Assembly (NCBI RefSeq): GCF_030684315.1
Contig: NC_081354.1
Location: 105,582,426-105,646,425 of the forward strand
Reading direction: 5' to 3'
Source: Stegostoma tigrinum
Lineage: Eukaryota
Length of the DNA stretch: 64,000 nt
The notes under the pieces are model-generated. The model made no database searches. It worked only from the letters and a program-made list of their open reading frames with translations, and had not been told where the DNA came from. The first letter of the stretch is position 1; each line of letters starts with the position of its first letter. Below, piece after piece: positions 1 to 64,000 of the stretch. Both the position numbers and the translations under genes were made by a program.

Positions 1-1020
1 GATATTGATGTTGACAGTTTGTAATGAAGAGTGCATGTGGTTGAAAGTTTAGCAAGACAAGTGACTGGGGATGAAGGGATCAAACACAATCATTTCAATC
101 TTCCCAGTGTTTACGCAAAACCTACTGCAGCTCAGCCAAGACTAAGTGTTGGACAAATAATGTAACCACACAGAGGCAGTGGGAAGGTTGAGAGAGGTGG
201 TGTAGACTTCCAACTGTACATCATCAATGCACACAGGAAGACTGAGTCCCTTTCTACAGACAATATCACATGAACCATTGAAAGTTTCAAGATAGAGTGT
301 GGGGATAGGAACAGAAATGTTCGTTATGTTGGAGTTGCTCGATTCAGGTAAGTAAGAGTGAAACAAAAGTGAAGACAAATGCGCTGAGTTGCATTAGGGG
401 ATGCAATGAAGGAAATGTGGTTGACTATGTCAAAAGAGAGAGATATTGAGGACTGTGAGGGAAAATAATGAAACAAAGCTCCATAGTTTTCAAGCCAAAG
501 CAGCACTGAAGCTATTTGCAAAGTACAGCAAGGTTAAGAATATTTTGTGTATAGAATAATACGTATTCTATTGAATGGAGTGATCATTTTGCTATGTAAG
601 GTGGAATCTCATAGTTATGTCGATGGATCTTTAACATTTTGTTATTGTGCATAGCCCGTTCACAATTTATGGAGTGCATCTGGCCCTCTGTTCAATAAAT
701 AGCAATATTTTATCATTATATAAACAGCAAATTTTGAAACATTAGTGAATACTTATTCACTTTTCTGCTGACTTCAAATGAAAGGTGGTATTTGAACCTT
801 AACCAGTCTTTCCCTCTCACGTGCTAATTCCCATTTTTTGCTGCAATTTTTATTGTAAACACATTTCAAGTTGATAATATGAACATTTATCAGGTAGGTA
901 ATGATGTATAAGGAAATTCAGAAAAAGTTCATGGAATTTTGATATTCATGAGGAGAAAAAGGCTTTTCTTTCCAATTAATATTAATTGTTTTAGCAAGTT
1001 CAGTGTTCTCAGTGATATAA

Positions 1021-1215
1021 AGTCAGAACTCACAGACACTAGGTTACAGTCCAGCAGGTTTATTTGAAATCACAAGCTTTTGGAGCACTGCTTCTTCGTC
1101 AGGTGCTGCTCCTTCAGGTGCACTAAAAGCTTGTGTTTTCAAATTAACCTGTTGGGCTATAACCTGGTGCCATGTGCCTTCTGAGTTTGTCCACCCCAGT
1201 CTAATACAAGCTCTT
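1021..1215. mobile_element. Short palindromic Penelope-derived element (family C) with degenerate hammerhead core
   Basis: Arms 1025-1080 and 1125-1185 are imperfect inverted repeats (e.g. caggtttatttgaaatcacaagcttt / aaagcttgtgttttcaaattaacctg). The minus strand at 1071-1105 reads CAC CTGACGA A GAAGC AGT GCTCC AAAA GCTT GTG. A related copy lies at 58940-59075. Confidence 0.6.
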
Positions 1216-1271
1216 CCATCTCATTGATATAACACAAAATGTTTGGAAAGTCATCAGCCATATTCACTCAC

Positions 1272-1390
1272 ACATAAAGTCTCCCATGATGCTAATCCCG
1301 AGACTGATGCGGTTGTACTTCATTGTGTGGGCTCCAACCTTGGTCCATCCACGGCCTTCGTAAATGTTTCCATCTTCGCCGATGATGAAA
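1272..1390 (-). CDS. Short peptidoglycan recognition protein, coding exon 3 (N)[39 protein letters not shown]; the gene continues off the left edge
   Basis: Acceptor ctctcatgcag|T at 1391-1392 and donor T|gtgagt at 1271-1270. Phase 2 joins AA|T (Asn) with the upstream exon. YEGRGW..VGAH and N..SLGI are PGRP/Amidase_2 hallmark motifs. Confidence 0.93.
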
Positions 1391-1574
1391 CTGCATGAGA
1401 GGAAGACATGATCTTTTACAGGGGCATTTTCCTTTGAAAAACAATTGTGGACATATCTAACTTTAAAAATTAGAACAATTTATAATTGTAAATTTATAAA
1501 ACATTAGTTACATTATTCTACAAATCAACCATATTACACAGCAGCAAAAGATTCCTCATAACTAAAATAAATAA

Positions 1575-2160
1575 GAACATAATATTAAAAAAATAGGAGC
1601 AGGAATAGGCCATCAGGCCCCTTTGAGCCTGCTTGACCATTCAGTAAGATCATGGGTGATCTTTTCATGGGCTCAGCTCCACTTACTTGTCCATTCAACA
1701 TATCTTTAATTCCTTTGCTGTTCAAATATCTCTCTACCTACCTACCTTTGCCTTAAAAACATTGAACAAAGCAACCTCAACTGCTTCACTGGGCAGGGAA
1801 TTCCACAGATTAACAACGCTTTGGCTGAAGAAGTTCCTCCTCAACTCAATAAGAAATCTGCTCCACCTTTGAGGCTATGAGCCTGATTCTAGTTTCACCC
1901 ACCAGTGGATCAACCACCCTGCTTCTATCTTATCTATTCCCTTCATAATTTTACATGTTTCTATAAGATCCCCTCCCATTCTTCTAAATTCCAATGAGTA
2001 TAGTCCCAGTTTACTCAATCTCTCCTCATAAGCCAATCCACTCAATTCCAGAGTCAATCTAATGAACCGCGTCTGCACCCCTTCCAGTGGCAGTACATCC
2101 TTTCTCAGGTAAGGAGACCAAAGCTGTACACAGTACTCCAGATGTGGCCTCACCAGTACC
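1575..2160 (-). mobile_element. CR1-clade LINE 3' fragment
   Basis: ORF 1875-2162 LVRPHLEYCVQLWSPYLRKD...YEERL..LGLYSLE is the CR1 ORF2 C-terminus, followed by the tail ending in (ttcttat)-like repeats. Confidence 0.88.
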
Positions 2161-2319
2161 AAAAATAGTACTATTTACTGAAAAGCTGGAGACTTCTCAT
2201 GAAGCTGTACTGAACTCTTAGTCCCCACACAACACCACCATATAAGAATACTCAGTTGTTCATGTTGCTGTGAATAAACTGATTGCTACTTCTGCCTATG
2301 CAACAGCTGAAACTTCAAA

Positions 2320-3000
2320 AGTCATTTGTGTAAGACATGTGAGGTTGTTTCTTTTGGTTATAAGAATAGAGTAACATTTTTTAAAAATGACACAAAACTT
2401 GTAAATGTTGATGTTCTGAAGGACTTGCATCTACTTTTGCAAATAATACAGGACGTTGCCATACATGTACAGCCAACAAATAGAAAGGCAAGAGTGGTTT
2501 GGACATTATTGCAAGCAGATTAGAGTATAAGAATAAAGAAATCTTGCTACAAGTGTGTTGGAGTTCATTGGGACCACACTTGGATTACTGGGTGCAATTT
2601 TAGCATTCACGTTCAAGGCAGGATATAATTGCCTGAAGATGGTCCAGCCAAAGGGTCGCTTCTTGGATTGTGAATCTTGCTTTTAATGAAAGACTGGTTA
2701 AAAAGGTCCTATCAACTCTGAATTTTGGAAGAATGAGAGGTGGTCATGTTGAAACATATAAGATTCTGAAGAGGTTTCACAGGTTAGACATGGGCAGTTT
2801 TTACTGGCAGTGGAATCTGGAACATTGCGTTACATTCCTTGGCTAAGTGCTGATCATTTAGGTCTCAGATGAAGAGCAATTTCTTCACAAAAATGGTTTT
2901 GAATCCTTGAAAATCTTAATCCTAAATGTCCTTTATCACCGAGTATGTTTAAAACTGAGATGGCCCAATTCGTGGTAAGTCAGAGAATCCAAGGACATAG
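2320..3000 (+). mobile_element. Old, decayed CR1-like LINE fragment
   Basis: KTCEVVSFGYKN, remnants of PHLDY..QF and gaagaatgagaggtggtc motifs of CR1 ORF2 with many stops. Confidence 0.7.
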
Positions 3001-3009
3001 AAAGATAAA

Positions 3010-3730
3010 GAGAAGAGATTTACCAGGATTTTGCTGGGAACGGAATGTTTAAGTTATAGGCAGAGGCTGGATAGATTGGGACTTCTTTCACTGGAGCATA
3101 GGAGGTGGAGAGGTGACTTCATAGAGAGCCAAGCAGCATCAGAGGAGCAGGAAAGCTGACGTTTCATGCCTAGGCGCTTCTTCAGAAATAGGGAGGGGAA
3201 GGGGATTCTGAAATATATATGGAGAGAGGGGGAGCCGGATAGAAGATGGATAAAGAAGAAGATAGGTGCAGCAGGCCCGAATTGTCAGCTTTCCTGCTCC
3301 TCTAATGCTGCTTGGCCTGCTGTGTTCATCCAGCTCCACACCTTGTTATATCAGATTCTCCAGCATCGGCAGTTCCTACCATCTCTGACCTTATACAGAT
3401 TTATAAAATCATGAGGTGTATAGATAAGATGAATGGCAGGTTTCTTTTCTGTAGGGTGGGAGATTTCAAGACTTGGGGATTAGATTTGAACAAGACATGA
3501 GGGGCAACTTTTCTTTAAATAGACAGAGAGTGGTTCCTGTGTGGAATGAACCTCCAGAGGAAATGGTGAATGCAGGTACAGTTACAATGTTTAAAAGGCA
3601 TTTAGATAAGTACATGAATAAGAAATATTAGGAGAAATATGATCCAAGCACAGGCAGGTGGGAAGAGTTTAGTTTGAGATTATAGTCAGCATGGGGGTCT
3701 ATTTCAGTGTTATATGAGTGTATGACTATG
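3010..3730 (+). mobile_element. CR1-like LINE 3' fragment interrupted by a Penelope-derived element at about 3127-3386
   Basis: CR1 sequence (aagagatttaccagga...gagaggtgacttcatagag) resumes after 3386 (gaccttatacagatttataaaatcatgagg) and ends in a tatgactatgact tail. Confidence 0.75.
3127..3386. mobile_element. Short palindromic Penelope-derived element (family A)
   Basis: gccaagcagcatcagaggagcaggaaagctgac is inverted as gtcagctttcctgctcctctaatgctgcttggc. Same terminal repeat as the GIY-YIG-bearing copies elsewhere in the window. Confidence 0.75.
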
Positions 3731-4954
3731 ACTCTAAGTGCAAGAGGGAAATATAGGAGATGCATAGATATCTCAGAAGCTTTTTGGGCTGGTGGAGATT
3801 ACAGACACTGAGAGAGTTGATGAACAGGATTTGGTGTGATCTAGGACACAAGCAGCAAGACCTCAGATTATGCAAGGCCAGATGCAGAGGCCAACCTGGA
3901 TTGCATAGGAAGAAGATAGAATGAAGGAATAAAGGGGTGGAAATGGGCTTCAAAGAAGGTAAGCTGAGACAGGGATGAAATTGGAAGTAGGTGGTGAAAA
4001 TAGACCCATTGGTCATGGTAGAAATATACGGCTGAAAGCTAAATTTGATGTCAATGAGACCAAATTTACAAACAATTTTATTTGGCTTCAGACAGTAACC
4101 AGGGATATGGAGTTGACAGCTAGAGAATGGAGTTTGTGATCATGTCCAAAGATGATGTCTTTTGTTTCCCTGATAGTTAATCAAATGTGCAACCTGACTA
4201 TTTCGAGACAGTGTGGAGTTGAGCGAGCTGATGGGGAAATAAAGCTTGCATATGGAGATTGTATTTTGCAGGCAGTCTAGAGAGGTCAAATAGGAGGGGA
4301 CCAAGGAAAGGTCCTTGAAGGGCATTGGAGGTATCAGTGCAGGAAGAAATGCTATGGAAGATGGAGCATCAGTCACATTATTTATAAAACAATATAAACC
4401 ACAAACAGTGGGGAAGAAATCAAGGTTGCAATTTGTAAATGGATTAAAGTTTTGCATTAACAATGGCGTTATAATTCCAGATTTTGTAATGAAAGGGCTG
4501 TGTTTTTAAAGGGTATTCAGAATAGTGTTGCCATTCAAAATGTTACTACTCCAATAAGAATGAAAACTTGACTAACTTCTATGTAATATTGCAAATAAAG
4601 ATATAATCTGAAAGTTAAGGCACATTTATGAAAGAATTACAGTCTGTTGTTAAAGTCAGAAGAGGGAACGCGCAATTAGGACAAAGATATTTGACTGAAA
4701 TAAAATTACAAATTATAATGAGACAAAAAGGGAATTTACGCAGATTAAATTGAAATAAACATTAGTAACTAGATCTGCAGATCAAGGAATTAGAAAGGGT
4801 GCAAAGGAAATACATTCCATTAAGTAAAAGAAGAATAATATCAAAGTCTCAGACTCCATGGTATCTAGACAATTCAAACCTGAAAATCAGTTTTAGTGTT
4901 TACAGGAAAACCAACGAAAATGAAACGGAGCAAACAGCAGAATACAGAATTTAT

Positions 4955-5283
4955 TAGAATAGTAGATTAGACTCCCTACAGTGTGGAAACAGGTCCTTCA
5001 GCCCAACAAGTCCACACTGCCCCTTGAAGCATCCCACCCAGAACCAGACTCCTACCCCTATGACCCACACACCCCTGAACACTGTGGGCAATTTAGCATG
5101 GCCGATCCACCTAGCCTGCACATCTTTGGACTGTGGGAGGAAACCGGAGAACCCGGAGGAAACCCACGCAGACACAGGGAGAATGTGCAAACTCCACACA
5201 GACAGTTACCTGAGGCTGGAATCGAACCCGGGTCCTTGGTGCTGTGAGGCTGCAGTGCTAACCACTGAGACACCATGCCACCC
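4955..5283 (-). mobile_element. tRNA-derived V-SINE (HE1-like shark SINE)
   Basis: Minus strand has A/B-box head (cagtggttagcactgcagcctcacag...gggttcgattcc), V-domain (tgtgtggagtttgcacattctccc...ggtttcctcccacagtccaaagatg) and a CR1-like tail. Near-identical copies at 53697 and 60145. Confidence 0.88.
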
Positions 5284-6889
5284 AAAGTAAAAGAAGAAAA
5301 TTCAACAAACTGGAAAGAGTGGCAAAATCTTGCAGCAGATTTTAGGGAGCTTGGAAAGAGAGCATTAAGTAGCATCTCAAAAGTCATAGTCTTCAGATTA
5401 TTCCTGATGTCATCCACCGGAGCGTGTGAATGTGTCACTCCAGGCTTGGGAGGAAGGCTTTAAATTCCTGGAACACCAGAACTATTTCTGAACAAGGCCA
5501 ATCTCTACAAGCCATGTGGGTGACTCAAACAGAGCCAGGTCCAATTTCCTTGCAGGACAATTCGCTGATCCTGTTGAGGAGGCTTAAACTAATCTGAAAG
5601 GGAATGGCAACTGGAATGTAACATTAAAAAGTCAATACAAACTCCATGAAAGATTGGGAAAAACATTCAGCACCACAAATAAAGAAGGTAAGTTATGTGG
5701 ATTCTGGCTGTGAGGTAATGCACAAAATTTAAATTAACTTTAGAGAATATCCACAAATGCATAAAAATAGGGAAAAAGAAAGCTTGATGAGCTGCAGGTG
5801 TAAAGAGACATTTGGGAATATGATGTTTTAAGGATAATAGAGAATTAGTTCAATGAATGTCATGTCTGGGTTAGGTGTTAAGGAATAATGGTAAGAAGAA
5901 AGAAGCGGTATCTGTAACAATAAAGGAGGACATTGCTGCAGAGAGAGAACATTTTGGAGGAATCAGAACTGAATCTATTTGGTTTGAGTTAAGAAACAAG
6001 TGACATATTGTTTGCTTTATGTATTCTATAGGTCATCAACTAGTAGGAAAGACTTCAGAGAGCATTCATGTTTATTTATTCAGGGGTGATAGCGTTGATG
6101 GCAAGACCAGCATTTATTGCCCATTCCTAATGGCCTTTGAGAAGCAGCTAGCGGGCTGCTTTCTTGAATTGCTGCAGCCCATGTGCTATAGGGACAGTCA
6201 CAATGCTGTTAGGGAGAAAGTTTGAGAATTTTGGCCCAGGGAAGTTATAGAGAAATGCAAAAAAAAAAATGGGGAGGACTTCCCAGATAGCAGCATTTCC
6301 TGTACCACCACCACCAGCAGTTAACAAGGAACGTAGCCATTGACCACAGCTATATACGCCTCTGAGTTTAAATGCCTCTCATTTATGCAGAGGTGCCAGC
6401 AGATGTCAGTTAATCGACAAGCTCAGCAGTGCCAGTGCAGCAGTGCCCAGACTAAAATTGTCAGCAGGTTAGTCAGGCAGGTAGGAAGCAGCAGGAAAGC
6501 CACCCAGGGAATTTTACTGACCTTAACTTCTGCAAATACGTGGGCAAATTTCTGCCCACTGACCTGTAAGAATGGAGATATCTTTAACAATTAAATTTTG
6601 CCAATCATAGCCAAAATCTTTGATGTGGTGCATGTTTTCAATGAGCAAGTACGTTTGGAATTTGAGGGTAGGACTCGCCCCCACACATTTAATGAAACCA
6701 GTTCTCTCCATCAAACACAGGCAAAACCAGGCCTAATATTTCCGTATTTTCAAATCAAGGCTCAAATGTTCATGGAAACCGTTACTGCAAATCCAGAGAA
6801 AACTCATCCTGAATCAGCTCAAGCTGTGAAACATTCACATTTTCTGGAATGACAAATGAAAAAAGTTGAAGATTTTCTCAGGGACTTAC

Positions 6890-7091
6890 TTGTAGCCAAT
6901 GTCACACCATTTCTTTTCCTGCATATGGTAATATTCGATGTTCCGCAGTTGCCTCTTACAATCGACCATGTTGAAGCAGCGGTTACCAGCAGTGTGGTGA
7001 ATCACAGCGTACGGACGTGAGGGTAACAGTTTGTCGACACAATGAGAAGTACGTGTGGACCATTCAGAACGCTTTATAATCGGTGGGCAGC
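6890..7091 (-). CDS. Short peptidoglycan recognition protein, coding exon 2 (G)CPPIIKRSEW...VIHHTAG..C....C...HMQEKKWCDIGY(N)
   Basis: Acceptor ttctcatag|GC and donor TACAA|gtaagt. Contains II.R.EW, VIHHT (Zn ligand His) and WCDIGYN, all canonical PGRP motifs. Confidence 0.93.
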
Positions 7092-10000
7092 CTATGAGAA
7101 ATGTGGGGGAAGACATAAATATTAAAATCACAGATTGAAACAGTTTAATCAAATGCCATTCAGTCCCTTGTCTTGTGTCAGCACTTTGAAGCAATAAGCA
7201 GTTCATAGAGTCATACAGTGTGGAAACAGGCCCTTCGGCCCAAACTGGTCCATGCTGACCATGGTGCCCATTCAGCTAGTTCTAATTGCCCACATTTGGT
7301 CCAAATCCCTCTAACCCTTCCCATCAATGTACCTAACCAAATGGTTTTTAAATGTTCCTTTTGTACCTGTTTCAACCACTATCCCTGGTACCCCATTGCA
7401 TATACATACTACTGTCTACATAAAGAAGTTGCTCCTCAGGTCCTTCTTAAATCTTTCCCCTCTCATCTTAAACCTATGCCCTCTAGTTTCCAATTCACCA
7501 TCACTGGGAAAAAGGCTTCAATTCATTCTATCTATGCCCCTCATGATTTTATACACCTCAATCATGACTATCCCCCTCATGATTTTATACACCTCAATCT
7601 CTGACTATCCACTCAAACTACGCCTCTGATCATCTTGTAAACCTCTATCAAGTCACATCTCATCCTTCGTTACTCCAATGAGAAAAGCCCTAGCTTCCTT
7701 AACCTTTCCTCATAAGACCTGCCCTCCAGCCCAGGTAGCATCCTGGTAAATACCCTCTGCACCCTCTCAAAAGCTTCCATATCCTTCCTATAATGAGGCA
7801 ACCAAAACTGAACACAATATTCCAAGTGTGGTCTAACCAGGGTTTCATAGAGCTGCAGCATGACCTCGCAGCTCTTAAACTCAATGCCCTTGCCAATGAA
7901 AACCAACACACTATACGCCTTCTTAACAACCCTATCAACATGGGTAGCAAATTTAAGGGAGCTATGGACGCAGACCGCAAGGTCCTTCTGTTCCTCCACG
8001 CTGCCAAGAATCTGTCATTAACCCTCTGCATTCAAATTTGACTTTCCAAAATGAATCACTTCACACTTTTCCAAGTTGAATTCTACCTGCCACTTCTTTG
8101 CCCAGCTCTGTACCCTGTCCATGTCCCATTGCAACCTACAACAGCTCTCCATGCTATCCACAACTCCACCAACATTCATGTCATCAGCAAACTTCCTCAC
8201 CCAAGTCATTTATAAAGATCACAAAGAGCAGAGGTCCCAGAACAGATCCCTGTGGAACTCCACTGGTCACCAAGCTCCAGGCTGAATACTTTCCATCCAC
8301 TACTCTTCTACTGGACAGCCAGTTTTGTGTCCAGATAGCCGAATTGCCCTGAATCCGATGCCTCCTTACTTTCTGAATGAGCCTACCATGGGAAACCTTA
8401 TCAAATGCCTGGCTAAAGTCCATATACACCACATCCACTGCTCTACCTTCACCAGTGTGTTTTGTCACATCCTCAAGGAATTCAATAAGGCTTGTGAGGC
8501 ATGACCTGCCCCTCACAAAGCCATGCTGACTATTTCTAATCAAACTGTGCTTTTCCCAATAATTATAAATACCATCACTCAGAATCCTCTCCAATAATTT
8601 GCCCACCACAAAAGTAAGACTGATTGGTCTATAATTCCCAGAATTACCCCTATTCCCTTTCTTGAACGAGGGACTGGCATTTGCCACCCTCCGATCATCT
8701 AGTACTACTTCAGTGGAGAGTGAGAATGTAAAGATCATCACCAAAGAGGCAACAATCTCTTTGCTCACTTCCTGTATATAACCTTGGATATATCCCATCT
8801 GGCCCAGGGGATTTATCTACCCTCATGTTTTTCAAAACTTCTAGCACATCCTCCTTCCTGATATCAACCTGTTTGAACATATCTGTCTGTTTCACACTGT
8901 CCTCACAAACATCAAGGTCTTTCTGACCGGTGAATACTGAAGTAAAGTATTCCTCCGCCTCCTCCAACACTGTGCACAAGTTCCCTCCACTATCCCTGAT
9001 CGGCCCTACACTCACTCTGGCCATCCTCTTGTTCCTCACATAAGCATAGAACGCCTTGGGGTTTCCTTAATCCTACTCACCAAGGCTTTTTCATACCCCC
9101 TTCTAGCTCTCCTAAGTCCATTCTTCAGTTCCTTCCTGGCTACCTTATAGCCCTGTACAGCCTTGTCCAATCCTTGCTTCCTCAACTTTAAGTAACCTTC
9201 TTCCTCTTGACTAGATGTTTCACTTGTCTTGTAAGCCAAGGTTCCTTCACCTTACCAAGCCTTTCTTGCCTCAGTGGGACAAATCTATCCAGCACTCATA
9301 GCAAGTGCTCCATATTTCTGTTGTGCATTTCCCGATTTATGTTCTGCAGTTCTGGCCTAATAGCATTGTAATTCCTCCTCCCCCAATTACATACTTTCCC
9401 TTACCTCCTGCTCCTACCCCTCTCCATGACTATAGTAAATGTGAGGGAGTTATGATCACTATCACCGAAATGCACTCCCGCCAAGAGATCTGACACCTGA
9501 CTTGGTTCATTGCCAAGCACCAAACCCATTATGGCCTCCCCTCTAGTCAGCCTATCTCCATATTGAGTCAGAAATCCTTCCTGGAGACACCTGACAAAAT
9601 CTGCTCCATCCAAACTATTTGCACTTAGGAGGTTCCAATCTATAATACAGTTACCTGTAACAACAACCCTATTATTATCTACACTTTTCCACAATCTGTT
9701 TCCTAACCTGTTCCTCAGTGTCTCTGTTGCTACTGGGGTTCCCTCAATAAACTCCCTATAAAGTGACTGCTCCTTTCCTGTTTGGGACTTCTACCAATCC
9801 TGACTCAGTCGACAAACCTTCTTCAACCTCCATTTCTACAGCTGTGATACCATCATTAGCAATGCCCCTCCCCCACCTCTTTTACCTCCCTCCCTATTTC
9901 TTTTGAAACATCTATACCCCGGAACATCCAACAACCATTCCTGCCCCTGTGTTACCCAAGTCTCCGTTATGGCCAGAGCATTGTAGCCACAAGCATTACT

Positions 10001-10996
10001 CCATGCTCTAAGTCCATCACCCTTATTCCTGACATTTCTTGCACTAAAATAGACACAGTTCAACCCATTGCATTGGCTGCAACTTTGCTTTGACAACTGT
10101 CTATCCCACCTCACAGACTCTCTGCATGCTGTATCTGTCTGTACACCAGCTACCCCATCCTCTGATCCGTAGCTCCGGTTCCCATCCCTAGTTTAAACAT
10201 TCCCGAAGCACTCTAGCAAACACCTCCTGCCCAGGATATTGGTCCCCCTCCAGTTCAGGTGCAACCTGCCCTTCCTGTACAGGTCCCACCTTCCCCAGAC
10301 GGTATCTCAATGATCCACATATCTGAAGCACTCCCTCCTAAACCAGCTCATTGACCACGTGCTCAGCTGCACTTGCTCTCTTTTCCGAGCCTCATTAGTG
10401 CGTGGCACCGATAGTAATCCTGACATTACTACTCTGCTTGTCCTGACTTCCAGCTTACAATCTAACTCCCTATATTCACTTTTCAGGTCCTCATCTCTTT
10501 TCCTAGTTATGTCATTGGTATCGATGTGTACTACAACTTCTGGCTGCTCATCCTCCCCTTTAAGAATCCTGTAGACTCGATCCGAGACAGCTCTGACCGT
10601 GGCACCCGGGAGGCAACATACATCTGGGAGCCTCTATCAGGACCACAGAATTTCCTGTCTGTTCCCTTAACCATCTAATCTCCCATCACTATCGCTCTCC
10701 TATTCTCCCTTCTTCCCTAACCACAAGGTCAGGTTCACTGCCAAAGATCTGGCCTCAGTGACTTTCCCCTGGTAGGTCATCACCCCCAAAGTATCCAAAG
10801 TGGTATATTTATTATTGAGGGGAACAGCCACAGGGAATCCCTGCACAGTTTGCCTATTCCTTTTCTCTCTCCTGATGGTCACCCAACGACCTTTATCCTG
10901 TAACTTAGGTGAGACTACTTCCCGTAACTCCTCTCTATCACCCCCCCCAATCCAGCTCCAACTCCGGTTCCCTAACACGGTCTGTGAGGAGCTGGA

Positions 10997-12351
10997 TAAA
11001 CCAAGGGTCTAGGCCCAAAACGTCAGCTTTTGTGCTACATAGAACATTACAGCACAGTACAGGCCCTTCGGCCCTCGATGTTGTGCCGAACTGTCAAACC
11101 AATCTCAAGCCCATCTAACCTACACTATTCCATGTACGTCCATATGCTTGTCCAATGACGATTTAAATGTACCTAAAGTTGGCGAATCTACTACCGTTGC
11201 AGGCAAAGCGTTCCATACCCTTACTACTCTCTGAGTAAAGAAACTACCTCTGACATCTGTCCTATATCTTTCACCCCTCAATTTAAAGCTATGCCCCCTC
11301 GTGCTCGCTGTCACCATCCTAGGAAAAAGGCTTTCCCTATCCACCCTATCTAACCCTCTGATTATTCTATATGTTTCAATTAAGTCACCTCTCAACCTTC
11401 TTCTCTCTAACAAAAACAGCCTCAAGTCCCTCAGCCTTTCCTCATAAGACCTTCCCTCCATACCAAGCAACATCCTACTAAATCTCCTCTGCACCCTTTC
11501 CAAAGCTTCCACATCCTTCTTATAATGCGGTGATCAGAACTGTACACAATACTCCAAGTGCGGCCGCACCAGAGTTTTGTACAGCTTCACCATAACCTCT
11601 TGGTTCCGGAACTCGATCCCTCTATTAATAAAAGCTAAAACACTGTATGCCTTCTTAACAGCCCTGTCAACCTGGGTGGCAACTTTCAAGGATCTGTGTA
11701 CATGAAAACCGAGATCTCTCTGCTCATCTACACTACTAAGAATCTTACCATTAGCCCTGAACTTTGCCTTCTGGTTACTCCTACCGAAGTGCATCACCTC
11801 ACACTTGTCTGCATTAAACTCCATTTGCCACCTCTCAGCCCAGCTCTGCAGCTTATCTATGTCTCTCTGCAACCTACAGCAGCCTTCGTCACTATCCACA
11901 ACTCCCCCGACCTTAGTGTCGAATGCAAATTTACTAACCCATCCTTCTACGCCCTCATCCAGGTCATTTATAAAAATGACAAACAGCAGTGGACCCAACA
12001 CCGACCCTTGTGGTACACCACTAGTAACTGGTCTCCAGGATGAACATTTCCCATCAACTACCACCCTCTGTCTTCTTTTGGCAAGCCAATTTCCGATCCA
12101 AACTGCTATATCTCCCACAATTCCATTCCTCTTCCTTTTTTACAATAGCCTATTGTGGGGAACCTTATCGAACACCTTGCTGAAATCCATATACACCACA
12201 TCAACCGGTTTACTCTCATCTACCTGTTCGGTCATCTTCTCAAAGAACTCAATAAGATGCTCCTAAGATGCTGCATGGCCTGCTGTGTTCATCCAGCCCC
12301 ACACTTTGTTATCTTGAATTCTCCAGCATCTGAAGTTCCCATTATCTTTTA
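10997..12351 (+). mobile_element. Penelope-derived short element (family A) with 16-bp target-site duplication, split by a younger LINE
   Basis: TSD tctgtgaggagctgga at 10981-10996 and 12352-12367. The terminal repeat aagggtctaggcccaaaacgtcagcttttgtgct resumes as gctcctaagatgctg at about 12258. Confidence 0.8.
11037..12256 (-). mobile_element. Young 5'-truncated CR1-clade LINE (RT and 3' tail)
   Basis: ORFs 11534-12118 and 11120-11512 give nearly continuous CR1 RT/C-terminus with one stop. The tail is near-identical to 29468-29815. Confidence 0.92.
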
Positions 12352-12769
12352 TCTGTGAGGAGCTGGAGTTGGGTGCACTTCTCGCAGGTGAAGTCAGGGC
12401 ACACCCGCAGTGATCCTTACCTCCCACATCCTACAAAAGGAGCATGAACTGCCCTAGCTTCCATCCCCTCTACTCTAGATTGCTAAAAAGAGATAAAAAG
12501 AAAAAAAAGCTTACCTTACCGACCCTCCACACAATCTTTTTTTCCCATTAGAGGAGGAGAATAGGTGGGAGACACTACATGTGTCATGTTTTGGGTTCAG
12601 CTACTGCCCGACTATTTAGTTCACTTGCCCAGCAGTCCCCGTGTCCATGTTTGCTCCTGCTGACCATTCGCTCCGCCTATTCACGAAGCAAGTTTTTTAT
12701 AAGGAAACCTTATTGGCCTGGCTGCCCGCAGCTCATGCTCCCACCACTCCTACTGCTGAAATAGAGTAA

Positions 12770-13810
12770 ACTTTGTTTACTGTCTACTAACCAGCTTTCG
12801 ATCCATGGCAGTACACAATTCCCAATACCATGCGGTTTAATTTTATTTGATGATTTCTTATGTGGGACCTTATCAAAAGCTTTCTGAAAGTCGAAGTAAA
12901 TTGTATCTAGTGGTTCCTCCTTATCAAATCTGCTAGTTGGATCCTCAAAAAATTCCTGTAGATTTGTCAAGCATGATTTCCCTTTCACAAATCCCTGCTG
13001 ACTCTGTCCAATCCTGTCATTATTTTCCAGGTGCTCGGCTATTAATTTTTGTTTTCTTTATTCATTCATGGGATGAGGGATCACCGACTAGGCCAGCATT
13101 TATTGCCCATCCTAATTGCCCAGAGGTAAGTCCAGAATCACATGCAGCCCAAACCAGATAAGGACAGCAGTTTCCTTCCCTAAGGGACATTTGCCGGTGG
13201 GTTTTTCTGACAATCGGCAATGGATTCATGCTCAAACTCTTAATTCCAAATAATTATTGAATTCAAATTCCGCCATCTGCCATGGTGGGATTCAAACCCA
13301 GGTCCCTAGAACATTCGTTTCAGAGATAGTAGGGACTGCAGATGCTGGAGAATCTGAGATAACAAGGTGTAGAGCTGGATGAACACAGCAGGCCTAGCAG
13401 CATCTTAGGAGCAGGAAAGCTGACGTTTCAGGCCTAGGCCTTGGCCTGCTGTGTTCATCCAGCTCTACACCTTGTTATCTTCAGAACATTACTTGGATCT
13501 CTGGGTTAACAGTTCAGAGGCAATACCCCTAGGCTATCACCCTCCCACTAAATCTTTTATAATGAACTCTAGCATTTTCCCCTCTATTGATAACCACCCT
13601 CCAATGCCCTGCATTCTTTCTCCCTCCTGTTTTGAATAGTGGGGTTACATTAGTTACCCTCCAATCCATTAGAACTGTTCCAGGGTCTACAAGAACTTGA
13701 AAGATAACTACCAAACCATCCACTATTTCTTCGCCACTTCCTGAAATACTCTGGGATGTAAATTATTAGGCCCTGTGGATTTATTCACATTCTATCAATT
13801 TTCGTGAAAA
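12770..13810 (-). mobile_element. Old CR1-like RT fragment interrupted by a SINE
   Basis: KGKSCLTNL.EFFED..IYFDFQKAFDKVPH (12710-12988) and DWRVTNVTPLFK (13529-13723). Confidence 0.8.
13057..13535 (-). mobile_element. SacSINE/Deu-domain-like SINE with a palindromic Penelope-derived insert at about 13320-13481
   Basis: Reverse complement of the element at 52654. The insert has an inverted repeat (gataacaaggtgtagagctggatgaacacagcagg / cctgctgtgttcatccagctctacaccttgttatc) and a short duplication agaacatt (13308-13315, 13483-13490). Confidence 0.75.
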
Positions 13811-14784
13811 CATTTCAATACTGTCACTGAAGCAAGCCGTTCAGCCCATCAAGTCCACGCTAACCCTCCGAACAGCATACCACCCAGACCCACCCCCAAC
13901 CCTATCCCTGTAACCTACATTTCCCATGGCTAATCCACCCAGTCTGCACATCCCTGGACGCAATGGATAATTTAGAATGGCAAGTTCTTTAAATGTTTGC
14001 TATTGCCTATCCACCATTATCCCTTTAAGTAATATTCCCCAATTTATTGTAGCCAGCATTTACCTCATATCATTGTAGTTTCCTGTATTTAGATTAATTA
14101 ATCATTACACTCCTTCCCTGGGAAATTTACTGCCAAATGTGCATATGGATTCTTTTCTGATAAAGATAGACTGATAAGGGCATCTGATATGGTTCAGGAA
14201 TTTTTATTGTAAAATATAAGGAGCTGGATAATCAGCTAGGTATCGTTAATAGTTTGTGTAATACTTTCAAAAGGGGAGGGGCTTAGATTAGTTTACAGGT
14301 CGGCGTAACATCAAGGGCCGAAGGGCCTGTTCTGCGCTGTATTGTTCTGTGTTCTATGTTCTATGTTCATTATTGGCTTTGCAATGTCAGGAACCTGTTT
14401 GTGATCTCTAGAGAGCCCAGGAAAAAATCATGCATTGGTTTTTATTCAACATAGGAATGTATCAGTGTGTTCCCTTTCAATGCGGACTAATATGGAGATA
14501 AATGAAGAGCTTCCAATTTGAATTTATTAAATGTAATAAACACAGGGTACTATTGGGTCAGCGTGATAATTACTACATTCCATAGATTGCAACAGTGTCT
14601 TTCTCATAGCTAGATTTAAATGACTCCTCAAATTTTAACTCCAAGAGAAAACAAATTACAAATGACCTTTTTTTACCCTGCGCCTTAGAAATTCCCTTTG
14701 ACCAGTCATAGTAAATGAGCATCCTTCGTAACATGTTAGTACAATTAACACTGTTAATGTTGGTGATACATTGTATTTGCTTAC

Positions 14785-14830
14785 CTTGGACTACAAGAAT
14801 GATACTGAAGAAAAATAGGAAGACTTTCAT
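14785..14830 (-). CDS. Putative PGRP coding exon 1: signal peptide MKVFLFFFSIILVVQ(G)
   Basis: ATG at 14830-14828, hydrophobic signal-peptide-like stretch and strong donor CAAG|gtaagc. Phase 1 matches the G|GC junction of exon 2, giving ...VVQG-CPPII. An acceptor ttttcattttttag lies 8 nt upstream of the ATG, which suggests a further 5' UTR exon. Confidence 0.75.
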
Positions 14831-15724
14831 TCTCTAAACTAAAAAATGAAAACAGCAATTCAAAAATTAGCCCTTCAAAATAAATATGTTTGCCTCTTAA
14901 AAAATGACATAGATAATTTTCCAGGTTCAGTGTTATACTGAGTTAAGTTCATCTGCATATAATAATTCATAAGAATTAATTTTAGGAATTTTAAACTTGT
15001 GCAGTAACTCACAGTTATATTTCTGCTCAAACCATTTTTTGCATGTATTAACAGAGATAACACATACAAAGGTGAGCATAGCTACAATCATTACCTTGTG
15101 TTATTAGATAATCAGGAATTGAAGGCATTTGGTTTTCATATCTTCACGGAATGTGAGCCCAGTTTCCTAGATTCATATTTATTGCCTATGCCTAATAAAG
15201 CACCTTCTTGTGGGTAATATAGCTTCATTATTGATGGCATCATTCCAACAATGAAGTAAAAGGACATTTATCCAATTCCTGTTCTTGATCTTTCTATTCA
15301 ATTTTTGTTAGTCAATATAGTCAAACAATTCAGTGAATATTGTATATATCATGACTTGAACGTGTGAATGCAAATGAAGAAAAATTCATGCACTTGCTAA
15401 TCATTTTGTCTACACATAGTCATGTTGGGCTAATCCCTTATATCAGCCACTAAAATAAATCCTTGTATCACTATATGGTACACAAATTAAATTGATGGTA
15501 GCTGCCATGCCACCAACGAAGTCAAACATAATACACTAAACACTGTAAGAGGCAAGGAAACTCTGATCTCTACCATTTGTTCTGCTATGTAGCTTAGTCA
15601 GTAAACCAGTTCTGGGGAGTTACTGTTTGTTCATCAAGAGATATTCAGAATTAATGTGCATCATGTGCAAGAGACAATGTTTAATAGCTAAATAAAAACC
15701 AAAAGAATGTGCTCTGAAATAAGT

Positions 15725-16243
15725 GTTAATGGGAACTGCAGATGCTGGAGAATCCAAGATAATAAAATGTGAGGCTGGATGAACACAGCAGGCCCAGCAG
15801 CATCTCAGGAGCACAAAAGCTGACGTTTCGGGCCTAGACCCTTCATCAGAGAGGGGGATGGGGTGAGGGCTCTGGAATAAATAGGGAGAGAGGGGGAGGC
15901 GGACCGAAGATGGAGAGAAAAGAAGATAGGTGGAGAGGAGAGTATAGGTAGGGAGGTAGGGAGGGGATAGGTCAGTCCAGGGAAGACGGACAGGTCAAGG
16001 AGGTGGGATGAGGTTAGTAGGTAGGAAATGGAGGTGCGGCTTGGGGTGGGAGGAAGGGATGGGTGAGAGGAAGAACAGGTTAGGGAGGCAGAGACAGGTT
16101 GGACTGGTTTTGGGATGCAGTGGGTGAAGGGGAAGAGCTGGGCTGGTTTTGGGATGCGGTGGGGGAAGGGGAGATTTTGAAGCTGGTGCTCCTGAGATGC
16201 TGCTGGGCCTGCTGTGTTCATCCAGCCTCACATTTTATTATGT
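15725..16243 (-). mobile_element. Penelope-derived element (family A) with terminal inverted repeat and 17-bp target-site duplication
   Basis: TSD tgtgctctgaaataagt at 15708-15724 and 16244-16260. About 56-bp perfect inverted repeat 15758-15813 / 16186-16241. Confidence 0.88.
15819..15851 (-). ncRNA. Minimal (Penelope-type) hammerhead ribozyme motif
   Basis: Minus strand CT CTGATGA A GGGT CTAG GCCC GAAA CG TC AG: intact CUGAUGA and GAAA boxes, 4-bp stem II, palindromic ACGT stem III, GUC cleavage triplet; stem I only about 2 bp. Confidence 0.62.
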
Positions 16244-16599
16244 TGTGCTCTGAAATAAGTTTGGAAGCTGTTTTGCAGCATTGTGTTATTAAATGATAAG
16301 GCTTCAGCATTTAATCAGGGACCATATGAACTCCAAGCTATTATTATTCTCTTGGAACAGACTCATTATTCAACATTTGACATCATTTCTAACATATGCA
16401 CAAAATACCAATATTCAATAGCAAGTAATCAGTTAACAGAATCTTTATTTTGCAAGGAAAATACACAAAAGATTGAAAATGAAAATGAGAGAAACCATGA
16501 AGAATTATGAAAAATAACTTGCAGCTTACATAAAGATGCATCCCATAGTATTATTGACACTTAAACAGTAAAAGGACATTAAAATAAAGAGGAGGACTG

Positions 16600-18850
16600 A
16601 AGACAGGGATCATGGCCAAAGTATTAAAGTAATAATTTGACTCTGTTTTTGTCAGAGCAGCAGTTGATACCGAGAGCATGGTTACAGAGTAGAAAACTTA
16701 GTAACTAGAAAAGTTCAAAGTTTATAGGGAGGAGCTATCAGATAATCTGTTGATAATCAGAGTTGACAAAGTTTCTGGACCAAATGAGTTTAGTCAAACA
16801 GTATTGAAGGTAATCAGAGTGGAAATTGCAGAGGCACGAGCCATAATTATTCAGTGTTTCTTGGGTACAGGGATGGTGCCAGAGGACTGAAGAATTGCAA
16901 ACATTATGTTCTTGTTCAAAATTATTGTACGCATAATCCCAGCATAGAATCACACAATGCAGGAGACACGATTTGGCCCGTCAAGTCTGCACCATCGAAG
17001 CTACACTAAACCTATATTAGTCCCACTTTCCAGCATTATGCCCATAGCCTTGAATGTTATGACATTTCAAGTGCTCATCCAACTTCTTTTTAAAGGCTGT
17101 GAGGTTTACCACCTCAACTACTCTGCCCGGCAGTGCATTCTAGTTTCCCACCACCTTCTGGGTGAATTTTGTTTTTGTCAAATCCCCTCTAAACCTCTTA
17201 CCTTTCACTTTAAAATTATGTCCCTTAGCGGTTGACCCTTCCAGTAAGGGGAATTACAGACCATTTAGTTTAACTTCAGTAGTGGGGAAACTCCTGGAAT
17301 CAATCATTTCACTTAGAATTTGTTTAATTCACTCCTGGGATTTGGGAATCACTGCTGGATAAATATTTATTACCTGTCCCCCATTGCCCTTGAGAAGGTG
17401 GTGGTGAGCTGCTTTCTTGAACTACTGCAGTCCATGTGGGTAACCCCATATTGCCATTACGGTGGAAATTCCAGGATTTTGACCCAGCGATTGTGGAGGA
17501 ACAGTGATATATTTCCAAGTCAGGATGGTAGGTGGCTTGGAGGGGAATTTGCAGGTGGTGGTGATCCTTTGTATTACTGCCCTTGTTCTTCTAGATGGAA
17601 TTAGTCATGGGTTAGAAAGGTGGTGCCTGAGGATCTTTGATGAATTTCTGCAGTGCATCTTATTGTCATTTGTGGGCTAATTAGGGAGAGCCAGCATGGC
17701 CTTCCAAAGGCGACATCATGTTTGACTGGATTGTTTGAGTTTTTTGAAGAGATAAGAGTGTGAATGAAGGGTAACATATAAGACATTTGACACAACAGAC
17801 TTATGGGTAAAATTATAGGTCATGGAATAAATAGTACAATAGCAATGTGGATGAAAAATTGGCTGGGTGATAGGAAACAGAGAGTAATAGTCAATGCATA
17901 TTTTTCAAGCTGGAAGAAGGTTTCTGTTGGAATTGCCCAGGGATTGATATTGTGACCATTGCTTTTCTTGATATATATTAATGACTTTGACCTTTATGTC
18001 CAAGAGCCAGCTTCAAAATTTGTGAATGATACAAAATTCAAAACGTTTGTAAACTGTGAGGTGGACAGTAAGAACTTCAAAAGGACAGAGACAAGCTCAC
18101 AGAGTGGGCAGACTGTTAAAAGATGAAGTGCAATGTAGAGAAAAGTGAGGTAATGCACTTTAGTAGAAAGATCTTGAACAGACAATATAAAAGGGCATTA
18201 TTCTAAAGGGAATGCATGAGCAGAGGGACCTGGCTGTGTTGTGCTCAGGTCACTGAAGGTAGCACAGCAGGAGGAGAGAGTACATGATAAAACATCCTGG
18301 GCTTCATTAGCAGGGACAAGAGCACGGAGGTGATGCTGAACTTCTACAAAGCAGTTGTTAGATCTCAGCTGGAGTATTGTGTATAGTTCTGGGCATTACA
18401 GCTAACAGGATAAGAATGTATCGGAAAGAATGCAGAAGAGATATACAAAACGGAAGATAGATTGAAGAGGGTAAGATTGTTTATCTTGCAGAAAAGGCTG
18501 AGGGGACATCAGTTTTCAAAATCATGAGGGGTCTGGATTGAGTGAATAGAAGAACCTATTTGTAAAAGGATGGTGAATGAGAGGGCACAGATTTAAAGTG
18601 ATTTGTAAAGTAGCAAATATCATTCAGAAAACAACTTATCCACACAGAGTGGTTCAGAGTTGGAATGCACTACCTGGAAATGTGCTGGAGGTAGGTTCAA
18701 TCGAGATATCCAAGAGGGCATTGGATGACTAGCTGAATAGAAACAATGAGCAAGAATCTGGGGAAGGGTCACCAGGTCATAATGCTCATTGGGGAGTCAG
18801 TCCAGAAACCATAGGCTGAATGGCCTACTCTGTACCAATTCCGTGATTCT
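16600..18850 (+). mobile_element. Decayed CR1-like LINE ORF2 with two antisense LINE-tail insertions (about 16945-17250, 17320-17665)
   Basis: Remnants of GNYRPFSLTSVVGKLLE, SQHG..K..SCLT, QLEYCV.FW and a typical CR1 tail near 18820-18850. Confidence 0.75.
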
Positions 18851-20519
18851 GTGACAGCTTTCTGTTCAGGGCAATTTGCTGATGTCTGAGGCTCCTTCCT
18901 CAATTGGGAACTGTCTTGGAGAAAAGGCAGAGTCCCATCCAGACACCACCCTTGGATGAAAGGAGCAGCGCAAGAGGCAAGTACCATCCACAGTCCTGGA
19001 TTCAAGATTCCTCAGACAAGAGCGCATGGCAGGAACTCGCTGTTCCTGGATTTCACTAAAATCTGGGCAAGGAATTGGAATATTTCAATTTAGCGTCCTG
19101 CAGGGTGCTTTCACTCAGCTGGGGCAAAAGCAATTAAGTTGGTGCACAGTGCAAGAGGATTTTACACTTTTAAATTGCAAAAGTATACGTTATTCCTAAA
19201 AGATATCTATACATATATACACACACAGGTACTGGCGCAGTGGTGTACTGTCTTGGCTTGTAACGAAAAACAGACATTGGAATTTGATATCAAACAGAGT
19301 TGTAAAACCAATGGCATTGAGACAACATCTTTCTAACCAGCCTGTTCAGGCCGATTTTACGTTACTCTGCAATAGGCCCCGGGCGTGCCTGCCCTGGCGC
19401 CAGCTCCTGAGAGGCGCCAGTATATTCCCACTGTCGTTTCAACAAGCATATTGTGTTAACTTTCCAGTTCTATCACGTTTGAATGAAAGTTTTAAATACT
19501 GATGTTGTTACTTCGAAAGTGAATTCGTATTAATCGAGAAAGTATCAGCGTTCCTCAGCCACCCGGGGCACAATTCAGGTGTTAGGGGCATTGCCGATAA
19601 CTGCGACGTGCTATTTAAATTGAAGTTTAAAATTGACCAACTTTAACATTTAAAAACAGCTTTGGAGCTTCTCGGATTGCCTCGCGGTTTTGGAATGGAA
19701 GAAGGAGTTTTTGCCTTTCTGCTTGGCGTTTCACTCATTCCTGAAGTTCACATTCACAACAAAACTGCTCGTTTTGTCTGCAGCTCCGCGGACATCAACA
19801 GCTCATCTACGTTAATTCTTTCCCTTCATTTCAAGGACGCGGAAGCATTGATCCTCCACAGAAAACCTTCCCTGATCACCAGTGGGAAACGAAATTCTCT
19901 TCCACTCTCCCTGCAAACCCTCCCTGCTCTAGGGTTAGCATTCAAGGACAGTTTGTCAAGTGCGTTAACTGGGAGGAGAACAAAACGGTCGGCCAAATGC
20001 AATTAAATCAGGGAAAGGAAACAATTACTTTCGGGAAAAGGAATCCGCTTTCTGTGATTGCAGGCTGATTGATTTTTGGTGTAAATAATGAGTGGGTTTG
20101 TGCCCTCCCAGGCAGACTGGCACAGTCACTGGCCGTGGGGTTGACAGGGTGTGGGGACACTGCATTGAGCAATTCCATCAAACTGACCTTTCCCTGAGCA
20201 CCCCCCCGCCATCCTCACCCCACACCCAGCGGCCAGGCACCAAGCAGGCCGGACCGCTTCTACATCTCAGTCCATCCTCCGCGTCTTTGTCCTTCCCTTC
20301 AAAATAGAACTTGGATTTTGTTAGAAGTCTAATATGAGAGGCTTTGTCGCAATTTTGTTGCTTTGTTTTTCTCATTTGCGAAATGAAACTTCAGCGTAAC
20401 TCGAAAACAGAAAGAGCCGGGAGCTGCTGAGCAGAGGCAGCGCTCTGAAAGCATTTTTAAGAAGATGCTAATCACGTTCCTTGGTTCTCGCTCCAACACG
20501 ATCGAGAGCTCTCGGCTCA

Positions 20520-20597
20520 CCAATAAAAATCCCACTGGAAGAAACCATTGACTGCTGTTCTCCCGGGAAAGTGGATTTCACTGAGCTCCTATAAATA
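20520..20597 (+). promoter_or_regulatory. SLC10A4 core promoter: CCAAT and TATA box
   Basis: CCAAT at 20520-20524 and TATAAATA at 20590-20597, about 50 nt upstream of the ATG, in a CpG-richer repeat-free region. Confidence 0.6.
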
Positions 20598-20647
20598 CAG
20601 CTGGAGGGGAGCTAGGGAGCCCGGGCACTAGGTATACCCTCGGTGAG

Positions 20648-21144
20648 ATGGAAAACGACACTTCAGCAGAAAATGTGACTTGGGAAGCCCCAACTTCCTC
20701 CGCAATGTTGAATCTCACTGACTACCGGAATGGCACTGCTGTAAATGTCAGTAATGTGACTGGGGTTGAGGTGACCAGCGCCTGGAGCCAAGGAGCTTCA
20801 GCCTCAGATGATGTTGACCGTGCTCCTGTGGTCTGGGCTGCCTGGGAGCCCCTCCTCAGCCAATGGATCAATGTGCTAGTGGCGGGGGTGCTGAGCATCA
20901 CCATGCTGGGCCTGGGCTGTACTGTACAAGTCCGCCAGCTCGGACAGCACCTCCGCAGCCCCGTGGCCCCGCTGCTCGCTGCCGCCTCCCAGTTTGTGAT
21001 CATGCCCCTGGTGGCTTTCCTCTTGGCCCTGGCCTTCTCCCTGGGCGAGGTCGCAGCCACAGCGGTGCTGCTGTGTGGTTGTTGTCCCGGGGGCAATCTC
21101 TCCAACATCCTCTCCCTGCTGGTTCACGGAGACATGAACCTCAG
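20648..21144 (+). CDS. SLC10A4: Sodium/bile acid cotransporter family member 4, exon 1
   Basis: N-glycosylation-rich N-terminus, [48 protein letters not shown]; donor AG|gtaagc. Confidence 0.95.
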
Positions 21145-21748
21145 GTAAGCCGCCCCTCTGCAACCAGTCACTCCAGCTCATTCCCAGTCTCCCACCAAAT
21201 CCTGGTAGATCGCCCGCACCAAAGTGAGCTAAAGAAAGGCCTTAAAACATTCCCAGCCGTTTGTACCTGGGAAGTTGAGATCAGGAATGGCGTGAAGGAG
21301 CCGGGCAACAGCTGGGGCCAGACTCTGGTCTCACATCCCATCGCGAATAAGCTATCAACTCCTTGGAAATGAGACTTGGTCTCCAGGGCGGAGGAGCGGG
21401 GCCACTGGAATTAGCGGAATTATCAGTGAGGGGTGAACGTAAAGGAGTGGGGTGCAGCTGAGGGAGTGGGTGTATGAGTGTAGACAATGGGGGAGAGTGA
21501 GTGGTGTTAGTGAGGGAGGATGCAGAAGTGAAGGTGGGTGGAGGTATGTGCAGGCTGCAGACAATGTTAAGGAGATGGTGGGGATGAGTACAGAATTAAA
21601 TCTTCTTTGTCGCAGAGACAGTACTGCTTGGCTCCACACTGCTTTGGGTGGAGAATGATAGTGTAGACAGTGAGTAAACTGTGGTGCTGCACACTAACCT
21701 GATGCCGCATTGTTCAGTCTAATTTATTTTGTCCTTTCTTTTCTTTAG

Positions 21749-21959
21749 CATAATCATGACTATCTCTTCCACACTTCTGGCCCTCCTGCTGATGCCCTTG
21801 TGTCTATGGATTTACAGCCGAGCCTGGATTAATACCCCTGTTGTTCAGCTCATGCCCTTCGGTGCAATAATTCTTACACTATGTGGCACTCTAATTCCGA
21901 TTGGGCTCGGGGTCTTCATCAGATACAGATACAACAGAGCAGCAGACTTTCTCCTTAAG
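21749..21959 (+). CDS. SLC10A4: SLC10A4 exon 2
   Basis: Acceptor ttctttag|C, donor AAG|gtatgg; IIMTISSTLLALLLMPLCLWIYSRAWINTPVVQLMPFG...LIPIGLGVFIRYRY; phases match both neighbours. Confidence 0.95.
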
Positions 21960-24267
21960 GTATGGTGACTGGAAAGGTTTAAGCTTGTTGAGATCGTTTG
22001 AAACCATCCTCTTTTGTTGTTCATACTATGCAAATCTGGTCAAAGAGCAGAACCTTTAGGCTTCTTCAGAATAACACAGGCTTTGTAGTGAATCATATGA
22101 AATTTTAAAAATGAATCACAGTCATTAAAGATAACCTGATCGTGTGAACATTGACAAAAGCATAAAATAAGTTTTCTTTTTAACAAATACTGTCAGTAAT
22201 GATTACATTTAAAGGTTTGCCTTGCAACAGAACTGATATCACAATGATGAAATCATCTCATCACCAGTAGACTCCATTAGAAATTCATCCAGTCAGTACA
22301 ATTACATAATAATTAATTATTATAAAGGAGTTTTGACTGAAGATCTAAATGGTTTTTCTAGGGTTTGCTCACATTTTAAGAATTTTTCCTTTCAAAGCAT
22401 TGCCAGTCAAATTGACATAATGAAACTCCAGTCTCTTCCATTGTGATATACAATGCACATGACAAACAGATCCTACAATAGTTGAACTTTTACAGGTCTG
22501 TCAAAGAAGTTGGCTTCATGTGTTGAACACTGAGAACAAAAATCACAAATTAACAGATAATTGAGATCAGAACCACAAGAAACTCTGAGCAGATCAGGCA
22601 GTAAATGTGGATAAAACATGCAATTTTATGTTCAGGGTGTGAACCCTTCAAAGACAGTTTTGGCCAGTTGCAGTCCCACTCTGCCCACCTTACTGGGAGG
22701 GAATTACATTTATATGCTCAGATAAAAGTGAAATGTTTAACACAACTGCTGACATTTTAGTCTGGAAAGAGTAGACCATATAATTTCTTTTGTAATAATA
22801 TTAAAGTGTTCTTATTGTATAAGGTGCCTAGAGATCCAAAAGACCATTTCAAACATTTCTTCACATTTAAGTAGGGGTTTGTACTCACCTTGTGTAAAGC
22901 TTAAATCATGTGAGAGAGCACATTAGCAATATTTCTATGACTATAACTGTAGTTCTCTATTAACCTCCTTCAAATGAATCTCATATAAGGTCTCAATCAC
23001 AGTTTTCTTCAGCAAAAGTCTAACATTTTAAATGAAAACAAAGATTTAAGCATAGTATTATTATGTTTCTCACTGCTGTGAAATGCCAATAAAATCAATA
23101 CATTTTATACTAAAGAACAGAGTTCTGGTGCAGATGGTGGCACTCTGTCGTCTGAATCAGACGGCTGTGGGGTCATGGGCAATGATCAGATTGTCTACTT
23201 AATCTATGCTGACCTTAATGCAGTTTTTGTTGTCCTTTCGAATTGATTTAAAGAGATACAATGTATTTCTGAGATTCGAGCAGTTTTTAAAATCTTACAG
23301 CACTATATTATCTTAATAATTAAGATATGAAAGTATTGTAAAAGAAAAATATGTACCACAACTTACATGTCTTTCAGGACTGTTCTTTTAGCCTGAGGTT
23401 GTTGAACATAAAAGGCAAGCTATATAATCATATCAATGCAGTACAACTGTGAACTAAAACTTCAAGTTCCTCTGACAAGACTACTTGGTTGAAACTTTGG
23501 CTTTGAGACTACTTATTTTACTTTCATAAAGTATAACCGGAATTCCTGCCCTCTGTAAAATATTTCAAATGCAGGTTTCAGTTTTGGATGATCTTGTGAA
23601 ATGTTTGCTTCATTACATAATTTCGTAGTTTTATATTGTGTTATTCTCTCTTCCTCTTTATATCAAAAGATTTATAATTTTCTTCAAGGTACTATTAGAA
23701 AATCTGGTAAATGCTGCTATTTGCCTGTGGTGAGTATAAGTTTGAAGAGCAGAAATTAAATGTGACCCAAGTAAATATATTACAGAAACCCACAGGATGG
23801 CAACTCTCAAATTTCTTTTGGCAATGTAAATGGGAACTGTACTTCTGAATTAATTTATACTTCAGTCTCTTTGAGCAAGATTATCCAGGACCACGGTGAA
23901 ATTACACCTGGAGCACTGTGTACAGGTTAGCCTTCAAATGGAAGGAAGGATGTACATACTGTGGAGCAAATACATGGTTACAATTCATTAGGTGGATTCC
24001 TAAAATGTTCTCTGGGAAGGGGTTTAGTAGATGAAGTCCATATTACCTAGAATTTAGAAGAATGAAAGAGGATCTTGTGGAAACATGCAGTATAACATTA
24101 TTAAGAGCTTGACAGGGAGAATTCTGGGAGGTGTTTTCCCTGGTTGGATCACAGTCACAGAATAAGGGGTCAGTTCCTTACCTGTATACAATTTCACTCA
24201 TTCTCTTGGAGTCAAAATAGCAGTCATAGTTGTTGGTCTTTTGTATTAAGTTAAATTTTAATGAACT

Positions 24268-24838
24268 TTGGATGTGAGTTTGCTCGCTGAGCTGGAAGGT
24301 TAGTTTTCAGACATTTCGTCACCATTCTAGGTAACATCATCAGTGAGCCTCCGACGAAGCGCTGGTGTTATGTCCCGCTTTCTATTTATCTGTTTAGGTT
24401 TCCTTGGGTTGGTGATGTCATTTCCTGTTCTTTTTCTCAGGGGATGGTAGATTGGCTCCAAGTCAATGTGTTTGTTGATGCAGTTCCGGTTGGAATGCCA
24501 TGCTTCTAGGAATTCTCGTGCATGTCTCTGTTTGGCTTGTCCTAGAATGGATGTGTGTCCCAATCAAAGTGGTGTCCTTCCTTATCTGTATGTAAGGATA
24601 TGAGTGATAGTGGGTCACGTCGTTTTGTGGCTAGTTGATGTTCATGTATCCTGGTGGCTAGCTTCCTGCCAGTTTGTCCAATGTAGTGTTTGTCACAGTT
24701 CTTGCAAGGTATTTTGTAGATGACGTTCGTTTTATTTGTTGTCTGTATAGGGTCTTTTAAGTTCATTAGCTGCTGTTTTAGTGTGTTGGTGGGTTTGTGG
24801 GCTACCCTGATGCCAAGGGTTCCGAGTAGTCTGGCAGT
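24268..24838 (-). mobile_element. Penelope-like element (Poseidon-type) 3' fragment, GIY-YIG endonuclease
   Basis: TNVIYKIPCKNCDKHYIGQTGRKLATRIHEH...FDW, then after a frameshift AREFLEAWHS...INKHIDL.PIY. Confidence 0.88.
24307..24346 (-). ncRNA. Minimal hammerhead ribozyme motif (family B)
   Basis: Minus strand TCA CTGATGA T GTTACC TAGAAT GGTGAC GAAA TG TC TGA: stem I TCA/TGA, 6-bp stem II with one G-U, both catalytic boxes, GUC triplet; TG is a probable CpG decay of CG in stem III. Confidence 0.72.
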
Positions 24839-25073
24839 TAATGAACTTTATTACTCTGAAATTTACAGGATCAATCAATGATTTTCCTTGCTTGGGAAAA
24901 TGCATTATTTGGGTCACCAACCATTGCTAGTGTGAATTATATCCTGTGGTTCACTTGAATCAGTCCTGCAGATTTTGTCAAGCCTGTTAAGTGTTTTTGG
25001 AGCTAGGCAGGTGGAGAATATTCCATCATACTCCTGAATTATGACTTGTGGGCATTTTTGGGCGTATTTTTCT

Positions 25074-25412
25074 TTATTCATTTCTTTTTTCATTCACGGG
25101 ATGAGGGTGTTGCTGGTTAGGCAGCATTTATTGTCCATCCTAATTACCCAGAGGGCAGTTAAGAGTCAACCACTTTGCTGTGGGTCTGGAGTCACATTAG
25201 ACCAGACCAGATAAGGATGGTATCTCCTTCCCTGAAGGGCATTAGTGAATCAGACAGGATTTGCCAACAATCAACAGTGGATTCACGGTCATCATTAGAT
25301 TCTGAATTCAAATTCCACCATCTGCCATGGCAGGATTTGAACCTGGCTCCCCAGAATGTTATCTGGGTCTCTGGATTAACAGTCAATTGACAATACCACT
25401 AGGCCATGGCCT
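25074..25412 (-). mobile_element. SacSINE/Deu-domain-like SINE
   Basis: Reverse complement of 52654-53003 (tRNA-like head ggcctagtggtatt...gttcaaatcc, body, tgaatgaa tail). Confidence 0.8.
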
Positions 25413-25996
25413 CATTCTGCCCAAGCTGGCTTGGATTTCCTCCCACAGTCCAAAGTAAGGAGATGAATCCTGTTTTTGACCTACTCTTGTTGTCACAATA
25501 TTTATCACTAGTCCGGTTAAGTTTCTGGTCAATGCACGTTAGTTGCAGAGGATTCAGCAAGGATACTATCATGGCAAGATAGTTAGATTCTTATTGGAAA
25601 TGGTCATTTACTGTCTCTTATGTGGCACAAATATTGTTCAGATCTCATTACATATTGACACAGGCATGTTCAATATGTAAGGAATCATGAATCATTCTGA
25701 ACACTGTGTATTGATCAGAAAACACTTCCAATTCTGATCTTATGGTAGACGAAAGTCATTGCTGAAGCAGTTGAAGATGGTTGGGCAGAGGACACTACCC
25801 TGAGAAACTCCTGCATAGATGTTCTGTAGTTCAGATTATTGGCCTCAAACATTCACAAAGGTTTTCTTTGTACTACGCATTAATCCAACCAGTGGAGTGA
25901 TACTCTCATTGACTCACTGCCTTTCTTGGTCAGAAGCTGCCTTAATGTCATCACTTTGTTGATTATAAAGAGTAAACTGACTGGAATGTGAATTGA

Positions 25997-26905
25997 AGAT
26001 AACAAAGTGTGGGGCTGGATGAACACAGCAGGCCAAGCAGTATCTTAGGAGCACAAAAGCTGATATGTTGGGCCTAGACCCTTCATCAGAAAAGGGGGAT
26101 GTGGAGACGATTCTGAAATAAATAGGGAGACAGGGGGAGGTGGACTGAAGATAGATAGAGGAGAAGATAGATGGAGAGGAGGGTATGGGTGGGGAGGTAG
26201 GGAGGGGATAGGTCAGTCCAGGGAGGACGGACAGGTCAAGGGGGCGGGATGAGGTTAGTAGGTAGGAAATGGAGGTGCGGCTTGAGGTGGGTGGAGGGGA
26301 TAGGTGAGAGGAAGAACAGGTTAGGCAGGCGGGGACGAGCTGGGCTGGTTTTGGGATGCAGTGGGGGAAGGGGAGATTTTGAAGCTTGTGAAATCCACAG
26401 TGATACCATTGTGCTGCAGGGTTCCCAAGCGGAATATGAGTTGCTGTTCCTGCAACCTACGGGTGGCATCATTATGGCACTGCAGGGGGCTCAGGATGGA
26501 CCTGTCGTGTAACGAATGGGAGGGGGAGTTAAAATGGTTTGTGACTGGGAGGTGCAGTTGTTTATTGCGAACCGAGCAGAGGTGTTCTGCAAAGCAGTCC
26601 CCAAGCTTCTGCTTGGTTTCCCCAATGTAGAGGAAGCCACACCGTGTACAGAGGATGCAGTATACCACGTTGGTGGATGTGCAGATGAACATCTGCTTAA
26701 TATGAAAAGTCATCTTGGAGCCTGGGATGGGGGTGAGAGAGGAGGTGTGGGGGCAAGTGTAGCACTTCCTGCGGTTGCAGGGGAAAGTGCCGGGTGTGGT
26801 GGGGTTGGAGGGGAGTGTGGAGTGGACAAGGGAGTCACGGAGAGAGTGTTCTCTCCGGAAAGCAGACAAGGGTGGGGTTGGAAAAATGTCTTTGGTGGTG
26901 GGTCG
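25997..26905 (-). mobile_element. Penelope-like element (family A) 3' fragment with GIY-YIG
   Basis: ORF 26321-26869: C..RKCYTC...TSTNVVYCILCTRCGFLYIGETKQKL.D.FAEH...HFN...EQQLIFRLGTL..G; same terminal repeat as the short elements. Confidence 0.88.
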
Positions 26906-27149
26906 TGCATTGGCTGGATTGGATTTGTGCTGCTTTTTATAGACAGGATATACTCAGGCAATTTTTGCACATTGTCATACATAAATGCTAATGTTGAAGT
27001 TTTACAGAAACAGATTGGTAAGTGTTATAGAGCATATTTCTTCAGTACTCCAGTTAGAATATTGTCAGATCCCATAGCCTTTGCAGTGTCCAGTGCCTTT
27101 ACACATTTTTTGAGATCACATGGAGTGATAAGAATTGGATGATGACCAG

Positions 27150-27370
27150 AACAAACACAGGGAATGCTGGTTAAACTCAGGAAATCTGGTAGCATCTGCT
27201 GAGAGAGAAACAAAGCGAAGGCTTTGAGTCTGGTACAACTCTTAGTCATATTGGACTTGAAATGTTTCCTCTGTTTTTCACTGTACAGCTGCTGCCAGAC
27301 CTGCTGAACTTCTTCAGCAATTTTCGTGTTTGTTTCAGATTTCCAGTATCTGCAGATTTTGCTTTTATTC
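27150..27370. mobile_element. Short palindromic element (Penelope-derived-like, family E)
   Basis: aaactcaggaaatctggtagcatctg is imperfectly inverted as cagctgctgccagacctgctgaactt. Related to 61640-61770 and 43030-43240. Confidence 0.55.
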
Positions 27371-27843
27371 TAGGTGAAACCTGGCATTTGTGATGATTGT
27401 TATTTTATGAAGGAGTCAAGAAGGATCAATCACTTGGCATTTCCACCTAAAAATCATTGCAAATAATTTGGCCTGGTCTTTTCCCTTCTGTTTTGGGTTC
27501 CACTAATGAGGATGGGGTTATTTGTGACCTCTCCTAGTCAGTTGTTTAATTATCCATTATGCTCATTAAATCATGCTATGACATTCAATGATTATCTATA
27601 ATGCTCATGATTGAATGTCATAGGACTGCAGAATTTAAATGTGATATGTTGGTTTGGAATCACTTTGCTGTATGCATTACATGCTTCTCTTCCTGTTTGG
27701 CATATGTGATCATGTTCTGGCTTCACAAGTCTGACACCTCATTTTTTGGGATTCTGGTGCTTCCTCTGGCTTGCTATCCTACACTCCTCATTGAAGTAGG
27801 ATTGATTCCCTGGTTTAATGTAATGACAACATGTCATACACAG

Positions 27844-28550
27844 AGATAATGGAACTGCAGATGCTGGAGACTCCAAGATAACAAAGTGTGAAGCTGGATG
27901 AACACAGAAGGTTAAGCAGCATCTCAGGAGCATAAAAGCTGACATTTCGGGCCTAGACCCTTCATCAGAGAGGGGGATGGTGAGTGGGTTCTGAAATAAA
28001 TAGGGAGAGAGGGGGAGGTGGACCGAAGATGGAGAGAAGATAGGTGGAGAGGAGAGTAGAGGTGGGGAGGTAGGGAGGGGATAGGTCAGTCCAGGGAAGA
28101 TGGACACGTCAAGGAGGCGGGATGAGGTTTGTAGGTAGGAAATGGAGGTGTGGCTTGAGGTGGGAGGAGAGGATGGGTGAGAGGAAGAACAGGTTAGGGA
28201 GGCGGAGACAGGCTAGGCTGGTTTTGGGATGCAGTGGGGGAAGGGGAGATTTTGAAGCTTGTGAAGTACACATTGATACCATTGGGCTGCAGGGTTCCCA
28301 AGCGGAATATGAGTTGCTGTTCCTGCAACCTATGGGTGGCATCATTGTGGCACTGCAGGAGGCCCATGATGGACATGTCGTCTAAGGAATGGGAGGGGGG
28401 GGGGAGTTAAAATGGTTTGCAGTTATTTATTGTGAACCGAGCGGAGGTGTTCTGCAAAGAGGTCCCCAAGCCTCTGCTTGGTTTCCCCAATGTAGAGGGA
28501 GCCACACCGGGTACAGTGGATACAGTATACCACATTGGCAGATGTGCAGG
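27844..28550 (-). mobile_element. Penelope-like element (family A) 3' fragment with 12-bp TSD and hammerhead motif at 27938-27970
   Basis: TSD tgtcatacacag at 27832-27843 and 28551-28562; GIY-YIG C-terminal remnant; CTGATGAAGGGTCTAGGCCCGAAATGTCAG on the minus strand. Confidence 0.85.
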
Positions 28551-28836
28551 TGTCATACACAGTGGGTCATGAGATTATGGATAGTGGACTGACAACACCT
28601 AGTTTTCAGCAACCAGAACAATTCTGAATCTATCCCAATGAGCACAGCGATAATGCTCCATAGCACAATAGATGGCATTCTCAATGTGTCGATGAAATTT
28701 TGTCTTTCACTGTTACTGTCATGAACAAATAATCTTCAATAGGCAGATTGACAAAGCTGACACCAAGTAAGATTTTCCCTCATGTGCAATCTCTCACCAG
28801 CTGCCACAGGCCCACGGTGGCTGATATGTCATAGAT

Positions 28837-29930
28837 TCACAGTTGTACAGCTTGGAAACAGACCCTTTGGTTCAACCGATCCATGCTGACTTTATATCCT
28901 AAATTAATCTCGTCCCATTTGCCAGTATTTGGCGCATATCCCTCTAAATCCTTTCTATTCATGGATCCATCCAGATGCCTTTTGAATGCTGTTATTGCAC
29001 CAGCCTCCACGACTTCCTCTGGCAGCTCATTCCATAAATGCACCACACTGTAAGTCAAAGTTGACACTTAGGTACTTTTTAAATCTTTCTCCTCTTACCT
29101 TAAACCTGTGTCCACTAGTTGCGGACTTCCTGACCCTGGAAAAAAGACCTATCATAATTTTATTAACCTCTAAAAGGCCACTCCGCTTCCTCCAACTCTC
29201 CAGAAAAATGGCTGCAGCTTATTCAGTCTCTCCCTATAGCTCAAACCCTCCAATCCTGGCAACATCTTTTCTGCATGCGTTCAAGTTTAACAACATCTTT
29301 CCTACAGGAGGGAGACCAAAATTGACACAATATTCCATAAGTGACCCAACCAATATGCTGATGAAGGATCTAGGCCCGAAACGTCAGCTTTTGTGCTCCT
29401 AAGATGCTGCTTGGCCTGCTGTGTTCATCCAGCTCCGCACTTCGTTATCTCGGATTCTCCAACATTTACTTAATTGAAGCATATAAAATAATCAGAGGGT
29501 TAGATAGAGTGGATATGGAGAGCCTTTTTCCTAGGATGATGACAGCGAGTACGAGGGGGCATAGCTTTAAATTGAGGGGTGAAAGATAGAGGACAGATGT
29601 CAGAGGTAGTTTCTTTACTCGGAGAGTAGTAAGGGAATGGAATGCTTTGCCTGCAACGGCAGTAGATTCGCCAACTTTAGGTACATTTAAGTCGTCATTG
29701 GACAAGCATATGGACGTACATGGAATAGTGTAGGTTAGATGGGCTTGAGATTGGTTTGACAGGTCGGCACAACATCGAGGGCTGAAGGGCCTGTACTGTG
29801 CTGAAATGTTCTATGTGCAATTCCCATTATCTCTAACCAATATCTGGTACAGCTGCAACATGGTATCCCAACTCCCATACTCGCCAATAAAGTACTGAAT
29901 GCTTTCTTCACTACGCCCACCTTCAAGGAA
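28837..29930 (-). mobile_element. Old CR1 3' fragment containing a Penelope-derived element (29357-29834) that itself contains a young CR1 tail (29468-29815, +)
   Basis: TSD aaccaatat at 29348-29356 and 29835-29843. Plus-strand ctgatgaaggatctaggcccgaaacgtcagc starts the insert. The inner LINE matches the reverse complement of 11037-11385. Confidence 0.82.
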
Positions 29931-30479
29931 CTCCTTCAGGACTTAGTCAGTAGTTGTGACACTGAGCCACTATTAGTAATAGGCAATGAAGTTCCCAGCC
30001 AATGCTTCTTCCAAATGGTTTCAAGATGGAGGAAAGCACTTAGGAAGGGTGGGAAGTGACCTCAGCAGGATGTTTCCTTGCTCAATACATGAGCAACGAT
30101 GGGGTCTTCCCAACCAGATGAATGCCAGTCCTGTGACCTCTATCTCACAGTCCCAATGATAAGATAGACCTAGGGATAGTGACGTATGGGACAATGCTTG
30201 TGAGTGGAACTATGTCAGGGCATTGCTTCACTAATCTATGCAAATTTGCATTCACCTTTTCCAAAAACTCTGAGAGGTTAGAAAGGAGGACTTTGCAGGG
30301 TCAGCTGGGTAAGATGTTCTCTTTTAATTTCTGGCATCTAGGTCAACGCTCAGTGGTTTTCTTTTTGCTTAATTGTCTATCATGGTCTGATGGAACTATG
30401 TGGCTTTGGCCATTTGAGAGAGCATTTAAGGGTCAAACACAACACGTGCTCCTTCAGTCAGATGTAGGGTAAACCAGGT

Positions 30480-30860
30480 TAAAACAGTTTGAACTATATT
30501 CACTGAAGCTTGGGAGAATAAGGGGAATCTGATAGAAATGTGTCAAATGCTCACAGGACTAGGCAGGAAGGACGTTCCTGATGACCGGAGAGTCCAGAAC
30601 CAGGAATCACAGTCTAAGGACATGGGATAGGCCATTTAGGTCTGAGATGAGGGACCAGTGAGCCTGAGGAATTCTCTGCCACAGAAGGTGGCTGAGGAAA
30701 AAACACAGGATGTTTTCAAGAAGGAGCTAGATATATTCTCAGGGCTAAAGTGTTCAAAGGCTATGGGGAGAAAGGGATCAATTGGGTACTGTTGAATAAT
30801 CAGCCATGATCATATTTGAAAGGCACAGGAGACTTGAAGGGCTGAATAGCTCTCCTACTT
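30480..30860 (+). mobile_element. CR1-like LINE 3' fragment
   Basis: gagaataaggggaatctgatagaaa...ggaattctctgccacagaagg...aagggctgaatagctctcctact tail. Confidence 0.7.
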
Positions 30861-31735
30861 CATAAAACTGCATCACTGAACTGGTTGGGTTGCCACAAAA
30901 ATCTGATAATTTTGGGGTAACTATTACTAACCAGCTCTGAATTCCAGATTTACTAACTCATTTAAATTTCACTTTTTGCCATGTGCTCCATTTGGTCAAA
31001 CTTTTACATTTTTAGTCTAGTAAAATTATCACAACACATTTCCTCAGTATAGTATCTAGAACCATTTACAGTATTACAGTTCAGGTCTGTATAGGGCTTA
31101 GCACAGCTGAAACACAATTTCTTTAACCTGCTACGGAATGCAGACATTGCTGGCAGGGCGGCATTAATTGCCTAACACTAATGTGGTTTGATGTGCCACA
31201 TCAAATGGCAGTTAAGTCAACCATTACTGTGGGTCTGGGGTCATATTGTGGCTAGACTGCGTAAGGATAACAGAGTTTCTTCCCCTAAAGGACATTTGTG
31301 AGTCTGACAGATTTTTACAATAACGATACTCTCACAATCCCCATCACTGAGACAGGTGTCAACTTCAGATTTATTAAGTGAATTTATATTCCAGCAGCTT
31401 CAACTTGAATTCACATTGACCAGTTCTGACATTATCACCAACATCTCCATCTCTGCCACTTGTATTCTAGTCATCTGGTACAAAGGCATCACTTCATCAA
31501 GCCTTTTGATTTTATTCTATACCTGTTCTGACATTATAATCATCAGTATACTATGCTTCTAGGTCACTTTTGACGGCCACTACTTCTAGCCTCGTGCCAT
31601 TTAGAAACGTTTTTCTTTCTTTTTTAGGTCCAAGGCTGATGTCACATTTAGAAAATAGCTGTAAAGTATTTAAATTAATAAAAGGTGTAAAAATTACATT
31701 CAGCAAACCTATTTATTTAACTATTCCTTGTCCAG

Positions 31736-32260
31736 GTTTCTCTATGGTCTTTGATGGTCACCCTGATACTCCTCTTCATTCTCACCGGCACCTTACTGGG
31801 ACCTGATCTCCTTGCTGCTATCCCGGCCTCCGTGTACATTGTAGCTCTGCTGATGCCGTTGGCTGGCTATGTTGCCGGTTATGGTTTGGGTACTCTCTTC
31901 AATTTGCCTGCTAACTGTAAAAGGACCGTTTCTTTGGGGACTGGATGTCAAAATGTCCAACTCTGCACAGCCATCCTGAAATTAGCTTTCCCTCCCCAGG
32001 TTATTGGCGGCATCTACATGTTGCCGCTGCTCTACGCGTTATTCCAAGTGACAGAAGCTGGCGTTTTTGTTTTGGCATATAAAATTCACAGAAGGAACAT
32101 AGCACCCATGGAAAAACCAGCAGACTTAGATGCTGACACAGACATTTCGTACAAAAAGCTCAAAGAGGAAGAAGTTACTGATTCATCTTATGGAGCCGTT
32201 AGTGAGACTAGACAACACGCTGTTATAACGGAACCTCCTACGAGCGAGACACAAATGTGA
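31736..32260 (+). CDS. SLC10A4: SLC10A4 exon 3 to stop codon
   Basis: Acceptor ccttgtccag|GTT; VSLWSL..TL..LFILTGT.LGP.LLA.IP...NCKRTVSL.TG.QNVQLCTAILKLAFPP...DTDISYKKLKEEE; TGA at 32258-32260. Spliced CDS 1233 nt. Confidence 0.95.
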   Translation, partial: VSLWSLMVTLILLFILTGTLLGPDLLAAIPASVYIVALLMPLAGYVAGYGLGTLFNLPANCKRTVSLGTGCQNVQLCTAILKLAFPPQVIGGIYMLPLLYALFQVTEAGVFVLAYKIHRRNIAPMEKPADLDADTDISYKKLKEEEVTDSSYGAVSETRQHAVITEPPTSETQM

Positions 32261-32812
32261 AAATGGACTGCAATGAAATAAAAATAGCAATGAGCTACTG
32301 CTCTTCGGCTGCAGTCCGCCAATCCCCTCAATTGATCGTTATCCCCGGCATTTTCACGTGCTCTGTGCAATCCTGCTTTCCTGTTTGGGGAAAATGAGAA
32401 TGAACTACTTTGATTTTTGCATTTAATCAGAGTAGTTTGAGTACAAATTATTTTGTAATTGTTCGGCGCTAGGTGTAAATTGCTGAGAAATGACACTCCA
32501 GGACAACCACGTATCCGAATACTTTAACTGGTAAATTCAAACCTGTTAGTTAAGAACTTTAAAGAAGAAACGTGAACAGTATTCATTTACTATACTTCTA
32601 AATTAGCAGAGACTCGTAAAGTAATTTGCATTTTCTCTATAGAATAATTGGAGCCATAAGTTATAATGTTTCTTTCAGGGCAGTGTTTGTTCTAATTGCC
32701 ATGTTTTGTTCGCTCATTGCTAATAAAGGTCCCCCGAAAGCTGTGAGTGGAGCTTGTTAAATTGATTTAATAGATTCAGCCAGTGGGATTTTTTTAAACT
32801 GACTGGGTGGAC

Positions 32813-32824
32813 TATATAAATAAA
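32813..32824 (+). promoter_or_regulatory. ZAR1 TATA box (overlaps an AATAAA)
   Basis: TATATAAA at 32813-32820, 35 nt upstream of the ATG at 32855. Confidence 0.6.
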
Positions 32825-32854
32825 GCCACGGGGATCTGGCCTTGGCCTAACATT

Positions 32855-33592
32855 ATGGCTACGTTAGGTGAAGATGCGTTTGACTATATTTACTCACCGT
32901 ATAATCCCTACTCTTACCAATATTTGAGCAGCCGACCGAAAGCTTCGAGTTGGAGACCGAGGAGTTACTTGAACAACTATGGTGACCCTGGGGAATATTT
33001 TGATAACTATCAGAGGGCGCAGCTCAAAGCAATATTATCCCAGGTGAACCCAAACCTAACACCACGGGTGAGAAAAGCCAACACCAAAGACGTTGGAGTC
33101 CAGGTTAACCCCAAAACTGATGCGTCTGTGCAGTGTTCGCTGGGCCCCAGGACCCTGATGATGACGACCATGAGGCAGAGGCGGCGGGCTCCTCCGAATC
33201 AAGTGCAGGGTAGCCCGGCCAGTATGCCCAGGAATGTGCGGTTCCGGAGGACTATGGCCATCTACTCCCCGATTGTATCCCCCAACCTCAACAGCTTCGT
33301 ATACAGGGGAGAGCAGCGGGAGGCTGGCAAACAGGGCCCCCAGGAGGCACCCGCGAAACCACAGCAGGAAGAGGAAGACAGACCCGAAGGAGTGAAACAA
33401 GAGGACGCCGTCCAGGAGGAATCGGCCCTGGAGCAAGGTTCGAAGCCTGAAGAGAAAGGAGGTGAACCCACCGACGGCCTGGCCCTTCCAGCCGAGGAAC
33501 CGCCTGAAGCTCCAGTAGAAAGTGAGAACGAGCCGGAAGCTGGAAACGCGGTCACTAAAACCAGCAAAAACGAAAAGCGCTTGAGATTTCAG
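32855..33592 (+). CDS. ZAR1: Zygote arrest protein 1, exon 1
   Basis: MATLGE...EYFDNYQRAQLKAILSQVNPNLTPRVRKANTKDVGVQVNPKTDASVQCSLGPRTL...RLRFQ; donor CAG|gtgagg. Confidence 0.95.
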
Positions 33593-33699
33593 GTGAGGTT
33601 CTTTCCCCAGCCCCGGGTTCCAGTCGTTAAACTAGCTGCCAGATCAGGCATCTGCAGGGAAACCATTCACTAGTCGAGTAAAAGACTCTTTTTCATTAC

Positions 33700-33930
33700 T
33701 CAAGACAGGAGCTGCAGATGCTGGAAGATCTGAGATAACAAGGTGTAGAGCTGAATGAACACAGCAGGACAAGCAGCATTTCGGGCGTAGAAAGGCTGAC
33801 GTTTCGGGTCTAGAACCTTCAGGAAGATCGTATTTTCTTTTCTGGAGAAGGGTCTAAGCCCGAAACGTCTTCTGTCCTGCTCCTCTGCTGCTCGGTCTGT
33901 TGTGTTCATCCAGCTCTACACCTTGTCCCT
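33700..33930. mobile_element. Palindromic Penelope-derived element in ZAR1 intron 1
   Basis: acaaggtgtagagctgaatgaacacagcag...gacgtttcggg mirrored by cccgaaacgtc...tgtgttcatccagctctacaccttgt; decayed hammerhead cores on both strands. Confidence 0.78.
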
Positions 33931-34252
33931 TCCATAACTGTTGCATTGCAGTGACTTGGGGCAACTAATTATGAAATCGGAAAAATAAACAGCTTAACTA
34001 TTCCGTGCATCTTACATAGTGCCTTTGGGTAGTAAAATATCATCAATATCCAAACCTGTGGAGATAGTGGGATGTTAAACGACTCCGCCTTCATCCTTTT
34101 GGATGAAGGTGCACACGCTACACTGCAGCCCGTGTCCAAAACCATTGTGGAAAATGTGCAGGTTTAGTATTCAATGGTAGCTACCCCGTTATACTGGCTT
34201 GCAGTTTCCAACCTGGTATTTGAATTGCTGATTGAATCCTCAATCTTTTCAG

Positions 34253-34345
34253 TTTCTGGAGCAGAAATATGGATACTTTCACTGTAAAGAGTGCAACGCC
34301 CGCTGGGAGAGTGCATACGTCTGGTGTGTACAAGGTACTAACAAG
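34253..34345 (+). CDS. ZAR1: ZAR1 exon 2
   Basis: ttttcag|FLEQKYGYFHCKECNARWESAYVWCVQGTNK|gtaag; 93 nt, missed by the ORF track. Confidence 0.96.
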
Positions 34346-34425
34346 GTAAGAGGTTTTTAGCTAATACCTTAATGTAGTCTCTCTTCCCCCTCCCCCTCTA
34401 AATCATAAATCTCCTGGACCGTCAG

Positions 34426-34500
34426 GTCTACTTTAAGCAATTTTGCAGAACCTGCGAGAAAGCCTACAACCCGTACCGTGTCGAGGACATCACCTGCCAA
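34426..34500 (+). CDS. ZAR1: ZAR1 exon 3
   Basis: cag|VYFKQFCRTCEKAYNPYRVEDITCQ|gtaagt; 75 nt. Confidence 0.96.
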
Positions 34501-34580
34501 GTAAGTAACACAGGAAGAGCACAGCCTGTGTAGACGCTTTAATGAAAAGTGTCCCAGACTTGTTTTTTCCTGCCCATCAG

Positions 34581-34724
34581 ACCTGCAAACAGACAAGATG
34601 CACATGTCCTGTCAAAATGCGCCATGTTGACCCGAAGAGGCCTCACCGCCAGGATCTGTGTGGGAGGTGCAAAGGCAAACGGCTCTCCTGTGACAGCACT
34701 TTCAGCTTCAAATACATCATTTGA
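34581..34724 (+). CDS. ZAR1: ZAR1 exon 4 to stop codon (3CxxC zinc finger end)
   Basis: catcag|TCKQTRCTCPVKMRHVDPKRPHRQDLCGRCKGKRLSCDSTFSFKYII*. Confidence 0.96.
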   Translation, partial: TCKQTRCTCPVKMRHVDPKRPHRQDLCGRCKGKRLSCDSTFSFKYII

Positions 34725-34830
34725 TTTGGATGGTAGCGTTAACTCCTGCGAGGACTTAAGTTAATGGAACGCAAAATACTTTGTTTTTGTCCTTTTTGGT
34801 TTATTGAAACGATCGAACAGCGCTTAAGTA

Positions 34831-34836
34831 AATAAA
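34831..34836 (+). terminator. Likely ZAR1 polyadenylation signal
   Basis: AATAAA about 107 nt after the stop, preceded by a U-rich tract. Confidence 0.6.
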
Positions 34837-37800
34837 GTGTATAAAAAGCATATTCGTTTCCCTTGCCTTGACTCAAAATCGCATATTTACTTGTGGTTGA
34901 AATATTTTAAAAATGTCCCTCCCTACAACCCTGTCTTAAATACTACACAAACACTGTGGTTTGTGACTGAAGTTTGATCTCTGGAAACATCCCTCTAGAA
35001 TTTAGACCAGTAGTAAACAAACCCTATAGGCTCTCCTTCCATAGCAAACTGGTGTTCAGCTGCGAGTCAAGTTCTTTCATGACTGCAAAGGTGTAAAAGA
35101 TCACCCATTTAGATTAAATGAAACGTTAATGCAGTCTTCAGTCAAAAAAGCTTCCATAGTTTCTAACACTAGCTAAATTTCTGTAGCTATTTGCTAAACA
35201 TGGAACTTCCCACTCTGTCCATTAAAAAGCTAATGTACTGTCATGCAATACAAGTGATCTGAGCTAGTTTTTCTGATTTCAAACTAAATTGTTAACTTAG
35301 GCTAGTACTTGACAATATCATAAAGCACTGACAACACAGCTCCAGCAGGCATGCAATGTTGGTAACTTTAAAAACCTTAGCTTTCAATATTTCTATTTCC
35401 TTGCTTTTGACCAATACTACTTCTGTATGTTACTTTACCTACACTGTCCCAACTTTCCTTACACACCCCCCCCCCCCCCCCCCAAGCCTGAGTAGACTTA
35501 GCGCTAGCAGCTTTTTCAATTTGGCATTGAAATGGGTCACATAGAAATGCTTGAATATAAGCAGAACATGAGTCAATCAGGTTCCTTTGCAAACTTTTTT
35601 CTTAATATGGTAAGTGTCAACTTTAGCAGGGAATATAGTTAGAATTGATTCTTTGTTTTAAAAATAAAAATCATGCAATGGGTTGAGTTGCCCTAATTAT
35701 TTTAACTGAGATCAATTTGTGGTGTAGAAACACTTGATCGAAATATCCATAGCTAGAGACAGCAAAGACCGCAGTACTTTTCTAGATGAGCATATACTAC
35801 GTATCACATTCTTTACCATAGCTAATATTAATTCTTTTTATGCCCATGCACTTTTGTCAAGGTGGATTTTTAATTCTTCCGTACAACAGAAGACTGACAA
35901 AATGTGTACTACAGTTGACTTGTCAACTTTAGTACAGGAATCAGGGAAGGTTCCCAGGAGTTATGTGGATAACTCACTTCTCCAACAGCTTATGAAGCAC
36001 GAAACACAATTGTTTCATGATTACATGTAGGGTGAATTTAAATGTAGACAAAAACAAAACAGTTTAAAATCCATGCACAGAAGGGAATACATTACAGAAA
36101 GGACAAAAACAACTTCATTGGAATAATGGGAAGCATGATTAGGAATGGAAAAAAGATGTCATGTACATTATAGTCAACAAAATGGAGGTAAATGTAACAG
36201 CTGTTGAACTAGCTGTTCATGTTTGGATAATGAGTAATTATCTCCAAGAGGAGATCACAGTAAAAGGGAACTGTAGTACAGTTGCTCACTACTTTAGCTA
36301 AAGCTTGGCAAATGCCCCTTTGATTATAAACAACATACTTGGATAAACCTGTTAAGACAATGTTACCATTTTTCACCAGCATGTCCACTAAATATTTAAA
36401 CAGCCAAAATACCAAACTGCCAACAAAATAATTTATCATTGAAGAATGATTACAGTGATTTGTTAATTTGCTATGACTGGTTACAGAGCCTTAAATTATT
36501 GTTAACTACTGTTTGCAGTCTGATAGCATGCACAGTGCCTTAAACTCATACAATTCATCATAATTATTCCTGGTCTATAATGCACTTTTTTTCAAAAGGC
36601 AGATGCTATTAATTAAACAGTACATTCTATGCTCTATGGTATAGAGCCCAATAAGAATCACAGTGGATAGGACAGATGCATATTATAAGCAGAGGCAGGT
36701 ACACCGTCAGTGGGTGATTTTTACATTCAGTTTCTTTCCCCACAGAAAGCCACTGCTGCAAACAGAATCACAATTATGAAAGCTGGAGATTTCAGTCTTT
36801 CTGAGTATGTTGAAGGTTGCAGACTCATCCTTGACTTTCTTTCCCAATAACGAAGGAAAAATGGTCCCGAAGTTCAAACGAGTAGACAGAACAGTATCTG
36901 CTTTTCAGAATTATCTGTAAATTCACAGACTAGAGAGACAGCAGATAGAGACTCGTTACCAGTACTTAGTTTTTTTTCTTTTGCATTAGTTTTATACACC
37001 TATTCTCACAACAGTGCAATGCACAAATGTACAAGAAAAACAATACTGATTTTACACTATACAGGTCTAAAATATTTACAGAGTAAAATAAGTTAGGTGA
37101 GTTCTCCTAAAATTGCTAGGATGAAGCACTTTTTATTTCTGCTGCTGTTCAGTTTTGAGTACCTACAGGAATATTTTTGGTTAGATACCACTGGTATTTA
37201 TAATGATCACTGATCAGAGAGTATCTAACGTACACTGAACAGTAGGCAAAAATAACAGATGTATAATTAGTTTACATTACTGAGTGAAACTCAGTTAAAT
37301 TTACCTGTCAAGTATCCTAACTTTTATATAAGATTCTCTACAGCATACTATGGATCATATTAATTCTAATACAAAATAAATTTCCTCAAATTTTTTTTCA
37401 GGCATGCTTTGAGACCTTATGAACTATTAACATTTTTATACTCTAAAGCCTGCAGTCAGTTTGTCCTAAATCAAGTCTAACAAATAATATTTTTACCATA
37501 TGGAAAGTGGCATTAAATAGTTTATGTAAGAGTTTGTCCATAGAAACTAAGAAAAAAAAGCTGAAATATTCTTGTTGCCTTGAAGCCTTGCAGGTTATTC
37601 AGCCTAAAGCCACTTCCCAGATGAGTTTAGCATCATTCCACCTGCTACAGAGAGCCTCAGTGTCACTACTATACATTATTACAAGGGAGCTGGGTTGTCC
37701 TCAGAAAATGAAGGATAACATTTTTCTTCATTCCATGCCCTTTACCAGAAAATGGTTACACAGTCAATCCTAAACACTTTGTGCACATGGAGTGATTTGC

Positions 37801-38009
37801 TGTTTAGTTCCATACAGCTATTACCCAGTTCAATTGGTTTTAACTGTCTATCATCTGGTTTCTTCATGTGCGTGACTATATTTTTATAAATAGAGACAAC
37901 CTACAGCTTGTTCAAAAAAACTGAAGCCAATGTGAGGGATGTGATTAATATACATGATGCACCTTCTTATCAACACTGAAAGGGATGAAATTTGAGCCAC
38001 TGCTGTTTC

Positions 38010-38336
<327 letters not shown>

Positions 38337-38705
38337 TCAAATATAACCTATATGAAATCTATACAATGCATTAAATTAATTCTAGTTTTATTTTTAAAAC
38401 ATTTATAATATTATTTTCTTACTAGTTTGTCTAGCCTACAACAGACTGCCATTAACTAAAAGGACTGCGAATTCTTGAAGCCCTACAAATTAAAGGAATT
38501 TTGAACTGGACACTTTGAACAAAAATTTTTCTATGTGCCATATTATGATTATGATGATGATAATAAAACTGACTTGAACATTTTAAGTTTATATGTCTTT
38601 TTAAAATAGCAAAATGTCCAAAAGGTATCTGACAACAGCATTATCAAACATGTTTTCACAGCCACATTAGACGATATAGAGAAGATAACTAAATGCTTTG
38701 TCAAA

Positions 38706-38967
38706 TTACCTACTAACCTCATCCCACCTCCTTGACCTGTCCGTCTTCCCTGGACTGACCTATCCCCTCCCTACCTCCCCACCTATACTCTCTCCACCTA
38801 TCTTCTTTTCTCTCCATCTTCGGTCCGCCTCCCCCTCTCTCCCTATTTATTCCAGAACCCTCACCCCATCCCCCTCTCTGATGAAGGGTCTAGGCCTGAA
38901 ACGTCAGCTTTTGTGCTCCTGAGATGCTGCTTGGCCTGCTGTGTTCATCCAGCCTCACATTTTATTA
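38706..38967 (+). mobile_element. Penelope-derived 3' fragment (family A) with 11-bp TSD and hammerhead motif at 38876-38907
   Basis: TSD gctttgtcaaa at 38695-38705 and 38968-38978; CT CTGATGA AGGGTCTAGGCCT GAAACGTC AG. Confidence 0.85.
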
Positions 38968-39978
38968 GCTTTGTCAAAGAAATTGGTTTTAAGGAGGATC
39001 CTAAAAGAGGCTGACAGGGGAGGAAATGCACTGGCTGCTGAAAGCTTAGGGACTCCGTGGTAGAGCAATCACATCGGGGATGATCAGGAAAATTGAAGAT
39101 TTTAAGGGTGAAAGAGATTACAGAAATTGGAAAGGTCAAGACAACAGGGCTGTTAAAACAAGATTAAATAATTTTAAATTGAGGTATTACTTAAAAGGGA
39201 TCTAATATAGATCAGTGAGTGCACAGGGTGATGGGTGTGAATGGGAGTTGATGTGGCTAAGGATTGTAGCTTTGGATAGCCTCAAGCTTAAGGAGAATCC
39301 ACTCTGGTCGGCCAATTAGGAATGCAGGCATAGATAACATTTTCAGAAGCAGTTGAGATGAGGTGAGGTGGAAATCAGCGATCTTAATGAAGGTGTGAAC
39401 ATCCAGTTAGAAGCTTGTCTCAGAGTCAAATATAACACCAAAGTTACTACAGTCTGGTTCAGCCTTAGCTTCTTGCTCAGGAAAGGGATGAAGACAGTAG
39501 TAAATAATATAATTTGTATTTGAAACAGAGGAAGATGACTTTAGTCTTCTGACTATTTAGTGGCAGATTCATTTGCTCATTCAGGACTGGATGTCTCTCT
39601 GCTTGTTGCTTCTGGTTTTTTTTAAATTTAGCTTCTGGTTAAACAATGCCTCAATTTTATATTCTCAACCTGATTTACAAAACCTTTCATAACCTTTTCT
39701 GTTCCAGTTTAGCAGCAAAACATGCATCATAAATACTGCAACAGCTGGTTGGAACAAAACATTACAAACTAGATATCAAATATATTTTAGAAGTTTTTTT
39801 TTAAAAAGGTTGAAATAATAGGCTTTAGTATAAATTATGCTATGTGGTTCAAAGTACTAGTAAAAATGATCTTGTGTATCACCAGAAATTTTTGGTAACA
39901 ACCCAAATTGCTAAATGTGGTCTGTTCTTGCTGATGTTATTGTTTCATTAAATGACTATTGAATAGTTACATAATTAC

Positions 39979-40163
39979 CTGAATGCTTTGACCTGAGAAA
40001 CTGCAGATGGCAATTCCTTGTTTCTTAAAGTTTCAATGAGCGAGTGAATAGCAATCTCTGTGCATGTCTGCAGGGCTTCAGGAACTTCAACTTCATTACT
40101 GAAATCTTCTGCCTCTTTCAGGCTGGCTTCCAACCAAGCCAGTTCCTCTGACATATTTATAAC
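39979..40163 (-). CDS. FRYL: FRYL penultimate exon
   Basis: ttttcag|VINMSEELAWLEASLKEAE...EIAIHSLIETLRNKELPSAVSQVKAF AG|gtaatt; phase 2 joins the last exon (AG|A = Arg). Confidence 0.93.
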
Positions 40164-43029
40164 CTGAAAATGAATAAAAATGAGAATTTAGGATTTCAAT
40201 TTTATTCCTGAGAGAGTTTTTAAATTAATACTACCATATATTACAGATTATTCTGTAAACAACTTGAAGAACAATAGTAATTTAGTCTTCAAAACATGAT
40301 GTTTCTCATTTCTATCAGATGACAACTGAATGATGGACACAATCTCCATACATAATTTGTAAAATGGAAATGAAATATATGTATTGCACTATTACAATAA
40401 TTCAGTGAACATTTACTTTTGGACCCATTGTTAATCCATTCTTTGTCACCCGCGCTGTTGACTGCCAGATCAGGAGCATAACCAGCAACTGATACATACT
40501 ATGGATGTCAGCAGGCAAAAATTAGCCTCTTTCTGACTGATCAGGAAATAGCTACTCTTATACAAAAACTATTAGTGCTATTAGCCGCAAGGAGAAAATG
40601 GGGATAATCAATACCGGTTTGTGTTCTGTACAAATACCAGGCATCTGTGTTCCCAGGTTTCTTTTGACATCATTTGCACCGCAGGGATCGTAGATATCAC
40701 AAAAGGGTAATGTAGCCAAGTGATTGTGGTTACTGGACAAGTAAGAAACCATGAGTTTAAATCTCATTTGAACCAACTGATTTTGTGTCCTGCACTACAA
40801 AAGCTGCTGAACTGTTGTAAAAACATTAGTGAGTCATTGTGCCTTTCAGGGAATGTTGTTTGACATCCCCGTAGGACTGGCTTGCATATAGATCCAGTAC
40901 CATACACCATCCTTCACTCAGAATGTCCACTGAATTCATTAACAAAGCATCAGTTGTAAATATTAGCTCTGCAAGTTCAACAATAGACAAATAAGGTGAT
41001 AACTCTATCATTATATCAGGGTAAGTTTAAGATGAGTTCAACCCAGTCAACTTCACAAAGTCTTCCTCACTAATGTGTGATGATTGGTGCCCATGTCAGA
41101 ATAGTCTGACAAAGACCTACCGACAGAATCTTATGAATCACCATGGTTCCTCATCATGTTTCCCAAATATGTCCCGTCATACTTGCAGGCAGATGGGCCA
41201 GACGTTGGAGTCAAGTGACAGTCAATATTACCTCAGGAACATCATCGTCAATAAAACCTCCATGTAAATAGAATCTCACATGCAATCCCACAATCTGTTA
41301 GATTGTTATTCCATGTTAATTATCACTTCAAAACTTGCAAGATACAGAATGCATGATGGATGTGTCATTCAAAGACCAAAGTGATGAAATAGTCCTTATT
41401 ACTTACAAGCATTGGCTGAAGATCACAAATGTCATACTGGGATTGGTAAAAGTAAATAAGTAATAAGTAAATAAGTGATAAGTAAAATCAACAGGAGGAA
41501 ACTTATTTGAATTTGTTGTCACTAATCTACCTGCCACAGACATATATATTCATCACAGCATTGTAGAGATACTGAATAGTTCTTGTCAGGTCAAAAACAC
41601 AACTCCACGAGGATATCCTTCATTGTTCAATGTGTCACCACAAAAATGCTCAGGTGATATGGAACAAGAACAGATCTAGAAACCCAAAACTGATTCTCTA
41701 AAAAGGCATCGGATATATTAACAACGTCGTATTGTATACATGGGATCTGTACCCCTACTTCCCGGCACGTTATACTCCATGTTCGAAACAGGGAATAAAT
41801 TGTACCTCACTTCACGTGTAGAATGTTGTACCGGATGTGGTAAGGAGGCTACCTAATAGGAAACATCATAAGCCTGAATGCATGTCAAACACTAAACAAT
41901 GACCAAAGATAGAGTTAAATTGTTCACTCTACCAATGTATCAGCAAAAATGTTTGGAGTGATACTGCATTTAGTCAAGAATGTTGATTGTCATTCAGACA
42001 ACTGACGGTAGAAGCTGGTCCTACGAATGACCAACTGTTTCCTTAACTGCAGTGGAGGTCAGGATTCTTGCAAACGCAAGGTTGAAGCTTTTGCAAGAAG
42101 CTGGATTCAAAAAAAATTGAATAAATGTTATACTCTGCCTCTTCTCAAGGATGCCACCATCATAGACAGTCCAGTTAATTTAGTTCATCAATGTAAGAAG
42201 CAAATAAATGAATTGGAAGCATCAAATGTTATGGAGCTTGATAACATTCCAAGTGTTGTATCGAAGACCTGCCTTACTGACTGCTCTCTACAGCCTAGAT
42301 ACGGTCAGCAATATTTGTTTTAGCTTCAACTCTGTTCAGACTCTTTACAGTACAGGTCAACAAGATTATCTTTCATTCCTTGAAACTCCAAAGAGTGTAG
42401 GCCCAATTTAATCAACTTCTTCTCAAAAGACAATTCCTCCTAGAAATCAATTTATTGACTCTTCTCTGAATTATGAAACTAAATGTAGGGATGTCCAAAG
42501 AAACTTGGGGTTTCTGGTGCATAGACAAGAATCCAGATAACTAATGAAATACTGGCCTTTATATCTGGGGGACTGGAGTGTAAGAATGCAGAGTATACAA
42601 AACCCTGGTTGGACACTACTTAGAGTACTGTAAGCAGATCTGGGCACCATGTCTTAGGAAGATATATTGGCCTTGGAGGGAGTGCAAGATATTTTTACAA
42701 TGATGCTGGGATTTCACAGATCAAATTTGAGAGATTATACAAATTAGGCATGTTTTAACTAGAATTTAGAAGGAGTGATCCGATTGAAATCTTCTAGATA
42801 TTATCAGGAAAAGACAGGGTGAATAAACTATTTCCAATGGTTAGGGATTCTAGAACCAGAATTAGAATGAGAATTAGAACCAGACCAAGCAACTCTGAGG
42901 AACCAAACAATTTGCAGTTATATGGAGTCCTGTCATGCCCCAAGCTTCCCAAATGTCTTTAATCAGAGAATGTCCTGGAACTTACTACCATATCACGTGG
43001 TAGTAGTGATAGCAAATGCATTGATAATT

Positions 43030-43240
43030 AGAAGTTGCTGGAAAACCTCAGCAGCTCTGGCAGCATCTGTGAAGAAAAAAAATAAGATTTAATGTTTCAG
43101 ATCCAGTGGTGCTTCTTCAGAATTGATGGTACGTTAACTCTGATTTTTTACTTCACAGATACTACTAGACCTGCTCAGCTTTTCCAACAAATTCTGCTTT
43201 TGTTCCTGATTTACAGCATCTGCAGTTCTTTTGGTTTTTA
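43030..43240. mobile_element. Short palindromic Penelope-derived element (family D)
   Basis: gttgctggaaaacctcagcagctctggcagcatctgtgaag mirrored by cttcacagatactactagacctgctcagcttttccaac; same terminus as the element at 44060. Confidence 0.65.
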
Positions 43241-44057
43241 TTTAGCATAGATAAATTTGTAAGGAGAAAACATGCTAATGAGATGGTGTACAACGGGTGG
43301 AGAATCATGTGCAGCAAAGCTGTTACTGCATTGAAAATTCGAAACAATTCTCCGTAAATAAGTTTTGCCTCAGTAGTTATTTTGAAATCTGAAGACTCTA
43401 AAGAAGGTAAAGCTACCTTAATGATGCTCAGTCTTTACAGTATTTAGACAAGTAATCACACTAATTCACATTATTTAAAATTGCAACTATAGTTTTACAA
43501 CATTCAACCCATCTACTTTTTTGAATGAAACTATCTGCTTCCCAGCTTACTCCCACATGAAAAATTATTGGCAAAATTGAGATAGGATTAAGGTCATGTT
43601 GTGGGAATGCCAACACATTCAACTTCCTTGTCTTTTCACACATCACAATTTGAATACATCATTACAGTTATGGAATTCAGGAAAAGGACCGTGAGGAACT
43701 TGCAGTTTTATAAAAGAAATGGAGAGGTATTGGGGCTCTGTCAGGCTTAAAATTGGACAAAAACCCTAGCCCAAATGAATGGCATCCCAGGCTGCTGTGG
43801 GAAGTGAGCCAGGAAATTACAGAGGCTCTGAGACAAATTTTTAATTCCTCTGTGGCCACAGGGGAGTTGCCAGAGGACTGCAAGACAACTAGTGTGGTTT
43901 TACTTTCTAAGAAGGGTGGTAGAAATGAACCAAAAAATTACAGACTGAGTCTCATGTCAGTGGTAGGGAAATTATTCAGGAATATTCTGGAGTGAATTAA
44001 TACCTACTTGGAAAGGCAGGGATTAATTAGGAAAGTCAGCATGACTTTGTCAGAATC

Positions 44058-45047
44058 ATAAAAACCAAAAGAACTGCAGATGCCCAAATCAGGAACAAAA
44101 TCAAAATTGCTAGAAAAGCTCAGCAGGTCTGGCAGTGTCTGTGGAGAAGAAAACAGTTAACGTTTTGGGTCCGGTGACCCTTCCTCTGAACTGATGGTGG
44201 CTGGAAAAATGTCAGTTCATATGCAGAAAATAGGGAGGTGGGTGGGCTAGGGAGTAAACAATGAGACAGAGCCCAAAGAGAGAGAAAGACAGTTGGACAG
44301 ACAAATGAGTTGCTAACGATCAGGCTGGGAGGGTGAATAGTTGTTAATGGGGACTGTTAGCGACTAACAACAGGGGGTGTGTAGCGGCAGGCTATGTGGT
44401 AACAAGGGGTAGGGGGCTGGGACATGGGAAAGTTTAGACCCTAAAATTACTGAACTCAATATTGAGTCAGGAGGGCTGTAGGGTCCCCAAGTGGAAAATG
44501 AGGTGTTCTTCTTTCAGCTTTCATTGGGCTTCACTGGAACACTGTAGCAAGCCGGAGACAGACATGTTGGCCAGGGAGCGAGGTGGTGCATTGAAGTGGC
44601 AGGCAACAGGTAGTTTAGGGTCTTTTTTGCAAGCAGAATGAAGATGTTCAGCGAAGCGGTCGCAGAGTCTATGCTTCATTTCCCCAATGTAGAGGTAGCA
44701 GAAATGGTGTCTGATCATCAGCCATTTCTGCCACCTCCAGCAAGATGCCACCACCAGACACACATTTCCCTTCCCTCCCTTATCTGCCTTTTGCAGGGAT
44801 TGTTCCCTCCGGGACACCCTGGTCCACACTTCCTTCACTCCAAACACCTCCCCACAGCACCACGGCACCTTCCCCTGTAACCAATGAAGATGCAACGCCT
44901 GCCCATTTACCTCCTCCCTCCACAGTATCCCATGGCCCAAACATATCTTCCAAGTGAAGCAACACTTCACCTGCACTTCCAAGAATCTAGTCTACTGCAT
45001 TCGCAGCTCACAATGTGGTCTCCTCTACGTTGGGGAAACGAAGCGTA
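44058..45047 (-). mobile_element. Penelope-like element (family D) with an inverted 5' segment
   Basis: Minus strand 44058-44700 encodes LYIGE.K.RL.DRFAEH...VACHFN. The upstream part (44715-45047) is on the plus strand and ends in an inverted copy of the LYIGE segment. Degenerate hammerhead core at 44157-44195. Confidence 0.78.
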
Positions 45048-47220
45048 GTAGTGTGGCGCAATGATCTCCACATCGCCGAGGCCAGACGCCAGCTCTCTGA
45101 CCCCTCCTGTTATCGCCCCCTTGATCATAATCCCACCCCTAAGCACCAACCATCAACTCCCAAACCATCCACAACCTCATCACCTCAGGTGACCTCCCAT
45201 CCATAGTCTCTAACCTTATTGTTCCCCAACCCTGCACTGCTCACTTCTATCTCCTTCCCAAAATCCACAAACCTGACTACCCTGGTTGACCCATTGTCTC
45301 CGCCTACTCGTGCCCCACCAAACCTATCTGGACTCTATTTTCTCCCCCTTTGTCCAGTAACTCCCTACCTACATCCGTGACACCCACGCTCTCCATCTCC
45401 TCCAGAACATCTAATTCCCGGTCCCCAACACCTCATCTTTACTATGGACATCCACTCCCTATACACCTGTGTTCCTCAAGCAGATGGCCAAAAATGTCCT
45501 CCGCTTCTTCCTGTCCCACACGCCTGACCAGTCCCCCTCCACTGACGTCCTCAGCTGCTTATCCAAACTCGTCCTCACCCTCAACAACTTCTCCTTTAAT
45601 TCCTCAAACTTCCTACAGACAAAGGTGGCGGCCATGTGTACCCGCATGGGCCCAAGCTATGCCTGCCTCTTTGTAGGACACATAGAGCAATCCCTTTTCA
45701 TAGGACACATGGAGCAATCCCTCTTCTGCACCTACACTGGCCCCATCCCCCACCTCTTCCTTTGTTACATTGATGACTGTATCGGCGCTGCCTCGTGTTC
45801 CCACGAGGAGCTCGAACAGTTCATCCACTTCACTAACACCTTCCACCCGAACCTTAAGTTTACTTGGACCATCTCTGACACCTCTCTCTCCTTCCTGGAC
45901 CACTTTGTCTCCATCTCTGGCATCCACCTGGAAACCAATATCCATTTTAAGCCTGGCTCCCACAACTACCTAGAATATTCCTTCTCTCACTCATCTTCCT
46001 GTAAGAAGGCCATTCCCTTTTTCCAATTCCTTCACCTCCACCACATCTGCTCCTGAGATGAGGCATTCCACTCCCGAACATCCCAGATTTCCTCTTTTTC
46101 CAAGAATTGCAACTTCCCCTCACAGTGATCGAAAATGCCCTCGACCGTGTCTCCCACATTACCCGTGACTCATCCCTCACAATCCCTACCCATAATAATA
46201 ACCAAAACAGAAACCCCCTCGTCCTCACACACCACCCCACCAATCTCCAAACCAATGCATCATCCTCCGACATTTCTGCCATCTGCAATCCAACCCCACT
46301 ACCAGACATTTTTCCCTCCACACCCTTGTGCGCTTTCCGGAGGGACCACTCTCTCGGTGACTCCCTTGTCTGCTCCACACTCCTCTCCAGCCCCACGACC
46401 CCAGCACTTCTCCCTGCAACCGCAGGAAGTGCTACACTTACCCCTCTACCGCCCCCCTCACCCCCATCCCAGGCCCTAAGAAGACTTTCCACATAAAACG
46501 GCTGTTCACCTGCACATCAGTTAATGTGATATACTGTATCCACTGCTCCCGTCATGGCATCCTCTACACTGGGGGAAACCAAGCGGAGGCTTGGGGACTG
46601 CTTTGCGGAACATCTATGCTCAGTTCGCAACAAACAACTACACCTCCCAGTCGCGAACCATTTCAACTCCCCCCCTCAACTAACTCCTCGGACGACATGT
46701 CCATCCTGGGCCTCCTGCATTGCCACCATGACGCCACCCGAAAGCTGTGGGAACAGCATCTCATATTTTGCTTGGGAGCCCTGCAGCCCAAGTGTATCAA
46801 TGTGGACTTAACAAGCTTCAAAATCTCCCCTCCCCCGACCACATCCCAAAACCAGCCCAGTTAGTTCCCGGCCCCCTAACCATTCCTCCCACCTCAAGCC
46901 CGGGCCCCATCCCCTACCCACTAACCTTATCCCACCCTCCTTGACCTGTCCGTCCTCCCTGGACCGAACAACCCCTTCCTAACTCCCCACCTACATTTAC
47001 CTTCACTGGCTCTAATGCTCTTTGACCTGTTTGTCTCCTCTCACTCTATCTTCTCCTTTATCCATCTTCTATCCGCCTCCCCGTCTCCCTATTTATTTCA
47101 GAATCCCCTTCCCCTCCCCCATTTCTGAAGAAGGGTCTTGACCCGAAACATCAGCCTTCCTGCTCCTCTGATGCTGCTTAGCCTGCAGTGTTCATCCAGC
47201 TTCACCCTGTGTTATCTCAG
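45048..47220 (+). mobile_element. Decayed Penelope-like retroelement (family A): RT, GIY-YIG and terminal repeat
   Basis: FYLLPKIHK, LVLTLNNFSFN...QTK..AM.T.MGPSYACLF, YIDD, LKFT...FLD, then IYCIHCSR...GETKRRL.D.FAEH; CTGAAGA A GGGTC TT GACCC GAAAC at 47125-47149. Confidence 0.9.
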
Positions 47221-48164
47221 CTGTTCAATGACTTAGTTAGGACAGGAAAGCAGAACAGAGACACACATTCATGTAATCCTGGCATTTGTCACACACAACT
47301 CCACTTCTTCAAGTCTACTATACCATGCCATTCTTCTGTCCAAAATAGTTTGCAGGCGCATCCATCCTTCTCTGTCCATATACTTGATTACATTCCCATC
47401 TGATCATCCATTATAGATACTCATTCTAAGTTTATCTATTGCCATACCTTTTCTTGCAACACCTGTAACAAAGTGTCCAGTCCAACTTTTGCTATATGCT
47501 GTTGCTCTCATTCATGGAGCTCCTGTTTCCGTCTTTGCAGTACAGCACAGGACATAAGGCAGAAAACTTGAAGTGGCTCTCCCACCATCTCATTACTTAC
47601 TAGCAATGCTAGAGGAGGTAGCATTGGATTTACAGAGACTCGGTCTATTTACCTTCTCAGTCGGAGGCTACCTGGCTAACTTCTGACAGAACTAAACAGC
47701 ATATAGACAAACAGTATGCACCATTTACCCTTGATGTTAACTAGTGAGTGAAATATGATCATGTGCGTAATGATCAACATGACAACGGAGAAAACAGTTA
47801 TTCTCAGATTCAAACAGTTTATGCACCAGCTCAGACACAGGTCTCACTGAATTTAGGAAGATAGTCCAGCTTTCAACTGGTGCTTTGTGCATCACCAGTA
47901 AACAAGGGCAGATGATGGAGGTAGGAACAGCACAGTGAAGGAGTCAAGATACCATAACTTCTGCTCATCCGGCTTCAGACGTTGAAACATTGTGACTGTT
48001 GAACAGGAGGACAGAGCAGGAACAAAGGATGTACAATAAACTGGCAAGCCTTCCAGTAGATCAAGATACAAAGATTGGATGAGTGCATCCCAAGTATGAG
48101 TGTTATGCTGTTGACATCCTTGCAACCTTCAGGCTATGGACACTGGTGTCCCAACATTTTTTTA

Positions 48165-48485
48165 TTATTGTCATTCATGAGTCCAAACACTGCTAACTAG
48201 GCCAGATTGCTTAATTGCCTTAATTCTTTATTCCCTAATTGGCCAGAGGAGAGCGAAGTCAAGGAAGAACAACAGATTTCATTCCCTAAGTGACGATGTA
48301 AACAGGATGGGTTTTTCCAACAATTGACAATGGTTGCACAGTGATCATTAGACTCTCAATTGCATTCTGTTTTTATGGAATTTAAATTCCCACTATTTTC
48401 CATGATGGAATATGAATTCACATCCCCAGAATATTGTCTGGATTTCTGGATTAATATCCTAGTGAAAGTACCACTAGCCCCCATG
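48165..48485 (-). mobile_element. Decayed SacSINE-like SINE
   Basis: Diverged reverse complement of 52654-53003. Confidence 0.6.
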
Positions 48486-50362
48486 TCAAGGAAGCTTACC
48501 CTCTAGTTTTATACTTTATCTTGCTCATTTGAGCTGTACTTCTCTGCTTGACTATTGTCTCTCCTGTAGACCAGTAGGCCTATAAGGAACAGGTAGTTAC
48601 CGCTCCTGCTGGTGCTGTCAATGCCACTGGCCATCTTGATCCTGATCTACACTCATGATGGTCACAGTTCCAACGTAGAGGTCATGCAGACAAGATTTCA
48701 AAAGTGGTGAAAATAATATCTCAACATAGATAGTGTCAAACAAGAAATCATCCAAGAGATTTTGGCAATTTTTATCCCCCCAATAGTCTTGTGTTCATTC
48801 CCTCAGTTGTTTCTGTTTTCACCTTGCTTTCATTAGCAAGTTCTGACATTCAAGGTCCAATAGATGAGCCAACTCTCTCATGGGGTCTGCTTAGTTGTGG
48901 TTATATACAGACAAATGCAGAAGTCATTGGGTGGAAGCTGACTTACCCAATGTGTTGTCAATTGCCATGATTTTAAACTTAAATGCACACAGTCCTGCAA
49001 ACTAAAACTTAGTTCTGTTCCTAACACAAGGGAAGAAGCATTGCTCCATTTAGTTCTGGGCAATTAAGTAGAAAAATAACTGATATACAAGCACAAAAAT
49101 TGAGAAATAGCAACCATAATTTCAGTATGGTGTGAAAAATTGAAAGGAGGATACCGAAATCAAAAAGGCAACATGTGAGATAGAAAAGAGATCTAGTCAA
49201 TGAAATTGAGCAGAAATATTAGTAAGCAGTGCAGCAGAAACAAACCTACAAACAGGCAGTAACTACTGTGCAAAATAAAATATGTTTCTGCAAGGTGAAA
49301 CAAGGGTGCATTAAAAAAGTGTTCCACAGATAAACAGAAATTAAACTACCTGAAAAGTAATTGGGAGATATGATACATCTGATGCTTACTAAAGATATTC
49401 AAAAAGCAGATAAATATAAAAAGGAAATTAATGTCAAAGATTTTGTCAGCATTGATCCACTAGACAGCGTCAGAGATGGAAAAGTATTGCTGAGGATTGA
49501 AATGAAAGATCAGAGATTTAAAAGGAATGAAGCAAAAGGATGCCAGATGATCTAAAAGACAATTGTAAGTTATTTTTAAAAACTTTTCAATAAAACAATA
49601 ATTCAAGAGAAGGTAGGAAGATTCAGGAATGAAAGAATGAGTTGAGCTGCAGAGGATGAAGTTTATCATCTTCTTCATGCGAAAATATAATCAATTATTT
49701 TAAATTCTGGTAGAAGTCTAAACAAAGGTTTCTTTAGAGGTGGCAATGGAACAATTAGAGGTAGTTGTTATAAATAAATTGGTTTCAAAAGAAATATTAA
49801 GCCAGACAGTATTGTAGAGACTGCAGCTGCATGTTGTGAGATGTCAATTTCCCAAAGTAGCTGAAACCAAGTGAATTGTACAAGGGGTGAAAATTCTGAA
49901 GGGTAATCCACTACATCAGGTACCTTTCAAAATGCTCCTTAAAGTTGGAAAATTCCAAGAGTTTCAATTCACCTAAGCTTAGTAGTAACCCTGGAAAAAT
50001 TAGAAGATTAAAAACCTGTTCTAATTCTTTATGTAATAATCAAACTGAAATTCTGACTTACCACTGACCTTTGATTACAGCCCATCCCTCGATCTGGACA
50101 CTTCACCCAAGATAATAACCCCTTTCATCCAATCCAACCCAACCACAATACCACTATACACAATAAGACAGGGTTCAGTGCAGAAGTTATCTAAAAGTAA
50201 GTGAGACAGAACTTCCAACTCTAATTGGAATTTCAGGACTATTATCTTTATCTTTATTAAAATTCAAGTTGGATAAGTCATCAAGTAATGACATTACAGA
50301 AAGAAATGGGCATGACACCCAACAGAACACAGATTACAATTTGTGCTAGAAACAACATTTCA

Positions 50363-50479
<117 letters not shown>

Positions 50480-51659
50480 CTAAAAAGAATCAACGTAAGT
50501 GAATTAGCAAATGCACTAAGTTGAAGATTAATCACAGCCAGTTTTCTGCAATGAAATGTTAAAGATGGTTATTTAATAATTGCGAAGAAGTGCCAGCTTT
50601 AAATGAGCTGATACAATGTAAAGCTAACGAAAGGCACGTGAAAGCTGTCATGTGCACTACAGTCATAGTTACAACTTCAGCGTAGTAAGCAAAACATCAG
50701 CCCATTGCTACATCTGATACAAAGAAGCCAACAATACTGAGGCAGACAGCTACCTAACAGTTAGTGAAAAAGAGGTTAAATCTATGACATTCAGAAAACA
50801 TGATAAATCATAGACTATTCCTCAAAATAATTTAAAATCTTACTGCTGAATTGATAGCTACATATTGCATTTCCTATGCATATGAGAGATTTTAAAGTAA
50901 TCTGAAACACTAGGCTAACCAAATTTGTATCCTTTACTTGGTACTAAGTTCAAAATATCAATATTACAGAATATCTGAATGTACTCACTCATTGTCATTA
51001 ACTGCTCCCTTCTCAATGGCAATATCCCTACCAACTGGCATCCACTAGCCAACCATTCAGTATTCTCTTCTTATACAGTACACAAGTTAGTTTCCTCTTT
51101 ACTGGTATTTTTGTGATTTGTCCCATTTAGTGCAAGGTGAAAAGCTTTGATAAGATTTTTTTTCAGCAATACTCAAGATTATGAAGTGAAGAAAATAACC
51201 TGGCTACTGCAGAAACAGCCAGTTTGAATGTGAATCTGCTAAGATCAAAATCTAGGCTAATGACTCAGTGTTTCATCAATATTAGTTCCTCATAATATTT
51301 TACAAGTTTCCAAATGACACACTTTCACTCATTTCACAAGTATTGCAACAATTGCTTTGTACCATCTTTAGGCAATAATTGCTATTCTCAGCCAATGAGA
51401 TTACTAATTGTATAGTATTGAGAAAACACTGTTTCTCAATGTCTTTTTTTGTGTTTGATAAAACATTCTCCTCTTATAAATAGAAAGAAAATTGGAACAA
51501 ATGGCTCCTTCACTGTCAAATATTTTTGGTTTAGATAAATGGGTACCTTTCCTATAAATTACTAAATTCTAAACACCTACTTTAATCGCAGGGTCCAACA
51601 TTCTTTAGAATCCTCACAGATTTTTTCATTATCTTTATTTTATTCTTTTATTAAGTTTG

Positions 51660-52636
51660 AATTATGAGCTGGAAATCACTGGGCTTTGGGTCAGCTTGGG
51701 TTAGAAAGAAAATAACTAACCAGGCAAGGTTTGTTTGCAAGGCTAGGCCTGGAGGCTAACTGAAGGCTGAGCCTTGATTAAACAATTTAACGGACACAGC
51801 AACTTCTGGGAAAAGCATTATGTTTAAACAGATAGCAGAAGTTAGCTATTACAGAAAACAGCACCTGGGAGTTGGTCTGGAGAATACCCTATCTTCAAAC
51901 AGATGGCAGTTGTTGGGGTCTTGGGGAATGTTGATCAATTTATTAGAACAGAACCAGAATTAAAGTTTTTTAAAAACTATTTTTCTAAGAGATGGTTCTG
52001 GGTTACTGTCGAAACATGAAGATTTGAGAGCACCTTGTGTAATCTGATACACGAGGTTCCAGAAGCCCAGAAAAAGGAAAGATGAATTAGAAATTTTGCT
52101 GTTTTTGCCAGGGTGAACTGAGAAGGTGACGTTAAACAATGCATTTTTTAGGACATTTAAGTAATTTGGCAACTTTTTTAATTTTCTTTTATTTATCCCT
52201 TAACTGTTTGTTTGTCTACCTGTCTTTTGTGTGAATGGAGCTACAAACAAACTTTTTTCTGAAGAAGGGTCTACGCCTGAAATGTCAGCCTTCCTGTTCC
52301 TCTGATGCTGCTTGGCCTGCTGTGTTTATCCAGCTCCACACCTTATTATCTCTAGAAACAAATATATTGGGTTTAAAGTACAGACATTACTCAGCTGTTT
52401 AATGTTCTCTCAGCCAAAGGTAGTTAGTATTTAATAAATTAAGTCTTTTATTTAAGATACAAAACTAGTGTTTGGAAATTGATTATGCACAGGGTCTGAG
52501 ATTGGTAATTCAAATATCTGATTAGGAACAATTAGAGTGACTATCTGGGGGTCTTCTACAGTTTAATTTTACTATGTTGCAAATCCAGAAGTAGAAAGGC
52601 TGCATTGATTCAGATACCGGTCTCTGTGACATAACA
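51660..52636 (+). mobile_element. Possible solo LTR (with a small Penelope-derived insert at about 52258-52352)
   Basis: About 1 kb segment starting ttatgag and ending cataaca, with an internal AATAAA near 52433. No second LTR or coding sequence. Confidence 0.3.
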
Positions 52637-52653
52637 GAAAGAAGCTATTTAGG

Positions 52654-53003
52654 GGGAGGTAATCGCCTAGTGGTATTATCACTGGACTGTTAATCCAGGG
52701 ACCCAGATATGTTCTGGGAACCCAGGTTCAAATCACGCCACGGCAGATGGTGGAATTTGAATTCAATAAAATATCTGGAATTAGGAACCTGGGACTACAA
52801 ATCCATTGTCGATCATCAAGAAAAACGCACCTGGTTCACTAATACCCTTTAGGGAAAGAAACTGCTATTCATATGTGGTCTGGCCTACATGTAACTCCAG
52901 ACCCACAGCAATGTGGTTCACTCTGAACTCCCCTTTGGGCAATTTGGGATGGGCAACGAATGCTGCTTAGTCAGCGACACCCTCATTCCATGAATGAATA
53001 AAG
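52654..53003 (+). mobile_element. SacSINE/Deu-domain-like tRNA-derived SINE
   Basis: Head gcctagtggtattatcactggactgttaatccag...ggttcaaatc, core ctggttcactaat..ccttagggaaagaaactg...ggtctggcctacatgt, tail tgaatgaataaa; several copies in the window. Confidence 0.82.
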
Positions 53004-53696
53004 GATAAAAAAACAAAAACGTCTGTACTGCCCTTTTAGAAAGAACTACTTAATTTGCTGCACTGTCCTCATCTTTCCCCGTTTTTTAAAGTACTAATAT
53101 TAATCCTAACAAATAAGTTCTTCACCAAAAATAGTCTTTGTACAGGTACATAAAAATTTTGCTATACTGAGTTATAAGAGATCCAGAAAAAATTCAAAGA
53201 TGAATTAACCACACATTCCAAAGGGATTCACAATGTTATTCCCTTCCCAGTTATCATCCCAAACTAACAGGAATTTAGCTACCTCTATTTGAATTTTTCA
53301 TTACTGCTGAGGAAAGTCTTAATGCACCCCTGAAGATTCTGAAGGTATAATGAAATTCATCTCCATTACCATTTGAAAAGTGAAACAGCTGAAAAGAATC
53401 ATGATTAACTTGGATCATTTTTCAGTCTCCCATTACTGTTAACTTTCTTGCACAATTTTTGTGCACAAAGAATTGGCAGACTTGAGCTAATTACTTGATT
53501 TGTATTAGTTTGGTTCCTTCCCTTGTGAGGACCATATGAACAATGTAATTTGCACATATTTGCTTGAAACATTCAGGAATCAAGAAGAAGAATCAACAAG
53601 AAAGAATGGTGAGCTAAGAAAACACAGGGTGGTGTGTGTGTAGGATTTGCTGCCCACTTTGGTGGTTTAGGCAGAAATCCTCAACTCATTTAAAAA

Positions 53697-54018
53697 GAAT
53701 TAGAATCCCTACAGAGTGGAAACAGGCCCTTTGGCCCAACAAGTTCACACCGAACCTCAGAACATCCCACCCAGACCCATCCCCTATAACTCACCTAATC
53801 TACACCTCCCTGAACACGATAGGCAATTTTGCATGGCCAATTCACTCACCCTGCACATCTTTGGACTGTGGGAGGAAACCGGAGAACCCGGAGGAAACCC
53901 ACACAGACATGGAGAGAATGTGCAAACTCCACACTGACAGTCGCCCAAGGGTGGAATCGAACCCGGGTCCCTGGTGCTGTGAGGCTGCAGTGCTAACCAC
54001 TGTGCCACCGTGCTGCCC
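53697..54018 (-). mobile_element. HE1-like V-SINE
   Basis: Same head, V-domain and tail as 4955-5283. Confidence 0.88.
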
Positions 54019-54530
54019 CAATTTAACCCATATTCCTCTATACCCTTCCTATTCATGTATCCAGCCAGATGCCTTTTAAAATGTTGTTTTAGCAGCATCC
54101 ACCACCTCCTCTGGCAACTTATTCCATACATGCATCACCCTCTGCATAAAAAGACTGCCACGTTAGCGTCTTTTAAATTACTGCCCGCTCACCTTAAACC
54201 TACACCCTCTAGCTTTGGGCTCCTCTACCATGGGGAAAAGAGCTGGCTATTCATCCAATCCATGCCCCACATGATTTTATAAACTTCTAGAAGGTCACCC
54301 CTCAGCCTCCAACACTCCAAGGGAAATAGCCCCAGCCTATTTAGCATCTCCCGAAAGCTCAAACCCTCCAACCCCGGCAACATCATTGTAAATCTTTTCT
54401 GAACCCTTTCAAGTTTCACAACATCTTTACTAAAGCAGGGAGACCAGAATTGAAAGCATTTTTCCAAAAATGGTCCAACTAATGTTCTTATCAGTTGCAA
54501 CATATCACCCCAAGGCCTATACTCGATGCA
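54019..54530 (-). mobile_element. CR1 LINE 3' fragment
   Basis: ORF 54225-54503: QFWSP..KDVVKLERVQKRFT.MLPGL...LRGDL.EVYKIM. Confidence 0.85.
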
Positions 54531-57084
54531 CTACATGTCTACAGAAAGCAATTACCTCTGGATGTTCACCTGGGTGCTATAACCTGAAAAGCCATGGATC
54601 AGGTGCTGAGAAATGGGATTAGAATAAATGGCTAGTTTATGCAGATGGCAGGAGATGTGATAGGCAAAATGGTCTCATTCACTTTTCTGTGTAACTTTTC
54701 AATGGTTCTAATGCTGCAAATAAGTGCAACTCTTTCAGGAATTATAAAAAAGCAAGTAAAACAGGCAAGATTTCTTGTAGAAAATGCACAGGTAACATCA
54801 AATTACATCTAACAAAGAATCCCACCACTCAGTAAAACACGCAAAAACACTTCTAAGATCAATTTCCATAATTTTATATCCATCATATTCATCTGTACTT
54901 ATAACCTTAAATAATTTCTTTTGTTTATTATACAAAAAGAACCTGGTTCTCAAACTATCATTTGAATATCTTTTCAGAGTGAAATCTTTAGAATTTCTCA
55001 AATTAATCTCAGTCAAAAGAACTAAATAACATAAATATAACAGCAGGCAGCTATATTATATAAGGTTAATGCAGGCATTACATTCCAGATACCTTGTACA
55101 ACCAGAGTTACAGAACTTTTTTATGTTGAGCATATCTGAAATGTATTCAAGCTGATGAATAAGTTGACTTTCAGTCCATCACTAACACACAATGTTTAGC
55201 TGTCAACACTTTATTAATTTATTATAAAGTGCATATACTTGTTACATTAGATCTTCAAGATAGGAATTATCTTGTACAAAAATACATTAATCATGAGCAT
55301 CACCATTTCTCTGATTATCAATGTTGTAGTTCTTAAAATTAAAAACATGAATGTTGTTATTAAATGTGGTATTAATTGTTTAGCAATAGTTAGACATTTA
55401 ATCAACAATAGTTTAAATATAACTTGGCACTTTTCAAATAATAGCTAAGTTTACAATACACTGGCATAGCATACTGTTCAATTGGTTACCATGTTTAACT
55501 TAAAGGAATGTGCCCTTGCATTTATAAACTATATTTAATGATTTAAAACATTGGGTCAACATAAAAATTGACAAATAACATGGAAAATCATACCAATTGT
55601 AAAAGGGGTGAATTATTCGAAAACATTTAGGGTAGGCATTCAGAGTTGGGATAACAGGAGACAGGAAATATTGTAAAGGAATACTGCAATGTAAAAATCA
55701 AAATCAATATATTAAAGTTCAACATTCATAAACATATGAAAAACAAATACAAAATATTATATATATATATTCTTGACTTTAGTTGCTAAAATGTTAACTG
55801 TCTACTTAAAAAAAAACAAACTGGCCAAATAAAACCCTTTTAGCTATTTCAATCTTATAATGAATGAAGTATTTAGTTTGGTTTCATTCCCATTTAATTT
55901 GTTATATTTTATGTTGAAATTCAAAGCCAGATATTAATAGATCTTCACAATTATTGCTTCAACAAAACAACTAAAGCAAGAGATTAGGTCCCAAATTCAA
56001 GAATAAACAGTTGTACATACGTAATGTCACAATATAATTTGTTCATATGGAATAGCTAACATATAGAATAGGTAGGAAATTTTGTAAATATTTGTTGGTT
56101 GATAAACCATTGTATAATATAAACTGTAAAAAATATGATTCACTAAACCTTCTCCATTCAAGATTTTTAAAATTAATGTAAAGATTTGAAGTTTTACATA
56201 CTATAAATAAACTAGTGTCTAAGATTTTAAAAGCTTTATTTCACTGTAAATTTAAACTAGTTATTGCAAGGGTAAGGGTAAATATAGAATTCTATATTTA
56301 AAGTAGGAAAACAATGTTGCTATAATTATCCTCCATTTTCCATCTAAAACTAAGAATTCCTAAATCTCATGTTAGAACACAAATTATCATCCAAATGTGG
56401 CTCCTTTGAGCTGTTCTGAACTCTGTATTTCAATATACTGGTTACTAACTAAAATGAAAAGGCAACACTTCATATATCTCAACTATACTGTATTTAAATT
56501 TGAAACAATGTTTGATAGAAAAGGCCTATTTTAAGTTTTTTAATATATTTAAAATCTTTTAGAATACTTAATAATTTGGGACAAGCTACAATTTTAGTAT
56601 CCTAAAAGGATTTTCCTCAAGGGAAGTGATTATTATAAAAAAAACCTTAATATTGACATTAACTTTTCATTTGAGTCATCAACTTTAATTTTTAAAGTAT
56701 GCCGTCAGTACCACTTATGCCTTAGATCTATGTGGCTGAGTCAATTAATATATTGGTTATACATATCATCTGTAGAACCAAAATTTGATACTTACAATGT
56801 AATTTACTTCAGTATTCAGTACTTTATTATAGTTGGTCAATGAAACAAAATTATCCTTTTCTTTTGTAATTATTTTTGTGGTAGGCTATAAACATGTATA
56901 ACTGTCATCATAAAAGCAGCATGGAAGCAACACACAGCATTCTTTGGCAGCTGCACAATATCTACACAGATAGATGAATGGCGTCAGACACATTGCAGGG
57001 TTACAAATGTAAATGCAGCAAACACAGGTCAGTTTGCGATTCCAAAATGGTTAATATGTCTAAAAGACAAGAACCATCACTTAC

Positions 57085-57102
57085 TGCTAGAACTTCCATT
57101 TG
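57085..57102 (-). CDS. FRYL: FRYL 18-nt micro-exon (QMEVLA)
   Basis: Minus strand cactaat (branch point)-long pyrimidine tract-cttcttgcttag|CAA ATG GAA GTT CTA GCA|gtaagt; phase 0-0, in frame with ELELCRR; resembles the QMEILA-type insert recalled from vertebrate FRYL isoforms. Confidence 0.82.
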
Positions 57103-60100
57103 CTAAGCAAGAAGATGAAGTCACAAAACAAAGAAAGAGAAAGAGATCAAGAATTAGTGACAGTTAAACCTCACACAAGATCAAAGATGTCCCAGTATTA
57201 TCAGAACCAATTTACAAACTAATCTATTCTACTGATTGAACCCAAATCCCTAATAATGGTTAGATGATGCATTTTCACATGAAAATTCATAATGTCCAAG
57301 TCATTTCATCACGCCTGTTTTAATTTAAATGTGACTTTAAACAGTTTCATATGGAACAGTTTGCAACAGGGCTATGAATTAGTTTAGCAGAGATTTACAT
57401 TGCTCAATAGAAAGCCTGTTGCCAAGTTCGTAAAATCTTATTTTAAATTACTTTAGGTTTTCTTATACTCAGCTTTATTCCTAATCAGTAAATGCCCTTT
57501 CTCTTGTTGAGCTTACTACAGCTAGCCTAGAAGATGCTCCTGAATGCATTACATATTTTACGTCCTCTGTATCTTTTATCCACAGACACCCTAGCTACCA
57601 GAAGAAAAACAGGAAATAATCTAGTACTTAAAAATACATTTGCATTCCCTACATTGCACTATTCACAAATTGTGCAAACTGCAATCTTTCAAGGCATATG
57701 AAAATACAACAGCAATATGCCAATTCCAGTTTAAGCATTAAACAGCTCACCAAGGCAACATTAAACTATCTCTGGCAATATATAGGTTACAATGAAATAT
57801 TGGACTTTTCAACAAACACAGCCCGTAAAAAATAACTGGTCTATATTCACTGAGGGCTGTAGTCAGCTCTGGATAGATCAGTACACTACAAAAATGTCCT
57901 CTTGTCTCAAGATCTGGCTGTATGGTTTTTCCCTTTCCAGTAAACAAGTTATTCACTCTTTAGTAAAATTCTGGTAGTTGACTTAATTAGATTAAAATGT
58001 AACATTGACGTAATTTAAATGGTAGCTTTTACAATTGCTTTTCAGTTCATGAACTCCTTGCATCAAATATTACTCTGAAGGAAAACAGCACTGACATGTA
58101 TAACTAAAATAATTTGCAATTACATTTTTGGTAATCATTTTTTATTGCCATAACTGCCACCAAAAGAGGAAGCAATCAGTTAGAACTCTTTAGACTCATT
58201 ATTTCTGAACAGGCATCTTCAGCTTCCTTCAAACAACCCACGATTCCCTCTAATCCTGTTAATGTCAGTCAGTCTGGCCTACAAGTAACTGTTGTCATAC
58301 AAATATACTCTTCATTATTTTTTGAACTCTGAAATGGTTGAGCAAGCCAACTGATGGGACTGTGAAGTCATTAACTGACAAGATAAGCTTCACCATAGTG
58401 TAGGATGAGAAATATTTGCATAGGATCATTAGTAGAAATAATATTAACCTTACATTATTCACACACATCAAACAAAGCAACAAACTTATTTAATACAAAA
58501 CACATTACAGAAAGATAGAAGAGGTGCCAGAAGCCAGTGTTCATTCGCATGTTGATAATTTAACTTTTTACAAAGAAATGAGAGATATTTAACATACTTT
58601 TAATCAAATTTAACAAACATTTTTGAAGTAGTTGTTTAAAAATGCTTATTTTTATGCTTTAGTTATTCACTTATTGAATAAAAAATTAGTAATAAATAAA
58701 CTGATAATGGAATCTGTCACAAAGCTTACATTGCTATGATAGCGGTAAACACTGATGAGGGAATTTTATCTTACATCATCTGACTGGTATACCACAGTCC
58801 TTTCAAGGGGTAATATGTGTTTTTTTTAAACAAACGAAGACACATGGCTGCAGTGGTAACATGGTCATAAGGCAAGCTTTGAGAAGACCCATTTGGATTG
58901 CACAAAGTCATTTGCAATGAAAATTACATACTTATCTAAATGATGTGGAGGTGCCGGTGTTAGACTGGGGTGGACAAAAATCACATGACACCAGGTTACA
59001 GTCTAACAGGTTTTGAAAACACAAGCTTTCAGAGCCTCAGTCCTCTTCAAGTTTCATGCTAACACCTGATGAAGATACTTAGCTAAATACACTGAAATCA
59101 GTGTAAATGAGTCAGCTCAAGAAATCAGTATTTCCATTTGAATTCACAGATGTAAGATAACTTCACATGATGCAAGATGAAATGTCCACTTGTGACTTTA
59201 TCCGCCTTTAAAGACAATGAAGGACTTCACAGTACACCCTGCACTAAATTTCAATAAAACTCCTTTAAGTTCAAATAAGAAAACCTTTGATAACGGGCTC
59301 ATTCATTTTCTAGTGGACTATATTTTATTTCAACTATGATAATTTTATGCTATAAAGAGGAAAAGAATTTGCTATAACTGCCAAAGGAAGCATGTTTGTA
59401 AACAAGGTATTTCTCTCACAACAATCAGCAATGCTTACACAGTTTGCGTTAGATTTGTCATTCATGGTGATTTTATTTCAAATTTGTACCATCTGCTACA
59501 GTAAGATATGAACCCACATGGTCAGAATATTAGCCTGTGGTTCTGGATTACGAGCCTTGTGACATTATCACTCCCCCATCGCCTCTCCCAAAGATTCTAT
59601 CTTTATTTATTCTCATTAATGCTTTGGTAAATGCAGGCAATTAGGTTAAAACCTCTCAGAATTATAATGGGAAATAACTTGAGTTCAGCTCCTTCAGTAG
59701 TCTCATTCAGTAGAGCCGACCACACCAAATTACACTTTTCAGGTGATGTTAGGAAGCTTCTTAAGGTTAGCACTTTAAGAAATTTCACATACCCAAATAA
59801 AAATGGCAAGAGAATGTAGGGAAAGAGGGTTGGAGTTTTCAGTGCATTCATAAGTCCTTTCTCGCCACTGGATAAGAAGACTATCAAGAGATAGTCAGTG
59901 CTAACTCATAATGGGAAATGAACCAAAGCAGTTAAGAACCGGGGCCTGATGAGTGCACCCTAGGATATTAAGAGTCTGAGGGTCATACAGCTAACATACC
60001 TTTCAGTCCAATTCATCCACAGAGACCAGGTATCCTAAACTGATCTAGTGCCGTTTGCCAGCATTTAGCTCATAGCCCTTTATACCTTCCTATTCACGTG

Positions 60101-60144
60101 CCCATCTACATGCCTTTTAAATGGAAGTACCTAGAAAGGATGAT

Positions 60145-60460
60145 TAGATTACATTAACTACAGTGTGGAAACAGGCCCTTCGGCCCAACAAGTCCACACT
60201 GCCCCTTGAAGCATCCCACCCAGATCCATTCCCCTTACAACCCACACACCCCTGAACACTATGGGCAATTTAGCAAGGCCAATCCACCCAGCCTGCACAT
60301 CCTTGGACTGTGGGAGGAAACCGGAGCACCCAGAGGAAACCCACGCAGACATGGGGAGAATGTGCAAGCTCCACACAGACGGTCACCTGAGGCTGGAATT
60401 AAACCCGGATCCCTGGCACTGTGAGGCTGCAGTGCTAACCACTGAGACACCATGCCGGCC
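60145..60460 (-). mobile_element. HE1-like V-SINE
   Basis: Closely similar to 4955-5283. Confidence 0.88.
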
Positions 60461-60939
60461 ATGATGCTCTGGTAATATTCCTCCATGAATTGTTCAATTA
60501 GCTGCCAGAGGGCTAGCTGCCTTTCAGTTAAGAATGACTGATAAGTTATCAAAGTGAGAACGTCAAATGAGGTATTCAAGCATCATAAAGACGTTGCTTC
60601 CATCTTAAGACATCACCTAAGCTTCTTTGAAGTCTAATGTAAGAACTGACCACAGCCTGTAGGTGACCTTAGTGGAATGACCTATAAGGCAGACTGTGAC
60701 TGCAAACAAGAGGGGCACTTCAATGTATGCCTCGAGTGGAGACTTCAGTTTTCATGCTGGGTAACAAACTGGGGTAACTGGAATGCTTCTGATACTACAG
60801 CTGCTCACAAGTGGAATATCCTAGTCAATATCTGGTAATTAGCCTTAGTTGTCTTTTAACTTACCTTAATTAGATAGCTGCCACTAGTATTGCCCCTCAT
60901 CCCCTGATCCCACCTCCATGAAAATTCTGTTCATGGACA

Positions 60940-63010
60940 AGTGTAGATTAATTAAAGAACATCACCGGGGATACATAAAATGCAAATTGTATCCAGCTAA
61001 CTTGATTGAGCTTTTGATAGGTAATAATTAAGTATGATGGGGATAATGCATTTAATGTAGTATATATGAATTGCAAAATGTCATCCAAAAAGGTGGTATA
61101 TGAAAGGCTTGGTGGTTTCAGCTCATGGAATAAAAGGCATGGATATATGGTTGGCAGAGCGACAGGAAAGTAAGTAATGATAATATTATTTTTTAACTGG
61201 AGTCAAGTATGGAGTGAGACTCCCCCAGAGCCTGGTGCTGAGACCACTGCTTTACCAAATTTGTGTATAATTATATATACATATCTAAAAAATTGAATTA
61301 AACCTGCAAAAGTCCTCTTTACCAACACCAAAGGAGTAGAATATATTCAGGGTGGGGGTTAGATACTCTTTTTTGGAGGTAGTTGTTGATGCCAATATTA
61401 CTTGCCTTGTATCAGCCCTAATCTGAATGTTATCCACATCTTGCTCTAGTATTGGAGGTGTCACAAATGGTGCTGTATACTGTGCAACCATCAATGAACA
61501 TTGCCATTTCTCAGCTTCTGATGGAGAGGCTATTGATGAAACAGTTGAAGATGGCTATGCCTAGGATACCATTCTGAAAAACTCCTGCAGAGGTGTCCTA
61601 GGGTTGGGATGATAACCTCCAAAGACCATTTCCATCGGGATCTGAAGAGGAGTCATATTAGGCTTGAAACACTGTTTCCTTCAACACAGGTGTTGCCAGA
61701 CCTGATGGGTTTCTCAAGTATTTTCTGTTTTTATTTCAGATTGCCAGCATTTGTAATATTTTGCTTTTATTACAAGGCTCCTTGATGCCATACTGAGTCA
61801 AATGTCTTATAGCAAGGACAGTCACTCTCACCCCATCACTCCAGTTCAGCTCATTAGTCCAGATTTGAACAAAGGCTGTATTGGTGTGAGGAGCTGAGTG
61901 GGCCTGACAGAAGGGCTGGAACAAATGTAGTGAGCAAGTTATTGCTAGGTGAGTGCCACTTCATAGCACTGTTGATGACATCTTTCAGCATTTCACTGAT
62001 GACTGAGAGTAGTCTGATGGGGCAAGGTAATGGGGACTTTTTGCAAATACGGTATATCTGGGTAATTTTTCATATTGTCATCTAGAAACTAGTATTGTAG
62101 CTGTATTAGAACAGTTAAGCCACTGGCATGGCTAATTTTGCCATGTCTTCAGCACTATTGCTGGAATGTAGACAGGAGCCATAGGCTTTTATTGCAATTC
62201 GTTCACGGGAATGGACATTGCTGGCCAGGCCAGTATTTATCACCCATACCTAACTGCCTTTGAGAATGTAGTGGCTCACCACCTTCTTGAAAATGTTGCA
62301 GCCTCTGGGGCACTGGAACACCCAAAATGCTGTTAGGAAGGGAGGTTAAGAACTTTGACCCTGTCAGTGGTATAGATTCAGATTAGGATGCTGTGTGACT
62401 TGAAGCAGGGCAAGCAAGTGGTATTTCCATGCACCCAGCTGTTGTCCTTCTGGATGGTCTTGGATTTGGAAATTGCTGTCAAATGATCCTTGACAAGTTG
62501 TTGCAGGGCATCCTGCTGCCACTGCGCATCACTGGGGAAGGGAGTGACTCTGGAAGGTGGGGTATAGTGTGTTGGATGGTGTCAAGTCTCTGGTTGTTGA
62601 CCGAGATCCACACATTCAGACAAATGGACAGTATTCCTTCCCAATCCTGACTTTTGCTTTGTAGGTGGCGAATAGGCTTTGCAGAAGCGAGAGGAGAGAT
62701 GTGAGAGGTGAGATAACTGCTGCAGGATTTCTAGTTTCTGACTTTCTTTGGTACTCAAATTATTGAAATGGCTGGTCTGTTTCAATTTTGGTCAAGTGTA
62801 ATGCTCAGGATATTGATAGTGGGTGATTGTGTAATGATAATGCTATTGAATGTCAAAGTGTACTAAATCATTTTTTGTTGGAGATGTTCATTGCCTGGCA
62901 TTTGTGTAAGAGTTAAACTTACTTGCTATTGTCAGTCCAAGCTTGAATATTATCTAAATCTGGTTGCATTTGAATGTGAACTGCTTTAGTATCTAAGGAG
63001 TCATGAAGAG
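60940..63010. mobile_element. Mosaic of heavily decayed LINE fragments with a family E short element at 61640-61770
   Basis: CR1-like RT remnants on both strands, LINE tail at 62195-62510, and CTGAAGA G GAGTC ATATTA GGCTT GAAAC at 61642-61670. Confidence 0.55.
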
Positions 63011-64000
63011 TGTTGAAAATCTGCATGAATGACACTGGAATGGTTGATGCAGGTGTTCGATAATATGATCAACAGCATCTGTATTTCGCAACATAGTGTG
63101 ATCATCCAACTCAATTCTCAAACATTGTTGGCAAACTTTCATGTGGTAAAGAAAAAGATGATTTGAAGGATAGAAGAGTATGATGCTCTACATGGCTAAT
63201 TATCTTTTAAAATTTGTCACACTAGTGCCAAGTAACACATCAGAATTGATATTCTAAACAACTTATTGTGAATGAGCCTAGTTATCAACATATTGACTAC
63301 TCATTGGCTCTGTGAAACTTGCTTCCTACACAATTCACATCCTGGTAATCAACCAGTTTCGGAACATCAAGTAGCACATTTCAGCAGGAATAAACATTCA
63401 AACCTATCGTCCTGGCTCAGCCCCATCATAACAGCCTGAACTCCATTTAGATTTTTTTGTAGAAATTCCTGCATAATTCCTCTTTTTCTCAGAAAGTGTT
63501 ACCGAGAACTTCAATATTTTTGTTAATTCGAGTGGAAGAAATGTCAGAGTTGTAATGAAGTTCATCTGATCTAATCAAATACTATTTTCATATTCAAAAT
63601 TTAGAAACTATTTTGCAAATATCTGTTAGCACTAAACAAATCCAACTATAACCTTTTTACCTACTTTGTTTCTAACTTGAGCCCTGTCTTTTTTTTTAAA
63701 CATTTCAGGTACTCATCGGTCAATGCAGGCACACTGCATGGTTTACACTTCCTCAAAATTGATAGCGTGCAAGAATGTGAACACCCTCTGGAAGAGTCGG
63801 ATCTGCCCAATAGTAGTTTAAAAACAAATGTGCAATAGTCATCCTGTTCACAGCAAAGGAAGGGTAAATGCAACACTGTTTACACCCTAATTTTCTATTG
63901 GTTGTTTCTTCATTTACAGTGCTGTACAATGGTAGAAAATGAAACAGAGTACTTGAATCAGTTTATTTTGCTAATTAGTTAGTTGACAGACAAACAGATC

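Follow-up and report, generated by a model that had tools for sequence, protein, structure and literature searches.

Copy ends suggest that the hammerhead ribozyme of Neptune-type Penelope-like elements lies at the start of their capped RNA in the shark Stegostoma tigrinum

In this work we analysed hammerhead motifs in a 64-kb stretch of the Stegostoma tigrinum genome (the window) and in further samples of the same genome. For the Neptune-type families of Penelope-like elements (PLEs) we propose, with a probability of roughly 0.75, that the motif constitutes the first 30-36 bases of a capped sense RNA and cuts a small share of these molecules. The ribozyme motif itself is already known from the end repeats of Penelope-type elements. 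The new aspect is that the start points of individual copies likely record both the capped RNA start and occasional self-cutting in living cells.

Hammerhead motifs and the elements that carry them

A preliminary description of the window had placed a CTGANGA/GAAA motif at eight sites in five dissimilar repeat termini. The motif is present at all eight, with core starts at 1102, 15849, 24343, 27968 and 44188 on the minus strand and at 38878, 47125 and 61642 on the plus strand; the earlier coordinates of the minus-strand copies are those of their 3' side. The termini, however, are not five dissimilar ones. The copies cited at 15819, 27938, 38876 and 47125 have a tail motif in common with those at 44157 and 61642, and the proteins of the first group and of the 44157 group are homologous (52% identity). 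The five families come down to three lineages. Both boxes had been ascribed to every site, but the copies at 1071 and 44157 read AAAA instead of GAAA, the latter with CAGAGGA in place of CTGANGA, whereas the majority sequences of their families have intact boxes. The copy at 61642 has a C at position 16.1 and therefore no NUH, and stem II at 47125 comprises four base pairs and not five, since a fifth pair would leave a 2-nt loop.

A strict descriptor, which requires CTGANGA followed, with or without a bulge, by a stem II of at least 4 bp and GAAA, found seven matches in the window, whereas 30 dinucleotide shuffles gave 0.1 on average and never more than 1. Two samples of the genome, of 910 kb and 400 kb, contained 82 and 36 matches, as compared to 0 and 1 in the respective reversed/complemented controls (pooled, 118 versus 1 in 1.31 Mb). 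The density of about 109/Mb in the window (7 in 64 kb) hardly differs from the 90/Mb of the genome sample (118 in 1.31 Mb), and the locus thus does not stand out. Extrapolation gives about 290,000 strict matches genome-wide, and one hammerhead variant alone has 94,491 exact copies; the very high copy number proposed earlier is supported by this variant and by the pooled sample. Family A together with related Neptune-type sequence makes up about 8% of the sampled DNA. A relaxed family search of the window yielded 16 copies (Table 1). Only one of the 16, with its core start at 15849 on the minus strand, is fully canonical, and the individual window copies are most likely dead. At gathering score the window gave no match to any of 4227 Rfam families, as expected for a motif without helix III.

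The motifs are almost certainly minimal type I hammerheads of PLEs, and this assignment of the preliminary description is borne out by the boxes, by covariation between families and by their location in the pLTR, which was seen for families A, B, C and D. In all seven subfamily sets the majority has CUGANGA and GAAA boxes, U16.1 and H17, while single copies are often mutated. Compensating pairs had been proposed for stem II; covariation among the family majorities extends to all three stems, I, II and III, and that of helices I and II was judged from these majorities uncorrected for phylogeny in the manner of R-scape. Thus, pair 10.2-11.2 is G-C, A-U or U-A, the 10.4 pair U-G, U-A, G-C or A-U, pair 2.1-1.1 U-A, C-G or A-U, and pair 15.2-16.2 C-G or G-C. 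Helix I measures 2-4 bp among the families and only 2 bp in family A. Among the 82 strict matches from 910 kb, 76 have a bulged base after A9, and pair 10.1-11.1 is G-C in 45 and G-T, a product of CpG decay, in 30. The palindromic stem III could likewise be verified: in six of seven subfamily majorities it is a 4-nt ACGT or AGCT without a loop III, and in the old family E (n=9) it reads ACAT after CpG decay. A conserved fold of the tail was unsupported (z-scores from +0.7 to -0.5).

The hammerheads stand behind remnants of Neptune- and Poseidon-type reverse transcriptase (RT)/GIY-YIG frames. In a 3724-bp tandem unit the hammerhead follows the RT/GIY-YIG frame and precedes the next ATG by 168 nt. 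Locus L122 contains a 939-aa frame in which RT motifs, read by eye, are followed by a C-terminal GIY-YIG domain; Pfam matched the latter weakly (E 0.009, below the curated cut-off) and did not match the RT. No Pfam family was recognised in the short PLE remnants of the window, and a PDB sequence search gave no match. By their motifs families A and D/E probably belong to the Neptune clade. In families A and D a Cys linker, CxxxxCxxC, precedes the endonuclease; a CX2-5CxxC linker between RT and endonuclease is described as a Neptune feature in PMC8557442. Nematis also has this linker. Family C has a Neptune-related RT (E 6e-14) on the partner arm of an inverted copy at locus L078. Family B, with a C-terminal GIY-YIG domain that lacks the Cys linker and an ATG inside the hammerhead but no RT recovered, appears by sequence to be of the Penelope/Poseidon clade type.

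Table 1. Hammerhead copies and associated element remnants, in coordinates of the window
Feature	Position	Strand	Remark
Family A1 hammerhead, core to cleavage nucleotide	15822..15849	-	Only fully canonical copy
Head-to-head insertion	15719-16245		One arm is the 15822..15849 hammerhead; 19-bp target-site duplication
Family A1 hammerhead	27941..27968	-	C15.2 to T, CpG decay
5'-truncated Neptune copy	27841-28552		Ends in the 27941..27968 hammerhead
Family A hammerhead	26062..26089	-	Mutated GAAA box; downstream of GIY-YIG remnant
Neptune-type Cys linker and GIY-YIG C-terminal remnant	26321..26953	-	87% identity to L122 protein
Family A hammerhead	29358..29385	+	Solo short copy from first core base; stem II mismatch
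Family A1 hammerhead	38878..38905	+	G10.1-U11.1 after CpG decay; antisense in last intron of Furry-like gene
Family A2 hammerhead	47125..47152	+	Ends long Neptune copy; broken helix III palindrome
Neptune remnant, frameshifted	45415..46864	+	RT 45415-46056, GIY-YIG 46361-46864; upstream of 47125 hammerhead
Family A2 hammerhead, solo	52259..52286	+	Short copy 52256-52352; 11-bp target-site duplication, 1 mismatch
Family A2 hammerhead	3158..3185	-	Decayed stem II; within head-to-head insertion 3128-3388
Head-to-head short family A arms	33707..33926	.	Both damaged; cores near 33825 (-) and 33842 (+); intron 1 of ZAR1-like gene
Head-to-head family A insertion	13320..13486	.	Minus arm from stem II, plus arm from tail
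Partial family A hammerhead	11003..11036	+	Interrupted by LINE 3' end
Family D hammerhead	44159..44188	-	U4, G12 mutated; TATAAA and TCAGTT initiator-like motif upstream; Neptune GIY-YIG remnant nearby, ~44410-44720
Head-to-head family D insertion	43030..43241	.	Decayed core 43091-43120 (-)
Family E hammerhead, D-related	61642..61673	+	Longer loop II; no U at 16.1
Family B hammerhead, Poseidon type	24310..24343	-	ATG of next frame in core/stem II
Poseidon-type GIY-YIG C-terminal remnant	24400..24835	-	Upstream of family B hammerhead; limits approximate
Head-to-head family C insertion	1019..1232	.	14-bp target-site duplication, 1 mismatch
Family C hammerhead	1074-1102	-	G12 mutated; in insertion 1019..1232

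Start points of the copies

The start of the short copies lies 3-6 nt ahead of the core and about 30 nt downstream of a TATA-like box, and often carries a non-templated G, which fits a capped, uncleaved sense RNA. We consider it very probable that these starts reflect the capped start of the sense RNA. Of 231 family A 5' ends, 61 lie within -5..+4 versus 21 over -180..-21, and 50 of 99 family D ends lie within -5..+4. Among family C copies that were not selected by their start, eight begin at -6 and five at -5. The distance from the TATA-like box to the start peak, counted by hand, is 30 nt in A1, 31 in A2, 29 in D and 30 in C, the last value coming from one mutated long copy. In the young A1 subfamily the base before the -3 start is G in 71 of 100 listed rows counted by hand, and in 14 of 20 non-templated cases counted by code (p 6e-5). 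For family D the corresponding figures are 49 of 100 rows by hand and 16 of 28 cases by code (p 6e-4). The G does not stem from a subfamily that has a templated G at -4, as none of 82 long A1 copies and none of nine in family D has it. An extra 5' G is described as a mark of capped templates in L1 in the available text of PMC11702581. In an unselected random sample G preceded two of nine non-templated -3 starts when all of family A including the old A2 was counted, and five of eight in young A1 only.

The family A peak was broader in a fresh 400-kb sample (12 of 67 ends within -5..+4 and 16 in +5..+28), and the peak at 0 could in part be due to a subfamily with T-rich upstream sequence. Short copies of family B show no such pile-up. 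At locus L134 a tandem copy extends 130 nt further upstream than the proposed start, which shows that there are read-through templates as well. A pile of family D starts at +24 (9 of 99) is probably an alignment artefact of the different stem II of family E and was not used, and splicing at a 3' site in the family A pLTR, which is rich in pyrimidines, was dropped as an explanation because the short copies have no upstream exon in common.

A minority of copies begin precisely at the predicted cleavage position. There are about 2,700 starts at +29 versus about 390 at +28 and about 360 at +30, totals scaled from hand counts of 100 rows each, and about 1,040 of the +29 starts are without perfect fold-backs. 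Family D has three starts at its own cut site, +31, versus one at +30 and none at +32. Contigs of a further run supplied 12 listed joints, of which four lead to -3 and three to +29. Fold-back junctions at AGCT (+29..32) were found at 595 loci, whereas the other 4-nt palindromes CTAG (+13..16), ACGT (+24..27) and GGCC (+56..59) account for 108, 38 and 21. Start positions and cut-site excess together likely place the ribozyme in the first ~32 bases of the transcript, with a small share of templates cut. Cleavage of this small share by the hammerhead in vivo is, in our judgement, rather probable.

Alternatively, the +29 excess could be caused by RT stalling where it meets the 3' edge of a ribozyme that is folded or bound by protein, and the copy-end peaks in general by such stalls, or by microhomology joining, at a structured, protein-bound motif that hardly cuts in vivo and would instead be a signal of structure or for protein binding. 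Metazoan minimal hammerheads have low activity in vitro (PMC4209133), cleavage in Anolis depends on protein and is dispensable (PMC11167929), uncleaved starts outnumber cut-site starts in family A by 61 to 4, and an inactive hairpin pairing the core with the cut site is predicted for 83% of the family A monomer ensemble. The main peak, however, lies beyond the structure, 30 nt from the TATA-like box, shifts with this box (-3, -3, -6) and carries the non-templated G, while the minor peak is a single base wide and lies at the scissile bond. Moreover, fold-backs are 16-fold rarer at a palindrome of the same length only 5 nt away, and the catalytic bases are retained in all three lineages, arguing against this alternative, which we regard as unlikely.

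Short, inverted and intronic copies

The preliminary description had also invoked non-autonomous derivatives. The short copies have individual junctions and target-site duplications, and the longer ones continue into RT/GIY-YIG remnants; most copies are decaying stubs and not separate non-autonomous families. Short copies do constitute about 63% of family A (146 of 231) and 92 of 99 in family D/E, trans-mobilisation between pLTRs is described for rotifers in the available part of PMC3846280, and retrozymes derive from PLE pLTRs (10.64898/2026.07.22.740005). Independent SINE-like or retrozyme families with short masters of their own are nevertheless improbable: the junctions of 41 head-to-head pairs are largely different, the short copies comprise only the 5' leader of the element with the same subfamily marks as the long copies, and the window holds no tandem arrays of hammerhead copies, which are either solo or head-to-head.

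Equally doubtful is an origin of the head-to-head insertions by self-priming on an antisense transcript (Arkhipova et al. 2013). Palindromic junctions are common and self-priming is proposed in the part of PMC3846280 available, where the sense or antisense origin of the template for inverted ends is left open. Against it stand the non-templated G at the sense-strand start, present also on arms within inverted pairs (6 of 8), and the in vitro finding that the sense RNA serves as template while each of the two strands of the target is extended (PMC11167929).

Of the 16 copies in the window at least 7 are located between mapped exons, so the earlier observation that many are intronic holds, but it is highly implausible that they act as ribozymes regulating the SLC10A4-, ZAR1- or Furry-like host genes, since 57 A1 copies show substitutions of 1.6% at non-CpG core, 2.3% at other non-CpG and 13.6% at CpG positions as expected for neutral decay, all four copies sense or probably sense to a host gene have damaging changes, and solo copies lack a dimer partner. 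With the intronic copies decaying neutrally, nothing points to a host role.

Proposed mechanism and comparison with known systems

In the mechanism that we propose, the TATA box of the pLTR would start transcription 3 nt (families A and D) or 6 nt (family C) before the core. The element protein would then initiate reverse transcription within the tail, 50-110 nt past the ribozyme. Initiation at the 3' tail would give long copies, and initiation at the 5' tail copies of about 95-135 nt that run off at the cap. Both target ends would be primed and the two cDNAs joined head to head. Two hammerheads, at the two ends of one transcript or on two RNAs, are predicted to pair via the 4-nt palindrome, probably with the help of protein, and their cleavage would clip the capped leader or the 3' tail. 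We slightly favour an extended version of this scheme, in which the first-transcribed hammerhead is a self-decapping switch, the stubs are a record of in vivo cleavage and inverted ends derive from sense templates. Most RNAs would then be capped, uncut and copied as such, dimer- or protein-triggered cleavage would remove a capped leader of 32-36 nt, and hundreds of thousands of stubs would keep both RNA ends at single-base resolution.

As far as the available text of Cervera and de la Peña 2014 (PMC4209133) goes, the minimal PLE hammerheads described there share with ours the CUGANGA/GAAA boxes, G10.1-C11.1, the 9/10.1 bulge, a palindromic 15.2-16.2, a short helix I, several consensus families per genome with mostly solo copies, and Neptune and Poseidon hosts in fish. 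The same text gives about 4,000 copies in coelacanth and about 9,000 in Xenopus, not directly comparable to the ~290,000 here because of its stricter descriptor; it names no shark and maps neither transcript starts nor in vivo cut ends. The Poseidon element PAc of Anolis carolinensis (Frangieh et al. 2024, PMC11167929) has the layout of family B with the start codon in core/stem II, unlike family A, where the ATG lies ~168 nt after the core. The preferred 3' ends of family A (~+76, +93 and +129) match the PAc tail produced by internal RT initiation. In Anolis insertion in vitro does not require the hammerhead, and RNA-seq showed no reads ending at its site, in contrast to the excess at the cleavage site among the genomic copies here.

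Penelope of D. virilis (PMC2377424) and the Adineta vaga elements (PMC3846280) resemble the shark elements, in the portions of both accounts available, by a promoter and start site in the pLTR and by inverted 5'-truncated arms with a tail and target-site duplications; the A. vaga pLTR likewise has a putative TATA box and initiator. D. virilis Penelope, however, has a TATA-less internal promoter and an intron between start and hammerhead (PMC2377424), whereas in the shark elements a TATA-like box would lie upstream and transcription would start 3-6 nt ahead of the core. Non-LTR retrozymes also carry type I hammerheads from PLE pLTRs and occur in one sampled chondrichthyan (10.64898/2026.07.22.740005; PMC7229834, available portion). 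They are tandem repeats with one ribozyme per unit, while the shark copies are stubs scattered singly or as head-to-head pairs.

What hammerheads do in PLEs with an endonuclease has been called unclear (PMC8557442), and the literature surveyed, as far as its available text extends, contained no support for PLE hammerhead cleavage in vivo. A literature search gave no prior report of the copy-end record described here; Lünse et al. 2017, on dimeric PLE hammerheads, may already include shark variants, and some supplements may name sharks. If the hammerhead is indeed the first part of the capped RNA, the genome predicts that capped ends lie at -3 or -6, that a 5'-OH end directly follows position 17 and that uncut molecules outnumber cut ones among short templates by roughly 15 to 1. 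The presence of only 3-6 nt upstream of the core in the RNA may explain the short stem I helices, and the proposed scheme also offers an explanation for the predominance of solo copies.

Hammerhead motifs in the window and in the genome

The hammerhead motif in the window is genuine and belongs to a known class. Positions are numbered here from the first base of CTGANGA (+1), the preceding base being 0. According to the preliminary description, several Penelope-derived families keep the ribozyme core with compensating changes in stem II; the motif was indeed found at all eight places cited, with G12 lost in two of these copies and U16.1 missing in one. Only one of the 16 window copies is fully canonical, and a search of the window against Rfam gave no match. 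A strict descriptor yielded seven matches in the window, as compared to an average of 0.1 over 30 shuffles. When it was applied to 91 stretches of 10 kb, evenly spaced in the same genome, 82 matches were obtained, about nine of which belong to no family as judged by eye, versus 0 in reversed and complemented sequence; 40 later stretches gave 36 matches versus one in the control. The density in the combined stretches, 90 per Mb, extrapolates to about 290,000 strict matches in 3.2 Gb. A single 30-nt hammerhead variant has 94,491 exact genome matches (reversed control, 0).

At least seven of the 16 window copies sit between mapped exons, and nothing suggests a host function for them. The SLC10A4-like, ZAR1-like and Furry-like genes of the window lie in the order known from other vertebrates. 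An open frame on the minus strand (6886-7275) resembles a peptidoglycan-recognition-protein exon. In the pseudo-LTR (pLTR) of family A, a CTGAC resembling a branch point precedes about 100 pyrimidine-rich bases that lack AG, with an AG following at -22 (window 38750-38877; L134:6330-6450, an element locus elsewhere in the genome). This stretch could provide host introns with a splice acceptor or simply result from its base composition. Penelope tails are adjoined by LINE 3' ends or AGAACATT-type motifs at window positions 11037, 13480 and 29468, segments 11037-11385 and 29468-29816 being 95% identical; the adjacency at the three sites possibly reflects a shared target preference.

Genes, open frame and further repeats mapped in the window
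Feature	Position	Strand	Evidence
SLC10A4-like gene and ZAR1-like gene	20585-34720	+	Pfam SBF for SLC10A4-like
ZAR1-like gene, exons	32798-34720	+	mapped exons
Furry-like gene, 3' end	38010 onward	-	Pfam Fry_C
Open frame	6886-7275	-	no Pfam match
CR1-type LINE remnants with RT fragments	7605-8816, 11120-12256, 43677-43995, 54021-54530		Pfam RVT_1 for two
SINE-like repeat, about 320 bp	4963-5286, 53699-54021, 60145-60456		copies 83-89% identical

Carrier elements and sequence change

Upstream of the family A hammerhead, and on its strand, lie a reverse transcriptase (RT), then a CxxxxCxxC linker and then a GIY-YIG domain. Searching the genome with the RT from the window gave 97,711 candidates; the longest open frame among the 150 scored has 939 amino acids. 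At L134 a tandem unit of 3724 bp carries an ATG about 168 nt past +1. The family D hammerhead follows an endonuclease related to that of family A (52% identity), and a tail motif is common to families A, D and E. The hammerhead of family B lies downstream of a Poseidon-type endonuclease and itself contains the next ATG; a distant Neptune-like RT is tied to family C in two of nine upstream regions examined. Because the carrier endonuclease or RT and the tail motif group the families in this way, A/D/E, B and C make up three lineages. Head-to-head pairs account for 89 of 146 short family A copies. Of eight window insertions tested, three have target-site duplications of 11-19 bp and a fourth has an 8-bp match; the other four have no duplication. 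Head-to-head arms and target-site duplications are known anatomy of Penelope-like element (PLE) insertions (PMC8557442, PMC3846280). In its N-terminal portion, the family A frame includes a tandem repeat of 21 nt that is variable (ADGTPPT units; L134:3627-3830), at which frameshifts among the long copies cluster. In family C elements (loci L078 and L172), a long (CA)n tract separates reading frame and pLTR.

Majority sequences were built for seven subfamily sets (n = 57, 26, 31, 9, 35, 10 and 23; the B2 set contains B1 copies). All seven retain the two boxes and U16.1, along with a pyrimidine at 17 and the bulged base after A9. As had been proposed, stem II (4-7 bp) remains paired in these majorities despite sequence change, with G-C, A-U or U-A at 10.2-11.2, and helix III is palindromic (ACGT or AGCT); stem I comprises 2-4 bp with U-A, C-G or A-U as its first pair. 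Covarying changes separate families, while change inside one family is decay. In A1, change rates are 1.6% for the non-CpG core, 2.3% for other non-CpG bases and 13.6% for CpG bases, and the core is intact in 26 of 57 copies. Covariation between families together with decay within them argues that selection worked on master elements, not on inserted copies.

Ends of the copies

A total of 231 family A copies were located in 1.31 Mb. Of these, 85 are long, 61 start in -5 to +4, 45 in +5 to +28, four at +29 and only 21 over the range -180 to -21. The first pass over 974 kb placed 51 of 174 starts in -5 to +4; in a fresh 400 kb the peak was wider (12 of 67). In families D and E, 50 of 99 copies start in the same interval, the family C peak lies at -6 and -5, and family B copies show no start peak. 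A1, A2, D and C each have a TATA-like box beginning 29-31 nt ahead of the peak (hand count), and the peak base fits an initiator or TCT-type start. In contigs of another sequencing run, which may be the assembly's own sample, the largest loose end among those listed is at 0 (476 records).

Under the pattern used, 5,382 young A1 copies begin at -3. Of 100 listed rows counted by hand, 71 have G as the base ahead, 22 have T and 7 have A. At 30 such loci checked by code, ten G's could be templated by the inverted arm; the other 20 loci have G in 14, with 26% expected. Long copies have G at this position in 0 of 82 cases. In family D the extra G is present in 49 of 100 hand-counted rows and in 16 of 28 cases checked by code. 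Where copies begin between -2 and +60, G precedes 8 of 82 starts (family A) and 18 of 66 (family D). However, an unselected sample including old A2 copies had G in only two of nine, young A1 alone in five of eight. In L1 an extra 5' G marks the reverse-transcribed cap (PMC11702581). From the G excess ahead of -3 starts we infer that sense RNA, capped and uncut, was the template from which most short copies were made as run-off products.

In family A the cut is predicted between +28 and +29. Four 4-nt palindromes were searched for perfect head-to-head junctions with patterns of 28-34 nt, CpG decay being permitted where present: 595 loci have AGCT (+29 to +32), 108 CTAG (+13 to +16), 38 ACGT (+24 to +27) and 21 GGCC (+56 to +59). 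Starts at +29 gave 4,166 matches; a hand count of 100 rows classed 35 as point mutants, 40 as fold-back arms and 25 as other junctions, which scales to about 2,700 starts, or about 1,040 without fold-backs. At +28, 722 matches, of which about 54 in 100 rows are starts, scale to about 390; at +30, 1,721 matches with about 21 in 100 rows scale to about 360. No G excess is apparent at those 25 further junctions. Stalling of the RT at the border of the folded ribozyme is a possible source of the +29 excess. In family D, three starts fall at its own cut site (+31), a small number of little weight. Among the +28-start matches on one contig (G000:C1) are short head-to-tail repeats of the tail only, restarting near the cut site (e.g. 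149364516-149364694 and 4383885-4384019), and joints listed from contigs of a further run include ones returning to +29. Such repeats could stem from repeated template jumps or small circles.

A possible role of cleavage

Transcription would begin just ahead of the core and reverse transcription in the tail; preferred family A tail ends lie near +76, +93 and +129. This putative tail initiation resembles that demonstrated for the Anolis element (PMC11167929). Starting at the 5' tail, RT would generate stubs, at the 3' tail long copies, and two primed ends would join head to head. Cleavage is predicted to require a second hammerhead and probably also the element's protein; at the 5' hammerhead copy it would strip the cap, at the 3' copy the tail. 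In the hairpin predicted for the A1 monomer, core and cut site are paired with each other (-11.4 kcal/mol, 83% of the ensemble), and plain co-folding prediction did not yield the active dimer. In the family A monomer at L134:2727-2760, a register-shifted 6-bp helix forms this pairing and is a predicted off-state. A single family D copy that was folded displays weaker pairing of the same kind.

Cleavage might tune translation, protect the RNA or allow circularisation; with low confidence, we favour a switch in which loss of the cap moves the RNA between messenger and template states. No description from sharks and no mapping of starts or cut sites was found in the literature covered, with most subscription journals and Repbase outside this coverage. 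The record of copy ends makes the in vivo role of PLE hammerheads directly testable.
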